Shown here in pieces: positions 1-64,000 of a stretch of 64,000 nucleotides of DNA; position 1 is the first letter of the stretch; each line of letters starts with the position of its first letter. Location of the stretch: assembly GCA_965644295.1 (NCBI GenBank), contig CBFFRP010000216.1, forward strand, positions 1-64,000. Reading direction: 5' to 3'. The notes under the pieces are model-generated. The model was given only the letters and a program-made list of their open reading frames with translations. It searched no databases and had not been told where the DNA came from. This stretch comes from Paraphysomonas bandaiensis (lineage: Eukaryota > Protista > Chrysophyceae). The position numbers and the translations under genes are program-made.

Positions 1-267
1 ACTTTATTATGATTGTATACACAATTGTGTGTGTTGTCATGCAACATCATGTCAACAACATGATAAATTATTTCTTTGTTCATAGCTATCCACTGCTCAA
101 CTTCCGTATCTTGAACTCGTCATGATATAATACTTCACGCTTGCACAGTTATAGCTATAGAGCAGCAACTTCTAGTATCTATTGACAGTACGATATTACT
201 GTTTTTCTGCATTGTATTTAACGTATTCTACAGTACTATCTTAGAGAAACGCATACGTACTCCAACA
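1..267 (-). repeat. 3' LTR of Copia element 1 (partial)
   Basis: Colinear with 5203-5448 but carries about 20 extra single bases. Preceded on the minus strand by the polypurine tract. Confidence 0.92.
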
Positions 268-417
268 CTCCTCCTCAATGTAGAAACGAGTAATCGTCAT
301 TATACTGCAGCTATATATATCATCTAGTCATCTTAGGATAAAACGGATGTGAAAATCTTCATAAAGTAGATACTGTGAACATACACACTGGGCTGTGAAC
401 ACAGTTATGTGGGATTC

Positions 418-3400
418 TTACCCACTAAAAACACACCACTTAACCTTTCTTGTACCGCTTCTTCTGATTCTTCTCAAAACATTTGAAATGCTCCTCTTTT
501 CCCCTGTGATAGTTTCTTCATGGAGTTTAAAGAGCTTTGTAGATAACGCTTTTGTAAATATGTCGGCCGCCATATCCTTAGTCGATACGTGAACTCGACC
601 CGGCTGTGGAAACCTTCCATTTACGTGTTCCACGAACTCCAGTGGTACTTTATCTGAATGTGTTTTGATCTTTTTGTGGTAGACTGGATTTCTCTGACAT
701 GATCTTTTGCACTTCTTGCTGTCCATGAAGAATGGGGTTGGCTTCGTCAATGCGAGTCCTAGCTCTCGTAATACCCCCCGAAGCCACACCAGTTCTTGCA
801 TGGCCGCATATTCTGCCATATACTCGGACTCCATACTGGAAGTTGCAACTGTAGTCTGCAGTTTGGACTGCCATGCGATTGCTCCAGCACATAAGAATAC
901 AATATAACCGGTAGTTGAACGTCTCGTTAGTATATCACCTGCCCAGTCCGCATCACTAAATACATGTAAATCAAACTTACTCCCACTGAATTTGATTCCT
1001 TTGCTGGTGGTGCCTCTCAAATATTTCAATAAATGAATAGCTAAACGACACGATGCGTATGTAGGATTACTGCTGTATCTCGATAGTAGTCCGATTGCAT
1101 AGGCGAGATCTGGTCTTGTGTGGAGTGCGAGATACAGGATTGCTCCAATAATACTACGATACGGAAATTTTGAGACCCATTCCTCCTGTTCTGATGTAAG
1201 TTCCCGTTCTGCAGCTAGTAGTTCTTGTGCATTTGATGGCAACGGAGCTTCCTTATTCTTTCTACTGTTCCCCATGACATGGTTGAATTTCTGAATCACT
1301 TTCTCCGCATACTTTGATTGATCTAGTTTGAACCAGTCTTCGCCTCTCGTGATTCGAATATTTAGGAAACTTTGGCACTTTCCCATGTCCCTCATTTCAA
1401 ACGTTTGGCAGAACTTGTTCTTGACAAAAACAAGGAATTCAAAATCCACAGATGCGATAATGATGTCATCTACATACAGGAGTAATAACGTAAGTTTGCC
1501 TTGGTGCCAACGATAATATAAGCAGGTATCTAACACGCATGATCTAAACTGCATTGACTTTATGAATTTATCGATGTGGCGATTCCACTGACGCGGTGAG
1601 GCTCGTAAACCATATAGTGCTTTGATGAGTTTAAAACACCATCCATTGCTGAGCTCCTCATCTGGAGGTGGGTACATGTAGACATCTTCATCTAAATTTG
1701 CATAACAAAATGCAGAACTGACATCAAGCTGGTGTACATGCATATGGAACATAAAAGCAATTGCAATCACGAGCCTGATAGTTATCCCTTTGACAACCGG
1801 TGCAAAATGTAGATGGCTCCTCCTCAGTTTTCTCCTGAAGATTTCCTAGTGCGACTAGTCGAGCTTTATACTTCTGTATGTTGCCTAGTATGTCACGCTT
1901 GAGTTTGTGAACATACTTACATCTGATTAATTTGACCCCAGATGGTCGACGTACTATCTTCAAAACGCCTCTTTTGTAAAGAGCTTTCTTCTCTATTCGT
2001 CTGGCTGTTCTCCATTCGTCCGCTTGAGGGGACCTCTCCGCCTCTAGAAAACTGTTCGGTTCATGGACGTGTTTATTCTCAGTACTCTCCTCTGAATCCA
2101 TGACATTTACATCGGCATCCATTACCTCTATCATGTTAATTTCTCCTAACACTGAAGCATTAGCTAGCCTCCTCCGTAAACGCTTACGTTTCTCTGCATC
2201 CCTTTTAGATACTCTCTGTAGGGTATTAGTACTGTTAGAATTTATAGTATCAGTATATTCAGGTACTCCCTGTTTTACTGCTCGATCAGGTTCTCCCTGA
2301 GCTGCATCTTCATCAAGTACTCCTTGAGTCATATCTTCATCAGGTGCTCCCTGAATAATACCATGGTTAACTAGCTGCTCCTGATGGCTCTCAGGTGCTG
2401 GGATAGTGGACGTACTCCGTCCATCAGTGGTACTAGAAGCGTCCCTCGTTCCCGTATATCCCGTGTATCCAGGCGTATTCCTTGTCATTACCTGAACATC
2501 TTCTATATGTATGGGTACCTTCTGCTCAATGTGGGTTCTCCCCGCAGTTACAAGTGACCGATAACCAACAATGACACCCTTTCTTTCTACCACTCTGGTG
2601 GTCTTGTACAACAGCCCGTCTTCATCGTCTATGTGAAAAGTCTTCACGAGATGCTGATAATCATTCACCGTCTTTGGTCTAGGTGCTGTTCGTACTCGGA
2701 GAGCGTCGATTTCTGCGTAATATTCTTCGGTGCGGGAAGGTATACTCTCATCTGTGAGTATGTGTACACACGTAATTACCTTATCGGTTGCTGGGAGATA
2801 CACCTGGTATCCAACTTTATCTTCCGAATATCCCACTAGGTATCCCAGTCCTTTCGCCTGTCCGCCTTAGGTGTCAATATATAAGTTTTGCACCCCCATA
2901 CTCTAAAATATTTCAAACTGGGTGGCTGACCCGTGACATACTCATATGGGGACATGTATCCTCTGTCCGTCCTTGTAGGGAGTCTGATCAGTGTATAGCG
3001 AGCAACATGATACGCGTCTAACCAGAATGGAACCGGTAGGCCTGACTGCAACAACATCGCCAACGCCATCTCTGATGCAGTCCTGAATTTTCGCTCCTCT
3101 ACTGCATTCATTTCCGGACTATCTGTTGAAGACCAAGTATGTTTGTAGCAGCCTTGTGATCTCAAATAGCTCCTAAGTTCTTGATTTATGAGTTCTCCAG
3201 CTCCATCAGCGTGGTAGTGGTCCACTCTCAGCTTATATTGCCTAATCTCTCCTTCGAACACCTCTCTAAAAAACTGAATCACTTCTTCTTTAGTACGCTG
3301 GTTTACGCCTTTTACCCAGAACATCCTACTCGGGTGATGAGTTAGTTTGATCACGTAGCGCTCATCACCTCGAGCGGGAGTATTCAGAAATACATGCACA

Positions 3401-5145
3401 TCAGCCGATATGTCCGGCTTGACATCCGTATCCTCCTTTGTGTGAAACAAAACTCTCGTAATCTTTGATCTGGCACATATGCTACAGAGACAAGATTTTT
3501 TTAATGCAGTCTTCGATAGGTGCTTCCTCTGCAGATTTGAGCCAGTGAACAACATCCTTCTATGTGCCTCCGTTAGAGCCCCTTTGTTGAAATGGCCCAT
3601 TCTCCTATGCAGCAGTTCCAGCTCGTCCTCACCAGTCCTATCGCTAAGATTTACTTCACAATTACTCGGTGTAGACACATCTGGAAGCTCCAACAGCTGC
3701 TGAGTTGGAACTGCAGTCATTCCATTCTTCATGGGTCCCTCCAGTACCAGCTCACCGGTATTACAGTCATAAATTTGGATCCCATACCACACCGTGAATC
3801 GATAGCCCATTTCGTTCAGCTTACGTCCGGAGCACAGGCATCGATTGATCTGATCTGAAATTTCTATGTCTCTCCATGCTCCACGGGAACCCACACTTGT
3901 GATATGAATCTCTGATCCCTTCTTAGATCCGTTTATCACCTTTGATGTATTCATATGAGTGTCAAGCATGGTCACATCATTAATCAAGAACATTGATGAT
4001 GAACAGCATGTATCTATGTATGTATAGTGTTCAGCAGTACCAATCATACAACATGTGTTACTTTTATCATATATATCAACAGCACAGTCATAAAGCATAT
4101 TCGCCTCGGACTCCGAGTCAGACTCGGTTCCTCCTCTGCGGATATTCTCGAATGTGAAAACCTTCCCAGATTTCTGGGGTTTCTTGGTCTTTCCAGTCGA
4201 ATTTCGGGGACATTCGTTCGCGCGATGGTTTTTGGATTTGCATACTGTGCATCCTGTATATTCCTTACTGCCCGGTCTTTGTCCCTTCGTTTCCCCCTTT
4301 TTCTTCCTACATTGTTCTGTATTATGATTGTGTATTATACCTTTCTTCGAGCAATAAGTGCACTTCCTCTTTGTAGATACTCTCTCTTTCTTTCGAGGCT
4401 TTTCAATATGATTCAGCTCCTCCGTGCTCTTGCGCTTCTTCTCTATGATTTTCCTCCCATACTTGGTGTCGTCGAACTGTTCGATACGTTTGGATAACAA
4501 TTCGTATGGTACATCATCGGGCATTAAATACAGGGCATAATTCAAACCGTCATATTCATCACTGATAATTCCCTCCTTCAGCCTACTAATTTTTGATTCT
4601 TCCGTTACCGTTTGGTTATGCGCCTGAAGTTCACGAAGAAGCAGCTCAAAACGCAGTACATACTCTTTCGCGGTCTCCCCTGGCTTCATCTCGAATGATC
4701 CAAACTGAGCAAGCAGAGCACTAATCTTGTTTTGTGTTCCTCCTTCAAAACACGATTTAATAGTGCTAACCATCTCTCTGGCGCTGAACTTATTAACTCT
4801 TCCTTCAGCTGCCTTGAACTCCTTGTGCTTCAGATGAAACTTCTGCAGCGCCTTCGGAGATCGCTTCACCGCCTCTCTGCAGTATGAGTAGGCAATTGCA
4901 TTCGCCTTCCAATACTTGTCCACCGCTTCTTTGTAGGACTTAGTCTCAAGACTATTCAGGGGTTGAATTCCGAAATCCTCTTCCTCTGGTGGCCTTTCTA
5001 GAGCCACCTCACTCTGCTCCTTTCTCATAAGGAACGTCTCAAAGTCTTCGATCCATTGTTCAACGTTGCTCTCGTCGAACCATGGAACATCAGCTCTATC
5101 CTCCTTCTCTCCTCCGCATTCGCTACCATATTGACAAAAGACCAT
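418..5145 (-). pseudogene. Copia gag-pol polyprotein, broken by frameshifts near 2840, 1800 and 640-720
   Basis: ORFs 2836-5190, 1724-2836 and 418-1770 are consecutive pieces of one polyprotein (KARLVALG, LDVSSAF, ALYGLRASPRQW, YVDD, ADIFTKAL). Confidence 0.92.
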
Positions 5146-5448
5146 TTTCAGATGATTAAGATCGTTGTAAGAGAAGTTTAAGTTAGTCAAACTAGATAGA
5201 TTACTTTATTATGATTGTATACACAATTGTGTGTGTTGTCATGTAACACATGTCAACAACATGATAAATTATTTCGTTCATGTTAACCACTGCTCAACTT
5301 CCGTATCTTGAATCGTCATGATATAATACTTCAGTTTCACAGTTATAGCTATATAGCACCTTTGACTATTGACTACGTATTACTGTTTTTCACATTGTAT
5401 TTAACGTATTCTACAGTACTATCTTAGAGAACCATACGTATTCCAACA
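5129..5448 (-). repeat. 5' LTR of Copia element 1 (~320 bp)
   Basis: Begins TGTTGG and ends TCAATA (probably mutated TCAACA) directly before TGGTAGCG. Matches 1-267 and the solo LTR at 13987. Confidence 0.85.
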
Positions 5449-5946
5449 CTAATTATATATTCTGCTGAACGAGGGAAAGTATTAACAATGTTTTATAAAC
5501 ATATAATAGACGTAGCTATGTGGTAGTACTAGTTACAGTAGCAATGGTATAGAAGTAATGTTTATATTAAGTACTAGATCATACACAATATAATATATAA
5601 TCTTCTGGAATTGAGGCGTTCATCGATTGATGCCAGTCGTGGTGTATCAAGGCAACTACTGTTTCATTATATGTAGTACTTAAATCAATGCACTCAAAGC
5701 TAAGATATAAGAAAATAATACTCCATTAGACCAAATATCTCCGACACAGTCGAAAATATACGAAGCACGCATTTTCAAAAACTGACTACAAGCTCCATTA
5801 TGTTTCTCTACAGTTACACACCATGGTAATACCTTAAGACGGTTCAAACATTCATCACCATCATTCCTATATCCTATATATACAGTGTTCCACAACCATG
5901 ACCGTAAGAGAAAGAATAATACCCATGTTGGGGGTGAAACAGAGGT

Positions 5947-6904
5947 TTACTTCACAGAAGGAATGTAGCTGAGATAGTCAAAGGACCCATCGATGCCAAG
6001 TAGCCTGTCAACCTACAGTAGAAATACCGCATAGTAGATTATATAATCAAAACTTGTATATAACATATTTCATTAACAGGTATGAAGCTACAAGTTAAGC
6101 AGCACGCATGTCCATGTCCTTTCGACATAGAGAAGCGAGGTACTACAATATTACATACACAATAAAAAACGATTACCTCTTTTCCAGCCATCCCTTTTTT
6201 CTTACACAAGTACTTCTTCACACTCCATATATTTTCCGTCCATCTATCAGCACTCTGATGGTTGATTTCAGCTTGACTTGTAATTCTTTTCACTTCTTCG
6301 GGATCATTCGCACTTCTCTTTGATATCTAACATAGATATAATGATGCCATTGTCACAGTAAAGTATAGTTAATTATATACCTGCACGTCCACTTCATGTA
6401 ACTCGTCTCTTAACCGCTTCAACTTTTCCAACTACATGAGCATGCCATTACTAAATCCACTATCAGCAGCATCATGTACATAAACCTACTTTAGAGGCAC
6501 GATCAGTGGCACATCTCACTGCCTGAAGCTCTTTGATTTTAACTTCCTCAGTTTCACAGTTGGATTTTGCCGACTTAATGGATTCTTCAAGAGCTGTGAC
6601 TTTGAGGGCATTTTCATGATAGGCTTGGATAGGGAAACTCCAAAAGAAGTTCGATGAACCAATCTTATCACAGTGAACCAAGGAGTCATCCACTAAACTT
6701 TGATTCTGATCTTTAATCTACAATTAGTACATGTCAATTACAAATGTTTCTCTCATAGAATCTTACAGTCTGCTGTACAACACCTCTTTTAGATGCTAAA
6801 TTTTCAATTTCTTTTAAATTAAAAGGCTCTTTTTGACTATGATAAATATCAAGAATGATTTGACGCTTTTCTTCAGCTGAAAGTCCTTTCTTCTTCTTAC
6901 TCAT
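5947..6904 (-). CDS. MND1: Meiotic nuclear division protein 1 (multi-exon)
   Basis: Manual translation gives MSKKKKGLSAEEKRQIILDIYHSQKEPFNLKEIENLASKRGVVQQT / LVDDSLVHCDKIGSSNFFWSFP / ADRWTENIWSVKKY / VDRLLGIDGSFDYL. These are the Mnd1 hallmark motifs, joined by GT-AG introns. Confidence 0.93.
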
Positions 6905-7167
6905 ACTGTGTATAAAGCCTAAATTGAAATCGGAATAGATGCAGAGTTTCTTGTAATATTACGGAGTTCTATCGTGCTTCTAATTAAGTATTTGGAATTG
7001 GCTCTATGCATATACCACATCAATACATACATACTGCTGGGGATGTATACGGTATACCATATCCACGCTGCTGCTGTATGTATTCGTATACCTCGTTTAG
7101 AAGTGTGTCCTGTATGTGAATACCTATACATTGCCACATTTTCTAGGAATTATACACAACTCTTCTG

Positions 7168-7197
7168 GTACAGCAGTATGAATACATACTGCTGTAC
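7168..7197. promoter_or_regulatory. Palindromic pair of the TACAGCAGTA motif in the MND1/ERCC8 shared promoter
   Basis: gtacagcagtatg-aata-catactgctgtac is a perfect 13-bp inverted repeat. Confidence 0.5.
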
Positions 7198-7400
7198 GTA
7201 TAGGATTTTTACGTAGATATTTCGTACCATGATATACAGCTGGTGTACATATGTACATAGACAGCAGGTACTGCTGTATATATAGAGCAGTACATACATA
7301 CTGCTGTACTGGAGCAGATGCATGTCCTGTTAAGGTATTGATATACACACCTATCGATACAGAGAATAATAACCACATTGGCAATCTCCATGATATTGTT

Positions 7401-8961
7401 ATGAACCCATTGCTTATTAATTGGGAAAGAGAACGACATATTACGGGTTGCATATCCGGATGGGCCACTTCTCGTGAATTGTATCGCATAACACGCTGTC
7501 AGATCCTCAAGTCATCAGTGCTGTCTCTTGAGCTATCTGTACATCATGAAATACATTCAGGACATAGAGGTTCTGTTCATTGTATTGCTGTTGATGACGT
7601 GGAATCAAGATATGTCCTTTCGGGTGGAAATGATGCCAAAATATGTTTATATGACTTAGAGAGCAAGCAGTTGTCGGATTCTACAGCACAGCAAAGTGAC
7701 AGTGGTTCATTGCCAACGATTGTATCCCCTCCGATTTGCAGTACAACACGTAGTTCATCTACTGGTCATGAGTTTTCAGTGACATCTGTTTTCTGGTATC
7801 CTAATGACTCCGGTGCATTCATATCATCTGCATGTGATGGCAAGGTCCTTGTATGGGACACAGATTTATATGAAATAGCAGGGTGTTTTCAATTAAACAG
7901 TAAAGTATATAGTGCCAGCATGCATACCGATGGGGTTAATTCTTTGGTATTGTGCGCCACAGCTGATAAAGGCATACGTCTTTGTGACCTCTCTTCAGGT
8001 GAAACTACGCAACTTACAGCAGTATTCATGTAGCTAATAGAATGCGGATTTTGTATTGTTGCACTTTAGTTACTATCAATTATTAGCTGAACATTTGCAT
8101 GCAGGTGACTGCGCTCATATACTTGGTAATCCTTCTGACTGTGTTTATTCCGCCTCGTGGTGTCCGAACAACGAGTATCATGTCGCATCAGGCAACCAAG
8201 ATGGTAGGGTACAGATATTTGATATTCGTAGAGCTGGTCATCATGCCGTGTTAATGTCCTTTGATAGCCAACAAGACCACACCCATTTTATTAGCAGGTC
8301 CACATATCAAACAGTAAATTGGAATCGCCATGCAGCAGCACAGGCACATAGCAGGGACGTCATAAGCGTAAAGTACTCTCCCAGCGGACAACATCTCATA
8401 TCTTTTGGGAGCGATGGAAAGATACGGCTATGGGAAGCCGCTACAGGCTATTTGCATCCAATCCAGTACTCTCCTGCACGCAAGTCTAAAATGAGTTATT
8501 ATATTGATGTGTTTGATTATACGAATGAAGGAGCTGGAAGTGAATTACTAGCTTATCCTGATTGCGAAGGTAGTATTCTAATTGCATCGCTGTAGAGAGT
8601 GCTTCTATTTTTTGTAATATAACTTACTCCAGTTTTGTGTATAGGCAATATATTGCTGACGCCTATGCACTCGTCCACTGGTCAACCGGTTCACATTTTG
8701 CGTGGACATTTGGATGTGGTAAATGGCACTCAGCTTTTGCCAACTGGTCGTGCCATATCTTGTGGTAGAGATGGCATGATATTCTTGTGGGCACCACCTG
8801 TAGACAGTGAGGTGTTAGAAAGAGCATCCAACCATGGAAAATCAACAGTAGATGCGTGGTCAGATAGTGACAATGACAGCACCGAGGATGGAAACAATAA
8901 TAGAAGATCATTTGTGCCAGCTATTTTAGATATGTACCGACAGGATATTCGTAGTAGATGA
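7401..8961 (+). CDS. ERCC8: WD40 DNA excision repair protein ERCC8/CSA-like (2 introns)
   Basis: WD40 repeats with VESRYVLSGGNDAKICLYDL and GHEFSVTSVFWYPNDSGAFISSACDGKVLVWDT, plus the C-terminal DAWSDSD tail typical of CSA. Confidence 0.88.
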
Positions 8962-9039
8962 TTGTGGTGATTTTTGTGATTGTATTTGTCGTGATAAGTA
9001 AATGTGAAGTTTATTTTATGTGAAGTGATTAATACACAG

Positions 9040-9601
9040 TAGGGATGCGTTACAAGTAATTGACGCAGGTTGTAGTAAATTATAATTGCGAGTATTATAT
9101 GCTGTCTTAATAAATTGACTATTAATTTATTATAAACCAAGTACTCAAGTACCCATACTCTATCCCCCGTCATAGCTTACTCAAGTGTCGTTTCATTCCA
9201 GAGGCGATGATTCATGAACATAGATAGCGCAAAATACTGTGGAAGAGTACTCGTAGGTAAATCAGTAACAATAACCTTAACTCTGTTGAATGAAAGCTTT
9301 CAACCTGATTGTTTGTGGCGTTGTGGCGTATATGTGCTTCATGCTGCCTGCTATCCTGAACTAGATCCTCATCTTGTTTTCAATAAGCAAAAATATATAG
9401 TCTGACTTTTTCTAATTGGTATCCCTTGCACCACACAAGTATTAGACTATGAGTGGGCAGAACAATATCAGGCACACATTAATATCGATACTCATCCCCC
9501 ACAACACCACGAAAAGGTGCGAGACCGACTTTGTTGAGGATGATCAATTATAATTGCTATTATTATTTGATGTCCCTGCAATTAATTGATACGCACCCCT
9601 G
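9040..9601. mobile_element. Non-autonomous hAT-type element (MITE)
   Basis: TIRs TAGGGATGCGT / ACGCACCCCTG, 8-bp TSD atacacag / ctacacag (7/8 match), and AATTG-rich subterminal repeats. Confidence 0.75.
9410..9540 (-). repeat. Fragment homologous to the 5' end of the 44029-44533 retroposon
   Basis: Clear similarity to 44370-44533 (ccacacaag...tatgagtgggcagaa...caccacgaaaagg...ccgactttgttgagg). Confidence 0.85.
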
Positions 9602-9620
9602 CTACACAGGGCAGAGGTAT

Positions 9621-10034
9621 TGAAAGTTTTATTATCAGCAAAATGTGCACCAGCTTAATAGCTATTTAATGTCTTTTTATTTAGCAATAGGCGTTAAAAA
9701 CTCGTTCCGATATAGTGGCTAGTTGAATACTAGTCTACTAGTTAGACCTCTACCCATAACTAATCAGCACAAATTCTATTATCCTACTATTTAACGCTAC
9801 AGAAGCTGCTTGTGCGTCGCCGCAAGTACCAAGGTGCAACCACTTCCGTGCTCAATAGCTAGATGGACAAACCAGTCCAGCTAGATAGATATATCTACTT
9901 ATAACTAACTAGTACAAAATCTTATATCCTACTATTTAACGCTACGAGAATTGCTTGTGCGTCGCCGCAAGCACCAAGGTGCGATCATTCTCGCTATATG
10001 ATAGATGTGTATGTCGGCATTGTGCCAAGTGGCT
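9621..10034 (-). mobile_element. Truncated tandem copies of the 3' part of the 44029-44533 retroposon
   Basis: 9680-9855 and 9860-9990 match 44040-44215 (tatcctactat..aacgctac..gcttgtgcgtcgccgcaagcaccaaggtg). Possible TSD cagaggtat at 9612 and 10035. Confidence 0.7.
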
Positions 10035-10650
10035 CAGAGGTATGTGGATAAAGGTGTTGATCTACTGTGAAGAAGCGTCGGAAACGGCTCTGTTGTTGTC
10101 CTAATCACTGAAACTGACAGGGCTGCGTCAACTGTTAATTTTTCATTAATTGACGCAGGTTGTAATCAATTGTAATACCATTGCAAGTAATTGACAATTA
10201 ATTGATGCTAAAATATGTACTCAAGTAGCTATATATATGCATGTATTACTTCTGCAGACATATATTTTAGGGACGATGATCATTGACATAATAGGTTGCT
10301 CTAAATACTAAGTGGTGACCTCCTCGCATGCATGTATTACTTCTGCAGTAGATTTTCTATATTTTAGCTTTCAAGATAGCAACACTACGGTTCAAATTAA
10401 TATAACTACAACATGTAGTCAGTGCGATTATTACATCAATAGTTCATAACTATCGAACTGAAAATCAATTCAACATAATGTTGTTGATGCTATTGAGAAA
10501 TGATTGTACAATCGTTGCATTTAAGATAACCAATGGGTAAACTTCGTGCAGTTAGTGCAGCATATTTCAGACTCACTATTCGTACTCCATCACACAGCGT
10601 ACTGTATAAAGCAAGAACAGATAGACGTGCACAGCACATGAAGAAGGCCA

Positions 10651-12074
10651 TTAGATATTGAAAACGGAAGTGTAAGATCCACCCTCAGTGGCCAGACCAC
10701 AAGTGTTGCTTCCATATGTGATACGGATATTTCCCTCCTCACCCCAATCAGCCGACCAGGAGTTGCGGATCTACAAAATCAAAGCATTACTCCATGTAAG
10801 CTTGGACATAAAATGTAATACAACACTCACCTTCCACCAGCCGTTCTCCCCATTGTCAACTCCCACCAATTGCACAGCATGGTTAATATCTGTGCCTTTT
10901 CCACAATCCGCCATCACACCGCCTGTGTATGTATTCCAGGTAGTGGCATCCACGCCGATAGAAACGGTACCTGAAGAACATCTATCAGAAAGGAAATAGG
11001 GTAGGCTTCAGTATCGTCATCGACAATAATCAAAAGTACGAATGGATGTGTGGATATGTACACACCGGTGGATAGTACGTAGGTTGTGAATCCCTCCTCT
11101 GTAGCCTTTACATCGTCAGCAAGAATCATTTCGTACCCGTTGACCCCCATGACATAATTAGTCTTAGTTCTATCGCAGCGACCATCTTTGCCGTAGTAGG
11201 AGGTGTAGGGATAATCGGCCTCTGTTACAATACCTCCATTTTCACGCACATAATCAAAAGCGGTTTCCTACATGAGAACAAAGACGATTAAAACATGCAC
11301 CCACAGGACGCACAAAATGAGATAATGAACTGCAAAAATCAGTAGTACTCACAAAGACATAGCGCAATTCTACAGCGACATAATTTTACCTGCAGACCAC
11401 CATTGCAACCCAATTGTCCCTCACCATGGTCACAATCAACAAGTTGTTGAACAGAGAGAGATAGACTTGCGGGGTTGCCAAATAAACGCATACCATCAGA
11501 CTCTATCTGTTCGGCGGCTGCATGAGCCCAGCATGACCCGCAGTGACCCTGTCATGTAGTACGACAAAATTGTTATAACAATGAGGTTACAATGCATCAC
11601 AAACAAAAAGCATCATCAATAAGGTGATTACACCCATTTCAACCAATCTCTCACCTGATCCTTGATAGCAGTGGTCTGCTTTCCAGTGTAGTCAACAGAT
11701 CCATATTTACCATCATAAGCAGGCATATTAACAATAGTCGCATTGAGCTGTTTGAACTTATGGGGAATATTCTTATCGAGGAAAGTCTCTTCAAACTCCT
11801 CTTGAGTCATATCTGAGAATCTCGTGATGCCATGCACAGCACTTCCACCAGAAGCAGCCTCACGAGCATTTCTTTCATCAATTACTTTTAATTGTTCAAC
11901 AAAAATATTGAATCTATGAGTTTCTTCTTCCATAGTCGAGTAACTCTTGCGATGCTCGTGTTTAAAGTCATCAAAGAGTCTCTTAAGCATTACAGGACAA
12001 TCTGTGCTTAGTTTGGATACTTCAGATGCGCCAATAGCACACAGAGTGGCAGCTACAATAGTTTTGTACAGCAT
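10651..12074 (-). CDS. Papain-family (C1A) cysteine protease with I29 propeptide, 4 introns
   Basis: Signal peptide, ERFNIN-like THRFNIF, spliced QGHCGSCWA, NHAVQLVG and IRNSW. Confidence 0.93.
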
Positions 12075-12550
12075 GGTTATAAAGGGTTACTTGAATAGAG
12101 GTAGGTTGCAATAGTAGTTAGCCTGTCGCTGGTCGGATGGTGATATATTAATATATGGGAAACCACGTATGCATCTCAGGAATACACATGCTGCTGTTAG
12201 GTATGGTATGTAAGGCATTGTCCATAGGAGACAAGTACGACTGCAGTACATACGGGCTACATGGATATACTCCAATGATATGTGGTTTACCAAACCAGTT
12301 TAGACGGATTACATGTTGAAAACTGAATATCATACAACGGTACAAGATATGATGACGAGTGTTCTGTCCGCAGGTACCGTCATCTCACTAGATACGCATC
12401 ATCTACTATACGAAGATATGATGCATCTAGATGTATCTGATAGCATCATACGCATATATGCATATATATAGAGAGAGACCTCACATAACAGTCATAATAT
12501 TAACCAGTCTCTATCCCCAGTTACCCAACCCTTACCTAACTACTTGAACA

Positions 12551-13540
12551 ATGATCTACAAGACTCTTGCAACCCTTGCCTTTGTCTCAACAGCTGTTAC
12601 AGCTAAACTAAGTGACTCTACCCCTGAGTCTCTTAAATACATGTGGGAATCCTTTAAATCAGACCACAGAAAGACTTATTCAACATTTGAAGAGGAAAGA
12701 GCACGTTATAATATTTTTGTAAACAATCTCCGTACGATTGATCTGCGCAATGAGGAGGAGCGTATGGCTGGAGGCAGTGCTGTTCATGGTATTACAAAGT
12801 TCTCTGATATGACACAAGAGGAATTTGCTGCCAAATTTTTGACTGCTAACTCATCTATGAAGTCTCGTGACACTGAAGTTGCTACTGTTCCTCCTTACAC
12901 TGGAGCACAGTCTTCTGTGGACTGGACAGGCAAGCTTACAACTCCTGTCAAGGACCAAGGATACTGCGGATCTTGCTGGGCATTTTCTGCCACTGAGCAA
13001 ATTGAGTCTGATTCGATGCGTACTCTGGGAACTTCCTATATCCTTTCCCCGGAGCAGATTACTCAATGCGACAAGACCTCCTATGGATGCAATGGTGGCT
13101 GGACGGAGAGCGCTTATAACTACGTCAAGAACACTGGCGGACTCGAGACAAACGCAGATTATCCATACACTTCATACAATGGTGTGACCGGCTCATGCCA
13201 TTCCCAGTCCTCCAAATACAAGATTGGTGTATCTGGATACAAGACTATCAACGGCGAGACTAACATGGCCAACTACGTTTTATCCACTGGCCCACTCTCC
13301 GTATGTCTGGACGCCAACAATTGGAACTCTTACCACGGTGGTATTATGTCTTCTTGCGGCAAGCAGGTCGACCACTGCGTACAGGCTGTGGGTGTGAATA
13401 CTGGAGTGAACGGATACTGGAAAGTGCGTAACTCCTGGGGAACTTCTTGGGGAGAGAATGGTTACATTCGTTTGGCGTATGGTCAGAACACGTGCGATAT
13501 TACCAATGATCCTACCTACGCCAACGTATTTAAGGCTTAA
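12551..13540 (+). CDS. Papain-family (C1A) cysteine protease, intronless
   Basis: Complete 329-aa ORF with signal peptide, QGYCGSCWAFS, DHCVQAVG and VRNSWG. Confidence 0.97.
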   Translation: MIYKTLATLAFVSTAVTAKLSDSTPESLKYMWESFKSDHRKTYSTFEEERARYNIFVNNLRTIDLRNEEERMAGGSAVHGITKFSDMTQEEFAAKFLTANSSMKSRDTEVATVPPYTGAQSSVDWTGKLTTPVKDQGYCGSCWAFSATEQIESDSMRTLGTSYILSPEQITQCDKTSYGCNGGWTESAYNYVKNTGGLETNADYPYTSYNGVTGSCHSQSSKYKIGVSGYKTINGETNMANYVLSTGPLSVCLDANNWNSYHGGIMSSCGKQVDHCVQAVGVNTGVNGYWKVRNSWGTSWGENGYIRLAYGQNTCDITNDPTYANVFKA

Positions 13541-13986
13541 TATAAAGCCAATCCCATGAGTTAGACGCTATTGAGCGTATAACAGTTGTGAGCGAGTCTT
13601 TAGATTAAAAGCGATATGCTCTATGTGGGAAATGTTGCATTAAAATGCCATATCATGCCGTTGATATTAATTAATCTATAAGCAGCATTGGTTTTCAAGC
13701 GAAGTTGTGTATATGATGTTCTGTTAATTAATTTCTTATGTGGTGCATACTAACTTTTAAAATGCAACCAGATCCTACTTACGTACTTGTTACCTACTCT
13801 AAGTTATCGCGATAGTATTGTTTAGTCTTTAAAAGTTGAAATGCCAAAATAGTTAACTATAATAGTAGATGGAATAATAATATACATAGAGGAACTGAAC
13901 GATAAGGAATCTATATATGATGTGTACAGTAAAGATTTCGATATTATACTTAAGTTAACCTCTTGCAATACTGTTGGCTGCTGGAA

Positions 13987-14300
13987 TATTGGAATACGTA
14001 TGTTTCTCCAAGATAGAACTGCAGTATACATTATACGTTAAATATACAATGTGAAAACGGTAATACATAATACATAGACACAATACTGTATAGCTATATT
14101 ATAACTGTAAAACTGAAGTATCGTTACGATTCCAGATACGGAAGTTTATCAGTGGTTGCTATCAGAATTATAAAATTACGTTGGTGATGAGTTTTATGCG
14201 TACTAACACAATTGTCTATGTAGTAGTATATAATGTAGTATGTGATTCTAATCTACTATCTAATTTGACGACTAAAGTTTTCTTTAGCGATCTCATAAAG
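13987..14300 (+). repeat. Diverged solo LTR of the Copia element 1 family
   Basis: Aligns with the reverse complement of 5129-5448 (ttggaatacgtatg...aactgaagta...gatacggaagtt...atctaatttgac). Confidence 0.8.
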
Positions 14301-14624
14301 TATATATAATGACAAGTCGTCATTGCTTCCTTGCTCTGTTGCACACTTGCAAGCAATGTACTTTCAAGAAAGAATTATAATTATTACTAATCTATTAGCA
14401 CTTCACAACATATTCACATAAAACCTGTCTTTCATATATTAACCAGTCAGCCCTATACATCAGTCACAAAATTTACTTCTATATTCACCCTTTACATCTA
14501 CATGTTGGCTTCACCTACTGTACGTACACCTATTTCACAATCTACAGCATAACTCAGAATAAGGAAAATAATAATAGTGTTGATTTTATATTTTTATAGT
14601 TGTTTCTTCTAATTATATCTAAAT

Positions 14625-15021
14625 CAGGGCCTGGTAACCATTAATACCTAAGTAGATATTACCGCTCATAGTAGATAGAGTGTGATGCTCCCTTAACTAC
14701 TTGTTTAGTTAAAAAACAGTCTACGAACCGTAAATACCCAACATATCATTCTTCTTTCGCTCTCGACTGGCAATCATCAATGGATTAATCCAGTTTCTAC
14801 AAAATAGCTGTAGTGTTGCATGAAAATTGCTTAACTTTGTTTCAAGTTTCTTCAGAGTATAGAGGATATACTATATCTTTAAAACACTTAATTTATATAT
14901 ATTATATTTATCAAGTACCAGTAGATGTCATTAATGGCCAAATAATGGGTGCCCAGCTCCTCGTAATTATAATGCCATGAATGAAAAATGTCCCGTCATT
15001 AACGGCTACCAGCAGGCCCTG
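14625..15021. mobile_element. hAT-type MITE (second family)
   Basis: TIRs CAGGGCCTG...ttaat / attaa...CAGGCCCTG and 8-bp TSD atctaaat / atttaaat. Confidence 0.75.
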
Positions 15022-15640
15022 ATTTAAATCTAGCATCCTTGGCAAAGAGTTTAAATTATATTATAATCTCATCATCTGTACAGATTTACCTCCAAACAAA
15101 CTCTGTGTTCAACTGAAATTCCAGATATTTACCTCCTGTATACTAACTTTACAACTATCATTATCAACACACACGACGATTCATATTTCCAACATCAAGC
15201 TGTATCACTTCCACGGACAATAACATATATTTGCTTGTTATGCTACGAGGTCGTCGGCTTAAACTTTCAGTAAACACAACATGCTTATTCTACTATTATT
15301 GTCATCATGTTAGTAATTGTTTCCGACCATAATCGATCACTCGGTGCCACACTGACGTCGACGAGATGACCGAACGTGGGAAAGTGATTTCACCAGGTTT
15401 CTTATATATCAAAAAGTGCCATACATGGTAGCGCCGTTGTGTATTTAAGTGTAAGTATTCTAAAAACATTGTATATTTATGAATCATTAAACTTTAGCAA
15501 AACTAATCCAATTTTGTCCGCTTCAGCCACAGATTCAATGATTAGAGCAGATGTAACACAAGCAACAGTTTCACTTATAGTGCAGTTGTTGGACATTAAT
15601 AAATGCTAATCTCAATCAGACAGATTTATGGTTAGAATAT

Positions 15641-15829
15641 CAGGGCTTCGTAAAACAAACTGTTGATTAATTGAAAATTAAGTTGTAGTCAATATATTAC
15701 AGTTGCAGTTATTGCTTGCTGTGTCCTAATTTATTGAGTTGCACTTAATTGACACTGAACTACATACGTATATAGCTATATACATTAGCTGCTTACATAG
15801 CTTGTTCGACTGTCATTTCATTCCAGAGG
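15641..15829. repeat. Left part of a hAT MITE interrupted by Copia element 2
   Basis: Starts CAGGGCTTCGT and ends in tttcattccagagg, which matches 9191-9204 of the intact MITE. The LTR follows immediately. Confidence 0.6.
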
Positions 15830-17800
15830 TGTTGAGTTTTGCTGTTTGTGAGCAATTAAAAGCTGTAGTTTCCAAGATATTAGAATTATATCCGTTACTC
15901 AAAGAATACAGTAGTAGCTAGCTGTAGTATGAGAACCAATAATATGATAGCCATTGTAGTGATAAAACTGAAATATACTGACTGTACAAGATAGTGACGA
16001 TGTAAGATCGTACTAGAAATGGTTGGTGTAGTAGAGATAGAAAGAGTTGGTGAACGTCAATGAATGAAGTATGGTATCTCTTATAATTATATAATATTCC
16101 ATATAAGTGTTAACAAAGGTCTTATTACTAAAAATGTCTATTTCTAACATGGTAGCAGACAGTAGTTCGGAGTGGAAACTTCTTCCTAAATTTGATCAGT
16201 TCGGTGTAGTGAATTGGTCAAAGAATCTGAAAGTGTGGTTGATGAGGAAGAACAGGAACCATCTGGGTCTAGAGGACCGTCCAGTAAGACCAGCAAATAA
16301 TGCGCCAGTGACAGTCCGAAATAAGTACAAGGAGGATCTGGACAAGTGGCTGGAGAGGAAAGACACGTGCATCAGTTCGATATTTGAAGCTGTTCAACCA
16401 GTCGCTGAAGCCCTTGAGATCGTGGATCAGTACTTCCGGGAAAAGGATATGCTCCCGCAGGACCATCCTGATAAAGAGCAGTTAGCGAGTGAACTCATCT
16501 CTAGGTTAATTGTTCGGTTTCGAGGGGAAATCCAATATGAATTAGTTGAATTGAATAAGAAGTTTGCAGGATTCAAAATTCTACCGGGGGAACTCGTGTG
16601 CGCAGCAATCGATCGACTAAACGGCATCTGTCAAAAAATGTCCGAGTTGGGGGAACCACCCACTGACATCGCTAAAAAAACGAAGTTACAGACTGCCCTC
16701 GAAACACGAAGCGATTTGGAGCAATTGTACACCAATCTCTACCTACAAGGTGACATAACCTTTATTGATATGATCACCATATGCAGGAGATACGATCAGG
16801 CAAAAGGTGTCCCGAAAGAAGGCACCGACGAAGTAAACATGAATTCCACTGCTGATGAAAATGAGGTGTGCAGCTATCCCAAATGTGGCAAACGGGGTCA
16901 CTCACAGAAATCGTGCTGGAAGAAGAAGAGAGACCTTAAGATCGCGAAATTAAGAAGGCAGGGAAAGAGTCGTGGCGCTAGGAATCGATCTGAGAGTCGC
17001 AGAGACAACAACGAGAAGAAAAAATCAGATGGCTGCTATGTATGTGGAGACACCAGACATCGTGCGTATAAGTGCAAATTTCGTGCTCAAGTACGTAGTG
17101 ACTCTGCCCAAGGAGACAAAAACCGGCCATTTTTGGACGAAAAGCCTGCAAAACGCACAGATTGGAATCGTTTTTTGCGGAGAGAGGAGCAAGAGGAAGA
17201 TTCGGACTCTGTGAACATGATTATGTATGAGGAACCGCATGATGATTCATGTGTCTCTGAAGAGGTGCTACACACTTCCGATGAACCCGTGTATTTAGAC
17301 AGCTGTGCCTCTAATAAACTGTTCATTGTTAAGGACAGAAATTTCCTTCATACGGTCAAGAAGGAGGATGGAAATATACAGACAACCAGAGCTGGATCCA
17401 GTTTACACTATGAGGAAACTGGAGGCTTTGGCGATTGGACTGACATCAAGATCTGCCCTGGATCAGTCAAGAATATCTGCTCTGGAGGAATACTCCGTTC
17501 TCACGGGTATGGATTGCAGTTGTTGAACAAGCCCACTGTTGTGCGACTTGATACTGGGGAGACTGTATTGGAGGCAACCTACTCAAGCAACGGAATGCCT
17601 TATGTAAATTTACAGGAAATACTTGATCTTCCAAATTTGACAATGCTGGAGGAAGTATATTTGTCCGACAAGGTGCATGAAGATCCGTTAGAGATGTTAC
17701 ACAAGCGCTGTGGACACGTCAGCAAACATAAGCTGATTGAAGCGTTTAAACACAGACTTTTTACCGGGAGCGGATTAACCCGACGACATCTCAGCTGTGA
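15830..17800 (+). mobile_element. 3'-truncated Copia element 2: 5' LTR (15830-16149), PBS, gag, protease, start of integrase
   Basis: TGTTG...TAACA LTR of about 320 bp followed by TGGTAGCAGA. ORF 16134-17800 has two CCHC knuckles, YLDSCAS and LHKRCGH, and is clearly paralogous to element 1 (EAFKHRLFTGSGLTRRHLS vs EAHRRMLFTGSNLQRKHLS). Confidence 0.92.
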
Positions 17801-18464
17801 CCACGTGGCATTTCCCATGCCCTATCTACGTGGCTATAGTAACACGCTATTGAGTCACATGCATGGTTACATTGACTTTTAGGACCCTATGTTGGTTTAG
17901 GACCCTATATCAGGACCCTATATATTGCTTTAGGACCTTCATTGTGTTCAGGATACATATTATGCAACACCATTTGGACATTGGTAATGTACCACAGTGT
18001 ACCTACATATTGAGCCAACGTTCGGGTATGATGTCCAATTTTTATCTGCTGATGATGATGTACGACTATGATCTGCTGCTGGTGACTTCGGTTGATGTGA
18101 AACCTGCTGCAAATTTATATCAAAGTTATGTGGGCCCGTATTCCTGTATAGCAGTTGCAGTACATACTTCCATATAAATACATACATGTATTACCCGTAT
18201 AGCGCCCATGAAGCACACACACTATACACCACTATGACCACACACCGCTGATACTCCCCACCGAGTAGAGGCAGGCAGCAGAGCCTCTGAATCATGCACG
18301 ATATGCATATATCCATACTCACTTCGAAGCCAATCGATATACGTTTTTATACACACGTAGACCTATGTATACCATATACACAGTATACAGAGAATACGTT
18401 GATTCACAGCAAAAAGCTTCACATGCACTCATTTTATGTATGTATGTATGTATTAGTAGGTACG

Positions 18465-19390
18465 TTATGGCCGTTAACGAAGTGTTAAGACACATATCTG
18501 AAAATCCTGCTATAGAATTGCATGCGGACTGTCCTTACTGCGAATTGTCGGGTCACATAAGTGTTGCTTTTGCATTCTCTAACTCGTAGTGTCTCTGCTG
18601 TTAGATCCGGTACATTTTCTGCTCCAGGTGGGCTATTGCACTTTCACATGTCTTATCTAGGATTCGACAAGACATTGAGCTCAGCGGCAAATGCGTACAT
18701 CCTTCGCACGCGAAGCTAATATGTTTACGATATTCCACGTACCATAAATCTTTATTCTGTGAGGTAGATTGATTTAATTGTTTTAACTTGATTTGCAGTT
18801 GTACGAGTAAAGATTACTATTGCATGAGCGGTGATGGACCTACTTCAAGACCACCGCCGTTTGTCGAAAACACGACGTACACAAGCAAAATTTTGAAGAA
18901 TCGTCCATACCAGCCAACATTTCGGCACCCAAACTGATGTGGTTGCTGCTGTCAGCGTTGTTCTTTTCTTTACCCAGTCGGCGAATGTCAAATTTCTTAA
19001 TATTTACATTTATTGGTTACTGATGTATCATGATGTGTTTAACTATTTTCTGCCGCGGGCACCATCTTGGCAGCAGCGGTGAACTCGTAAAATGCTACTT
19101 GTGAAATGAGACCAGGTCTTCTGCTCCGCGCTACGGGTGATGAAGATGAGGGGTTAGGGCGGGGCGTATCCTATATTTGTCGCGGACAGCGAACCAATCT
19201 CAAATGATTAACTCTGCCGAGTTGTCATTTGAGTTGATTTTCTTGCAACACGAAGTGTGTGCAACTTTTTGGTTGAAATTGAACATAAAACCCGAGAACA
19301 TTTTTCTCTGCGGAGAGGGGATGAAATTGCCTACCTTCAACTATATCAAACTGTCACGTCACCTTTTTCTCGGCTTGATCTCCATCGATT
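18465..19390 (+). pseudogene. Inverted, deletion-riddled copy of the 5' two-thirds of the kinase gene, introns included
   Basis: Colinear with the reverse complement of ~20232-21374, e.g. gtgtctctgctgttagatccggtacattttctg and ttttaacttgatttgcagttgtacgagtaaa. Confidence 0.85.
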
Positions 19391-19632
19391 TAGCAATACA
19401 ACACTAGTAATAAACTTTACAGAAATATTGTGGTGTAATATATATTAAAAAATTTATCCTGCCATGAACATCAGGGTATCAGGGGGGAAATCACAACGAA
19501 TTGACTGAAATTCAGATACATCGTATTTACAATTGTAAGTAAATATGGAAGTGACAATTTGTACTTCAACATATAAGATATAACAATTCGTACTGCAGCG
19601 GGTCACCATTAAAGTATACATATATATCTTCG

Positions 19633-21468
19633 CTATCCACTTGAATAGGACCGAAGAGATCCCACATTTCCTTTTCTTCTCGTATTTCGTTTCGAACGTG
19701 AAGTATTTAGCAAAAGTCTTGGAACAGCTATATTACACGCCAAGAAGTCGTGCTGTAGTGCATCAGCAGTTGTTGATCTATGGTCCGGGTCAGGATACAC
19801 TAAACTGGCAATGAAGTGTAACATATCACACGGACAACTAACTTCTCCACTGAATCTTGAAGCTAAGAGATTATACACACGTATCTTATGATCAGTAAAG
19901 GAGAACTTCTGTTTAATATCTGGAAGGCTTGCAAACAGCTGTTGGGAATAAAGTCCTCCTGCGAATCTCAGCTGTGGAGGTATTGTTAGAGTATTGCACA
20001 TTGACAGAAACTGTTCTTCTCTTGTTTTTGATACAAATAAAGTTCTTCCCAGACATAACTCAAGTAGCACAATGCCTAGAGACCACATGTCAATCTGTGA
20101 ACCAAACGGTACTCCAAGAAGCACCTCAGGTGCCCTGTAGGGCATGGACTGCACTTCAAACTCCGCATAAAACTTAGACGACTCGGAAATATGAAAAGCA
20201 TTGCCAAAGTCTCCGATGGTGACGTCAAAATCGGAAAATGGAATAAGATCAAGCCGAGAAGGTTCAATGCTCTGACGTGACCTTTTTCGGGACTGTAAGT
20301 TTGATATAGCAGTTGAAGGTAGAGTACAATTCCCGTCATCCCACCGCAGAAATATATTCTCAGGTTTTATGTCCTGTTCCGAGTTAGCAAAAAAGGGTTA
20401 GATTGCACACACTAGAAAGCACAGTAGTACAAAAAATCGATGCTCAAATGACAACTATTGGCAAGAGTTAATCATTGGAGTGGTTCGCTGTCAACAGCAC
20501 GGTAAATATAGGATACATACCGAATGGACAACCCCCTCACTCTTCATCACCCATAGCGCAGAACAGAGACGGGCGGCCACATGTCGTAGTCTCGACACAA
20601 ACATAGCATTTACAGGGGGTTCACTTGGAAGCTGAGGGTCCTGCCAAGATGAGCCACTCCCACGGCGAAATCTAGTTAAACACATCATGACATCATAAAA
20701 CTGCACCAATAACCAATAAATATAAATATTAAGTAGACAACATTCGCCGATAGACATGAACAAAGAACAACGCTGACAGCAGCAACCGTACTCACTTTGG
20801 GTGTAAAATGTTGGCTGGTGCATGGATAGATTCTTCAAAGTCAACACGGCTTGTGTGCACACGATCTCGACAAATGAAGTCAAGCAGTGTGTGCTGAAAC
20901 AGGTCCATCACCATATGCATCTGCCGCTCATGCATGAAACAATCTTTTACTCGTACAACTGCAAATCAAGTTAAAACTAATTAAATCGAAATCATGTTTC
21001 CTCACAGAATAAAGATTTATGGTGTACTTTCGAATTAAGATATCGTAAACATATTAGCTCGCGCAGACCAAGCAGCTCCACAGAAGGATGTAGAATTTTC
21101 AATGCACATTTATCACCACTTGTGGACTCAGCACTACATATCACGAAAATGAATCCCTAGATAAAACAGACATGTGGGGTGCAATAGTACCTGTAGACTT
21201 CAGAAAATGTACCGGATCTAACAGCAGAGACACTCACAGTTAGAGAACAAAAGCAGCACTTATGAATAACTGACCCGATATTCGCACGTAAAGAGTAACA
21301 GTCCACGTAACTACTACTAGCAGAGTTTTGTTCAGTTATATTGATGTAGCACTTCGTTAACGACACTGTAGCCATACGAAGGAGGTTTCTGCGACGCCTG
21401 CATGGCGAATACGACTTCTGTAATAGCCATGAGAGGTCTTCACCCTTTGGTGGTTCAAATGATGACAT
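19633..21468 (-). CDS. CMGC (DYRK/HIPK-like) Ser/Thr kinase, ~6 exons
   Basis: Spliced IGSGTFSEVY, ALKIL, HSDIKPEN, GDFGNA, QSMPYRAPE and IDMWSLG. Confidence 0.9.
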
Positions 21469-21828
21469 TATGAGGAGTACTCAATGCAGAAAATCATTCT
21501 ATTCGATCTCTATCTCTATATGGATGCATGCAATGAAACTGTGCTGTGTATTCATTCAGTTGGCAGAGCAATCAACTGAAATCTATGACCCCACAACACA
21601 CAGGTATAAACCCTGGTTTTCTGGAGGTGACTTTTCAATTTGTAGAGTTAAAAGTTGCTAAAAAGCCTCATTTTTCATTCCACTAAACAGCACTGCGGAG
21701 CATCACCTGGCTGTGTTGAAGATCAAGCGGGAGGGTCTGTCGGTTCAAACTGCTGCGGACTGTGAGGTGAGCCTCTGAGATAGACCAACAAATATCATAA
21801 TCGATACGCGTATCAATTGCAAGCTACG

Positions 21829-22662
21829 ATGTCTATGAAAAATGCTCTTCTCCGCAATATGCGCTTCGAATTGATTCCACTCAAGTCTACGTTAGAGTGT
21901 CTCGGTCAACTGCCAGAGGGCATAACTACCACAGTGTCTTGTTCGTTGAAAAAAGGTATAGAATCAACACAGGAACTGACAGAGGTTTTAATATCAAGGG
22001 GCCATCCAACAGTACCACATATAGTTGCGCGTCAAATTGACGGCCCTAAACACAGCAAAGAACTAGTCGAGTGGCTTCGACGGAATAGAATAAGTGAAGT
22101 TCTTGTGGTTGGGGGTGATGTATCTACTCCGCGATACTATCCAGACTCACTCTCTTTTATGAGAGATTTACTAGAACTCGACACTGACTTGAAAGTGATC
22201 AATTTTGCTGCTCATCCCGAAGGACATAACAATGCTGGCCCTAAAACACTCCATGAGATACTACTTGCCAAGCAGGAACTTCTTCGACAGGCAGGCGTTA
22301 AAGGCGTTGGCGTATCACAGTTGTGTTTTGATGCAGATAGCTTAATTAGATGGCTCCGTGGTGAACGTGACACCGGATTTGAAGCGCCGTTAATGGTTGG
22401 TATAGCCGGTGTTGTTGGTGTACATAAACTTGTAGAAATTGGATTTAAGTTGGGAATCGGAAATTCTCTTCATATGCTCGGAAAAATGAACTCGAGTCTT
22501 CAGCCGCTACTTATGACAAGTGGCTATGATCCTTCTGATTTCTTAGATAAGATTGTCCCTGAAGCCAAGCGGCTGAATATTGTAGGTATTCACAGTTGCA
22601 CTTTTAACTGTGTTGCCTCCACTGCACAGTGGCGTCAAAAACATGTACATGATATTGACTAG
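21829..22662 (+). CDS. metF: Bacterial-type methylenetetrahydrofolate reductase (MetF-like), intronless
   Basis: VPHIVAR, VLVVGGD, AAHPEGH, SQLCFD and GIHSCTFN motifs of the FAD-linked MTHFR barrel. There is no eukaryotic C-terminal regulatory domain. Confidence 0.85.
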   Translation: MSMKNALLRNMRFELIPLKSTLECLGQLPEGITTTVSCSLKKGIESTQELTEVLISRGHPTVPHIVARQIDGPKHSKELVEWLRRNRISEVLVVGGDVSTPRYYPDSLSFMRDLLELDTDLKVINFAAHPEGHNNAGPKTLHEILLAKQELLRQAGVKGVGVSQLCFDADSLIRWLRGERDTGFEAPLMVGIAGVVGVHKLVEIGFKLGIGNSLHMLGKMNSSLQPLLMTSGYDPSDFLDKIVPEAKRLNIVGIHSCTFNCVASTAQWRQKHVHDID

Positions 22663-22699
22663 TTAATATAATTATTCGGTTTGCTCTTAAAGCCCTGAG

Positions 22700-22870
22700 A
22701 GTGTAGCACATCTCTACTACCACTCTATATTCCGTTTCACTACTATATACTTATCAATATTCATTAATAAGTACATAAGTACGATTAATAAGAGTACAAC
22801 TCTACACTACTGTAATTTAAAAATCTTATAAATATAGCTTCCAATTGATCTCATATAGCAGAACTCCAAC
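22700..22870 (-). repeat. LTR fragment related to 15830-16149 and 36640-36903
   Basis: tctctactaccactc...tatattccgttt.actactatatacttatc...gtacgattaataagag is shared with 36700-36830. Confidence 0.75.
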
Positions 22871-22899
22871 TTCTAATTCTAATATTATGTGCTTACCCT

Positions 22900-23007
22900 A
22901 TATAGTTAATAATTGCCAATTAATTGCAACCTCCCAGCGAGGAGCAATTATAATTGCAATTATTACGTATATCCAATTGCAATTCAATTAATTGTTACGC
23001 AGCCCTG
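22900..23007. repeat. Right end of a hAT MITE
   Basis: AATTGC-rich repeats ending in aattgttacgcagCCCTG. Confidence 0.65.
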
Positions 23008-23308
23008 AGCACATAGGCTGCAATGACTAAAGTATTACGAGAGCGAGTGAAATCGTACCACAATTAATAAGTCAGTACTATTGTTAATAAATCAGACGAA
23101 TTAAAAGTGAATGATAACTTTAAAACCTTTTGTACAGGAAACGAAAGACGATGACATACATTTGAGATTGTTTATAATGTACAAATGAAAAATAAGCATT
23201 CTTGGCGTCTCAATTCTATCTAATTACGATAACAAAACAACCTTTATCACATATTCGGCATCACAAACACACTTCTTATATTACAGTGGCTATCACACAA
23301 TAAAAAAT

Positions 23309-24640
23309 TCAATAATCAGAAAAATCAATATCAACCAGGTCTGAGTCAAAATCATAATGAGTATGGAAGACGGCTGCATCGTTTTCGTAGTCATTGCCGT
23401 AATCACTGTCGTAATCAAAGAAATCGAGATCGGCAACCTCATCATACACCATGGCGTTGGATGTATCGAAGTAGCCATTCTCAATTACCGCAATGCTATA
23501 CCTTGACGAATCAATGTTGACAACGAAATCAGACGTTCGTGATTCACAGAGTGCCCTTACAGCATCAGGAGTTATACTGTACGTAATAAACCTATGTCTG
23601 GAATACCCCTCAAAGTCCATCAGATCTAGCTGCAGTAAATTCGGAAAGCCATTGTGGAAGTAACGCAGAGTAGAATCTGATATACCCTCCCAACCAGTGA
23701 GGGATAAATACTTCAGCTCCAAACACCCGCAAGAGAGTTTGTGAATAGCTTCATCACTAAGCACTCGACAAAAAGACAGTTTAAGTGAAAGTAACGCAGT
23801 AGCGGATGTGGCGAGACACTCAAACATCGATTCATCGATTCCATCACACCCCGACAGATCCAGGGTTTGTATGTGGCTTCCACTTCGAGAAATAAGAGGA
23901 CACAAAGAATTGCTGGTTATATCTGGACAGTAGGCCAGTGCAAGGTGTTGAAGTTGGTGCAGAGAGAGAAGGGAACATACAGCAGGATCGGTCAACTGAG
24001 AAGCGTTAGAGAAGTCCAGAAAACTCAAATTCGGGCACCCAGCGCAGAGTTCACCAATCGCGTCATTGGATACAAACCAGCAGTTCTGTAAGGCCACTGA
24101 GCGGAGAGCAATGGCATTTCGAGCTAGAAATAAAAGAGCATTATCATGTAAATATGAGCACCCAGAAAAATTAATTTCAGTGAGTTTGTGGCACGGAGCT
24201 CTGTACTTCTCCGTCTCACCGTGCACAAGATTACGCAACTGGTGGTTATTCAATACAGTCAATTTCTGAATATTAACACAACGATTTAGTATGAAGTCCA
24301 GTCCTATACTCGTGAAGCGGCCACCACTCAACACTATGCTTGTAAAAACGGTACTTCTATTGAACATTTCGATGATATCGTTATCATCCAGGTCCGCATC
24401 ATGCACTTCAATCTCCCGCAACACGGGGAAGGCATTGCATATCCACTTCGCTTTGTACGTATCTACTTCATTCGGTATACCGCAGAGATGGGCGATCGAA
24501 GCATAGCTCTCAGATAGTTTTGATCTGGTACTCTTACTGGACACAGCGCTATCAAGGTGGGCAATTTCATTTAGCATCAGGTAACTTCCAATAGTAAATC
24601 CAACAATTTCCGCTGGTAGCAAATCAATAAACGATCCCAT
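23309..24640 (-). CDS. F-box/LRR (AMN1/FBXL-type) protein with acidic tail, intronless
   Basis: N-terminal LLPAEIV F-box-like start followed by repeated LxxLxLxxCxxITD Cys-containing LRRs. Confidence 0.85.
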   Translation of the reverse strand: MGSFIDLLPAEIVGFTIGSYLMLNEIAHLDSAVSSKSTRSKLSESYASIAHLCGIPNEVDTYKAKWICNAFPVLREIEVHDADLDDNDIIEMFNRSTVFTSIVLSGGRFTSIGLDFILNRCVNIQKLTVLNNHQLRNLVHGETEKYRAPCHKLTEINFSGCSYLHDNALLFLARNAIALRSVALQNCWFVSNDAIGELCAGCPNLSFLDFSNASQLTDPAVCSLLSLHQLQHLALAYCPDITSNSLCPLISRSGSHIQTLDLSGCDGIDESMFECLATSATALLSLKLSFCRVLSDEAIHKLSCGCLELKYLSLTGWEGISDSTLRYFHNGFPNLLQLDLMDFEGYSRHRFITYSITPDAVRALCESRTSDFVVNIDSSRYSIAVIENGYFDTSNAMVYDEVADLDFFDYDSDYGNDYENDAAVFHTHYDFDSDLVDIDFSDY

Positions 24641-25208
24641 GTTGTACTGACAGATATTAGCAGATGATTATAAGTAAATGGAGTGAATGACTCTCATGTG
24701 GAGAGAAGAATCTTCACACTGAGCTGATCCATATACTGTACTGTACTGTGCTGTGTACTCTGTATAGCCTATAGGCAGTGCTGCCCGTATGTTGCTGTAT
24801 ATCACGGTTCTTTGATGAAGAGATGAAGTGAATCAGGTTCTTCTTCTGTACATCTGGATACTACAAAATACATACACTCTATACACTAAAACTGTAGGAA
24901 TTCCTACGTAGAGTATATTGCGGTAAGTATACCCATACAGTATATTTTTTTGACCAGTTTTCTCTATTATTATGGGAAGAAATCTGGGGTTTTGAAAAGT
25001 TACCGTTGAGTGTCTTAGTTCAGATTTGCAAAAAAAACACATTAGTTCGACAACAGAGCGACAATATACCCACAACACAGCACGGCACTGCACTGCACTG
25101 CCCTCGCCGATCAACAGAGTGGATCAGGTATATATATGAGACAATACATCTCAAAGTGCTGACTTTACCTCTTCTCACCGAGTGTCAACACCATCATCAT
25201 CTTGTCTA

Positions 25209-26456
25209 ATGTCTCGTTCCTCTCGAAGAAAGACTTTAAGTCATGCAGAGATTGAAAACTTCTTATGTGATCTGCAGACAGAGTCACAGACCAGCGACTG
25301 TCCACTCAAACGTGTTGAGCAACCTGTAGAGAAGATTAACAACAATGAATCTCCTGATGACCTTCTAAGGAAGTCTATTCGAAGTTTACATAAGGTAACC
25401 CGCAGCCTTCCTGTATTTATTAGATTAAACTGATATACAGGACTTATGTGGCATCGACTACCCTTCAGAAGCAACCCCTGACATGTGTAGTCAAGCAAGA
25501 AAAATATCTGAATTCAGTGATTACAATATATTGCCATCATGCTTTTTGTTTCCTGAGCAATTCCCTCACCCTAAAAATTCTTTGGAAGCGAAAAAGGCCA
25601 TCTTGTTAAGCATGACACCAATGCTAACAGATGCAGAAACCCAAAGGAAAAAAGTGTCGGAGAGTTGCAAGGATTTTACGAGATGTCGAGTTGGAAAGAG
25701 TCAAGGAAGATCATCATCTTATGAATATTTTGATATCGATACCGATACGCAGATAAGTGTGGAGGAATACTGTAAACGGTAAGATACTGTCAACTTATAA
25801 ATATTGCTAATTGGAGAACTAATAGGTATATGCTATTTATAAAGAGCACTCATAAGAACTGGTCAATTATTTTGAAAGATTCAAACGCTCAATCGAATGA
25901 CACTGTAGCATCCACAGTGGTGGATGGAATACTCTCATCTGGTGACACCAATCAATGTGTACCTTGTCAAGCACCAGAGAGTTGTGATAAGATATCTAAA
26001 AAGGAGTCAAAAGAACCGCTCAATAGTATTTCACTTGCTATATCTGATAATGATGATGATACAGCTGCTGTAAGAACCCGGCGCGGAGGTCGACGACGAA
26101 CATTGTCACCATCGACTGCACGGAATATATTGAAGGATGAAATCAATGCAGATCAATGTGATGGAAATCCTACCAGCAGTAAGCAAGCTCCAAGCGTGCC
26201 CATCACGGAAAGTAAAAATTGTAACACAGAGTTCAGAAAACCTGCGAATACTGTGGATGGTGCTAAGTTCACGGCTACTGACTCTCTTTCAATCTCGACA
26301 AGTGATACTGAGGCCAGTGCGATGTCCATACATAAAGAAAATGCAGTTATTCAAGCCAGAAAGCGCTATGACCTACGAAAAGAAATTGCGAGGTGGAAAT
26401 ACTGTTGGGAGCTGGTTAGTATTGAAGCAGCAAGCAAAAGTGTGAAGTATGTATGA
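25209..26456 (+). CDS. Hypothetical protein (~3 exons)
   Basis: ORFs 25182-25433, 25483-25782 and 25830-26456 can be joined by GT-AG introns. An RRxTLS motif occurs twice. No family recognised. Confidence 0.65.
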
Positions 26457-27566
26457 AATGGTTTAGTGATTGAACAATTTTATGCTATACTGATACTTTT
26501 TACCATTCTCATCTAATGCACTAACATATTAGATTTGTTTTAATAACAATTAAATTATAGCTAATTGATGTAGCATAAATCATTTATATGGTGAATGATA
26601 ATGATGAAGAGAGATATTGAACATTACGTAGGATTGTATAATATGTAATATGCGGCAGACATAACTACTTAGAAGTTAAAAATATATGCTTCAGGATTAG
26701 AGCTATTAATTCAATTTCATATTGGTTTATACGTGTGTATCCGTAGTGCTATAAGAGGTAGTGATGTATGTAATGTGAACAGTTTAGATAGTTATTTGCT
26801 CTTATAGGCAAAAGCACTCTATATTTTATAATTTACAATAGTATTTAATATTTTCATCAAAAATATTGCTATAAGAATAGTATACGTAGTCGAGTAGTCG
26901 ATATTTGTTGTGGCTGTGGTATGAATGTGGTGATAATGAATAATGACATCACCGATGGTGGAAAATGTAATTAGTTAGGCTATGCAGTTGGTATTTCGAA
27001 AACGTTGTAGGTTTGGTACTTTTGTGATCTTAATGACTAGAACTACATGAAGTCAGCAGATGTCAGGTATATGAACTTCTGCTTGTTCACTGCGTTTGCT
27101 TTAAGTGGTTACACATTGGTGATTGCGGTGACACACAAGCTATATAGTAGTTTATAGTGGTAGCGCTAAATAGTAGGATGTAGGTTAGTTCAATTGTTTT
27201 GCTACATTAGTTATTAGTTCTGACTACTGCCTATTGCTAGCAATCAGACATTCATTACGTATGACTTGAACTCAAAATTTATCTGCGTTAAGAAAATAAC
27301 TCCTATCACTTGTGACAGACATAACTGCTTAGAAGTTAAAAGTTCACTTCATATATTCCAGATGAGTGAAATCACAGTGAAACAAAATAAGACTACTAGT
27401 AGTGCCCTGAGGAAAGATTGCAACATCTGGTTACAATTCTATACTGTTTGCCTGTAACAATAGACAATAGGTACTTTTCAATATTATAAGCAGTAGAAAG
27501 TATAATACATGTATCAGTGTATTACGAAATGTTACGAATAATTAAAATCTACACCACGCCGTTAAA

Positions 27567-29474
<1,908 letters not shown>

Positions 29475-29961
29475 TTCAGTTTAGGAATCAGGATATATAT
29501 CTACTAACTACAAGACAGAAGCCTTCATCCCATATATAATATGCACACATACATACATGTGTTGATTTTAAGACACACAGCAGCTGACCACCACATGGAA
29601 TACACTGTATAATCCTGCTGTATTCTACATGCGATGGACTGATAACTGCTGTGTTTTTGTCTATAGAAACTGCTGCTGTTGTTGGTGGTACAGTGTGTAC
29701 AGAGTATGTGTATGTATCTGCACGACAGTTGTGGACTGCTGCTGTATGTGCATCGCATTGTCATGAGCCCAAAGGGTCTCCCCTTCCCACACCAACTGGA
29801 CAATAATACCATCCTTACCTGCAATTAATTTATCATTATTTCATTACTTTTATGGGTTGTTCAGAAAGAAGTTCTCGTCATGATGTCGTAATTAAGGTTT
29901 GAATTAGTAGTCCCTCTCCCTAACTATCAGCTGTGCTTTATATCGAGGATTATATTCATAG

Positions 29962-30564
29962 ATGCCCACTGATAACGATTTGCACAAAGCTGCAAATAAA
30001 GGTGATCTCGAAACCTGCCGCAAACTTTTAGAAAGTCCCGTTTGTGAAGAGGAATCGTATGATGTTAACTGTGCTGGCGCCTCAGACCGCCGCCCTCTGC
30101 ATCGTGCTGCAGGAGCTGGACACAAATCTATATGTGAGTATTTATTATCCAAAGGAGCGCTAGTTGACCAGGTGCGATATCCTTAATGGGTATACTTCAA
30201 TATTTTAGAGTGTATACAGGAAGATAAAAGTGGAAGAACTTCTCTACACTGGGCTGCCATTGGGGGTCACGCTGAAATTGTTAAGCTACTGTTGGAGAGT
30301 GGTGCCAATATAATGGCTCAAACCAGCACTAAGATGTCTGCTCTTCACGGGGCGTGCGAAGCAGGGAGGGTGGAGGTTGTCCGTGAGTTGCTTGGCCATC
30401 TTGCTGAGGATGAGGAAAAGAGAAATGCTCTGTCCAACCTGAAGAACCAAGACGATAAAACACCGTTTGAAATAGCTGCCGCCTCGAAACACGCTGCTGT
30501 ATGTCAAGCACTGAAGGATTGTGGAGATATCAATGCAACTTCTAGTGCTTGTACCGTGTCCTGA
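29962..30564 (+). CDS. Ankyrin-repeat protein with C-terminal CaaX box (1 intron)
   Basis: LHKAANKGD, RRPLHRAAGAGH, RTSLHWAAIGGH and SALHGACEAG repeats. Ends in CTVS*. Confidence 0.9.
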
Positions 30565-31537
30565 AAATACTAAACCCCGTCTGCCGTCTATGTTTCGTAT
30601 AGAGTTATCCTGTTACAGTAATGATGATATTCACCGTAATGTGTGTACTATTTGAACCCCAGACAGCAACAATAAAATAGATGTACTGTAATTTGCGGCG
30701 TCCGCAGATGCCTACTATTACTGCGGTGATGGTGTATATGTACTCTCCGTAGGTTCTGACTTCTCTCTCCTTTATGGTAGTTAGTTGTTATAACTAATAA
30801 TCAATCTTCGTAAAATATGACAATGCGTGGAGTAAGTCCAACTGAACTATGACTGGTCTTTAAAATCATAAGATATTATCATATGGTTGGCGACATAAAA
30901 TTGAATAGATGTTTCCAGTGGCGTCTGAATCAATGCTTCGATTTGAACATTTAAACTGAGCTGACTAGATTTTTAATGAATATACAATAGACAATACCAA
31001 TTGAAATATTATACAATAAACACCTACTAGTCAACCTAGCTATTGTAAACTGAAAATGTGAATTATTAAATGACTATCTTTTGAACCGCTCAACTAGTTT
31101 TTTACACCAATTTTGGTGTGACTAGGAAATTACACCAAATTGGCTAGGTTCAATAATAAATCCCCAATACAAAGGTATAGTGTTGTTACGATTCAAGCAA
31201 CACTTGTTCATATGTTCTCTACAGCTACGCCCATCACTTTACACTAGCGGTAGAATCTGTGGCACACTGTTACTATTCATATTATTTTTCTAATTACAAG
31301 ATTATTTGACGTGTATGGCAGATCTTCTGTAGTGGACTCTTCGCACTACTACTACTCCCTTGACACCTGCAACTATGAGCTGGTACATACAGTTGATAGT
31401 GGTAGTGTGGTAGTCAATACATGTAATATTAGGGCGATTATAATTAATATTATAATATACAAAGCATTTGCAACCGATGAATACATCACTGAATCTTATC
31501 TCGTAACAAAGCACACACCACATATATATCAATACAT

Positions 31538-33112
31538 TTACTCTAACGACTTGTTGTTCTGAATATAGTGGCGACACATCCAAACGCCTATGCTTAATAC
31601 TCCCCCTAGAATAGCCAACAGAAAAAATCTATGAGGGTTGTTCTTGGGGACGAATCTCCGTTTAATGGACTGTGACGTTACTAGTATCCTTGAAACTATT
31701 GACCCACTACGGGTGGGGTGTTTAGAGCTGCACTTTCCACTGCATAGGAAGTAACTTATCCACCCGCTAAAGACTATTGTATTTCTGTATTTATTTATAC
31801 TGGCCATATTTATCAGTCGTAAGTTCTTGAGAAGGACATGATCAGGTGTCACAACTGGGGGACGACGCATGCCTCTTCCGTTAAACAAAATTAGCCTAAA
31901 TATTCATAGCAAAACAGTTAGTGACGGAAAGATAGTGCAAATACAGCACACGGACAGAAATTTCAGGAGGCCCGCCTGCATCATAGATAGAGAAAGAGTG
32001 CAAATGTATACAGCCACAAAGTCCTTACTTGTTATTGGTAATCACGGAGCGAATAGACTCGTCTGCCATGTCAAGGAGGTCACTCGGTGTAATGTCTTCC
32101 ATCAAACCGTCGGCGAACCGAATAAGACCTTCCAGGTCCACATTGCAGGTGAAAGATGCCATGTCATCTTTACGGCAGTCGCCCTTCAATAGGCGTGACA
32201 AGGCATTATGCACGGTAGAGAAATCACATTCCAGACTCAGGATTTCCTCGCGATGCATCATCACCAACTACATGTACATAAAATATAAGGATAACAAGAC
32301 ATGTGATAAGCCATATCTGCACCAATATAAAAGGCACAACAGCAACAATACATAACATCAGCAGACGTTAACGTACCGACGCACACAAATAAAAACTGTA
32401 TTCAGGTGGTGAACATAGAATCGCATCGAACATCCTGCTCGCCTGTTGGAAGTTTCCTGTCAACGTTATCATGAGATTTACATAAGGTGAATGTAAAAAA
32501 CATACGAATATCGTGAGACATCCAGGTGATAAGCCATGACGTCGCAAAGTAAGGTTCAGTTCCAGATTCATCTAGAAAATCTGCTAGTTCACTATCTGCT
32601 CTTCTGATGAGGACCATGATAAGTTTCATTATCTTGGAGAGGCTTGAGAAGTCTCTTTTCATGAAATCTGACAAATATTTCTGACATATAGATTCCAGAG
32701 CACAGAATGCCAGAGCATTGTCATTGAAAACAAGAATCAAAATACTCACAATATCGTGGAACCCTTGAAAGTAATAGTAACGTGAATTTTTACACAGTAG
32801 AGCGACAATTATGTTCGATAAATCTGTCCTCTTTCGATGCATGCGTCTGTCTCCCCAATTAGCAGCACAATCCAGGCTCCAAAACGATCGATCTATATCA
32901 CAGCGAACTTGTCTCTCTTCATTATGATTTCTAATATACTTCTTATAGTCAACAACTTTATAGCGATTTATTCCTAACAATTTTGGCCACACGCGGGCTC
33001 TAATTTTACTGCTCAGAAAGCCCCCTTCCTGACGGGAATGGTCGTAGAGCAGCTGTAGGTCGATAGGGTCTGATGACACAGTGTTTAACATCGCACGCTT
33101 TCTGTCTTCCAT
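31538..33112 (-). CDS. TBC1D20/GYP8-like Rab GAP with C-terminal TM segment
   Basis: RARVWPKLLG, QVRCDIDRS, YYYFQGFHDI and WLITWMSHD motifs, ending in hydrophobic FFLLAILGGVLSIGVW. Confidence 0.88.
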
Positions 33113-33625
33113 GACGAGACAGAGTGATAAGCAACTTACAAGCCGCTGTGTATGCTGCCAGTGTTATTGTTTGCTTCTACTATCACTGGAACTCATTCAA
33201 CAGTGTACTGTCTACCGTCCTATAGCACGAATACCATCTAGCCGAAGCAATGGACCTCATATGCTAATCTCAGTCAACGATTAGTTTGTGGGCAATAGGA
33301 GCATATGGGGAACAGTGTCTCCAAAAACTAGTTGTGAAATTTTCAAATACAACATCAAACATCAACATCAAGAATACGGCGATGTACTCTGTGGAATACA
33401 CCGACCAATAGAAGCAAAGAGAGTTCTGACAGTAGAATACAGCCGTATGCAGTATGCCGTATACAGCAGTATGGAGTTGGTGAGTATGCTGCAGCTGGTC
33501 AGTGCCTGCAGTGGGCTGAAGTGACCAGATGGATCATAGCTGCGCTCATATAAGACACTCTGTCACTACTATCAACACTCTGTAATCGTCTACTTGGAGT
33601 GTTACTTATCGTAGTCTATTGCAAG

Positions 33626-35834
33626 ATGTCTACGCAGGCAAGTATAGCGTTAGAGGTTGTGGACTATGTACTAGATGGAGATACACAGTACTGCGATAGC
33701 CATATATTCACGGTAGAAGTAAGACTGGCGAATTATTCCGGAAATCAATATGTAATTACACGATCACTCATGTCATTCTTTGAATTCGATGCACTGCTTC
33801 GACGAACCTTCCCCAAGTCTGGTATAATGAGTCTCCCTCTACCCCCGCCAGCACAAACTCTGAAGCGTGTCGACAGCACTGCTAAGCGCCCTTCTGTGAA
33901 GATTTCTGAGCCTCTTGATAATATTAAAGCGAAACTAAACTCGTTAACCCATTATATGGAGTTACTTTTGGAAATGCCGGAGGTTTTGCGGTCTGCAGCG
34001 CTCATGAATTTTTTGGACTTTGAGAGTAAGGATGGAACGCTACCTGATCCAGCGGGGATGTCACTTCCGGATATTTTGTTGAAAGAAGTACTACCTACTA
34101 CAAAGGTGGTTGTTAACAGAGTCGAAGTGAAATTTGAAGTGAGCAGCTCCGATTATCTTGCCTGGAGCTTCTCGACCAAGAACAGGGATATCGGTTTCAG
34201 CGTGACAGTGAATGGTGTAGACCTGGTTGCATATCAGCGCTATAACTCGCACGAAGATTGTGTTGCAGATGTCGTGGAGGTGACCCAGACAGGCACGGCG
34301 GTTTTGACATGGGACAATTCCTACTCGCGTGTATGGTCGAAGAGTCTGACTTATTCCTGTGCAATTTTCTCACCTGACGATATCGCCACAGCAACAGCAT
34401 CCATTCGACTTGGAGTAATGTATTCTAAATGCAGAAATTCCTTGCGACGATGTCTTCTACAACAGGCGGCTACCGTAGCTGGGGGGGCAAGTACCGACGC
34501 AGTGCCCGAAACAGAACTGGTGAGTGGCTTATCCCTTGAACAAATTCGGTATTCTCGATTGGAGAGAGAGGTGGAGGATATGCACGCACAGAAAAGTGTG
34601 TTAGAGGTACGATCATGATATTAAATTTCCCATAGATGTGTTGCACGATAGCAGTACTGACATCTGTATTACTCCTAGGGAGAACTGTGCAGGAGTAGGG
34701 AACGTATATCAACGCTTGAAGAACGCCTCCGGAGTGAGCGGGAGCGATGCGCATGCGCGCAAGAGGAGTGCATCGGATTGAGAAATTTGCTTGCAGGAGT
34801 AACTAAGGAGAAAGATATCAATTCTGCGTCTCTATTGACAGCCGAAGACGAGGTAGAACGTCAGAAGGCTGCACTTCTCAGAGCAGAGGAGCGTTGTCGA
34901 TTGATCAAAGAGGAGTCGGCAAAGGCACTACAGCGTGTGAAAGAGGAGGGAGAAGCCCGTGTGCTTGAAAATGTATTGCTGACGGATACAACTACAAGGC
35001 TGCGGGCGGAGAAGAAGCAACTTAAGACTTTCTGTGTTAACATGCGTGATGCACTCGAGGAAGCCAAGGTGCGCCACGCGATGCTGTCATGTACAAATGG
35101 TGATTTGCATGTACACTCTTTTATCATGTTCCTTTAATTTTCACCCTGTGGATAGCTAATTTATGACTATGGAATAGGAGGCTTGCAAAGCGGGGGTAGA
35201 GCGAGAGAGAAGTTTAGAATCTAGGGTGCTGGTGGCCGAAGAGCAACTAGCGGATATACAACCTCTAAAGGATCAGCTCGAAGTACTGCTGAGAGATTTA
35301 TCGTCTCTTCAGACGAGCTCACAGGATATGTCTAGTATAACTGCTGAGCAAGCTGATCTTCGAAATGCAAGCTTTGCTGCGGCTGCCGAGATATTACAAA
35401 AACTAAATATTGCTGTAGAATCTCGTGGGGATTTGTCTCCAAGAATGGAGGCACGAGTGCTTGGGGCAGAAGCAAGTGTAAACTCTAATGTGGACGATAG
35501 TCAACCAAAATCAGCATCGATTGATGATTGTGGAGACAAAAGATCGACCTCCAGTCGAATTAAATCGAAGCTACGTTCTAGTAAATTCACTGCTAAGATG
35601 GCTGCAGTTGCATCACGAGCAACTCAGGGGCCAATTAGAAGGAGATCCACAGAGGCTGGGGTAAAGGTCTTGTCTGGCCTGAAGTCCGCAGTTAGCAAGA
35701 TAGAATCATCAATGGACGCGGCATTCAATTTTTTAGATGTTGATGGCTTGTTGGAGGATGAAAACGATGCAGATATGATGTGGCATAAGAACGGTGAATA
35801 TCGGAAAACGACCGAGAAATCTTGTCGTAGCTAG
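33626..35834 (+). CDS. PX + GOLD domain coiled-coil protein (2 introns)
   Basis: PX-like RSLMSFFEFDALL..FP....LPLPPP...VLRSAALMNFL, then GOLD WSFSTKNRDIGFSV...LTWDNSYSRVWSKSLTY, then heptad-rich exons. Confidence 0.8.
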
Positions 35835-36204
35835 CACAGGACATGATGGCCTTGTGGCTCATGTGTGCTAGTATAGGGGTTCTTTTGAATTTTAAGATAA
35901 ACAGTGATGTATTTCACTGTTCACCAGTAACCATTTTCGTGCAATAAACATATTGCTGATATAGACTAATAAATAGAAGTACGTGTCCTACAATTTTTGT
36001 GTGTTTGATATATGTTTCTCATTTACACAACGTCAGTTGTTGTCATTTAACTCGCAATGTGATTCACACACGATTAAAGTTAGAGCTTGCCCACAATTTT
36101 GCTGCAACAAAGGGGATGTCATGTGTTTTATTGTTTATTTGATTACCAGGAACCTGAGCTTTTATTTATTATATTATAGCATCGCACTTCTCTACCGTTC
36201 GGAG

Positions 36205-36450
36205 TGTTGAGTTTTACTGTAGTTCAAAGGTATTTAAATTACGACTGTTAATGTACAAAACAATTTATGTCATGATAGCAATCATAGTAGTGAAACTGAA
36301 ATATATTCTCCGTATAAGATCGTGATATATCGAAGATTGTATGGAAATGATTGATAGTTGAGACAACATACATTTGGCGATTGACAATAAATGACGAGTG
36401 AAACTGATCATAAGTTTATTATATGTTACTATTTACTAAATGCTTCTAAC
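36205..36450 (+). repeat. Solo LTR related to Copia element 2
   Basis: Starts TGTTGAGTTTT like 15830, shares atgatagc..t..tagtg.aaactgaaatata, and ends near ttactaaatgcttctaac. Confidence 0.7.
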
Positions 36451-36639
36451 TTATAATCTAAAACAAATAAATAACAATGACGAAATTAAAGGCTGAAATA
36501 ATATACAAGAAAATATCATATTAGATTACTAAAACCTATATTCATAAACTACTTGCTCACGTACATAATAATGGACTTCAACACATTATCAAAGTTTGAC
36601 ATTATATGAGAAGTATTAACTTAACAAAAGAAGGTAAAC

Positions 36640-37400
36640 TTATTATACTCAATGCTATTATAAATTATAATCAATATCTCTTATCATTCACCAATTTCAT
36701 CTTGTCTCTCTACTACCACTCATAAGATCTTACTTCATCACTACAACTTGCATCATCGTCACTATATTCCGTTTTACTACTATATACTTATCGTCACTCA
36801 TTCTCACAGTACGATTAATAAGAGAGCACAGCTGTAATAGGAGAGACTACTGTACTTTAAATACCTTATAGCTACAGCTTTCAATTTCTCTCATATACAC
36901 ACACCCTCAATTCAAAGCTGTAGATAGACTCTTCACATCACAAGACATATCTGACGGAAACACCACCACCGAAAACCAAATAAAACTGACAAGTGGACGT
37001 ACGACTCCGACTTTTCAGGTAGTCTCTCTTCACAGTCAACTGATTAACGACCACCTCCGTCGATAGTACGAGTTCTCTCTACTAATAGCCACAACTGATG
37101 AGTTCTGATTTTCTCCTATACATCTCTTCCTGTGTTCCTCATACGTAACACCACACAAGGATTTCGTGAATATGTCTGCAGTCTGATTATCATTCCCAAA
37201 ATGGTAAAATATAGCAGTGTTAAAAGGACCATCAGGATCTACATATTCACGAACCCAATGATACTTGATCTCAATGTGTTTCGAACGCTTATGAAACACC
37301 GGATTCAATGCTAGGTAACGAGTGCTCTGGCTATCCAAGAAAAATGGTGTAGGTTTGCGTAGACGAAGAAGTCCTAATTCGGCCAACACCCTCGAAGCCG
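36640..37400 (-). mobile_element. Copia 3' remnant: RNase H end plus 3' LTR
   Basis: KPTPFFLDSQS..LALNPVFHKRSKHIEIKYHWVRE...ADIFTK followed by an LTR-family sequence. Confidence 0.88.
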
Positions 37401-37703
37401 GTGAGGTAAAGCGGGCGCGGTTGGAATAATACGTTGTAAACTACTTAATATTCGTACTAAGGTAATATTAAAGTTCGAACAAGCAAACTAAACTAAGCAT
37501 AATTTAAGAGTTACGGCACAATACATTTCAAGAGTCTCTCCTTAAAGAAATATCTGTAGTATCTTGTTCACAGACTAGTACAATATTCACAACTTTAACA
37601 CAAAGATATACATGGTACAGCCCGTAGCAAGTAGACAGCAATATCATAAATATACCACTATTAACTACCTAATCCTACATCGTCAGGTCTCTATGGATTC
37701 TGA

Positions 37704-38666
37704 TTACACTTCCGTACGACAATTTTTTTGCCTCAAACTAAGAATACTATATTCCTTGAATGCTCTTTCATTGGCTTTACACTTAATCCCAACCAAGGGA
37801 ATCGACTTGGAATGTTTCAATTTTTCGACACCAGCGCGTGTCATTATGTACTTCTGTTTTTTCTTTATAAAACGCGCTCTACTAGTCACTTGGGTGCCGG
37901 AAAGTATTCCGTCATCAAAACTCGTCGATGCGGACGGCATAGTAGATTCTAAGAGCTGGGTAAACTCACAACTGCGTCGACACCAATTATCGAAGGCATT
38001 TTTCCAGAATAAGAGTCCACTCTTCTTGACAATGTAATACTTATTCTGTCCTGTAGCTATGGGAAAAGCCTGACCCTCATATTTGTTCAAAAACGTAAAT
38101 ACAGCATATGATACACCGGGCCAGTTGTGATTGAAGTAATCATCAATCATGATAATTCCATTCGGACTAAGAGTTGAAAACGCCAGCTCCAGATCAGATA
38201 GAGTACACTGGCTCGTGTGACACCCGTCCACACTGAAAAGTGCTACTGGGCGACCTTTCGTTAAAAGAAAAACGTCCGCTGCAGTCATTTGTGTCGAATC
38301 TGCCTGGAAAACGGACACATGTTCATTCATAAAACTAGTTGTATGTGTGGTATAGCGCCGCATGTTGCTCTTGAATATTTCCATGCTACCGTTACCAGAC
38401 TTGTCATAATTAAACTCTTGCATATCAAACACATCTATCGCCACTGCCATACAATTGGAATTTCGAGGAAGATTATTAACCATTGATATAAAAGACTTTC
38501 CATGGTGTACTCCGATCTCCACGATAGCATTCAACTCACTTGCTTTGCGCAGTGTGTTCATTATATACTTAACTGTATTGCGGGCTATGAACCATCCTGA
38601 TGGTTCTTCCTGGGACAAGCTCATGGAGAACAATGCCAGCAACAGTATGAAATAGAAAGCATGCAT
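37704..38666 (-). CDS. Class I SAM-dependent methyltransferase (Methyltransf_24-like) with signal peptide, intronless
   Basis: VEIGVHHGKSF, AIDVF, FSVDGCHT and IMIDDYFNHNWPGV motifs, with a hydrophobic N-terminus. Confidence 0.85.
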   Translation of the reverse strand: MHAFYFILLLALFSMSLSQEEPSGWFIARNTVKYIMNTLRKASELNAIVEIGVHHGKSFISMVNNLPRNSNCMAVAIDVFDMQEFNYDKSGNGSMEIFKSNMRRYTTHTTSFMNEHVSVFQADSTQMTAADVFLLTKGRPVALFSVDGCHTSQCTLSDLELAFSTLSPNGIIMIDDYFNHNWPGVSYAVFTFLNKYEGQAFPIATGQNKYYIVKKSGLLFWKNAFDNWCRRSCEFTQLLESTMPSASTSFDDGILSGTQVTSRARFIKKKQKYIMTRAGVEKLKHSKSIPLVGIKCKANERAFKEYSILSLRQKNCRTEV

Positions 38667-39609
38667 AATAGAGTCAGATGGGGGATAGCTCGCACATATC
38701 TCTGGAGTGTTACATGTACGTATGTGTATGAGTTGAAGAATATCTGCCTGCTAAGAGTTCTAGAGTTGGGTTTTATCTGTGTGCTCTGTACTGCTACGTA
38801 GTACACATCTAGGCTACATACAGCAGTATAGAAAACGAAAAGCTCTATTTTTCCAGCCACTTCTAATGCGAATTCTGAATATTTCTGATTTCATGACTAA
38901 AAACCCGAATATACTGCTGAATATTTCTTCCACTGCTCGGCTCGAGACTATCTCTTCTGCCACGCCAGACAATGATGGATTACTAGCATCATCCAGGACA
39001 GAAGTGGTGGATTGAATGAAAGCTAGAATAAGTTGCTCGAATAGGTGAAAGAGCTCTGCCCACGAACAAGTATAACTATGATTGAGCCCGTTCATTTTTG
39101 ATTTTAAAAGCGAACTGGCTCAATCCATACGCGAGTATTGTAAGAGATATCGTGTGCTAACGAATCCTCTACCAAACAGGAATGTTTTTCCCCTCAATTG
39201 TGTATTCATTTGGCCCTATTGATTGCCCTGAACTCAACTTCATAATGATAATACGATTACTACGAAGCAACTCTTCATGGTTCTTGCTAACAAGAAATAA
39301 AATGATAATCTCTTTGCTATATGTCGCTATTTTTACTTATTATGCGATGTATGTGATTCATTGTACCAACCTGAATCTAACCATATAATGTGGACACTTA
39401 CTTCATCGTTATCTACCAGTGACTAACCACCTTCAGTGCAATAATTTCTGCCAAACTAACATAACTAACGATACATTGATATTCAATTAACGATATGTAT
39501 ACTACAACTACAATTCATAAATGTGAATTATTTGAAACGTGTTAGATACACTTCACACTTCAACTGACACTAATGAACCTTGTCATGCTGGCAAGCATAT
39601 AGCTATAGC

Positions 39610-40739
39610 CAGGCTTGCGTAACAATTGGTTTTCAATTTATTGGCAATAATTGCCAATTAATTGGATTGCCAATTAAGTTATTTAGTTTTAAAAGTGATA
39701 ACTTCAATTATTATTATTGGTAATTGTTGCCAATTAATTGGCTGGATAAATTATATATAGAATCTTACGATGTTATAGCTACTAAACTTAGGTGCAAACC
39801 CACTATATATTAGCATAGTAGTTTGGATGTATGTACACAGTCACGTTAGCATTTTATTAATCGTAATAAGGGTTTGTATACACTTTAACCTTAGCATGCA
39901 AGTGTAATATAATATCATGTAAAAGATCGTTGGCAAAGAACAAACTGAGCACCTCCATATAACGATCATGTAGATACATAGCATAATATAATGTGATAGC
40001 ATATTCAACTGCTTTGAAATATTCAAGTGTAGTAGTGTAGATGACGTTATAAGTGTATCCGTTAGGTAACAGTATCAGAGGAAGAGAAGTATGTGTGTGT
40101 GATAGAATACCTTAATACAGAGGATCCGTGGTGTGTATGTACAACAGTGATGGACTAGAATGATTGAATAGCCATACCGGATGGCATCGAATGAACAAAT
40201 TTGATGATTTAATTTGTCAGTACCCTGGGATGAACTTTTACCCGGGTGCAGACTCGGAAATTGTTCAAAATGACGATTTCGAGAGAGTAGTAGTCAAAAG
40301 TCAGCGCGGTAGGGAAGAATAACTGATAAATGATGTACCTACACGAAGGTGAACTTGATGAAGAGAAAGTTAATGAGGAGGAAGACAAAGCCATTCGTTT
40401 ACTTAAATACAACCGAAAGCGTCAAAAGGCACGCATCAAACTACCAACACGATATCGTTGCATGAAGTATTTGTATAGCACTACCAATGTTTGTGAGAGG
40501 TTGAGCAGAGCTAAGATTGTTACGACTACATTTTTGCAAGCGAATGACACCTAGACACTTAAAATGTTGATGTTTCTGCGTGAAAATGTTTATGGTTCTT
40601 TGGGATGAGATTATAGTTCATAAAGTTGTTCTAAAATCTATCAATAGAATTAAAGGCAATTAATTGGATGCTAGATTAATAATTATTATTGTTGGACACC
40701 TGTCACCAATTTTATTAAATTAATTGTTACGCAAGCTTG
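39610..40739 (+). mobile_element. Internally deleted hAT transposon with transposase remnant
   Basis: TIRs CAGGCTTGCGTAACAATT / AATTGTTACGCAAGCTTG and TSD gctatagc / gcaatagc. 40440-40600 encodes STTNVCERL-SRAKIV...LKMLMFLREN, the hAT dimerisation motif. Confidence 0.88.
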
Positions 40740-40761
40740 GCAATAGCAAATTTGATAGCTG

Positions 40762-41859
40762 TTACAGAGAAAATTCTGTAGAGCGCAAAATTCTTTCATA
40801 TTGCTGAACAAATATATTTCCGAGTTCAACAACCATAGTAGACATCGCATCAATATCCTTTTTCCAGCAAAAAACAGGACCCTCGTTGTAGTCTCCATCT
40901 GACTCCAGTTCTCCCCATCTCCCACTATTTGTAGGTATTCCAAGAAACACAGTATGTCGCTGGGTTTCATTGTAGGCATCTGTTTCATCTTCAACTGCTT
41001 GCGGGTCCGAACAAAAGTAGTTCGTCTCGTAGGTATATGGTGCACAATCTAAATCCTTCCCATCATCATATGGCACACCGTTAACATATGTACACTTCCC
41101 CTCAAGATGTGCAAGCAATGCAAGAGTAACAGGGTCCGAGCGGACCTTCTCGATAACCACGTGGCCTTTGAGTTTACCTGCTGCAGCGGCACGTATGTTT
41201 TCTTCATTTACAGCAAGAGAGCCTACTCCAGTCACATCAATCACCGCTACAAAGTCATTGGGGATAAGAGTGCTCATGACATCTCTTGCACCACAGTAAC
41301 TAACACCTTGAATAGCCTTCTCTTCCCCATAAGTAACCTGGCATTGGACACGTTGACTAGGTAGTCTACCAGTAAAATAAGCACTGGTCATGGCATATAC
41401 CCCTGATGCATTGTCCATATGCCCAAATAATAAAGCTCCTTTGGATGAAGGAACATGAACACAATAGCTCTCTCCAAAGCATGTATCACCATGGGCTGAG
41501 AATACAATACAAGGCTCTCTATCTAAGTAAGCCCCATTTCCGCATTTCTCACATAAATCATAGTCGCACCTATCGCACGACGAAACTTTGTCTCTGAAAG
41601 TTATAGAACACGAGCATATGTCGCACTCCATGGTGTACTTCGCCAAGGAAGTTTTGAGAGGGTGTTGGAAATTGCAGAGCTTTCGGGGTTTACTATGACT
41701 GCTAATAACCATTTTCCCTGTGTATATTGTTGGTGGCTGGTCATCTTCTGGGGAAGGGCTGTTGGACTCACTGTATTTAACACCAGACAACTCTTCTCTG
41801 AGATCATTCACAGACAAGGTTGAAAAGGTTTTCGTTTCCTTAACTACAAAATCTGCCAT
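40762..41859 (-). CDS. Zn-dependent hydrolase-like (M20/M28/M42 fold) protein with CxxC..CxxC zinc finger, intronless
   Basis: FSAHGDT, GHMDNASGV, TYGEE and VIDVTG match aminopeptidase-fold metal ligands. CDIC...CDRCDYDLCEKC is a ZZ-like finger. Confidence 0.65.
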   Translation of the reverse strand: MADFVVKETKTFSTLSVNDLREELSGVKYSESNSPSPEDDQPPTIYTGKMVISSHSKPRKLCNFQHPLKTSLAKYTMECDICSCSITFRDKVSSCDRCDYDLCEKCGNGAYLDREPCIVFSAHGDTCFGESYCVHVPSSKGALLFGHMDNASGVYAMTSAYFTGRLPSQRVQCQVTYGEEKAIQGVSYCGARDVMSTLIPNDFVAVIDVTGVGSLAVNEENIRAAAAGKLKGHVVIEKVRSDPVTLALLAHLEGKCTYVNGVPYDDGKDLDCAPYTYETNYFCSDPQAVEDETDAYNETQRHTVFLGIPTNSGRWGELESDGDYNEGPVFCWKKDIDAMSTMVVELGNIFVQQYERILRSTEFSL

Positions 41860-42149
41860 CAGATAGAGGTCAGTATATATCAACTGCGTCTACTTATCGC
41901 TTCAAAATGATGCAGCGTTGACCTTCGCATGTGATCTGGATATACTTGCTGTCCGTGTCTGTGTATCCTCCATCCGACGAGAAATGTCGCCGCATGTTCC
42001 ACGCATACCAGCATTCCGGTATACGGTGGTACGAAGACGTAGTTCAATTTCCCGTATACGGATGTTGGCCCGGAGTCCTGAGACGGACCGTGTAATATAT
42101 TACAGTATTGCTGCTCGCTCTCTACGATACATAAGCACGAAGAAGTTTG

Positions 42150-43410
42150 CTTTTAAATGCTGCTAATACTCTTTGGAGAAGGGCTCACACAAGACGAGGC
42201 GGCCATGGAAAGTTCTTGTACTATAGCTCAGAAGATGATGTTGCTTACTTTGTCAGAAGATTCTTGGAAGATCTATTGTTGGAGCTAAATCTTCTGTTAG
42301 ATTTCAATGCGGAAGTGACAATAAAGCAAATTCGACCAGATATTTGTGTACTTGGTGGGTGTGGTAGAAGTCAAGAAGCCTGGATATAATGTGCTTCTTC
42401 AGCCTACTGTTCAGGGTGAATTAATGGATCAAATGTTGTTGGTGGAAGGTTTTTATGATAAGGACCAGTGACTGGCATCCTAACCACTGCCGAGGAGTGG
42501 CTAGTTTCATGGTTTCCTGTTGACTCTGGTGCATTGGCGTATGTTGATCCACCAGAAGCATCCTTCACCACCCCAATGAAACAAAAGTCCAGTTCTATAT
42601 CAGTTGAAACAAAGGGTCACAGTCCACCTGGTGGAACGCCTTCCCAGCAGCGCGGTGCAATTCACTGTATCGATGAAGTGATGGATATTTCTTTTGAAAT
42701 AGATGATGGAGTAACTCAGGAAGTGGAGCGTTTGCTGTAGGTGACCCGAGTCATGAACATCTATGCAGACCCCATTTGTGTGCTACAGCATTTGTGTGGT
42801 GCATTTCAGTTGATGTCTAAAGCGCATTTGCATCACACTGCAAATCTTCCGAGTTGTCTGTTGAAACTCCACAAATGAATGCACACAGTAACGTTCCATC
42901 CCGTGGCTTTTGAAGATGTTCTTTCAAAGGTAGATTATGACAAATATCCGAACAAGAATGTCAAGACGTTGGTGGCTTTGGAGGACCCAGGGCGCGGATC
43001 AACAAAAACGCTTGGCTGTGTGTAACTGTCACGCAGCCACGTTCTGCGTCATACGTTCTTAAGTTCGACAACAAGCATAGCCAGAGCGAAAAGTTAGTAA
43101 AGGAGAGAGATATGTGGCACTTGCTCTATCCAGAGTTCTCCACTATGGTCAGGCTAGAACACTGGGCTGGATCTGATGCGTTGGTCATGCCACACTTCTC
43201 CACGGTACTGGATTCAGAGCGTGAGCAGTACAAAGATGTATTACTGGAAGTATTGGTATCCTATTTCAGGGAGAAAGACAAGGTGCACCGAGTGTGCGAT
43301 GGCGCAATATTGGAAAATATAGAAACTGGAGTGGAGCAATTGCATTAGTTGTTTATGATTTGCATGACGTAGTGGATTATGATGAGGACGTTCATCGTGA
43401 TTGGATTGAA
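42150..43410 (+). pseudogene. Degenerate restriction-endonuclease-like + kinase-like (Crinkler/CR-effector-type) gene
   Basis: RPDICVL..VVEVKKPG (PD-(D/E)xK pattern), GRGST..AW..VLKF, LVMP, VHR..RWRNIG and YDLHD spread over several frames with stops. Confidence 0.6.
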
Positions 43411-44028
43411 AAGGCCATACAGTCTCTGTATTCACACGTGTAAATACAATGCTTGATAATCAATTCCTTATATTTCCACCATTTTTCTAATCTTCAAGTG
43501 TTACCGTCGTTGTGTTTTCCTTTGCTAACACGTCTGTCCACCTTCTTCCTGCTTCAATTCACTCTAATTTCAATATAGTGTAAAAGTGGTAGTGTATCGA
43601 GCCCAACAAATTATATTATGAGAAAATAAAATGATTTTTCTAACTACTACTTTTACTACAATTTTATCAATATATTTATTTGGAATAAAAAGGATATATC
43701 TTATTCTAAAAAATTGGACAAGGGATGAAGTTGCACATTAGTTGTGCAGCATTTGCCTCTACGTTTTCACTTTCTTTGGTAGTTCTAGTGGTGCTCTATT
43801 GTGATGTGTCTATACGTTCCCAACTATACGACATATCAAATGGCGAAACAAATTACCCTGCAGGGGTTTATTAGTCAAGACATCTGCCAGCATATCCCTT
43901 GTAGTTAAGTACTCCAGCTTAATGCAACTTTATCATGTTGTTCTTTGACCAATGCTTGTCTTACACGTAGCTATTTCGACCTGTATTTGCCTCCTTCCTT
44001 TGTCATGAGGCTGAGGTTCGACATATTG

Positions 44029-44533
44029 AAAGTCTTATTATTAGCAATAGGCGTTAAAAACCTGTACCAACTTAGTAGCTAGATGAATGCTAGACAAACT
44101 AGTTAGACCTCTACCTGTAACTAATCAGTACACACTTTTTTTATCCTACTATATAACGCTACGGAAGCTGCTTGTGCGTCGCCGCAAGCACCAAGGTGTG
44201 ACCACTTCCGCTCTAAGTTCTTAAGGTAAACATCCCGAATGCTTGACTTCAGCAGGCAGCCCTATACCCCGGTTACCCTTCCGGTGGTCCCTGTCCCGGA
44301 TGCCCTTGAGGTGGGTCCATTCCCGGATGCCTGTTTATTCGTCACGGCCCAAAGACGTCTACACAAGTGACACTTATTGATGTCCCTTGTACCACACAAG
44401 CATTCGGCTATGAGTGGGCAGAAGAATATCTGCTGACTATGTTTGCGGCTCACGTTAGTTTCCCAGAGAGAATCTCTCCGGTACTTATCCCCCAGAACAC
44501 CACGAAAAGGGACGAGTCCGACTTTGTTGAGGG
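44029..44533 (-). mobile_element. ~505-bp non-LTR/SINE-like retroposon with 16-bp TSD
   Basis: gaggttcgacatattg at 44013-44028 and 44534-44549 flanks it. Homologues occur at 9410-9540 and 9621-9990. Confidence 0.85.
44446..44533 (-). ncRNA. Candidate HDV-like self-cleaving ribozyme (degenerate)
   Basis: Minus-strand order: P1 CCUCAAC, P2 CGGaCUCGU, P3 (C/A)CC, L3 UUUUCGU, GGU, P1' GUU(C/G)UGG, GGG, P4 CCGGAGAG-AUU-CUCUCUGG, J4/2 ACUAAC, P2' GUGAGCCG. Confidence 0.5.
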
Positions 44534-44637
44534 GAGGTTCGACATATTGTCCTGAAACACGACAGGTGGGTCAAGTTTGTAACCGTGCTCACATGTGAAC
44601 TCATGTATCTTCATCACACAGGATAACTTCCCCATAT

Positions 44638-45058
44638 TGGCAGCGTAACTAATCGCTGCTTTGACCATTTAGTGAGTGCTGCTGAGTGTTGCGACCGCGT
44701 GCTTCTACCTATGTACACATTACTTAATTCAGCGCTTCCCTGCCCACTCACTGCATATTCAGCGCTAAATACAATGTGATAGTGATGTAGCTAGTTGCTC
44801 CATTCTGAGCGCGTACTTATGTAGATCCGGGTGGGGGCCGGGTGGGTACCTAACTAATACTTGATTAAGCCCCATATGTTATTTGCTAGCTATCTACTGA
44901 ACCCAACTAGCTACATCATTATCACACGGTATTCAGCGCTGAATATGCAGTGAGAAACGCTGAACTAAGCAAAATGTGTACATAGATAGAAGTGCGCGGT
45001 CGCAATACTCAGCAGCACCCACTAGAGGGCCGCACGCAGTGATTAGTTACGCTGTCAG
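44638..45058. mobile_element. Foldback element / MITE with ~155-bp imperfect TIRs
   Basis: cagcgtaactaatc...ctcactgcatattcagcgct...tgatgtagctagttg is mirrored by caactagctacatca...agcgctgaatatgcagtgag...gattagttacgctg. G-rich core; no TSD seen. Confidence 0.85.
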
Positions 45059-45514
45059 TCTGCAGCAATCCTGAGTGATGACACCGTTAGATATGTGTAT
45101 GTATTGCAATATATTGCCAGATTGACGGCTGACGCCGCTAAATAACCGGCGATTTTACCTCTCAACAGGTAAAATGCGTTGAAATACCTCTCAGAAGATC
45201 TGAATGAGAAATATTTCTTAGATGTCAACCCCAGCGCCCCACTCTGTATTTCTAGCATTCACATCAGTAAATTTTCTATTCTTGATACGAGGAATATAAC
45301 TTTCATATCAGATATATACCGAAATGCTCACATATGAGTTATTCGTGTGGGGTATCATTCATAAAAGCACTGTGTTACAAAAATTAATGTTTGCGAGCAT
45401 CACAAGGTCAACATAGTACTGTGCCATGTCATATACAAAATACAAAGTATTGCAGGTGTCAGGGATAAGGAACTACTAAACAGCTAGTATGTATTATGTA
45501 ATGTGGGAGAATAC

Positions 45515-45790
45515 TATTCAACCTCTAGTCTGATAGGTTAAATTATCTAGTCACAATAATTTTGGTGTACAATCCAAGTCAAAGCAATAAATAATTCTAT
45601 ATCTGCATATATAAAATTGATGGCTAGTTAAATACCATAAACACCTAGTCATCCTAATCATTGTAAACTAAATGTATACATGATGTAATGTTTAATGACT
45701 ACATTTTCAACCATTTGACTTGTTTTTCCCACTAAATTTGGTGTGACTTGGATATTACACCGCATTGACTAGAGGTCCAACAATAGATCT
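45515..45790. repeat. Small AT-rich repeat with imperfect inverted ends; second copy at ~31010-31165
   Basis: ataaacacct..agtca.cct...attgtaaact...tttggtgtgact.gga.attacacc is shared between the two sites. Confidence 0.65.
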
Positions 45791-46149
45791 CTGTACATAC
45801 TCAACAACATATATTGAAATTTTATATTTGTATTATGGAATGCTACCCTTATTACGATTTCGAATTCATATATCTGATTATTCTGTCTAAAATGCAAACA
45901 TGTTTTTGGCGAAGAGTTAGTCACAACTTTCTTAAAGCACACTCAACTAATAAAATTACCCATCAAAAGAGTGCTGACATCAACAGTTGGGCCAAAATAA
46001 TACTCACGCACTGTCATTCGGACAATAGCTGCTCTTAAGTAATTACGTAAGGGAGCAAATCACACATTATTTTGCTTTTGTGGCCTACTAGATGGTCACA
46101 GGAATGAAGCCACATATTCATGAACAACGAACTTATTATTTACGTCAAA

Positions 46150-48198
<2,049 letters not shown>

Positions 48199-48670
48199 AT
48201 CTTCTAGAGCTGATGAATAATTCCGTAAATATCTACAGAGTGTTTATAACACAACGGTACAAATGCTACGTACGATCCACTGAGCAATAACCACCCTAGT
48301 GATCGCTACCTATCGAGATATGAATAATTAACACACTAATTAGCAGGCAGGTCCGCCCGTCCCTAACACACCACACCACTTACATCTGTATACTATTGTA
48401 TTCCGCCCCATCATACACTCTGTATCGTTTGTACACAGAAATGGACTTGTTTTCCACACAGCAGGAAATAACCCTTTATTTTTAGGAGAATTACAATATT
48501 TCTAATTTCTTGACAACAAATCACTGATTTTGTAATTCGACTGCACTTTCATGTAGATCTGGAGTACGTGTAGGATAAGAAGAACATGCTGATACAACAG
48601 GCAGAGCTGAGGCGAATACTAGTCTATATGACAGTGTGTATGATTCTATAATTACCATACTCAGAGGGCT

Positions 48671-50280
48671 ATGTACTCTATATTTCGTGTGTTTTTTGCG
48701 GTATGCAGTCTTCATGTGTGCTCATCCACCAGCATAACTGGCGTTAACGTTGGAGGGTGGCTCCTCATAGGTTTGCTTCTCTCTATGGTAAATTACGTTT
48801 ATAAAGGTTTCGTATCAATACAGAGGAATGGATGTTCAGCAACGGGATGTTTGATAAGGTTGCAGAACTTGCTGACGAGCCACAAGGTGTGATATTACCG
48901 CCTGGACTTCCCAATGGATTCGGTCAGAAGTGGTATTCTGAAGGTGACTTGATTAACAAGTTATACGAGACCTTTGGTACAGAAAAAACAATTGACTATC
49001 TTCAGAAACATCGTGATGAGTACATTACTAGTGCTGATTTTGCTGCTATGGCAGAGGCCGGTATTTCTTCTGTGCGTGTTCCTGTGGGGTGGTGGGCCTT
49101 CACTAACCAAAGTACTTGTGATGACCCTATTCTAATTTCTGATCCTGTGTATGACGACCGCAAATTTGTTACTATTCCACATGTTTTTTTAAAGAAGACT
49201 TTAACCGATATTAAAAATGCTGGAATGAAGGCACTATTAGATATACATGCATTTCCTGGCGGCTCCGCAAGTAAGTCGTTGTACACACAGCAGTATATAT
49301 TGCTTATGTTCACTTTGAGTATTATAGCAAATCTTGTACATATGATCATAATCAATACTTAATTCTATTGTATTAGGTGGATCCTACAATGGCATTTACC
49401 CTAATACCCCTGTCTTCTTCAAGAACGAATCTCTCCAGGACATGGGGTTTGAAATAATCCACAACCTGTGCAACTTCTATCAATCGCTCGAAACAGACGT
49501 TCGAAGCAGTATTATGGGTATTACACTGATGAATGAGCCAGCACATATCATGCCCGAGGATAAGAATACTATGGAGTTGTGGCTTGCCAATGCAATTGAC
49601 ATATTCCGACAGCGTATCGCCAATCAATCTCCTCATCCGCTTTTGTTCGTTAATTTAATTGGCTCATGTATGTCTGACAACGATATGCTGGAGTTTATGG
49701 TGAAAACTTTTACACAACAAGAGTTGGAGCAGTGGGCAGTGCTGGATGTGCATGTGTATTATGCTTGGGATGGCAGCCGGTCGGGCTGTATGGTACGTGT
49801 TGTGTTGTCTTTTCAGCTGTGCGTGAAGTACATGTGATCATAATACAACATTTTGCCTGCAGTGAAGTGCGTAGTCGAGGATCGCGTTGTATTGGAATTA
49901 TTGAAGTGAATATATGTATGACCTGTGTATTGTAGGATATGTATGACGACTGCTCTTACGCTTGCAGTGTTGACACGTCCTCGGAGTCATATGCTGAGGT
50001 TGTGTCGAACATGTATGCTTCAGCCGCCACGTCACATAGCTTTTTCATATCAAATGGATCCGTCCCGCTTGTAGGATGCTCAGAATTCTCTCTCGCAACC
50101 TACCATGACAGTAACAATGCATGTCGGGGCTACAACATGCTCCAGATGATGCATGATGCTCAAGCCGAAGGGTTCGCAGCACAAGGTATGCAAGATAAGT
50201 CTCTCTTTTGGACTTGGAAAATGCCATATGGCGGTAGCCATGAAGATGCATGGTCACTGCAGAACTATTTGCAGAAGTAA
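48671..50280 (+). CDS. Secreted GH5 exo-beta-1,3-glucanase-like hydrolase (3 introns)
   Basis: GVNVGGWLL-EEWM, VRVPVGWW, LLDIHAFPGG, MNEP (acid/base), DVHVY, SEFSLA (nucleophile) and FWTWK. Confidence 0.92.
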
Positions 50281-51028
50281 ACAACAACTTATATAGGGTT
50301 CAGTATTATATAGGTATATAATCTCTGTGGATGCTTGCCCTTTGTTTTTGCATGGCTGCCATTATATGACATTAACCGTTTTCGTGCGTTACACGGATAT
50401 AATGCTAATAATTTGTAACATGCTAAAGAAATATGGAATATTTTCTTCATATATCCAGTGTAGAAGATATGAATGTATTGCATCATCACGGGCAATATGT
50501 GTATGTATCATCATTTGTGTATCTAGCACTGCACTCTGATATCTGAGATAATAAGCTTTCAAGAAGTTGAGACTCTACATGCAGCCCCCTTGTCATGTCA
50601 AGCTTCTTCAATTTGGTTAAGTGTCATGTACTAAGTATAGTAATGACATATGAGTACCCACTTTTAAGATATGGATGTACCTGTGATTTGTGGGTTATAG
50701 GCGGTTCAGAAGTTCGCGATAGTGTTGCGTGTTGCACGTTGCACATGTCTTCGTACAGGCTTCTACAGTTTGAGATCTTATAACATGAAACAGCTCATAT
50801 TTTCGGTCATATTTAAAACATTATCGTCGCAATGAGAATAATTCTTAATCGTCTAGGGTAACGACACACCGTCTACGTTTGCTTAAGACACATAACTTGC
50901 ATCATAGAGAAAGCATTCTTTCAAACTTGCTTATGGTTTAATTAAAGCAGTACTGTGAAGGAGAGCAGCAATTAGAAGAATACGAGCTTAAACTGAACAA
51001 CTACTGTTTTACTAACGAACATGTAGGA

Positions 51029-51471
51029 TTAGGGGTTGGCTTTCTGCATGAGTGTTATGCAATCACCTTTCAGCAATATGCGCCCTGCAAAAACACAATA
51101 ACATTACCATTAAAAAGGTTCCAACATTAGCAAATACCTATAGCTGTACTTTCTTGAGTCTTAACATTGACTTCAGACGCCTCATCTAAAACAATGTTCA
51201 TGTACTCATCAAACCCCTGAAACAAAAGAGATTAGTGTTATCAAAGTAATGTATGAATACAGTCCCATACAATAATAATGCCTTCGATTCTCATTGCCGT
51301 GTTCTCGTAAAGCCAGATTTGTACACGATCACGCTGTAATAAAAATCTGAGCATCGTTATATAATGCACTCAAGCACTATGCACCTTTTGCAAATGCTCA
51401 TATATAACATTAATGGCCTGGGTCATGACCTTCTTGACCCTGGGGGCCCCTCCTTGTCCGCGATACGACAT
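51029..51471 (-). CDS. SNRPE: Small nuclear ribonucleoprotein E (4 exons; missed by the ORF track)
   Basis: Spliced KKVMTQAINVIYEHLQK / RDRVQIWLYENTAMRIEGIII / GFDEYMNIVLDEASEV / GRILLKGDCITLMQ. Confidence 0.95.
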
Positions 51472-52075
51472 ACTAATACGGGTTAATTTAATGAGAAGCT
51501 ACGATAACACCCGTGGAGTAAATGTTGTGAATGATAACAAGTCAAGCGTAAAGCCCCACAGCAGTAGCAGTACACAGCAGATATATTGCTAGCAGTGTAC
51601 GGTGTGTACCTGCTATACTACTGCTGGCCTGTATACACACTCTGTGGTATGACGGTATGCTGGGCACCATTTGTGCTGTATTCACAGATTCCGGTATACA
51701 GCGGAGTACAGTGTATATGGTATATTGTACATGAATCCACTGGTGTGGATATGCACATATAGCCAATGAGACAGCTGCGTACACGTGGATTACCATGACA
51801 TTCATGGCATACCGCATCCACCCCACCATACCTTCTTCCAACTCAACTATCATGTTTCCGTACGTCGCAGCACACACCTTCTCTTTCGTTCCAGTCATTG
51901 TATGATCATATATGTGTTTTAGTAGCCTCTCGTCCAAGCTCTGTCTGTTAGTCCACTGTAGAGGTTGTACTGAGGACTCTCCCATCTTGATATCGATCAA
52001 GATTGGATTGTCTTATCATATGATTCATATCATAATTCATAATATAGCGATACATAAGAAGACTTTAATGTGGAT

Positions 52076-54613
52076 ATGGATAGCAATATTGTCAGTACAT
52101 GTGTGCAGAGCGGTGATATCGAAGCTGACCTCACGGAAGGTCAGACTTGCGAGTTCCCCACTCTCGATTTGATCTGTTTAGAAGCTAACAATGAAAACTA
52201 TCTCGATCATGAAATTGTAACGGCAGTCCCTTACTCCAGAAGAATTCGATTTGAATCTGGAAGGTTAAAGGAAGCAACATTGACTTGGCATAATCTCGAG
52301 AAACATGTAGAGGTGGATGATTGTGGTGTAAAAAGGGAAAAGCAGATACTCTTTAAGGTCAGTGGAGTCGCAAAGCCAACAGAGATGGTTGCAATGATGG
52401 GCCCTAGTGGGAGTGGGTACGTCTTGTGCATTGCAAGTTTTCTGAAATAGTTACAATTTCGTGTTGAATAATTACATTCGTCACCCTAACTAACATCATC
52501 ATCCAGAAAAACTACACTGCTTAATATTTTGGGTGGCCGCAGCCACTACAAGTTGAAAGGAGAGCTATATATGAATGGAGAGCCATTCAATAAATCCATG
52601 CGTCGAAGCATCGCATATGTGCTCCAGGATGATATATTCTACATGCAGCTGACTGTGCGGCAACAACTGGCTATAACAGCCAATCTGAGACTACCCGATT
52701 ATGTGTCTAGTCAAGATAAGAAAGCGGCAGTGAGCCAAGTCATAGCCTCCTTACGACTGGATACATGTGCAGATACTCCGATTCTTTTGCTATCGGGGGG
52801 TGAGAGGAAGAGATGTAATATTGGCACTGAAATGCTGACCAACCCCTGTGTTCTACTTCTTGATGAACCCACGTCAGGTAGTATAACAAGCATATCATGT
52901 ACACGGAGTACTATATATTTGCTGTGGGAATTAGTACGGGCTTGATATTGTACAGAGTTTTTCTAGTAAATATTGAATAAGCTATTATACAATTAATGAA
53001 TGATCCTCTTGTGCACACAGGTCTGGACAGTACTGCAGCCCATTGCTTAATGGATACCCTTCGATCTCTAGCACAAGATCGCATGACTATCATATCTTCC
53101 ATTCACCAGCCGTCGTCAAGGGTTTTCTACTCCTTCGATAGGTTGTTACTCCTAGCAGATGGATGCACAGTGTATTCTGGTAAGCCGCAGAATTGTACGG
53201 CGTACTTTTCGAAGCTGAAGTATTGTCCTCCGATGGACTACAATCCTGCGGACTTCATTATGGATTTAGTCAACTCTACTGGGCAATCTGACTCCGAAAC
53301 AGAATCTGTGAAATCAATTCGAGCGCATCTTATCGATTCATGGGATCGTGAGTGTAGTATAAAAGCTTCGAAGGAAGATTCCATTCATGTCGAATGCTCA
53401 TCAGATGATGACATATTTCATGCCGAAACATTTGATATATGTATTGATGACAGTGCAATACAACAGTATCCGTCCAGTTACTGGACACAATTTATTACTC
53501 TGCTTGGCCGTGCAATGTTGGTATCCAAGACTTCGTCCATGACAACTCTGCAAGTCAGCCAAACTATACTTTTGGCTGTTATAAGTGGGTTGTGCTGGTT
53601 TGACATGGCCTATGAAGAGAGGCGTGTTATTGACCGTGCGGGTTTTTTATTTTCGTTCATGACATTTTGGTTTTTTCTGACACTTTTCCAAGGACTCAGT
53701 CAATTCCTCCCGGAACGGATAATCGTCTTAAAAGAACGAGCATCTGGCTCATATCGTCTATCGGCTTATTACTTTTCAAAAACGCTTTCTGAGCTGCCAG
53801 TGAGGCTAGCGATGCCGTTTTTATTTTTGTTAATATCATTCCCTATGGCATGTGAGTAATCAACCTATTGAGAATATAATACTGTCGAGTATATATCCCT
53901 TAACGTTACAATTATGGTTTTCGTATGTATTTTTACACGCGTGTACAAGCTGATTGCACTATTTACAAATAGTACTGTCTTATCAGCGTTATTTTCAGCA
54001 ATGTCCCCATCTGTGGTAGTGTTCATTGGGGTAGTCGGTGTTCAGCTTCTGGCTGCATTAGCGGGGGAATCTATCGGGCTTTTCATTGGAACCACAACAA
54101 TGGTACGACGGTAATTCAGATGTGTTGTTAAAGTGAAACTATGTCCGTATGTTTATACACATTTGTGGACGTACTATATATGAATATCAGCAAGAATGTA
54201 ATAAGAAATAGATTTGTAGCATGTTGTGAGAGACTAACTCTGAACTTTAGGACTTCGAGAAGGCTGCAGTAACCGCGACTTTGACATCCACAGCACTTAT
54301 GTTAACTGGTGGTTACTTTGTGCAAAATCTTCCGGAATTTATGTCATGGATAAAGTATTTATCACCATTTAAATACAGTTATGATGCCTGTCTGAAGCTT
54401 GTTTTCGACCGGAGTATCCCCTGTAACGGTGGCGATATTCTTTATGAGTGCTCTTATTCTAAGCATGTTCCTCCTGAGGCTGCACTTAAGTTCCTTGGCC
54501 AAACAGGTTCGATTGAGTTCAATGTGGGAATGCTGTTGTTGTTCATTTTCGTATTTCGACTTGGTGCATACATGGCGCTCAGATTTATTCCGCATAACAA
54601 TGGTAGGAAGTAA
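52076..54613 (+). CDS. ABCG half transporter (White/WBC family)
   Basis: GPSGSG-KTT, LSGGERKR, LLLDEPTSGLDS, SIHQPS and a C-terminal ABC2 membrane domain. Confidence 0.95.
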
Positions 54614-55114
54614 GTTAATAGTGTTTTTTCTGGTGTTCTAGTCATATTAGCTGTCACAGTTGAGTAGCTAAATGTAAAGAGCTGAATGAAGTTAGTTGTT
54701 TCCTTGAACATGGATTCGTAGTTCTTTAAATAATAATCCTAGCTATTGTATTACGTATTATTACTGAACGTATCTACCGTTTAGCTGACGTATTAAGCCC
54801 TATGAATGCACAAATACTAAATATATATCGAGTAGAAAAACACTTTGAGGTTTAGTGATTGGCTACACACGTGTTCTAATGTAGGTGGACCGTTTTCAGA
54901 ATATCATTGAATATATAACATCACGGTAAATAATACTTTCCGTGCTTCCATTATATCGACTGATGAGAGCACATCAAAATACGAAGACTGGACTATTCAC
55001 ATGAATTTTCAATACATTCACTACATAAGATCAGCGCAGCTCGATACAAAAGTCTCTTTAAAACTAGCCACGTTACAGTACAGTGAAGTACCTCGTAATT
55101 CACGTCCACCATAG

Positions 55115-55526
55115 TCAATGTGTAACATTTCGGGCAATATACCTACTTCCTGAAAGTTTTTGATCTTCAGCTTCTTTCTCTATTAATATATTCGCAGCTT
55201 TCTGTAACTCTTGGATCGTTCTATCATACTCAACTTTACTTTGTTCTTTCCTACTCAATGCTTCATTAGCTTTGAATAATCTATTCCTCAGGGCTGATAT
55301 GTCCCTCTGAGTGATGGCTTTTTCTTCTTCAAGAGATGCTATCGATTTATCCAACTCTAGTTTATCCGCTATCAATTGTTCCTTGTACTCTGTCTGGGAA
55401 TATGTAAGCACGGAGATTGATGAACAACAGACTGACACATACCACTAACTTCTCGCTTTCAGACACCTCAGCACTCGCACCAGATATATTGGCAAACATA
55501 TTATCAACACTGCTCTTCTCCTCCAT
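55115..55526 (-). CDS. DIP13/SSNA1(NA14)-like coiled-coil protein (1 intron)
   Basis: EEEKAITQRDISALRNRLFKANEALSRKEQSKVEYDRTIQE resembles the SSNA1 core as recalled. Confidence 0.65.
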
Positions 55527-55654
55527 CAGCACGTAAGGACAACGGTGCGAAGGGTCACACACAGGCAGGTTTATTATCAAAGCAGCATACCAATATTGTG
55601 AAGAGTGATATCTCGACTCTACTGCTGTGTGATATGTGTACTCCAGTACTGCTG

Positions 55655-55750
55655 TATGTAGGTAGGTAGGTAGGTAGGTAGGTGTATGTAGGTACTGTAG
55701 GTAGTGGGTAGGTACTGCTGTATTATGTAGGTAGGTAGGTAGGTAGGTAC
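55655..55750 (+). repeat. (GTAG)n microsatellite inside a bidirectional promoter
   Basis: Two tracts of gtaggtaggtagg interleaved with tactgctgtat. Confidence 0.9.
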
Positions 55751-55869
55751 ACTTCTGCATCTGAGAACTGTCTAGATGTAGGTCGATTGCTGCATCATCT
55801 TAACCCTCCGTGAATGTCCTTCCATGATGCTTAAAGAGAATAGGTGTTGATTTGCAGTCACTATTCGTT

Positions 55870-57936
55870 ATGCCTGTAAATACATTTGAATGCGGTGAGA
55901 TACTATCCGGTAAGTGGGAGCTGGTTAGAAAAATTAGTCAGGGCTCGTTCGGGGAGCTGTTCGTTGCTAGAGACATCACCAGTGGCACTGTATATGCCAT
56001 TAAGATTCAGAGCAGTGAGACTGATGCTCGTTTGAAGGTATTGATAACAGTTCAGTATGATGCTGAGATATGTTGATGACTGATTCGTTAGTGGGAGAGT
56101 GAAGTGTTAACTGCAATGAACGACTCCGATCTGACCCCTCAGATTGTACTGCTGGACCAATACGCCCCAGAACATGATTTTATCGTCATGCAACTTTTGG
56201 GTGAGGATATGTCTGCTCTACGGCGTCGAGCACGACAAAATACATTTAAAGGATTGCCTCTGCCGGTTGTCGCGTATTTGTCATTGCAAATGCTCAAATG
56301 CATTGAAGCTCTTCACCTGAAAGGATTCGTACATAGGTATGATTGAGCAAACTGCAGTTATGTATAACCAAGTGATCGTTTTCATGATAGAGACGTAAAA
56401 CCTGCGAACTTCGTCCGCAAGTCCCACACAAGCACTGAGTTCTGTATTATAGACTTTGGAATCGCAAAGCAGGTACTTATAAGCGTGCCCACATTTGATG
56501 TTTTGCTCATCTTGGGAAGCATGTTAGCACGTCTAGTGGAAAGATACGCTGTGCCCGAGAATCGGCTGAATTTCGAGGCACCACGATGTATGCCTCTCTT
56601 CACAGTCATGATCTCCAAGATCTTTCTTTCCGCGATGATTTATGGAGTTTTCTGTTCGTTTTTATTGACCTCTTTGTTGGTATGTATATTTGAATTAGTT
56701 GCTGTTACTAAAGGAGTACTGTGTTATAGGCAAGCTTCCCTGGACAGAAGAGGCTAGGCGTAAAGAAAAATCTAGTGTGGCTGATATCAAGAGAAAGTAT
56801 GTTGGTGACCCTACTCAACTCACGAAGTGGATTTTCTCTCAGATACATCAACAGCATCGCTCTCAGGTGGTCAAGTGTTGATTTTAGACCAGAATATATG
56901 TTTCAATGTAGCTGCATTACAGGTCGAGATGCTGGATGTGTTAAGCGAGAGAATTACAGATGTGGTGGAGTATATTGGGGTAAGCGTATTGATGTGCTTC
57001 TGGTGTTTTCGTCATGAATATTGATGTATAGTGGTGTGGTTAGGTGCGTTATCTTACCGCGTATATTGCAGGGGCTCGGATACAAAAATATGCCTAATTA
57101 CAACAAGCTTCGCACTTACCTAAATGAGCTATTGTCCTCTCAAAGTGTATCTCAGGAAGCACTTGATGTACCCAATAAGCTCTCGGAGCTCCCAACTTCA
57201 TTAGTTGATGTGTCTTGCATTGACTATGTTAATGGTTCGTTCAATTGGAAATGCGAAAGTTTATACCCTGGCGAATTCAGAGGAGATGTGCCTGATGTAG
57301 CTTATGAGATGGATATTCGTCAGTATGAGAATGTGAGTCAGTTTCAGAGTGTGATCACAGCGAGAGCTTGGTATGGTGTAAACGTATGCAAGAAAGCGTC
57401 GCCAACCAGCGCCACTCATATCTCAGGAAATGGTAGTGAGAACTTATGCAATGGTGCTGTATTTGACGTTGAAGAAAGTAAAAGTGATTATATTACCCCT
57501 TTGCATCAGTTATCCCGCTTGTGGAAATCTTTATACATGGCGCTGCTAAGTGTACCAAAGGAGTATTTACAGTGGAGTACAGTGAGTAGTCTGAAGCATC
57601 TACTAGACAACTGCCGTTGGTTTTATGCCATTGGTCAGTACACTTTTTCCAATCCGGAGAATACAATAGTATCGTCCTCTGACTTTTTCCTGCTACAAAA
57701 GGTATGTATGCAATGACTGTGACAGCATATGCCATGTTTTTCTAGTTGCTGCTGTAATATTGCGATACGCTTGTGGTACTCTGATGTGTTGTATCAGGAT
57801 ATTTACGATTTTATGGAAATATATAGACAACAGCTTCAGGTGTTACCTGAGATTGTTTCATTTTCGAAGCAAAAGGTAATTTTGATAACGGTGAAGTATA
57901 TTGTTCGCATGTGACATTTTCGTGTAGGATGTATAG
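55870..57936 (+). CDS. CK1-group kinase (TTBK-like), multi-exon; 3' end tentative
   Basis: ISQGSFGELF, AIKI, VMQLLGED, HRDVKPANF, IIDFGIA, FRGTTMYAS and LPW. Confidence 0.88.
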
Positions 57937-58470
57937 CACTATATGGAATATGGTGGACCGAGCTTGTATTGTAGTGGAGATAGTTAGTGGGGAAAATATG
58001 GTAACACGCCAATGTGAGCTAAACAGATTAAAGTCATGCGTACAATTTTAGTTGATTTAATGAAACCTTTAAAAATGGATCATGTTGTTGTCGTTTTAAT
58101 ATGAGTAACATGACTTTCAATGATACTATGAATGTTTCGTAGTTCTACTTTCTAGTTATAATACACTGCGATCTTCTTACCATTTAGGTTGTTAATCCTT
58201 AAATCTTTAATAGATGGAATAGCCCAACATGCAACACAAACATTAGAGGCTAGTGAAAATATCGATTTACGTATTAATTTCGAATAACGCAATGCGGTAT
58301 ATCAAAAGTCCTATTTTCGCTAGGAGCGTACACGACGGTGTCAAAAAAAATCGGCTCAATATAAGAGCCGCACTAGAATACTACTTTTTCAAAATTGTTT
58401 CAAAAGGCAAATACGCAAAAACTAACTATCATTATTTTCATGGCTTCCCAATTCTTATGTACATAACACC

Positions 58471-59480
58471 TTAGCACGATGATGAAATTTTAAGCATTCT
58501 GACTGCAGGATCAGGTGAAGGTTGTTCAGTGACGAGTTCCTTGTGGTCTTGTTTCACACCCTCTATTGCAGCGGTTGTCGAATCGTCAGCTGTGATAAGT
58601 ATGAGCGCAGACAGAAGCCTGTCATCTTTTCCCCCACACTCATCTAATATCAAACGTTTTCTGTCTACTTTCCAGATGCCATGGTGTCCACTCACCATCC
58701 AGGACTCATTTAACTCCTCCGGGATAGCTAAGACATTGTCCCTACCAGATATGGGCTCTATCCACGCGACGTCTTCTCTCTTTCGCTTCAAGGATGCAAT
58801 CTCCTCTTCAACACTTTCCCATCCTCCATTTCTTCCCTCAAGTCCTCCATGAACGGCTAATATACGGCCCATATTAGGAACACTTATGTCTACCACATGC
58901 TCGAGAGAGTTCAGAAACTGGTAGTGTGAAAACGGTAGACAGGACAGTAATCCATCTCTGTCTGCGTATTTCACACCATAAGACAAAAAAGTAGCTGCAG
59001 CATCATAAATTGAATCTGGGAAAGATCCGTTTACGCTACCCGCCCACCGCCTGCCCTGTAGATGCATTGTTGACGCACCAACGCCTTCATAGAAAGTCGA
59101 TGCCTTCACCTTCGGAATAAAGCCATCACATGTGTGAGAATGATCAATTCCTTCAGTGTCCAAATACTTCAGCATAGCAAAATCATGATTTCCACAGAGA
59201 AATCGGAATTTATAATGTGAATGAGTCTGAGGAAGAGCAACTAAAAAATCCAGAACTTCTCTTGTGTTGGGTCCACGATCGCAGTAGTCGCCTGAGTATT
59301 GTCATTATTATCAGCATCTGTCACACGCATAAACTTACCCAAAAATATAACATTAGTATTTGCGTGACATAAGGAACTAAATCTATTGAGTACAGTGTAC
59401 AGGTTGGACCACAGTGAGGTGGTCTTAGCCATCTGCCCGTGAATATCCCCTATAAACGCGAATAGAGACCGATGAGACAT
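58471..59480 (-). CDS. RLPH-type (Rhizobiales-like) PPP metallophosphatase (1 intron)
   Basis: GDIHG, FLGDYCDRGP, FLCGNHD, MHLQGRRWAG...SIYDAAATFLSYGV, VSGHHG and LILDECGG. Confidence 0.85.
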
Positions 59481-59889
59481 TATATACACAATAAAGCACG
59501 CTGTACGTCTACATTTCCATGAGACAATATGATCGACCGATTGAAGCACTCGCTCTGAGAGTGTCCGCAGCGCAGTTGTGATGGGCATGTATTTACATCC
59601 CTCCATAACATATTCAAATCTACTGACGAACCAAAACAGGGTATACGTAAATACGAGATATCTATTGGATAATATGAATGTAGAGGATGTAGCTATTGTG
59701 CTGTATTTGAGAGGTATACAGCCGTCATAGCATACAGCAGTGGTGTCTGTCCAGCAGGCATACATACAGTACACATACCTCTAGCAGATGTACATGGCAT
59801 GTATATCACCACACGAGACGCACAGACTGAGGGAGACTCTTAATCAGAATTCTCCTCACACTATCCCGTATATCTTCCCTCTCCTATTC

Positions 59890-60546
59890 ATGAAGCATAT
59901 TATATTAGGCTCCGGATCACTCAGTCGCAAAGCGATTCTATCTGAAGCGGGAATTTCTTTCACAGCTGTAGCAGCAGATATCGACGAGCGTGCCATTGGA
60001 AACCGATCGAGCGCTGAATACGCACAAGAATTAGTTTTATCGATTGCTCGTGCTAAAGCTGATTGTATTATTCAGAAGTTGCCAGAGGATTTGCCAAGTA
60101 GGACATTACTGACAGCAGACACTGTTGTCACACATAATAATAAAATTATTGAGAAACCGCGGTCACAAGAAGAGGCCCGTGAAAATTACAAGAGCTATGG
60201 ACTGTATCCGTGCTCATTAGTTAGTGGAATAGTATTAACGGACGTGGTAACTGGAAGCAGAGTCGAGGTGATATCGATATTTCTGAGTATAATCTATATT
60301 GTAAAAATGCCTGTATAGGGAGTTGATGTTGCGACAGTGCGGTTTAAACCGTTTTCAGACGATGCTGTTGAAAAAATTATAGAGGAAGGCAAGTTATTTA
60401 AATGTGCTGGAGGTATTATGATTGAGAACCCTTTGGTGTCGCCATTTATCGATAGTATTGATGGTAATGAAGACACAATCAGAGGATTATCGATCGAGTT
60501 ATCCCAACGTCTTTTTAGGCAGCTTTATGCTCAGCAGGAGAGCTGA
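59890..60546 (+). CDS. Maf-family nucleotide pyrophosphatase (1 intron)
   Basis: IILGSGSLSRKAIL, DIDE, LLTADTVV, EKP, CAGGIMIE and IRGL. Confidence 0.92.
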
Positions 60547-60826
60547 ATGTGTTTTAAGTGTATGTAAAGAGAAGCTAGATTAATACTGCTGGATTATTTT
60601 TACTAGAACAATCACATTTCTCATGTATATCAGAACCCTTTAATACCTGCCACTAAAGTATACCTTGTCTAATTTGTATTGCTGATATAAACTTCTCTGG
60701 TGTTCATGAAAATAGTATCAGTTAAATGAAACTATTCAAACATTTCCACATAGTAAAGTAAATAGGCCATTTTGAAGCAAGTTAGAAGTTAGCACCTATT
60801 GTTAGTGTTTAGAACAGTCTTTACGA

Positions 60827-61359
60827 CAGGCTTGTGTAACAATTACTTGTTAACAATTTCTTTAAATTGTCAATTCAATTAATTAACTTTAAAATGATAG
60901 TTACATTTATTTTCATTGGATATCTCTCACCAATAAATAGGCTGACTTTGTAATATAGCTTACACTATTTATCATAATTGTGTTGCAGACTTGCTTAGTG
61001 CTTAGGGGCAGTATACACTTTAACCTCAGCACGCATACTGAGCACCTCCACAGCAATCGTCGTGATACGCAGCACAAGCTGATTGCAGATATTCAACGAC
61101 TTCAAGATAATCAAGTATAGTAGTAGGGTGAATGATGTGGTGTATCCGTTGTGGACCCCTACTTGTCGCTATGTCACCAGTTGTATGTCTGTCCAATAAT
61201 AATGTCATTTCCGGAAGGGCATATTAAGGCGAAAGAATAAATCAGGGTAAAAGCAATTCGCAAATTACTCTAAAATCCAGTAATTATACCCAATTAATTT
61301 CAATGCCAATAATTGGACACGTGGTATAAAGATACTTTATTAATTGTTACACAAGCCGG
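60827..61359. mobile_element. hAT MITE of the 39610 family
   Basis: CAGGCTTGTGTAACAATT ... AATTGTTACACAAGCC. TSD not evident. Confidence 0.7.
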
Positions 61360-62025
61360 GCTCAGAAAGATACTCTAAAAGTCAGCAATAGAGTGAAGAA
61401 AAATAATTGATAATATGCTAATAATTGGATGCTAGGTTAGTAATTGCTATTATTATTGTTGGATAACTCTAACCCATTAATAGTTGGAAAGTAATGTTGA
61501 CGATGTTGGAACGAATCGATGTACAGTGTACTGCTATTGAATACATTGGAAACATTCATATTCTACCCCTATCTCTCCGAAGAGTAACATCATAGGAAAT
61601 TGGCACGATTACAATTAGTCTTTATTTCCTATTATCTAATATCAGCCACGAGAATAATGAATGGACGAAACTTGTAAATTATTGACGCTCATAGAACTTT
61701 AGTTATATATCACCGCATCTTATATTGCGTATAAAAACTATCAGTGAACAGTATCAGTGAAAGTAAAATTTAAAGATAATTGCAACAGCATAAGCCATTG
61801 CAACTTCCAGGGAAATTATTATTCATTAAGGTATTGGTGCCGTCAAACTATTCGATTAAGGGGTATCCTTTGTCCCTCTGAATTCAATTTCTTCAGGACT
61901 TACAACCTTTTGAACAATGTACTACAATAGGTATTATAACATATATGAAATCGACAGTTTCATTTCCTTTCACTATAATAAGGCGGAATCAAGTCGTCTG
62001 TCTACACTAGCATTAACTACAAATA

Positions 62026-62613
62026 TTATATCAGAATAGGGTTTATATCAGAGGAGCTTGATGGCAAATCTGGAGCTGTTTCGAACACATTGGGTACACC
62101 CCGGACAATATTTCCCAGGAATGTCTCGCTTAGCGCCTTGAGTTCCGGGTTGCTATGGGTGCATAGAAACTTAGCAGCATCCACTCGCAACTTCTTTTCC
62201 AACTGCCTGTCGTCAGGTGCACTATTAGAAACTGAATTAGTGGTACCAGCACTGTTCGATGCTTGTTTCAACTTATTCTTTTTGCCTTTCTTCGAAGACC
62301 GCGTCCTCTTCACAGACCCGTCCTGGAATTTCTTAGCTAAATCCATGATCTCTTCCTTCATTTCTACGGGGGTGATACCCCACAGACGAATAACTTTTCT
62401 TTTTTGAAAAGGTTTCATATCATCCCATGATTTAAAGCGATCGTAGTAGGGAGGAATAGCGCCCTCCTTCTCTACCCAGCTAAGGATCATGTCTTGGAAA
62501 TTCTCAGTCGTGAAGCCATCTGGAAGGTTCACTTGGTCCACAGCCTCTGCAGTTACAGGTTCAGATGTCTGCTCCACACCATCCTCTTTCGACACCACAC
62601 CAACAGATGACAT
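62026..62613 (-). CDS. Hypothetical protein
   Basis: 195-aa ATG-initiated ORF with protein-like composition and the promoter motif upstream at 62766. Confidence 0.65.
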   Translation of the reverse strand: MSSVGVVSKEDGVEQTSEPVTAEAVDQVNLPDGFTTENFQDMILSWVEKEGAIPPYYDRFKSWDDMKPFQKRKVIRLWGITPVEMKEEIMDLAKKFQDGSVKRTRSSKKGKKNKLKQASNSAGTTNSVSNSAPDDRQLEKKLRVDAAKFLCTHSNPELKALSETFLGNIVRGVPNVFETAPDLPSSSSDINPILI

Positions 62614-64000
62614 ATTGAATACTACTCCTTATATATTGAATCTTTGGAATGTATTTACAGTATTTGAAATGGTGCTCAACTATCGTATTATCGTACTACT
62701 CGATACAAACAAATCAACCAACTCTCAAAATTTTTACATACCCACATATCGATATTGTTGTCTGGATACTGCTGTATGTGTCGTATGTGGAATATTCAAA
62801 AAATTACTTCACCTAAAATTTCACAAAAAATATAGTAAAAAAATATCGATCTTGAAGGACAGTTTTTGTTTTCAATAAATAGCGAAATCTGCTATCTATA
62901 CAGCAAAAAAAAACTAGTTTTGATATAATCCACACCATCGACATGGACAGATGTGTCCATCAATACACAGCAGGGTAAGACGGCTACACAGCACAGAGTC
63001 TTAAGCTCGATATGAGCGAGATATCAGATACGAATGATACTACTTGTAACAACAGATCATTTATGATCAGAGGATGTTGCCACAGGGTTCTGTTTATAAG
63101 TCGACACAAGTGAATTGCTTAACTCATGAAGTGGTGTGTTGTACATCCAGTGACAATACTATAGAGAGGAGCACAGCGAAGGACAGCCATAGCACTTGAA
63201 TAATATGCCGTTGTCTGCAACAAATGGCGTTCGTTTTCTATAAGCTCTCTCTCTCTATAGACTTCTTTATCACTGGCTTAACATATGGAGTCGTCAAGAG
63301 CACGATGTGAGGAGGTATCACGAGCATAACTATCGGTATGAAGCATATTATATTACAGAGCACCACATCCACCCGTATATATATACAGAGCAGTTGATGT
63401 TCAGAACTTACTAGACACTAGCGTATGTTGATGTCAATCTTCTTCACCAGCACTTATCGAAGTATGATTTCTTCAGGTGGTGAAACCCACTGTGTATTCT
63501 CTTTTGTAGGCTGGCTTCAAATAGTCCATTTTAAATTTTATATTGCTTGTTTCTAGAATTTTCAGCACTAGTTTTTCAATTTAAAATATGTTGTCATCAA
63601 AATAAATTTTAATGTACAGATTTCACTACTTCTTATATATATACTATATACAGTATACAGAGATATCTTACTGGATGAACTACACAGACCCTTTTCACTT
63701 GGCGATATTCTAAACAGTTGTGACACATAGATGTCAGATTGTTTACTGAGTATATATTTCGACGATATATTTCATGTATCTTTAGTATATTTTGTTCTCG
63801 CTAAGCAGTGTTATGTACGAAATAATTGAATATGAGTGTTACAGCACACTCCCAGAACTGAATATGAGTGTACGAGATGTACGATTGCAATTTCATACAA
63901 ATCATTTCACGAGTAAATACATTAACAGAATACAGGCTGTACGTCGCTATACAAAAAATTCACAAACTAATAGTAGATTACGGTTTATCTCCCAATTGCT

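What the first reader, a model, noticed from the sequence alone, without database searches (positions are those of the whole stretch)
5947..60546. Near-universal head-to-head gene pairing with a fixed spacer size
Ten divergent pairs by ATG position: 6904/7401, 12074/12551, 21468/21829, 24640/25209, 29474/29962, 33112/33626, 48198/48671, 51471/52076, 55526/55870 and 59480/59890. Spacers are about 345-605 bp. The apparent singletons at 38666 and 41859 also face decayed plus-strand coding-like sequence. Every TE found lies in a tail-to-tail gap. This suggests a genome built from bidirectional-promoter modules joining functionally unrelated genes.
Basis: seen in the sequence. Interest (0 to 1): 0.75.

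Follow-up and report, generated by a model that had tools for sequence, protein, structure and literature searches.

The report
Head-to-head gene pairs in Paraphysomonas
In this stretch of a marine flagellate (Paraphysomonas) genome almost every gene sits back-to-back with a neighbour across a short, repeat-free promoter gap of about 350-600 bases; this is a strong example of a layout already described in related algae, not a new kind of genome.

Summary
The window (G000:C216:1-64000, Paraphysomonas, a chrysophyte) carries 24 non-transposon genes. 22 of the 23 junctions between neighbours switch strand (p = 3e-6). That gives 11 head-to-head pairs.

Every transposon or repeat lies in a tail-to-tail gap; none lies in a divergent spacer. 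The spacers are about 14-fold enriched for a near-palindromic motif, TACWGCWGTA, which sits centrally.

"Near-universal" and "fixed" overstate the case. In an independent 200 kb of another contig, 65-71% of junctions alternate by automatic calling and 78-79% after curation. Spacers there range from 118 to 960 bp (median 545).

One pair is two papain paralogues, so the partners are not always unrelated. No tool supported a decayed plus-strand gene facing 38666.

The architecture is already described in another ochrophyte, Ectocarpus: 61.7% of genes in divergent pairs, median spacer 409 bp, a shared nucleosome-free region, and uncorrelated expression of partners. Diatoms and Cyanidioschyzon show a similar bias. 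I file it as a new, possibly more extreme, member of a known kind.

First readers noted the same pattern on two other pieces of this genome (s1-436851, s1-450532). A genome-wide count from the existing JGI annotation would settle how extreme it is.

The parts
418..5190 (-). Copia-type LTR retrotransposon, 3' of the Mnd1 gene (not in a promoter spacer)
   Evidence: RVT_2, gag and pre-integrase Pfam hits. LTR-like repeat 1-269 / 5203-5450.
6905..7400 (.). Spacer 1 (496 bp) between Mnd1(-) (CDS about 6042-6904) and a WD40 gene(+) (7401 or 7251 to 8961)
   Evidence: Mnd1 HTH E 2.6e-12 and LZ3wCH; WD40. Six CTGCTGT/ACAGCAG motif copies.
12075..12550 (.). Spacer 2 (476 bp) between two papain-like cysteine protease paralogues: 10651-12074(-), 5 exons, and 12551-13540(+), intronless
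   Evidence: I29 and Peptidase_C1 on both strands. 51% identity aligned from Met1. The plus copy is an exact transcriptome protein match.
16134..17882 (+). Truncated copy of a multicopy transposon ORF, in the tail-to-tail gap
   Evidence: At least 76 genomic matches, many 100% identical; full ORFs up to 1596 aa elsewhere. No Pfam hit.
18472..19352 (+). Decayed inverted paralogue of the 5' part of the neighbouring kinase gene (probable pseudogene)
   Evidence: 67% identity over 1086 nt, inverted, to 20298-21362. Kinase catalytic-loop remnant. Only tiny ORFs remain.
21469..21828 (.). Spacer 3 (360 bp) between a protein kinase(-) (19633-21468) and an intronless MTHFR-like gene(+) (21829-22662)
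   Evidence: Pkinase E 8e-21 and MTHFR E 1.6e-4.
24641..25208 (.). Spacer 4 (568 bp) between an LRR gene(-) (23309-24640) and an unknown gene(+) (25209-26456)
   Evidence: LRR Pfam hit. Gene models.
29475..29961 (.). Spacer 5 (487 bp) between prolyl-tRNA synthetase(-) (27567-29474) and an ankyrin gene(+) (29962-30564)
   Evidence: tRNA-synt_2b, ProRS-C_1 and Ank. Five motif copies.
33113..33625 (.). Spacer 6 (513 bp) between RabGAP-TBC(-) (about 32025-33112) and a PX-domain gene(+) (33626-35834)
   Evidence: RabGAP-TBC E 5e-24; PX. Motif at 33463.
37704..38666 (-). Unpaired methyltransferase gene. Its upstream region carries the motif at 38820, but no plus-strand partner was found.
   Evidence: Methyltransf_24. 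Motif. No Pfam hit for ORFs in 38667-40761.
41860..41983 (.). Spacer 7 (124 bp or more; plus start uncertain) between an M28-like peptidase(-) (40762-41859) and a DUF5898 gene(+) (to 43348)
   Evidence: Exact transcriptome protein match for 40765-41859. DUF5898 E 1.9e-9. Gene models.
44013..44797 (.). Short multicopy retroposon in a tail-to-tail gap
   Evidence: Copies at 67-94% identity across C80 and at window 9663-9848.
48199..48670 (.). Spacer 8 (472 bp) between SRP54(-) (46150-48198, 8 exons) and a GH5-like gene(+) (48671-50280)
   Evidence: SRP54 E 1e-43; Cellulase E 7.5e-4. Gene models.
51472..52075 (.). Spacer 9 (604 bp) between a weakly supported small gene(-) (about 51029-51471) and an ABCG transporter(+) (52076-54613)
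   Evidence: ABC_tran and ABC2_membrane. The minus partner has only an ab initio score of 14.
55527..55869 (.). Spacer 10 (343 bp, with a (TAGG)n microsatellite) between a coiled-coil gene(-) (about 54774-55526) and an unknown 8-exon gene(+) (55870-57936)
   Evidence: Weak coiled-coil Pfam hits. Gene models. Three motif copies.
59481..59889 (.). Spacer 11 (409 bp) between a metallophosphoesterase(-) (58471-59480) and a Maf-like gene(+) (59890 or 59788 to 60546)
   Evidence: Metallophos and Maf E 5e-20. Motif at 59734.
62026..62613 (-). Last gene of the window (unknown, minus strand), with motifs upstream at 62769 and 62967. Any partner would lie at or beyond the window end.
   Evidence: Exact transcriptome (MMETSP) protein match. 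Motifs.

Best explanation
The window is an ordinary gene-dense part of the Paraphysomonas nuclear genome. Genes are laid out head-to-head in pairs.

Shown here:
- Each pair shares a short gap, typically 350-600 bp from ATG to ATG.
- That gap carries no transposons or repeats.
- Its middle holds copies of a near-palindromic element, TACWGCWGTA, often flanked by (TATG)n-like repeats.
- Transposons are confined to the long 3' (tail-to-tail) gaps.

Inferred, by analogy with Ectocarpus:
- The spacer is one nucleosome-free promoter region from which RNA polymerase II starts in both directions, with each gene using its own start site.
- The partners are not co-regulated operon-like units.
- The layout is kept because promoter regions are costly and fragile. 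Insertions and breakpoints are tolerated only in the 3' gaps. A gene, or a new gene copy, is expressed most easily beside the free side of an existing promoter. Where transposons pile up, pairs break and unpaired or tandem genes appear.

The bias reaches beyond this window but is not universal: about 96% of junctions alternate here and about 65-79% in an independent 200 kb.
For: Window:
- 22 of 23 junctions alternate, p = 2.9e-6. Strands are backed by Pfam and exact transcriptome proteins.

Independent C80:1-200000:
- 34/43 junctions alternate after curation (p = 8.5e-5).
- 65-71% alternate by fully automatic calling.
- 36/46 (78%) alternate by my manual recount of the gene list, after correcting two strand calls and one split gene that Pfam or a 413-aa ORF contradict.
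- Coding sequence 600-1600 nt upstream of confident starts lies on the opposite strand 0.42-0.48 of the time, against 0.07-0.11 on the same strand.

Spacers (28 in all):
- Median 482 bp, IQR 357-574. Convergent gaps have median 1968 bp and tandem gaps 2619 bp.
- Repeats occur in 0/28 divergent spacers against 19/28 convergent gaps (Fisher p = 3e-8). They occur in 8 of the 9 tandem gaps in C80.

Motif CTGCTGT/ACAGCAG:
- 35 copies in 12.8 kb of spacers against 3.9 expected, placed centrally.
- Replicated in C80 alone: 1.88/kb against 0.26-0.38/kb.
- It also lies upstream of the unpaired genes at 38666 and 62613.

Published parallel in Ectocarpus: 61.7% of genes in divergent pairs, divergent intergenic median 409 bp against tandem 2293 bp, a shared nucleosome-depleted region below 600 bp, and partner expression uncorrelated at r = 0.04.
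Against: - No TSS, chromatin or expression data could be reached, so 'shared promoter' is inference.
- Only 0.4% of the genome (two contigs) was examined, and the window was picked because it looked striking.
- Gene models come from a home-made predictor trained on the same 264 kb. Several partners (51471, 55526 and the weak C80 calls) lack homology support.
- The automatic count in C80 (65-71%) is no higher than published values for Cyanidioschyzon (66%) and only slightly above diatoms and Ectocarpus (61-62%).
- The motif shows only a weak orientation bias and has not been shown to act as a promoter element.
Confidence: 0.68

Rival explanations
1. The near-perfect alternation is a local property of a gene-dense, transposon-poor block that was picked because it looked striking. 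Genome-wide, Paraphysomonas is no more alternating than other ochrophytes (about 60-65% of junctions).
For: Automatic calling in the independent 200 kb gives 65-71%, within the published range. The first 52 kb of C80 is repeat-rich and has several same-strand neighbours.
Against: Curated C80 counts are 78-79% (recount in the full report). Two other first-reader notes report runs of 13-14 alternating genes on other pieces, though these are unverified. The window result survives correction for about 1300 windows.
Confidence: 0.22
2. The alternation is produced mainly by a mutational bias towards inverted duplication, which creates head-to-head and tail-to-tail paralogue pairs. Selection on shared promoters is not the main cause.
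For: There are two inverted paralogue pairs in 64 kb: papain/papain head-to-head and kinase/pseudo-kinase tail-to-tail.
Against: The other ten pairs join unrelated families. The duplicated MTHFR-like gene moved alone, sharing only its CDS plus or minus about 40 nt. Inverted duplication does not explain repeat-free spacers or motif enrichment.
Confidence: 0.05
3. The pairs are functional, co-regulated two-gene modules, like operons, kept together because their products work together.
For: Papain/papain is clearly related. RabGAP-TBC and PX could both act in membrane traffic.
Against: Most pairs are plainly unrelated, for example SRP54/GH5-like, ProRS/ankyrin, kinase/MTHFR-like and Mnd1/WD40. 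In Ectocarpus the expression of partners is uncorrelated.
Confidence: 0.03
4. The pattern is an artefact of hand or ab initio gene calling. Antisense shadow ORFs were taken for partner genes, or same-strand genes were merged.
For: The minus partners at 51471 and 55526 have no homology support. The predictor was tuned on this window.
Against: Twenty of the 24 genes have Pfam domains or exact transcriptome proteins on the called strand. The strand blocks are of single-gene size. Same-strand internal gaps are short GT-AG introns.
Confidence: 0.02

Closest known systems
Alternating gene orientation and short divergent intergenic regions in the brown alga Ectocarpus (Cock et al. 2010, as cited in Bourdareau et al., bioRxiv 10.1101/2020.03.09.980763 / PMC7784034)
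   Same: Both are ochrophyte stramenopiles. Both show a strong tendency for neighbours to lie on opposite strands. Divergent intergenic regions are short (median 409 bp there, 476-545 bp ATG-to-ATG here) while tandem ones are long (2293 bp there, about 2600 bp here). Partners are functionally unrelated.
   Different: In Ectocarpus 61.7% of genes are in divergent pairs. Here the figure is 92% in the window and 77% in the independent region (34 of 44 genes in the curated list). The Ectocarpus genome is larger and less dense. The shared nucleosome-free region and uncorrelated partner expression were measured there and are only inferred here. No TACWGCWGTA-type motif is mentioned in the passages read.
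Compact eukaryote genomes with an excess of opposite-strand neighbours in the 64-species survey of Davila Lopez et al. 2010 (PMC2871058, Table S1)
   Same: All show a deficit of co-directional pairs: Cyanidioschyzon merolae 34%, Cryptococcus neoformans 37%, Thalassiosira pseudonana 39%, Naegleria 42%.
   Different: The window has 4% co-directional junctions and the independent region 21-35%. If the curated figure holds genome-wide, this would be the lowest value in that series. If the automatic figure holds, it is within it.
Mammalian, plant and yeast bidirectional promoters (head-to-head pairs with start sites less than 1 kb apart)
   Same: Two divergent genes less than 1 kb apart share one regulatory gap, which holds symmetric or orientation-tolerant elements.
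   Different: [quoted passage not shown] Here it is the default arrangement, and the partners look unrelated.

Membership tests
Head-to-head (bidirectional) gene pair, standard definition | Two adjacent protein-coding genes on opposite strands, transcribed away from each other | tested here: met
   Eleven pairs with strand support from Pfam or transcriptome proteins.
Head-to-head (bidirectional) gene pair, standard definition | Transcription start sites less than 1000 bp apart | tested here: met
   ATG-to-ATG distances are 124-604 bp. Start sites lying between the ATGs must therefore be closer than that. The start sites themselves were not mapped.
Bidirectional promoter (functional sense) | One regulatory region or nucleosome-free region drives transcription in both directions | not testable with these tools
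Indirect support only: a central, orientation-tolerant motif and repeat-free spacers.
Bidirectional promoter (functional sense) | Co-expression of the two partners | not testable with these tools
   No expression data could be reached. In Ectocarpus partners are uncorrelated.
Ectocarpus-type alternating genome organisation | Significant genome-level excess of opposite-strand neighbours over 50% | tested here: met
   Window 22/23. Independent C80 65-79%, with p from 0.03 to 8.5e-5 depending on calling. Only 264 kb was sampled.
Ectocarpus-type alternating genome organisation | Divergent intergenic regions much shorter than tandem or convergent ones | tested here: met
   Medians are 482 bp (divergent), 2619 bp (tandem) and 1968 bp (convergent). 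Mann-Whitney p = 4e-6 and 8e-8.
Operon-like or functionally linked gene pair | Partners share a function, pathway or family | tested here: not met
   Only papain/papain are clearly related, and RabGAP/PX arguably so. The other pairs join unrelated families.

The most novel reading that the evidence does not exclude
Paraphysomonas may have an almost obligate head-to-head genome. On this reading, co-directional neighbours would be at most about 20% genome-wide, lower than in any eukaryote I could find described. Promoters would be built around a lineage-specific symmetric element (TACWGCWGTA). Unpaired genes would arise mainly where transposons or gene decay have destroyed a partner. That would make it the clearest natural case of promoters being intrinsically bidirectional and of the gene pair being the unit of genome rearrangement.
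Probability: 0.3. Interest if true: 0.6.

Novelty: new member of a known kind. Interest (0 to 1): 0.4.

Why it matters
If the bias is as strong genome-wide as in this window, Paraphysomonas would be a natural test-bed for several questions. How do eukaryotic promoters set direction? Why do transposons avoid promoter gaps? Can two genes share a nucleosome-free region and still be regulated independently?

There are practical uses too:
- The pairing rule and the TACWGCWGTA motif can sharpen gene prediction in chrysophyte genomes. A start codon about 350-600 bp from a divergent start is a strong prior.
- The 350-600 bp spacers are ready-made compact bidirectional promoters for genetic tools in stramenopiles.

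If the bias is only Ectocarpus-like, the finding simply extends a known ochrophyte feature to a heterotrophic chrysophyte.

Tried and rejected
A truly genome-wide count was therefore impossible.
- Rfam and tRNA scans of the window were empty.
- The first HMM and DP parameter sets were too conservative and missed small multi-exon partners. They were re-tuned against the 24 homology-supported window genes.
Conservation of a pair across species could not be tested.
- A search for a directional core-promoter word within 240 nt of the ATGs found only a weak sense bias of ACAGCAG and (CATA)n. Base composition upstream of the ATGs showed no 5'-UTR signature.
- Pfam on ORFs in 38667-40761 found nothing.
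- Literature searches for a Paraphysomonas or chrysophyte report of this layout found none. The Paulinella HLI retrogene pairs are specific to one gene family and are not a genome architecture.
- Spliced gene models were searched exon by exon by reference.
- The large protein searches were not used, because family scans sufficed.


Full report
**Origin of the window**

The window is G000:C216:1-64000, in a 62.6-Mb assembly of 669 contigs. It is eukaryotic: about 40% GC, a copia retrotransposon, and short GT-AG introns. Three single-exon ORFs match transcriptome-derived proteins exactly. The papain cluster carries an MMETSP1103 record with taxon id 36769, which is Paraphysomonas, a colourless chrysophyte. 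A preprint mentions an annotated JGI assembly of P. imperforata CCMP1604, Parimp1_4. I found no genome paper.

**Gene map of the window**

No eukaryotic gene finder was on hand, so I wrote two. The first is a 7-state strand/frame HMM. The second is a spliced-model dynamic program with trained donor, acceptor and start matrices. I checked them against Pfam hits on exon ORFs. Spliced models were searched exon by exon by reference, and the joined proteins were not submitted anywhere.

From left to right the window holds:
- copia TE(-), 418-5190
- Mnd1(-), ATG 6904 / WD40(+), ATG 7401
- papain-like(-), ATG 12074 / papain-like(+), ATG 12551
- a truncated multicopy TE ORF(+), 16134-17882
- a decayed kinase paralogue(+), 18472-19352
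- kinase(-), ATG 21468 / MTHFR-like(+), ATG 21829
- LRR(-), ATG 24640 / unknown(+), ATG 25209
- ProRS(-), ATG 29474 / ankyrin(+), ATG 29962
- RabGAP-TBC(-), ATG 33112 / PX(+), ATG 33626
- methyltransferase(-), ATG 38666, unpaired
- M28-like(-), ATG 41859 / DUF5898(+), ending at 43348
- retroposon, 44013-44797
- SRP54(-), ATG 48198 / GH5-like(+), ATG 48671
- small unknown(-), ATG 51471 / ABCG(+), ATG 52076
- coiled-coil(-), ATG 55526 / unknown(+), ATG 55870
- metallophosphoesterase(-), ATG 59480 / Maf(+), ATG 59890
- unknown(-), ATG 62613

The ORF at 16134-17882 has at least 76 matches in the genome, many 100% identical, so it is a transposon.

**Is it more than chance?**

Among 24 non-TE genes, 22 of 23 junctions switch strand (p = 2.9e-6). 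Counting the kinase pseudogene as a gene gives 22 of 24. I had fetched it only because a paralogue of the MTHFR-like gene lies elsewhere on that contig.

Pfam on 40 long ORFs there separated genes from a LINE, a copia element, low-complexity tracts and a tandem array. The counts were:
- Curated: 34 of 43 junctions alternate (79%, p = 8.5e-5).
- Fully automatic: 65-71%.
- Automatic with three corrections: 36 of 46 (78%). This is my manual recount of the list. It corrects two strand calls, contradicted by a Suc_Fer-like Pfam hit of E 2e-38 and by a 413-aa ORF, and one split ThrE gene.

A calling-independent profile agrees. Coding sequence 600-1600 nt upstream of confident starts lies on the opposite strand 0.42-0.48 of the time, against 0.07-0.11 on the same strand. 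This measure favours divergent neighbours, because tandem gaps are long.

So the bias is real beyond the window, but 'near-universal' describes only this gene-dense block.

**The spacers**

Over all 28 divergent spacers (11 in the window, 17 in C80) the median is 482 bp and the IQR 357-574. 79% lie between 340 and 660 bp, and the extremes are 118 and 960 bp. Convergent gaps have a median of 1968 bp and tandem gaps 2619 bp. The size is constrained, not fixed.

Interspersed repeats, found by self-comparison of the 264 kb, cover 0 bp of the 28 divergent spacers. They cover 24-30% of convergent and tandem gaps. The split is 0/28 against 19/28 gaps (Fisher p = 3e-8). Eight of the nine tandem gaps in C80 contain repeats. 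This fits the idea that unpaired genes arise where insertions or decay have removed a partner.

**A promoter-like motif**

An unbiased k-mer comparison of the window's spacers with the rest of the window put ACAGCAG/CTGCTGT on top: 20 copies in 4.8 kb against 17 in 59 kb. The extended consensus is TACWGCWGTA(TG). It occurs in both orientations and sits centrally. It also lies about 150 nt upstream of the unpaired genes at 38666 and 62613.

The motif replicates in C80: 1.88/kb in divergent spacers against 0.26-0.38/kb elsewhere. There is a weak tendency for the nearer gene to read ACAGCAG on its sense strand 120-240 nt upstream. Other first-reader notes on this genome describe the same motif. 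I derived it before reading them.

**Are the partners unrelated?**

Mostly yes. The exception is the papain pair: 51% identity from Met1, one copy with five exons and one intronless. There is also a tail-to-tail kinase/pseudo-kinase inverted duplication.

The MTHFR-like gene has an 84%-identical copy on C80. That copy shares only the CDS plus or minus about 40 nt with the window copy. It again faces minus-strand coding sequence, and it appears frame-broken. So genes can move alone and end up next to another gene's 5' side. The pair is not duplicated as a unit in this case.

**Comparison with what is known**

In a 64-species survey the co-directional fraction ranges from 97% (Leishmania) down to 34% (Cyanidioschyzon). 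Cryptococcus is at 37% and Thalassiosira pseudonana at 39%.

- 61.7% of genes lie in divergent pairs.
- Divergent intergenic regions have a median of 409 bp, against 2293 bp for tandem pairs.
- Pairs closer than 600 bp share one nucleosome-depleted region.
- Partner transcript levels are uncorrelated, r = 0.04.

The Paraphysomonas layout matches this in every respect I could test and is quantitatively stronger. Co-directional junctions are 4% in the window and 21-35% in the independent region. Against the 66% alternation of Cyanidioschyzon, the pooled 56/66 is significant (p = 5e-4). The unbiased C80 sample alone is only borderline (p = 0.03-0.05).

**Mechanism**

Shown:
- head-to-head pairing
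- short, repeat-free spacers
- central motif enrichment
- transposons confined to 3' gaps
- mostly unrelated partners

Inferred, by analogy with Ectocarpus:
- Each spacer is one nucleosome-free promoter region that fires both ways from separate start sites, without obligatory co-regulation.
- Purifying selection against insertions and breaks in spacers, together with easier expression beside an existing promoter, maintains the alternation.

**Limits**

- Only 264 kb was sampled.
- The gene models are home-made.
- There are no TSS, chromatin or expression data.
- The single metagenome scan gave no close relative.

**Verdict**

This is a new, possibly more extreme, member of a known kind. Two other first-stage notes report the same pattern on other pieces of this genome (s1-436851, s1-450532); both are unverified.

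Noticed in passing
L009:6169-9999 (G000:C80:66169-72342, + strand): A 2058-aa non-LTR retrotransposon ORF. Its first 1277 residues, the part scanned, combine an N-terminal SET/PR methyltransferase domain with the usual endonuclease and RVT_1 reverse transcriptase. This is an unusual domain addition for a LINE.
   Followed up: no
window 16134-17882 (+): A truncated copy of a very young, abundant transposon family. There are at least 76 genomic matches, many 100% identical, and full ORFs of about 1594-1596 aa elsewhere. The first 555 aa have no Pfam domain.
   Followed up: partly
window 18472-19352 versus 20298-21362: An inverted, tail-to-tail duplication of the 5' kilobase of a protein kinase gene (67% nucleotide identity). 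The plus-strand copy keeps a catalytic-loop remnant but only tiny ORFs, so it is probably a pseudogene.
   Followed up: partly
window 10651-12074 (-) and 12551-13540 (+): Head-to-head papain-like protease paralogues (51% identity). One has five exons and the other is intronless, so the intronless copy may be a retrocopy that landed at the free side of its parent's promoter.
   Followed up: partly
window 21829-22662 and L002 (G000:C80:309925-310729): The intronless MTHFR-like gene has an 84%-identical second copy. The homology stops about 40 nt either side of the CDS. The second copy looks frame-broken and again faces minus-strand coding sequence. Another first-reader note (s1-443839) flags this gene as a possible bacterial transfer.
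   Followed up: partly
window 55640-55760: A (TAGG)n microsatellite interleaved with three copies of the TACTGCTGTA motif inside a divergent spacer. Several other spacers carry (TATG)n/(CATA)n-like runs.
   Followed up: no
G000:C80:45932-48740 (L007): A tandem array, period about 840 bp, of three 196-aa ORFs with a weak sulfotransferase match. All are on the plus strand, making this a local exception to the alternating layout.
   Followed up: no
G000:C80:3-2070 and 14869-15689 (L003, L004): Tracts that stay open in four or five reading frames on both strands. These are low-complexity or tandem-repeat DNA that an ab initio predictor scores as strongly 'coding'. They are a trap for gene callers in this genome.
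   Followed up: no
G000:C80:194294-199999 (L022, - strand): A single ORF of at least 1902 aa encoding a multidomain type I polyketide/fatty-acid synthase (AT-DH-KR-ACP-KS order on the fragment). It runs off the end of the fetched stretch.
   Followed up: no
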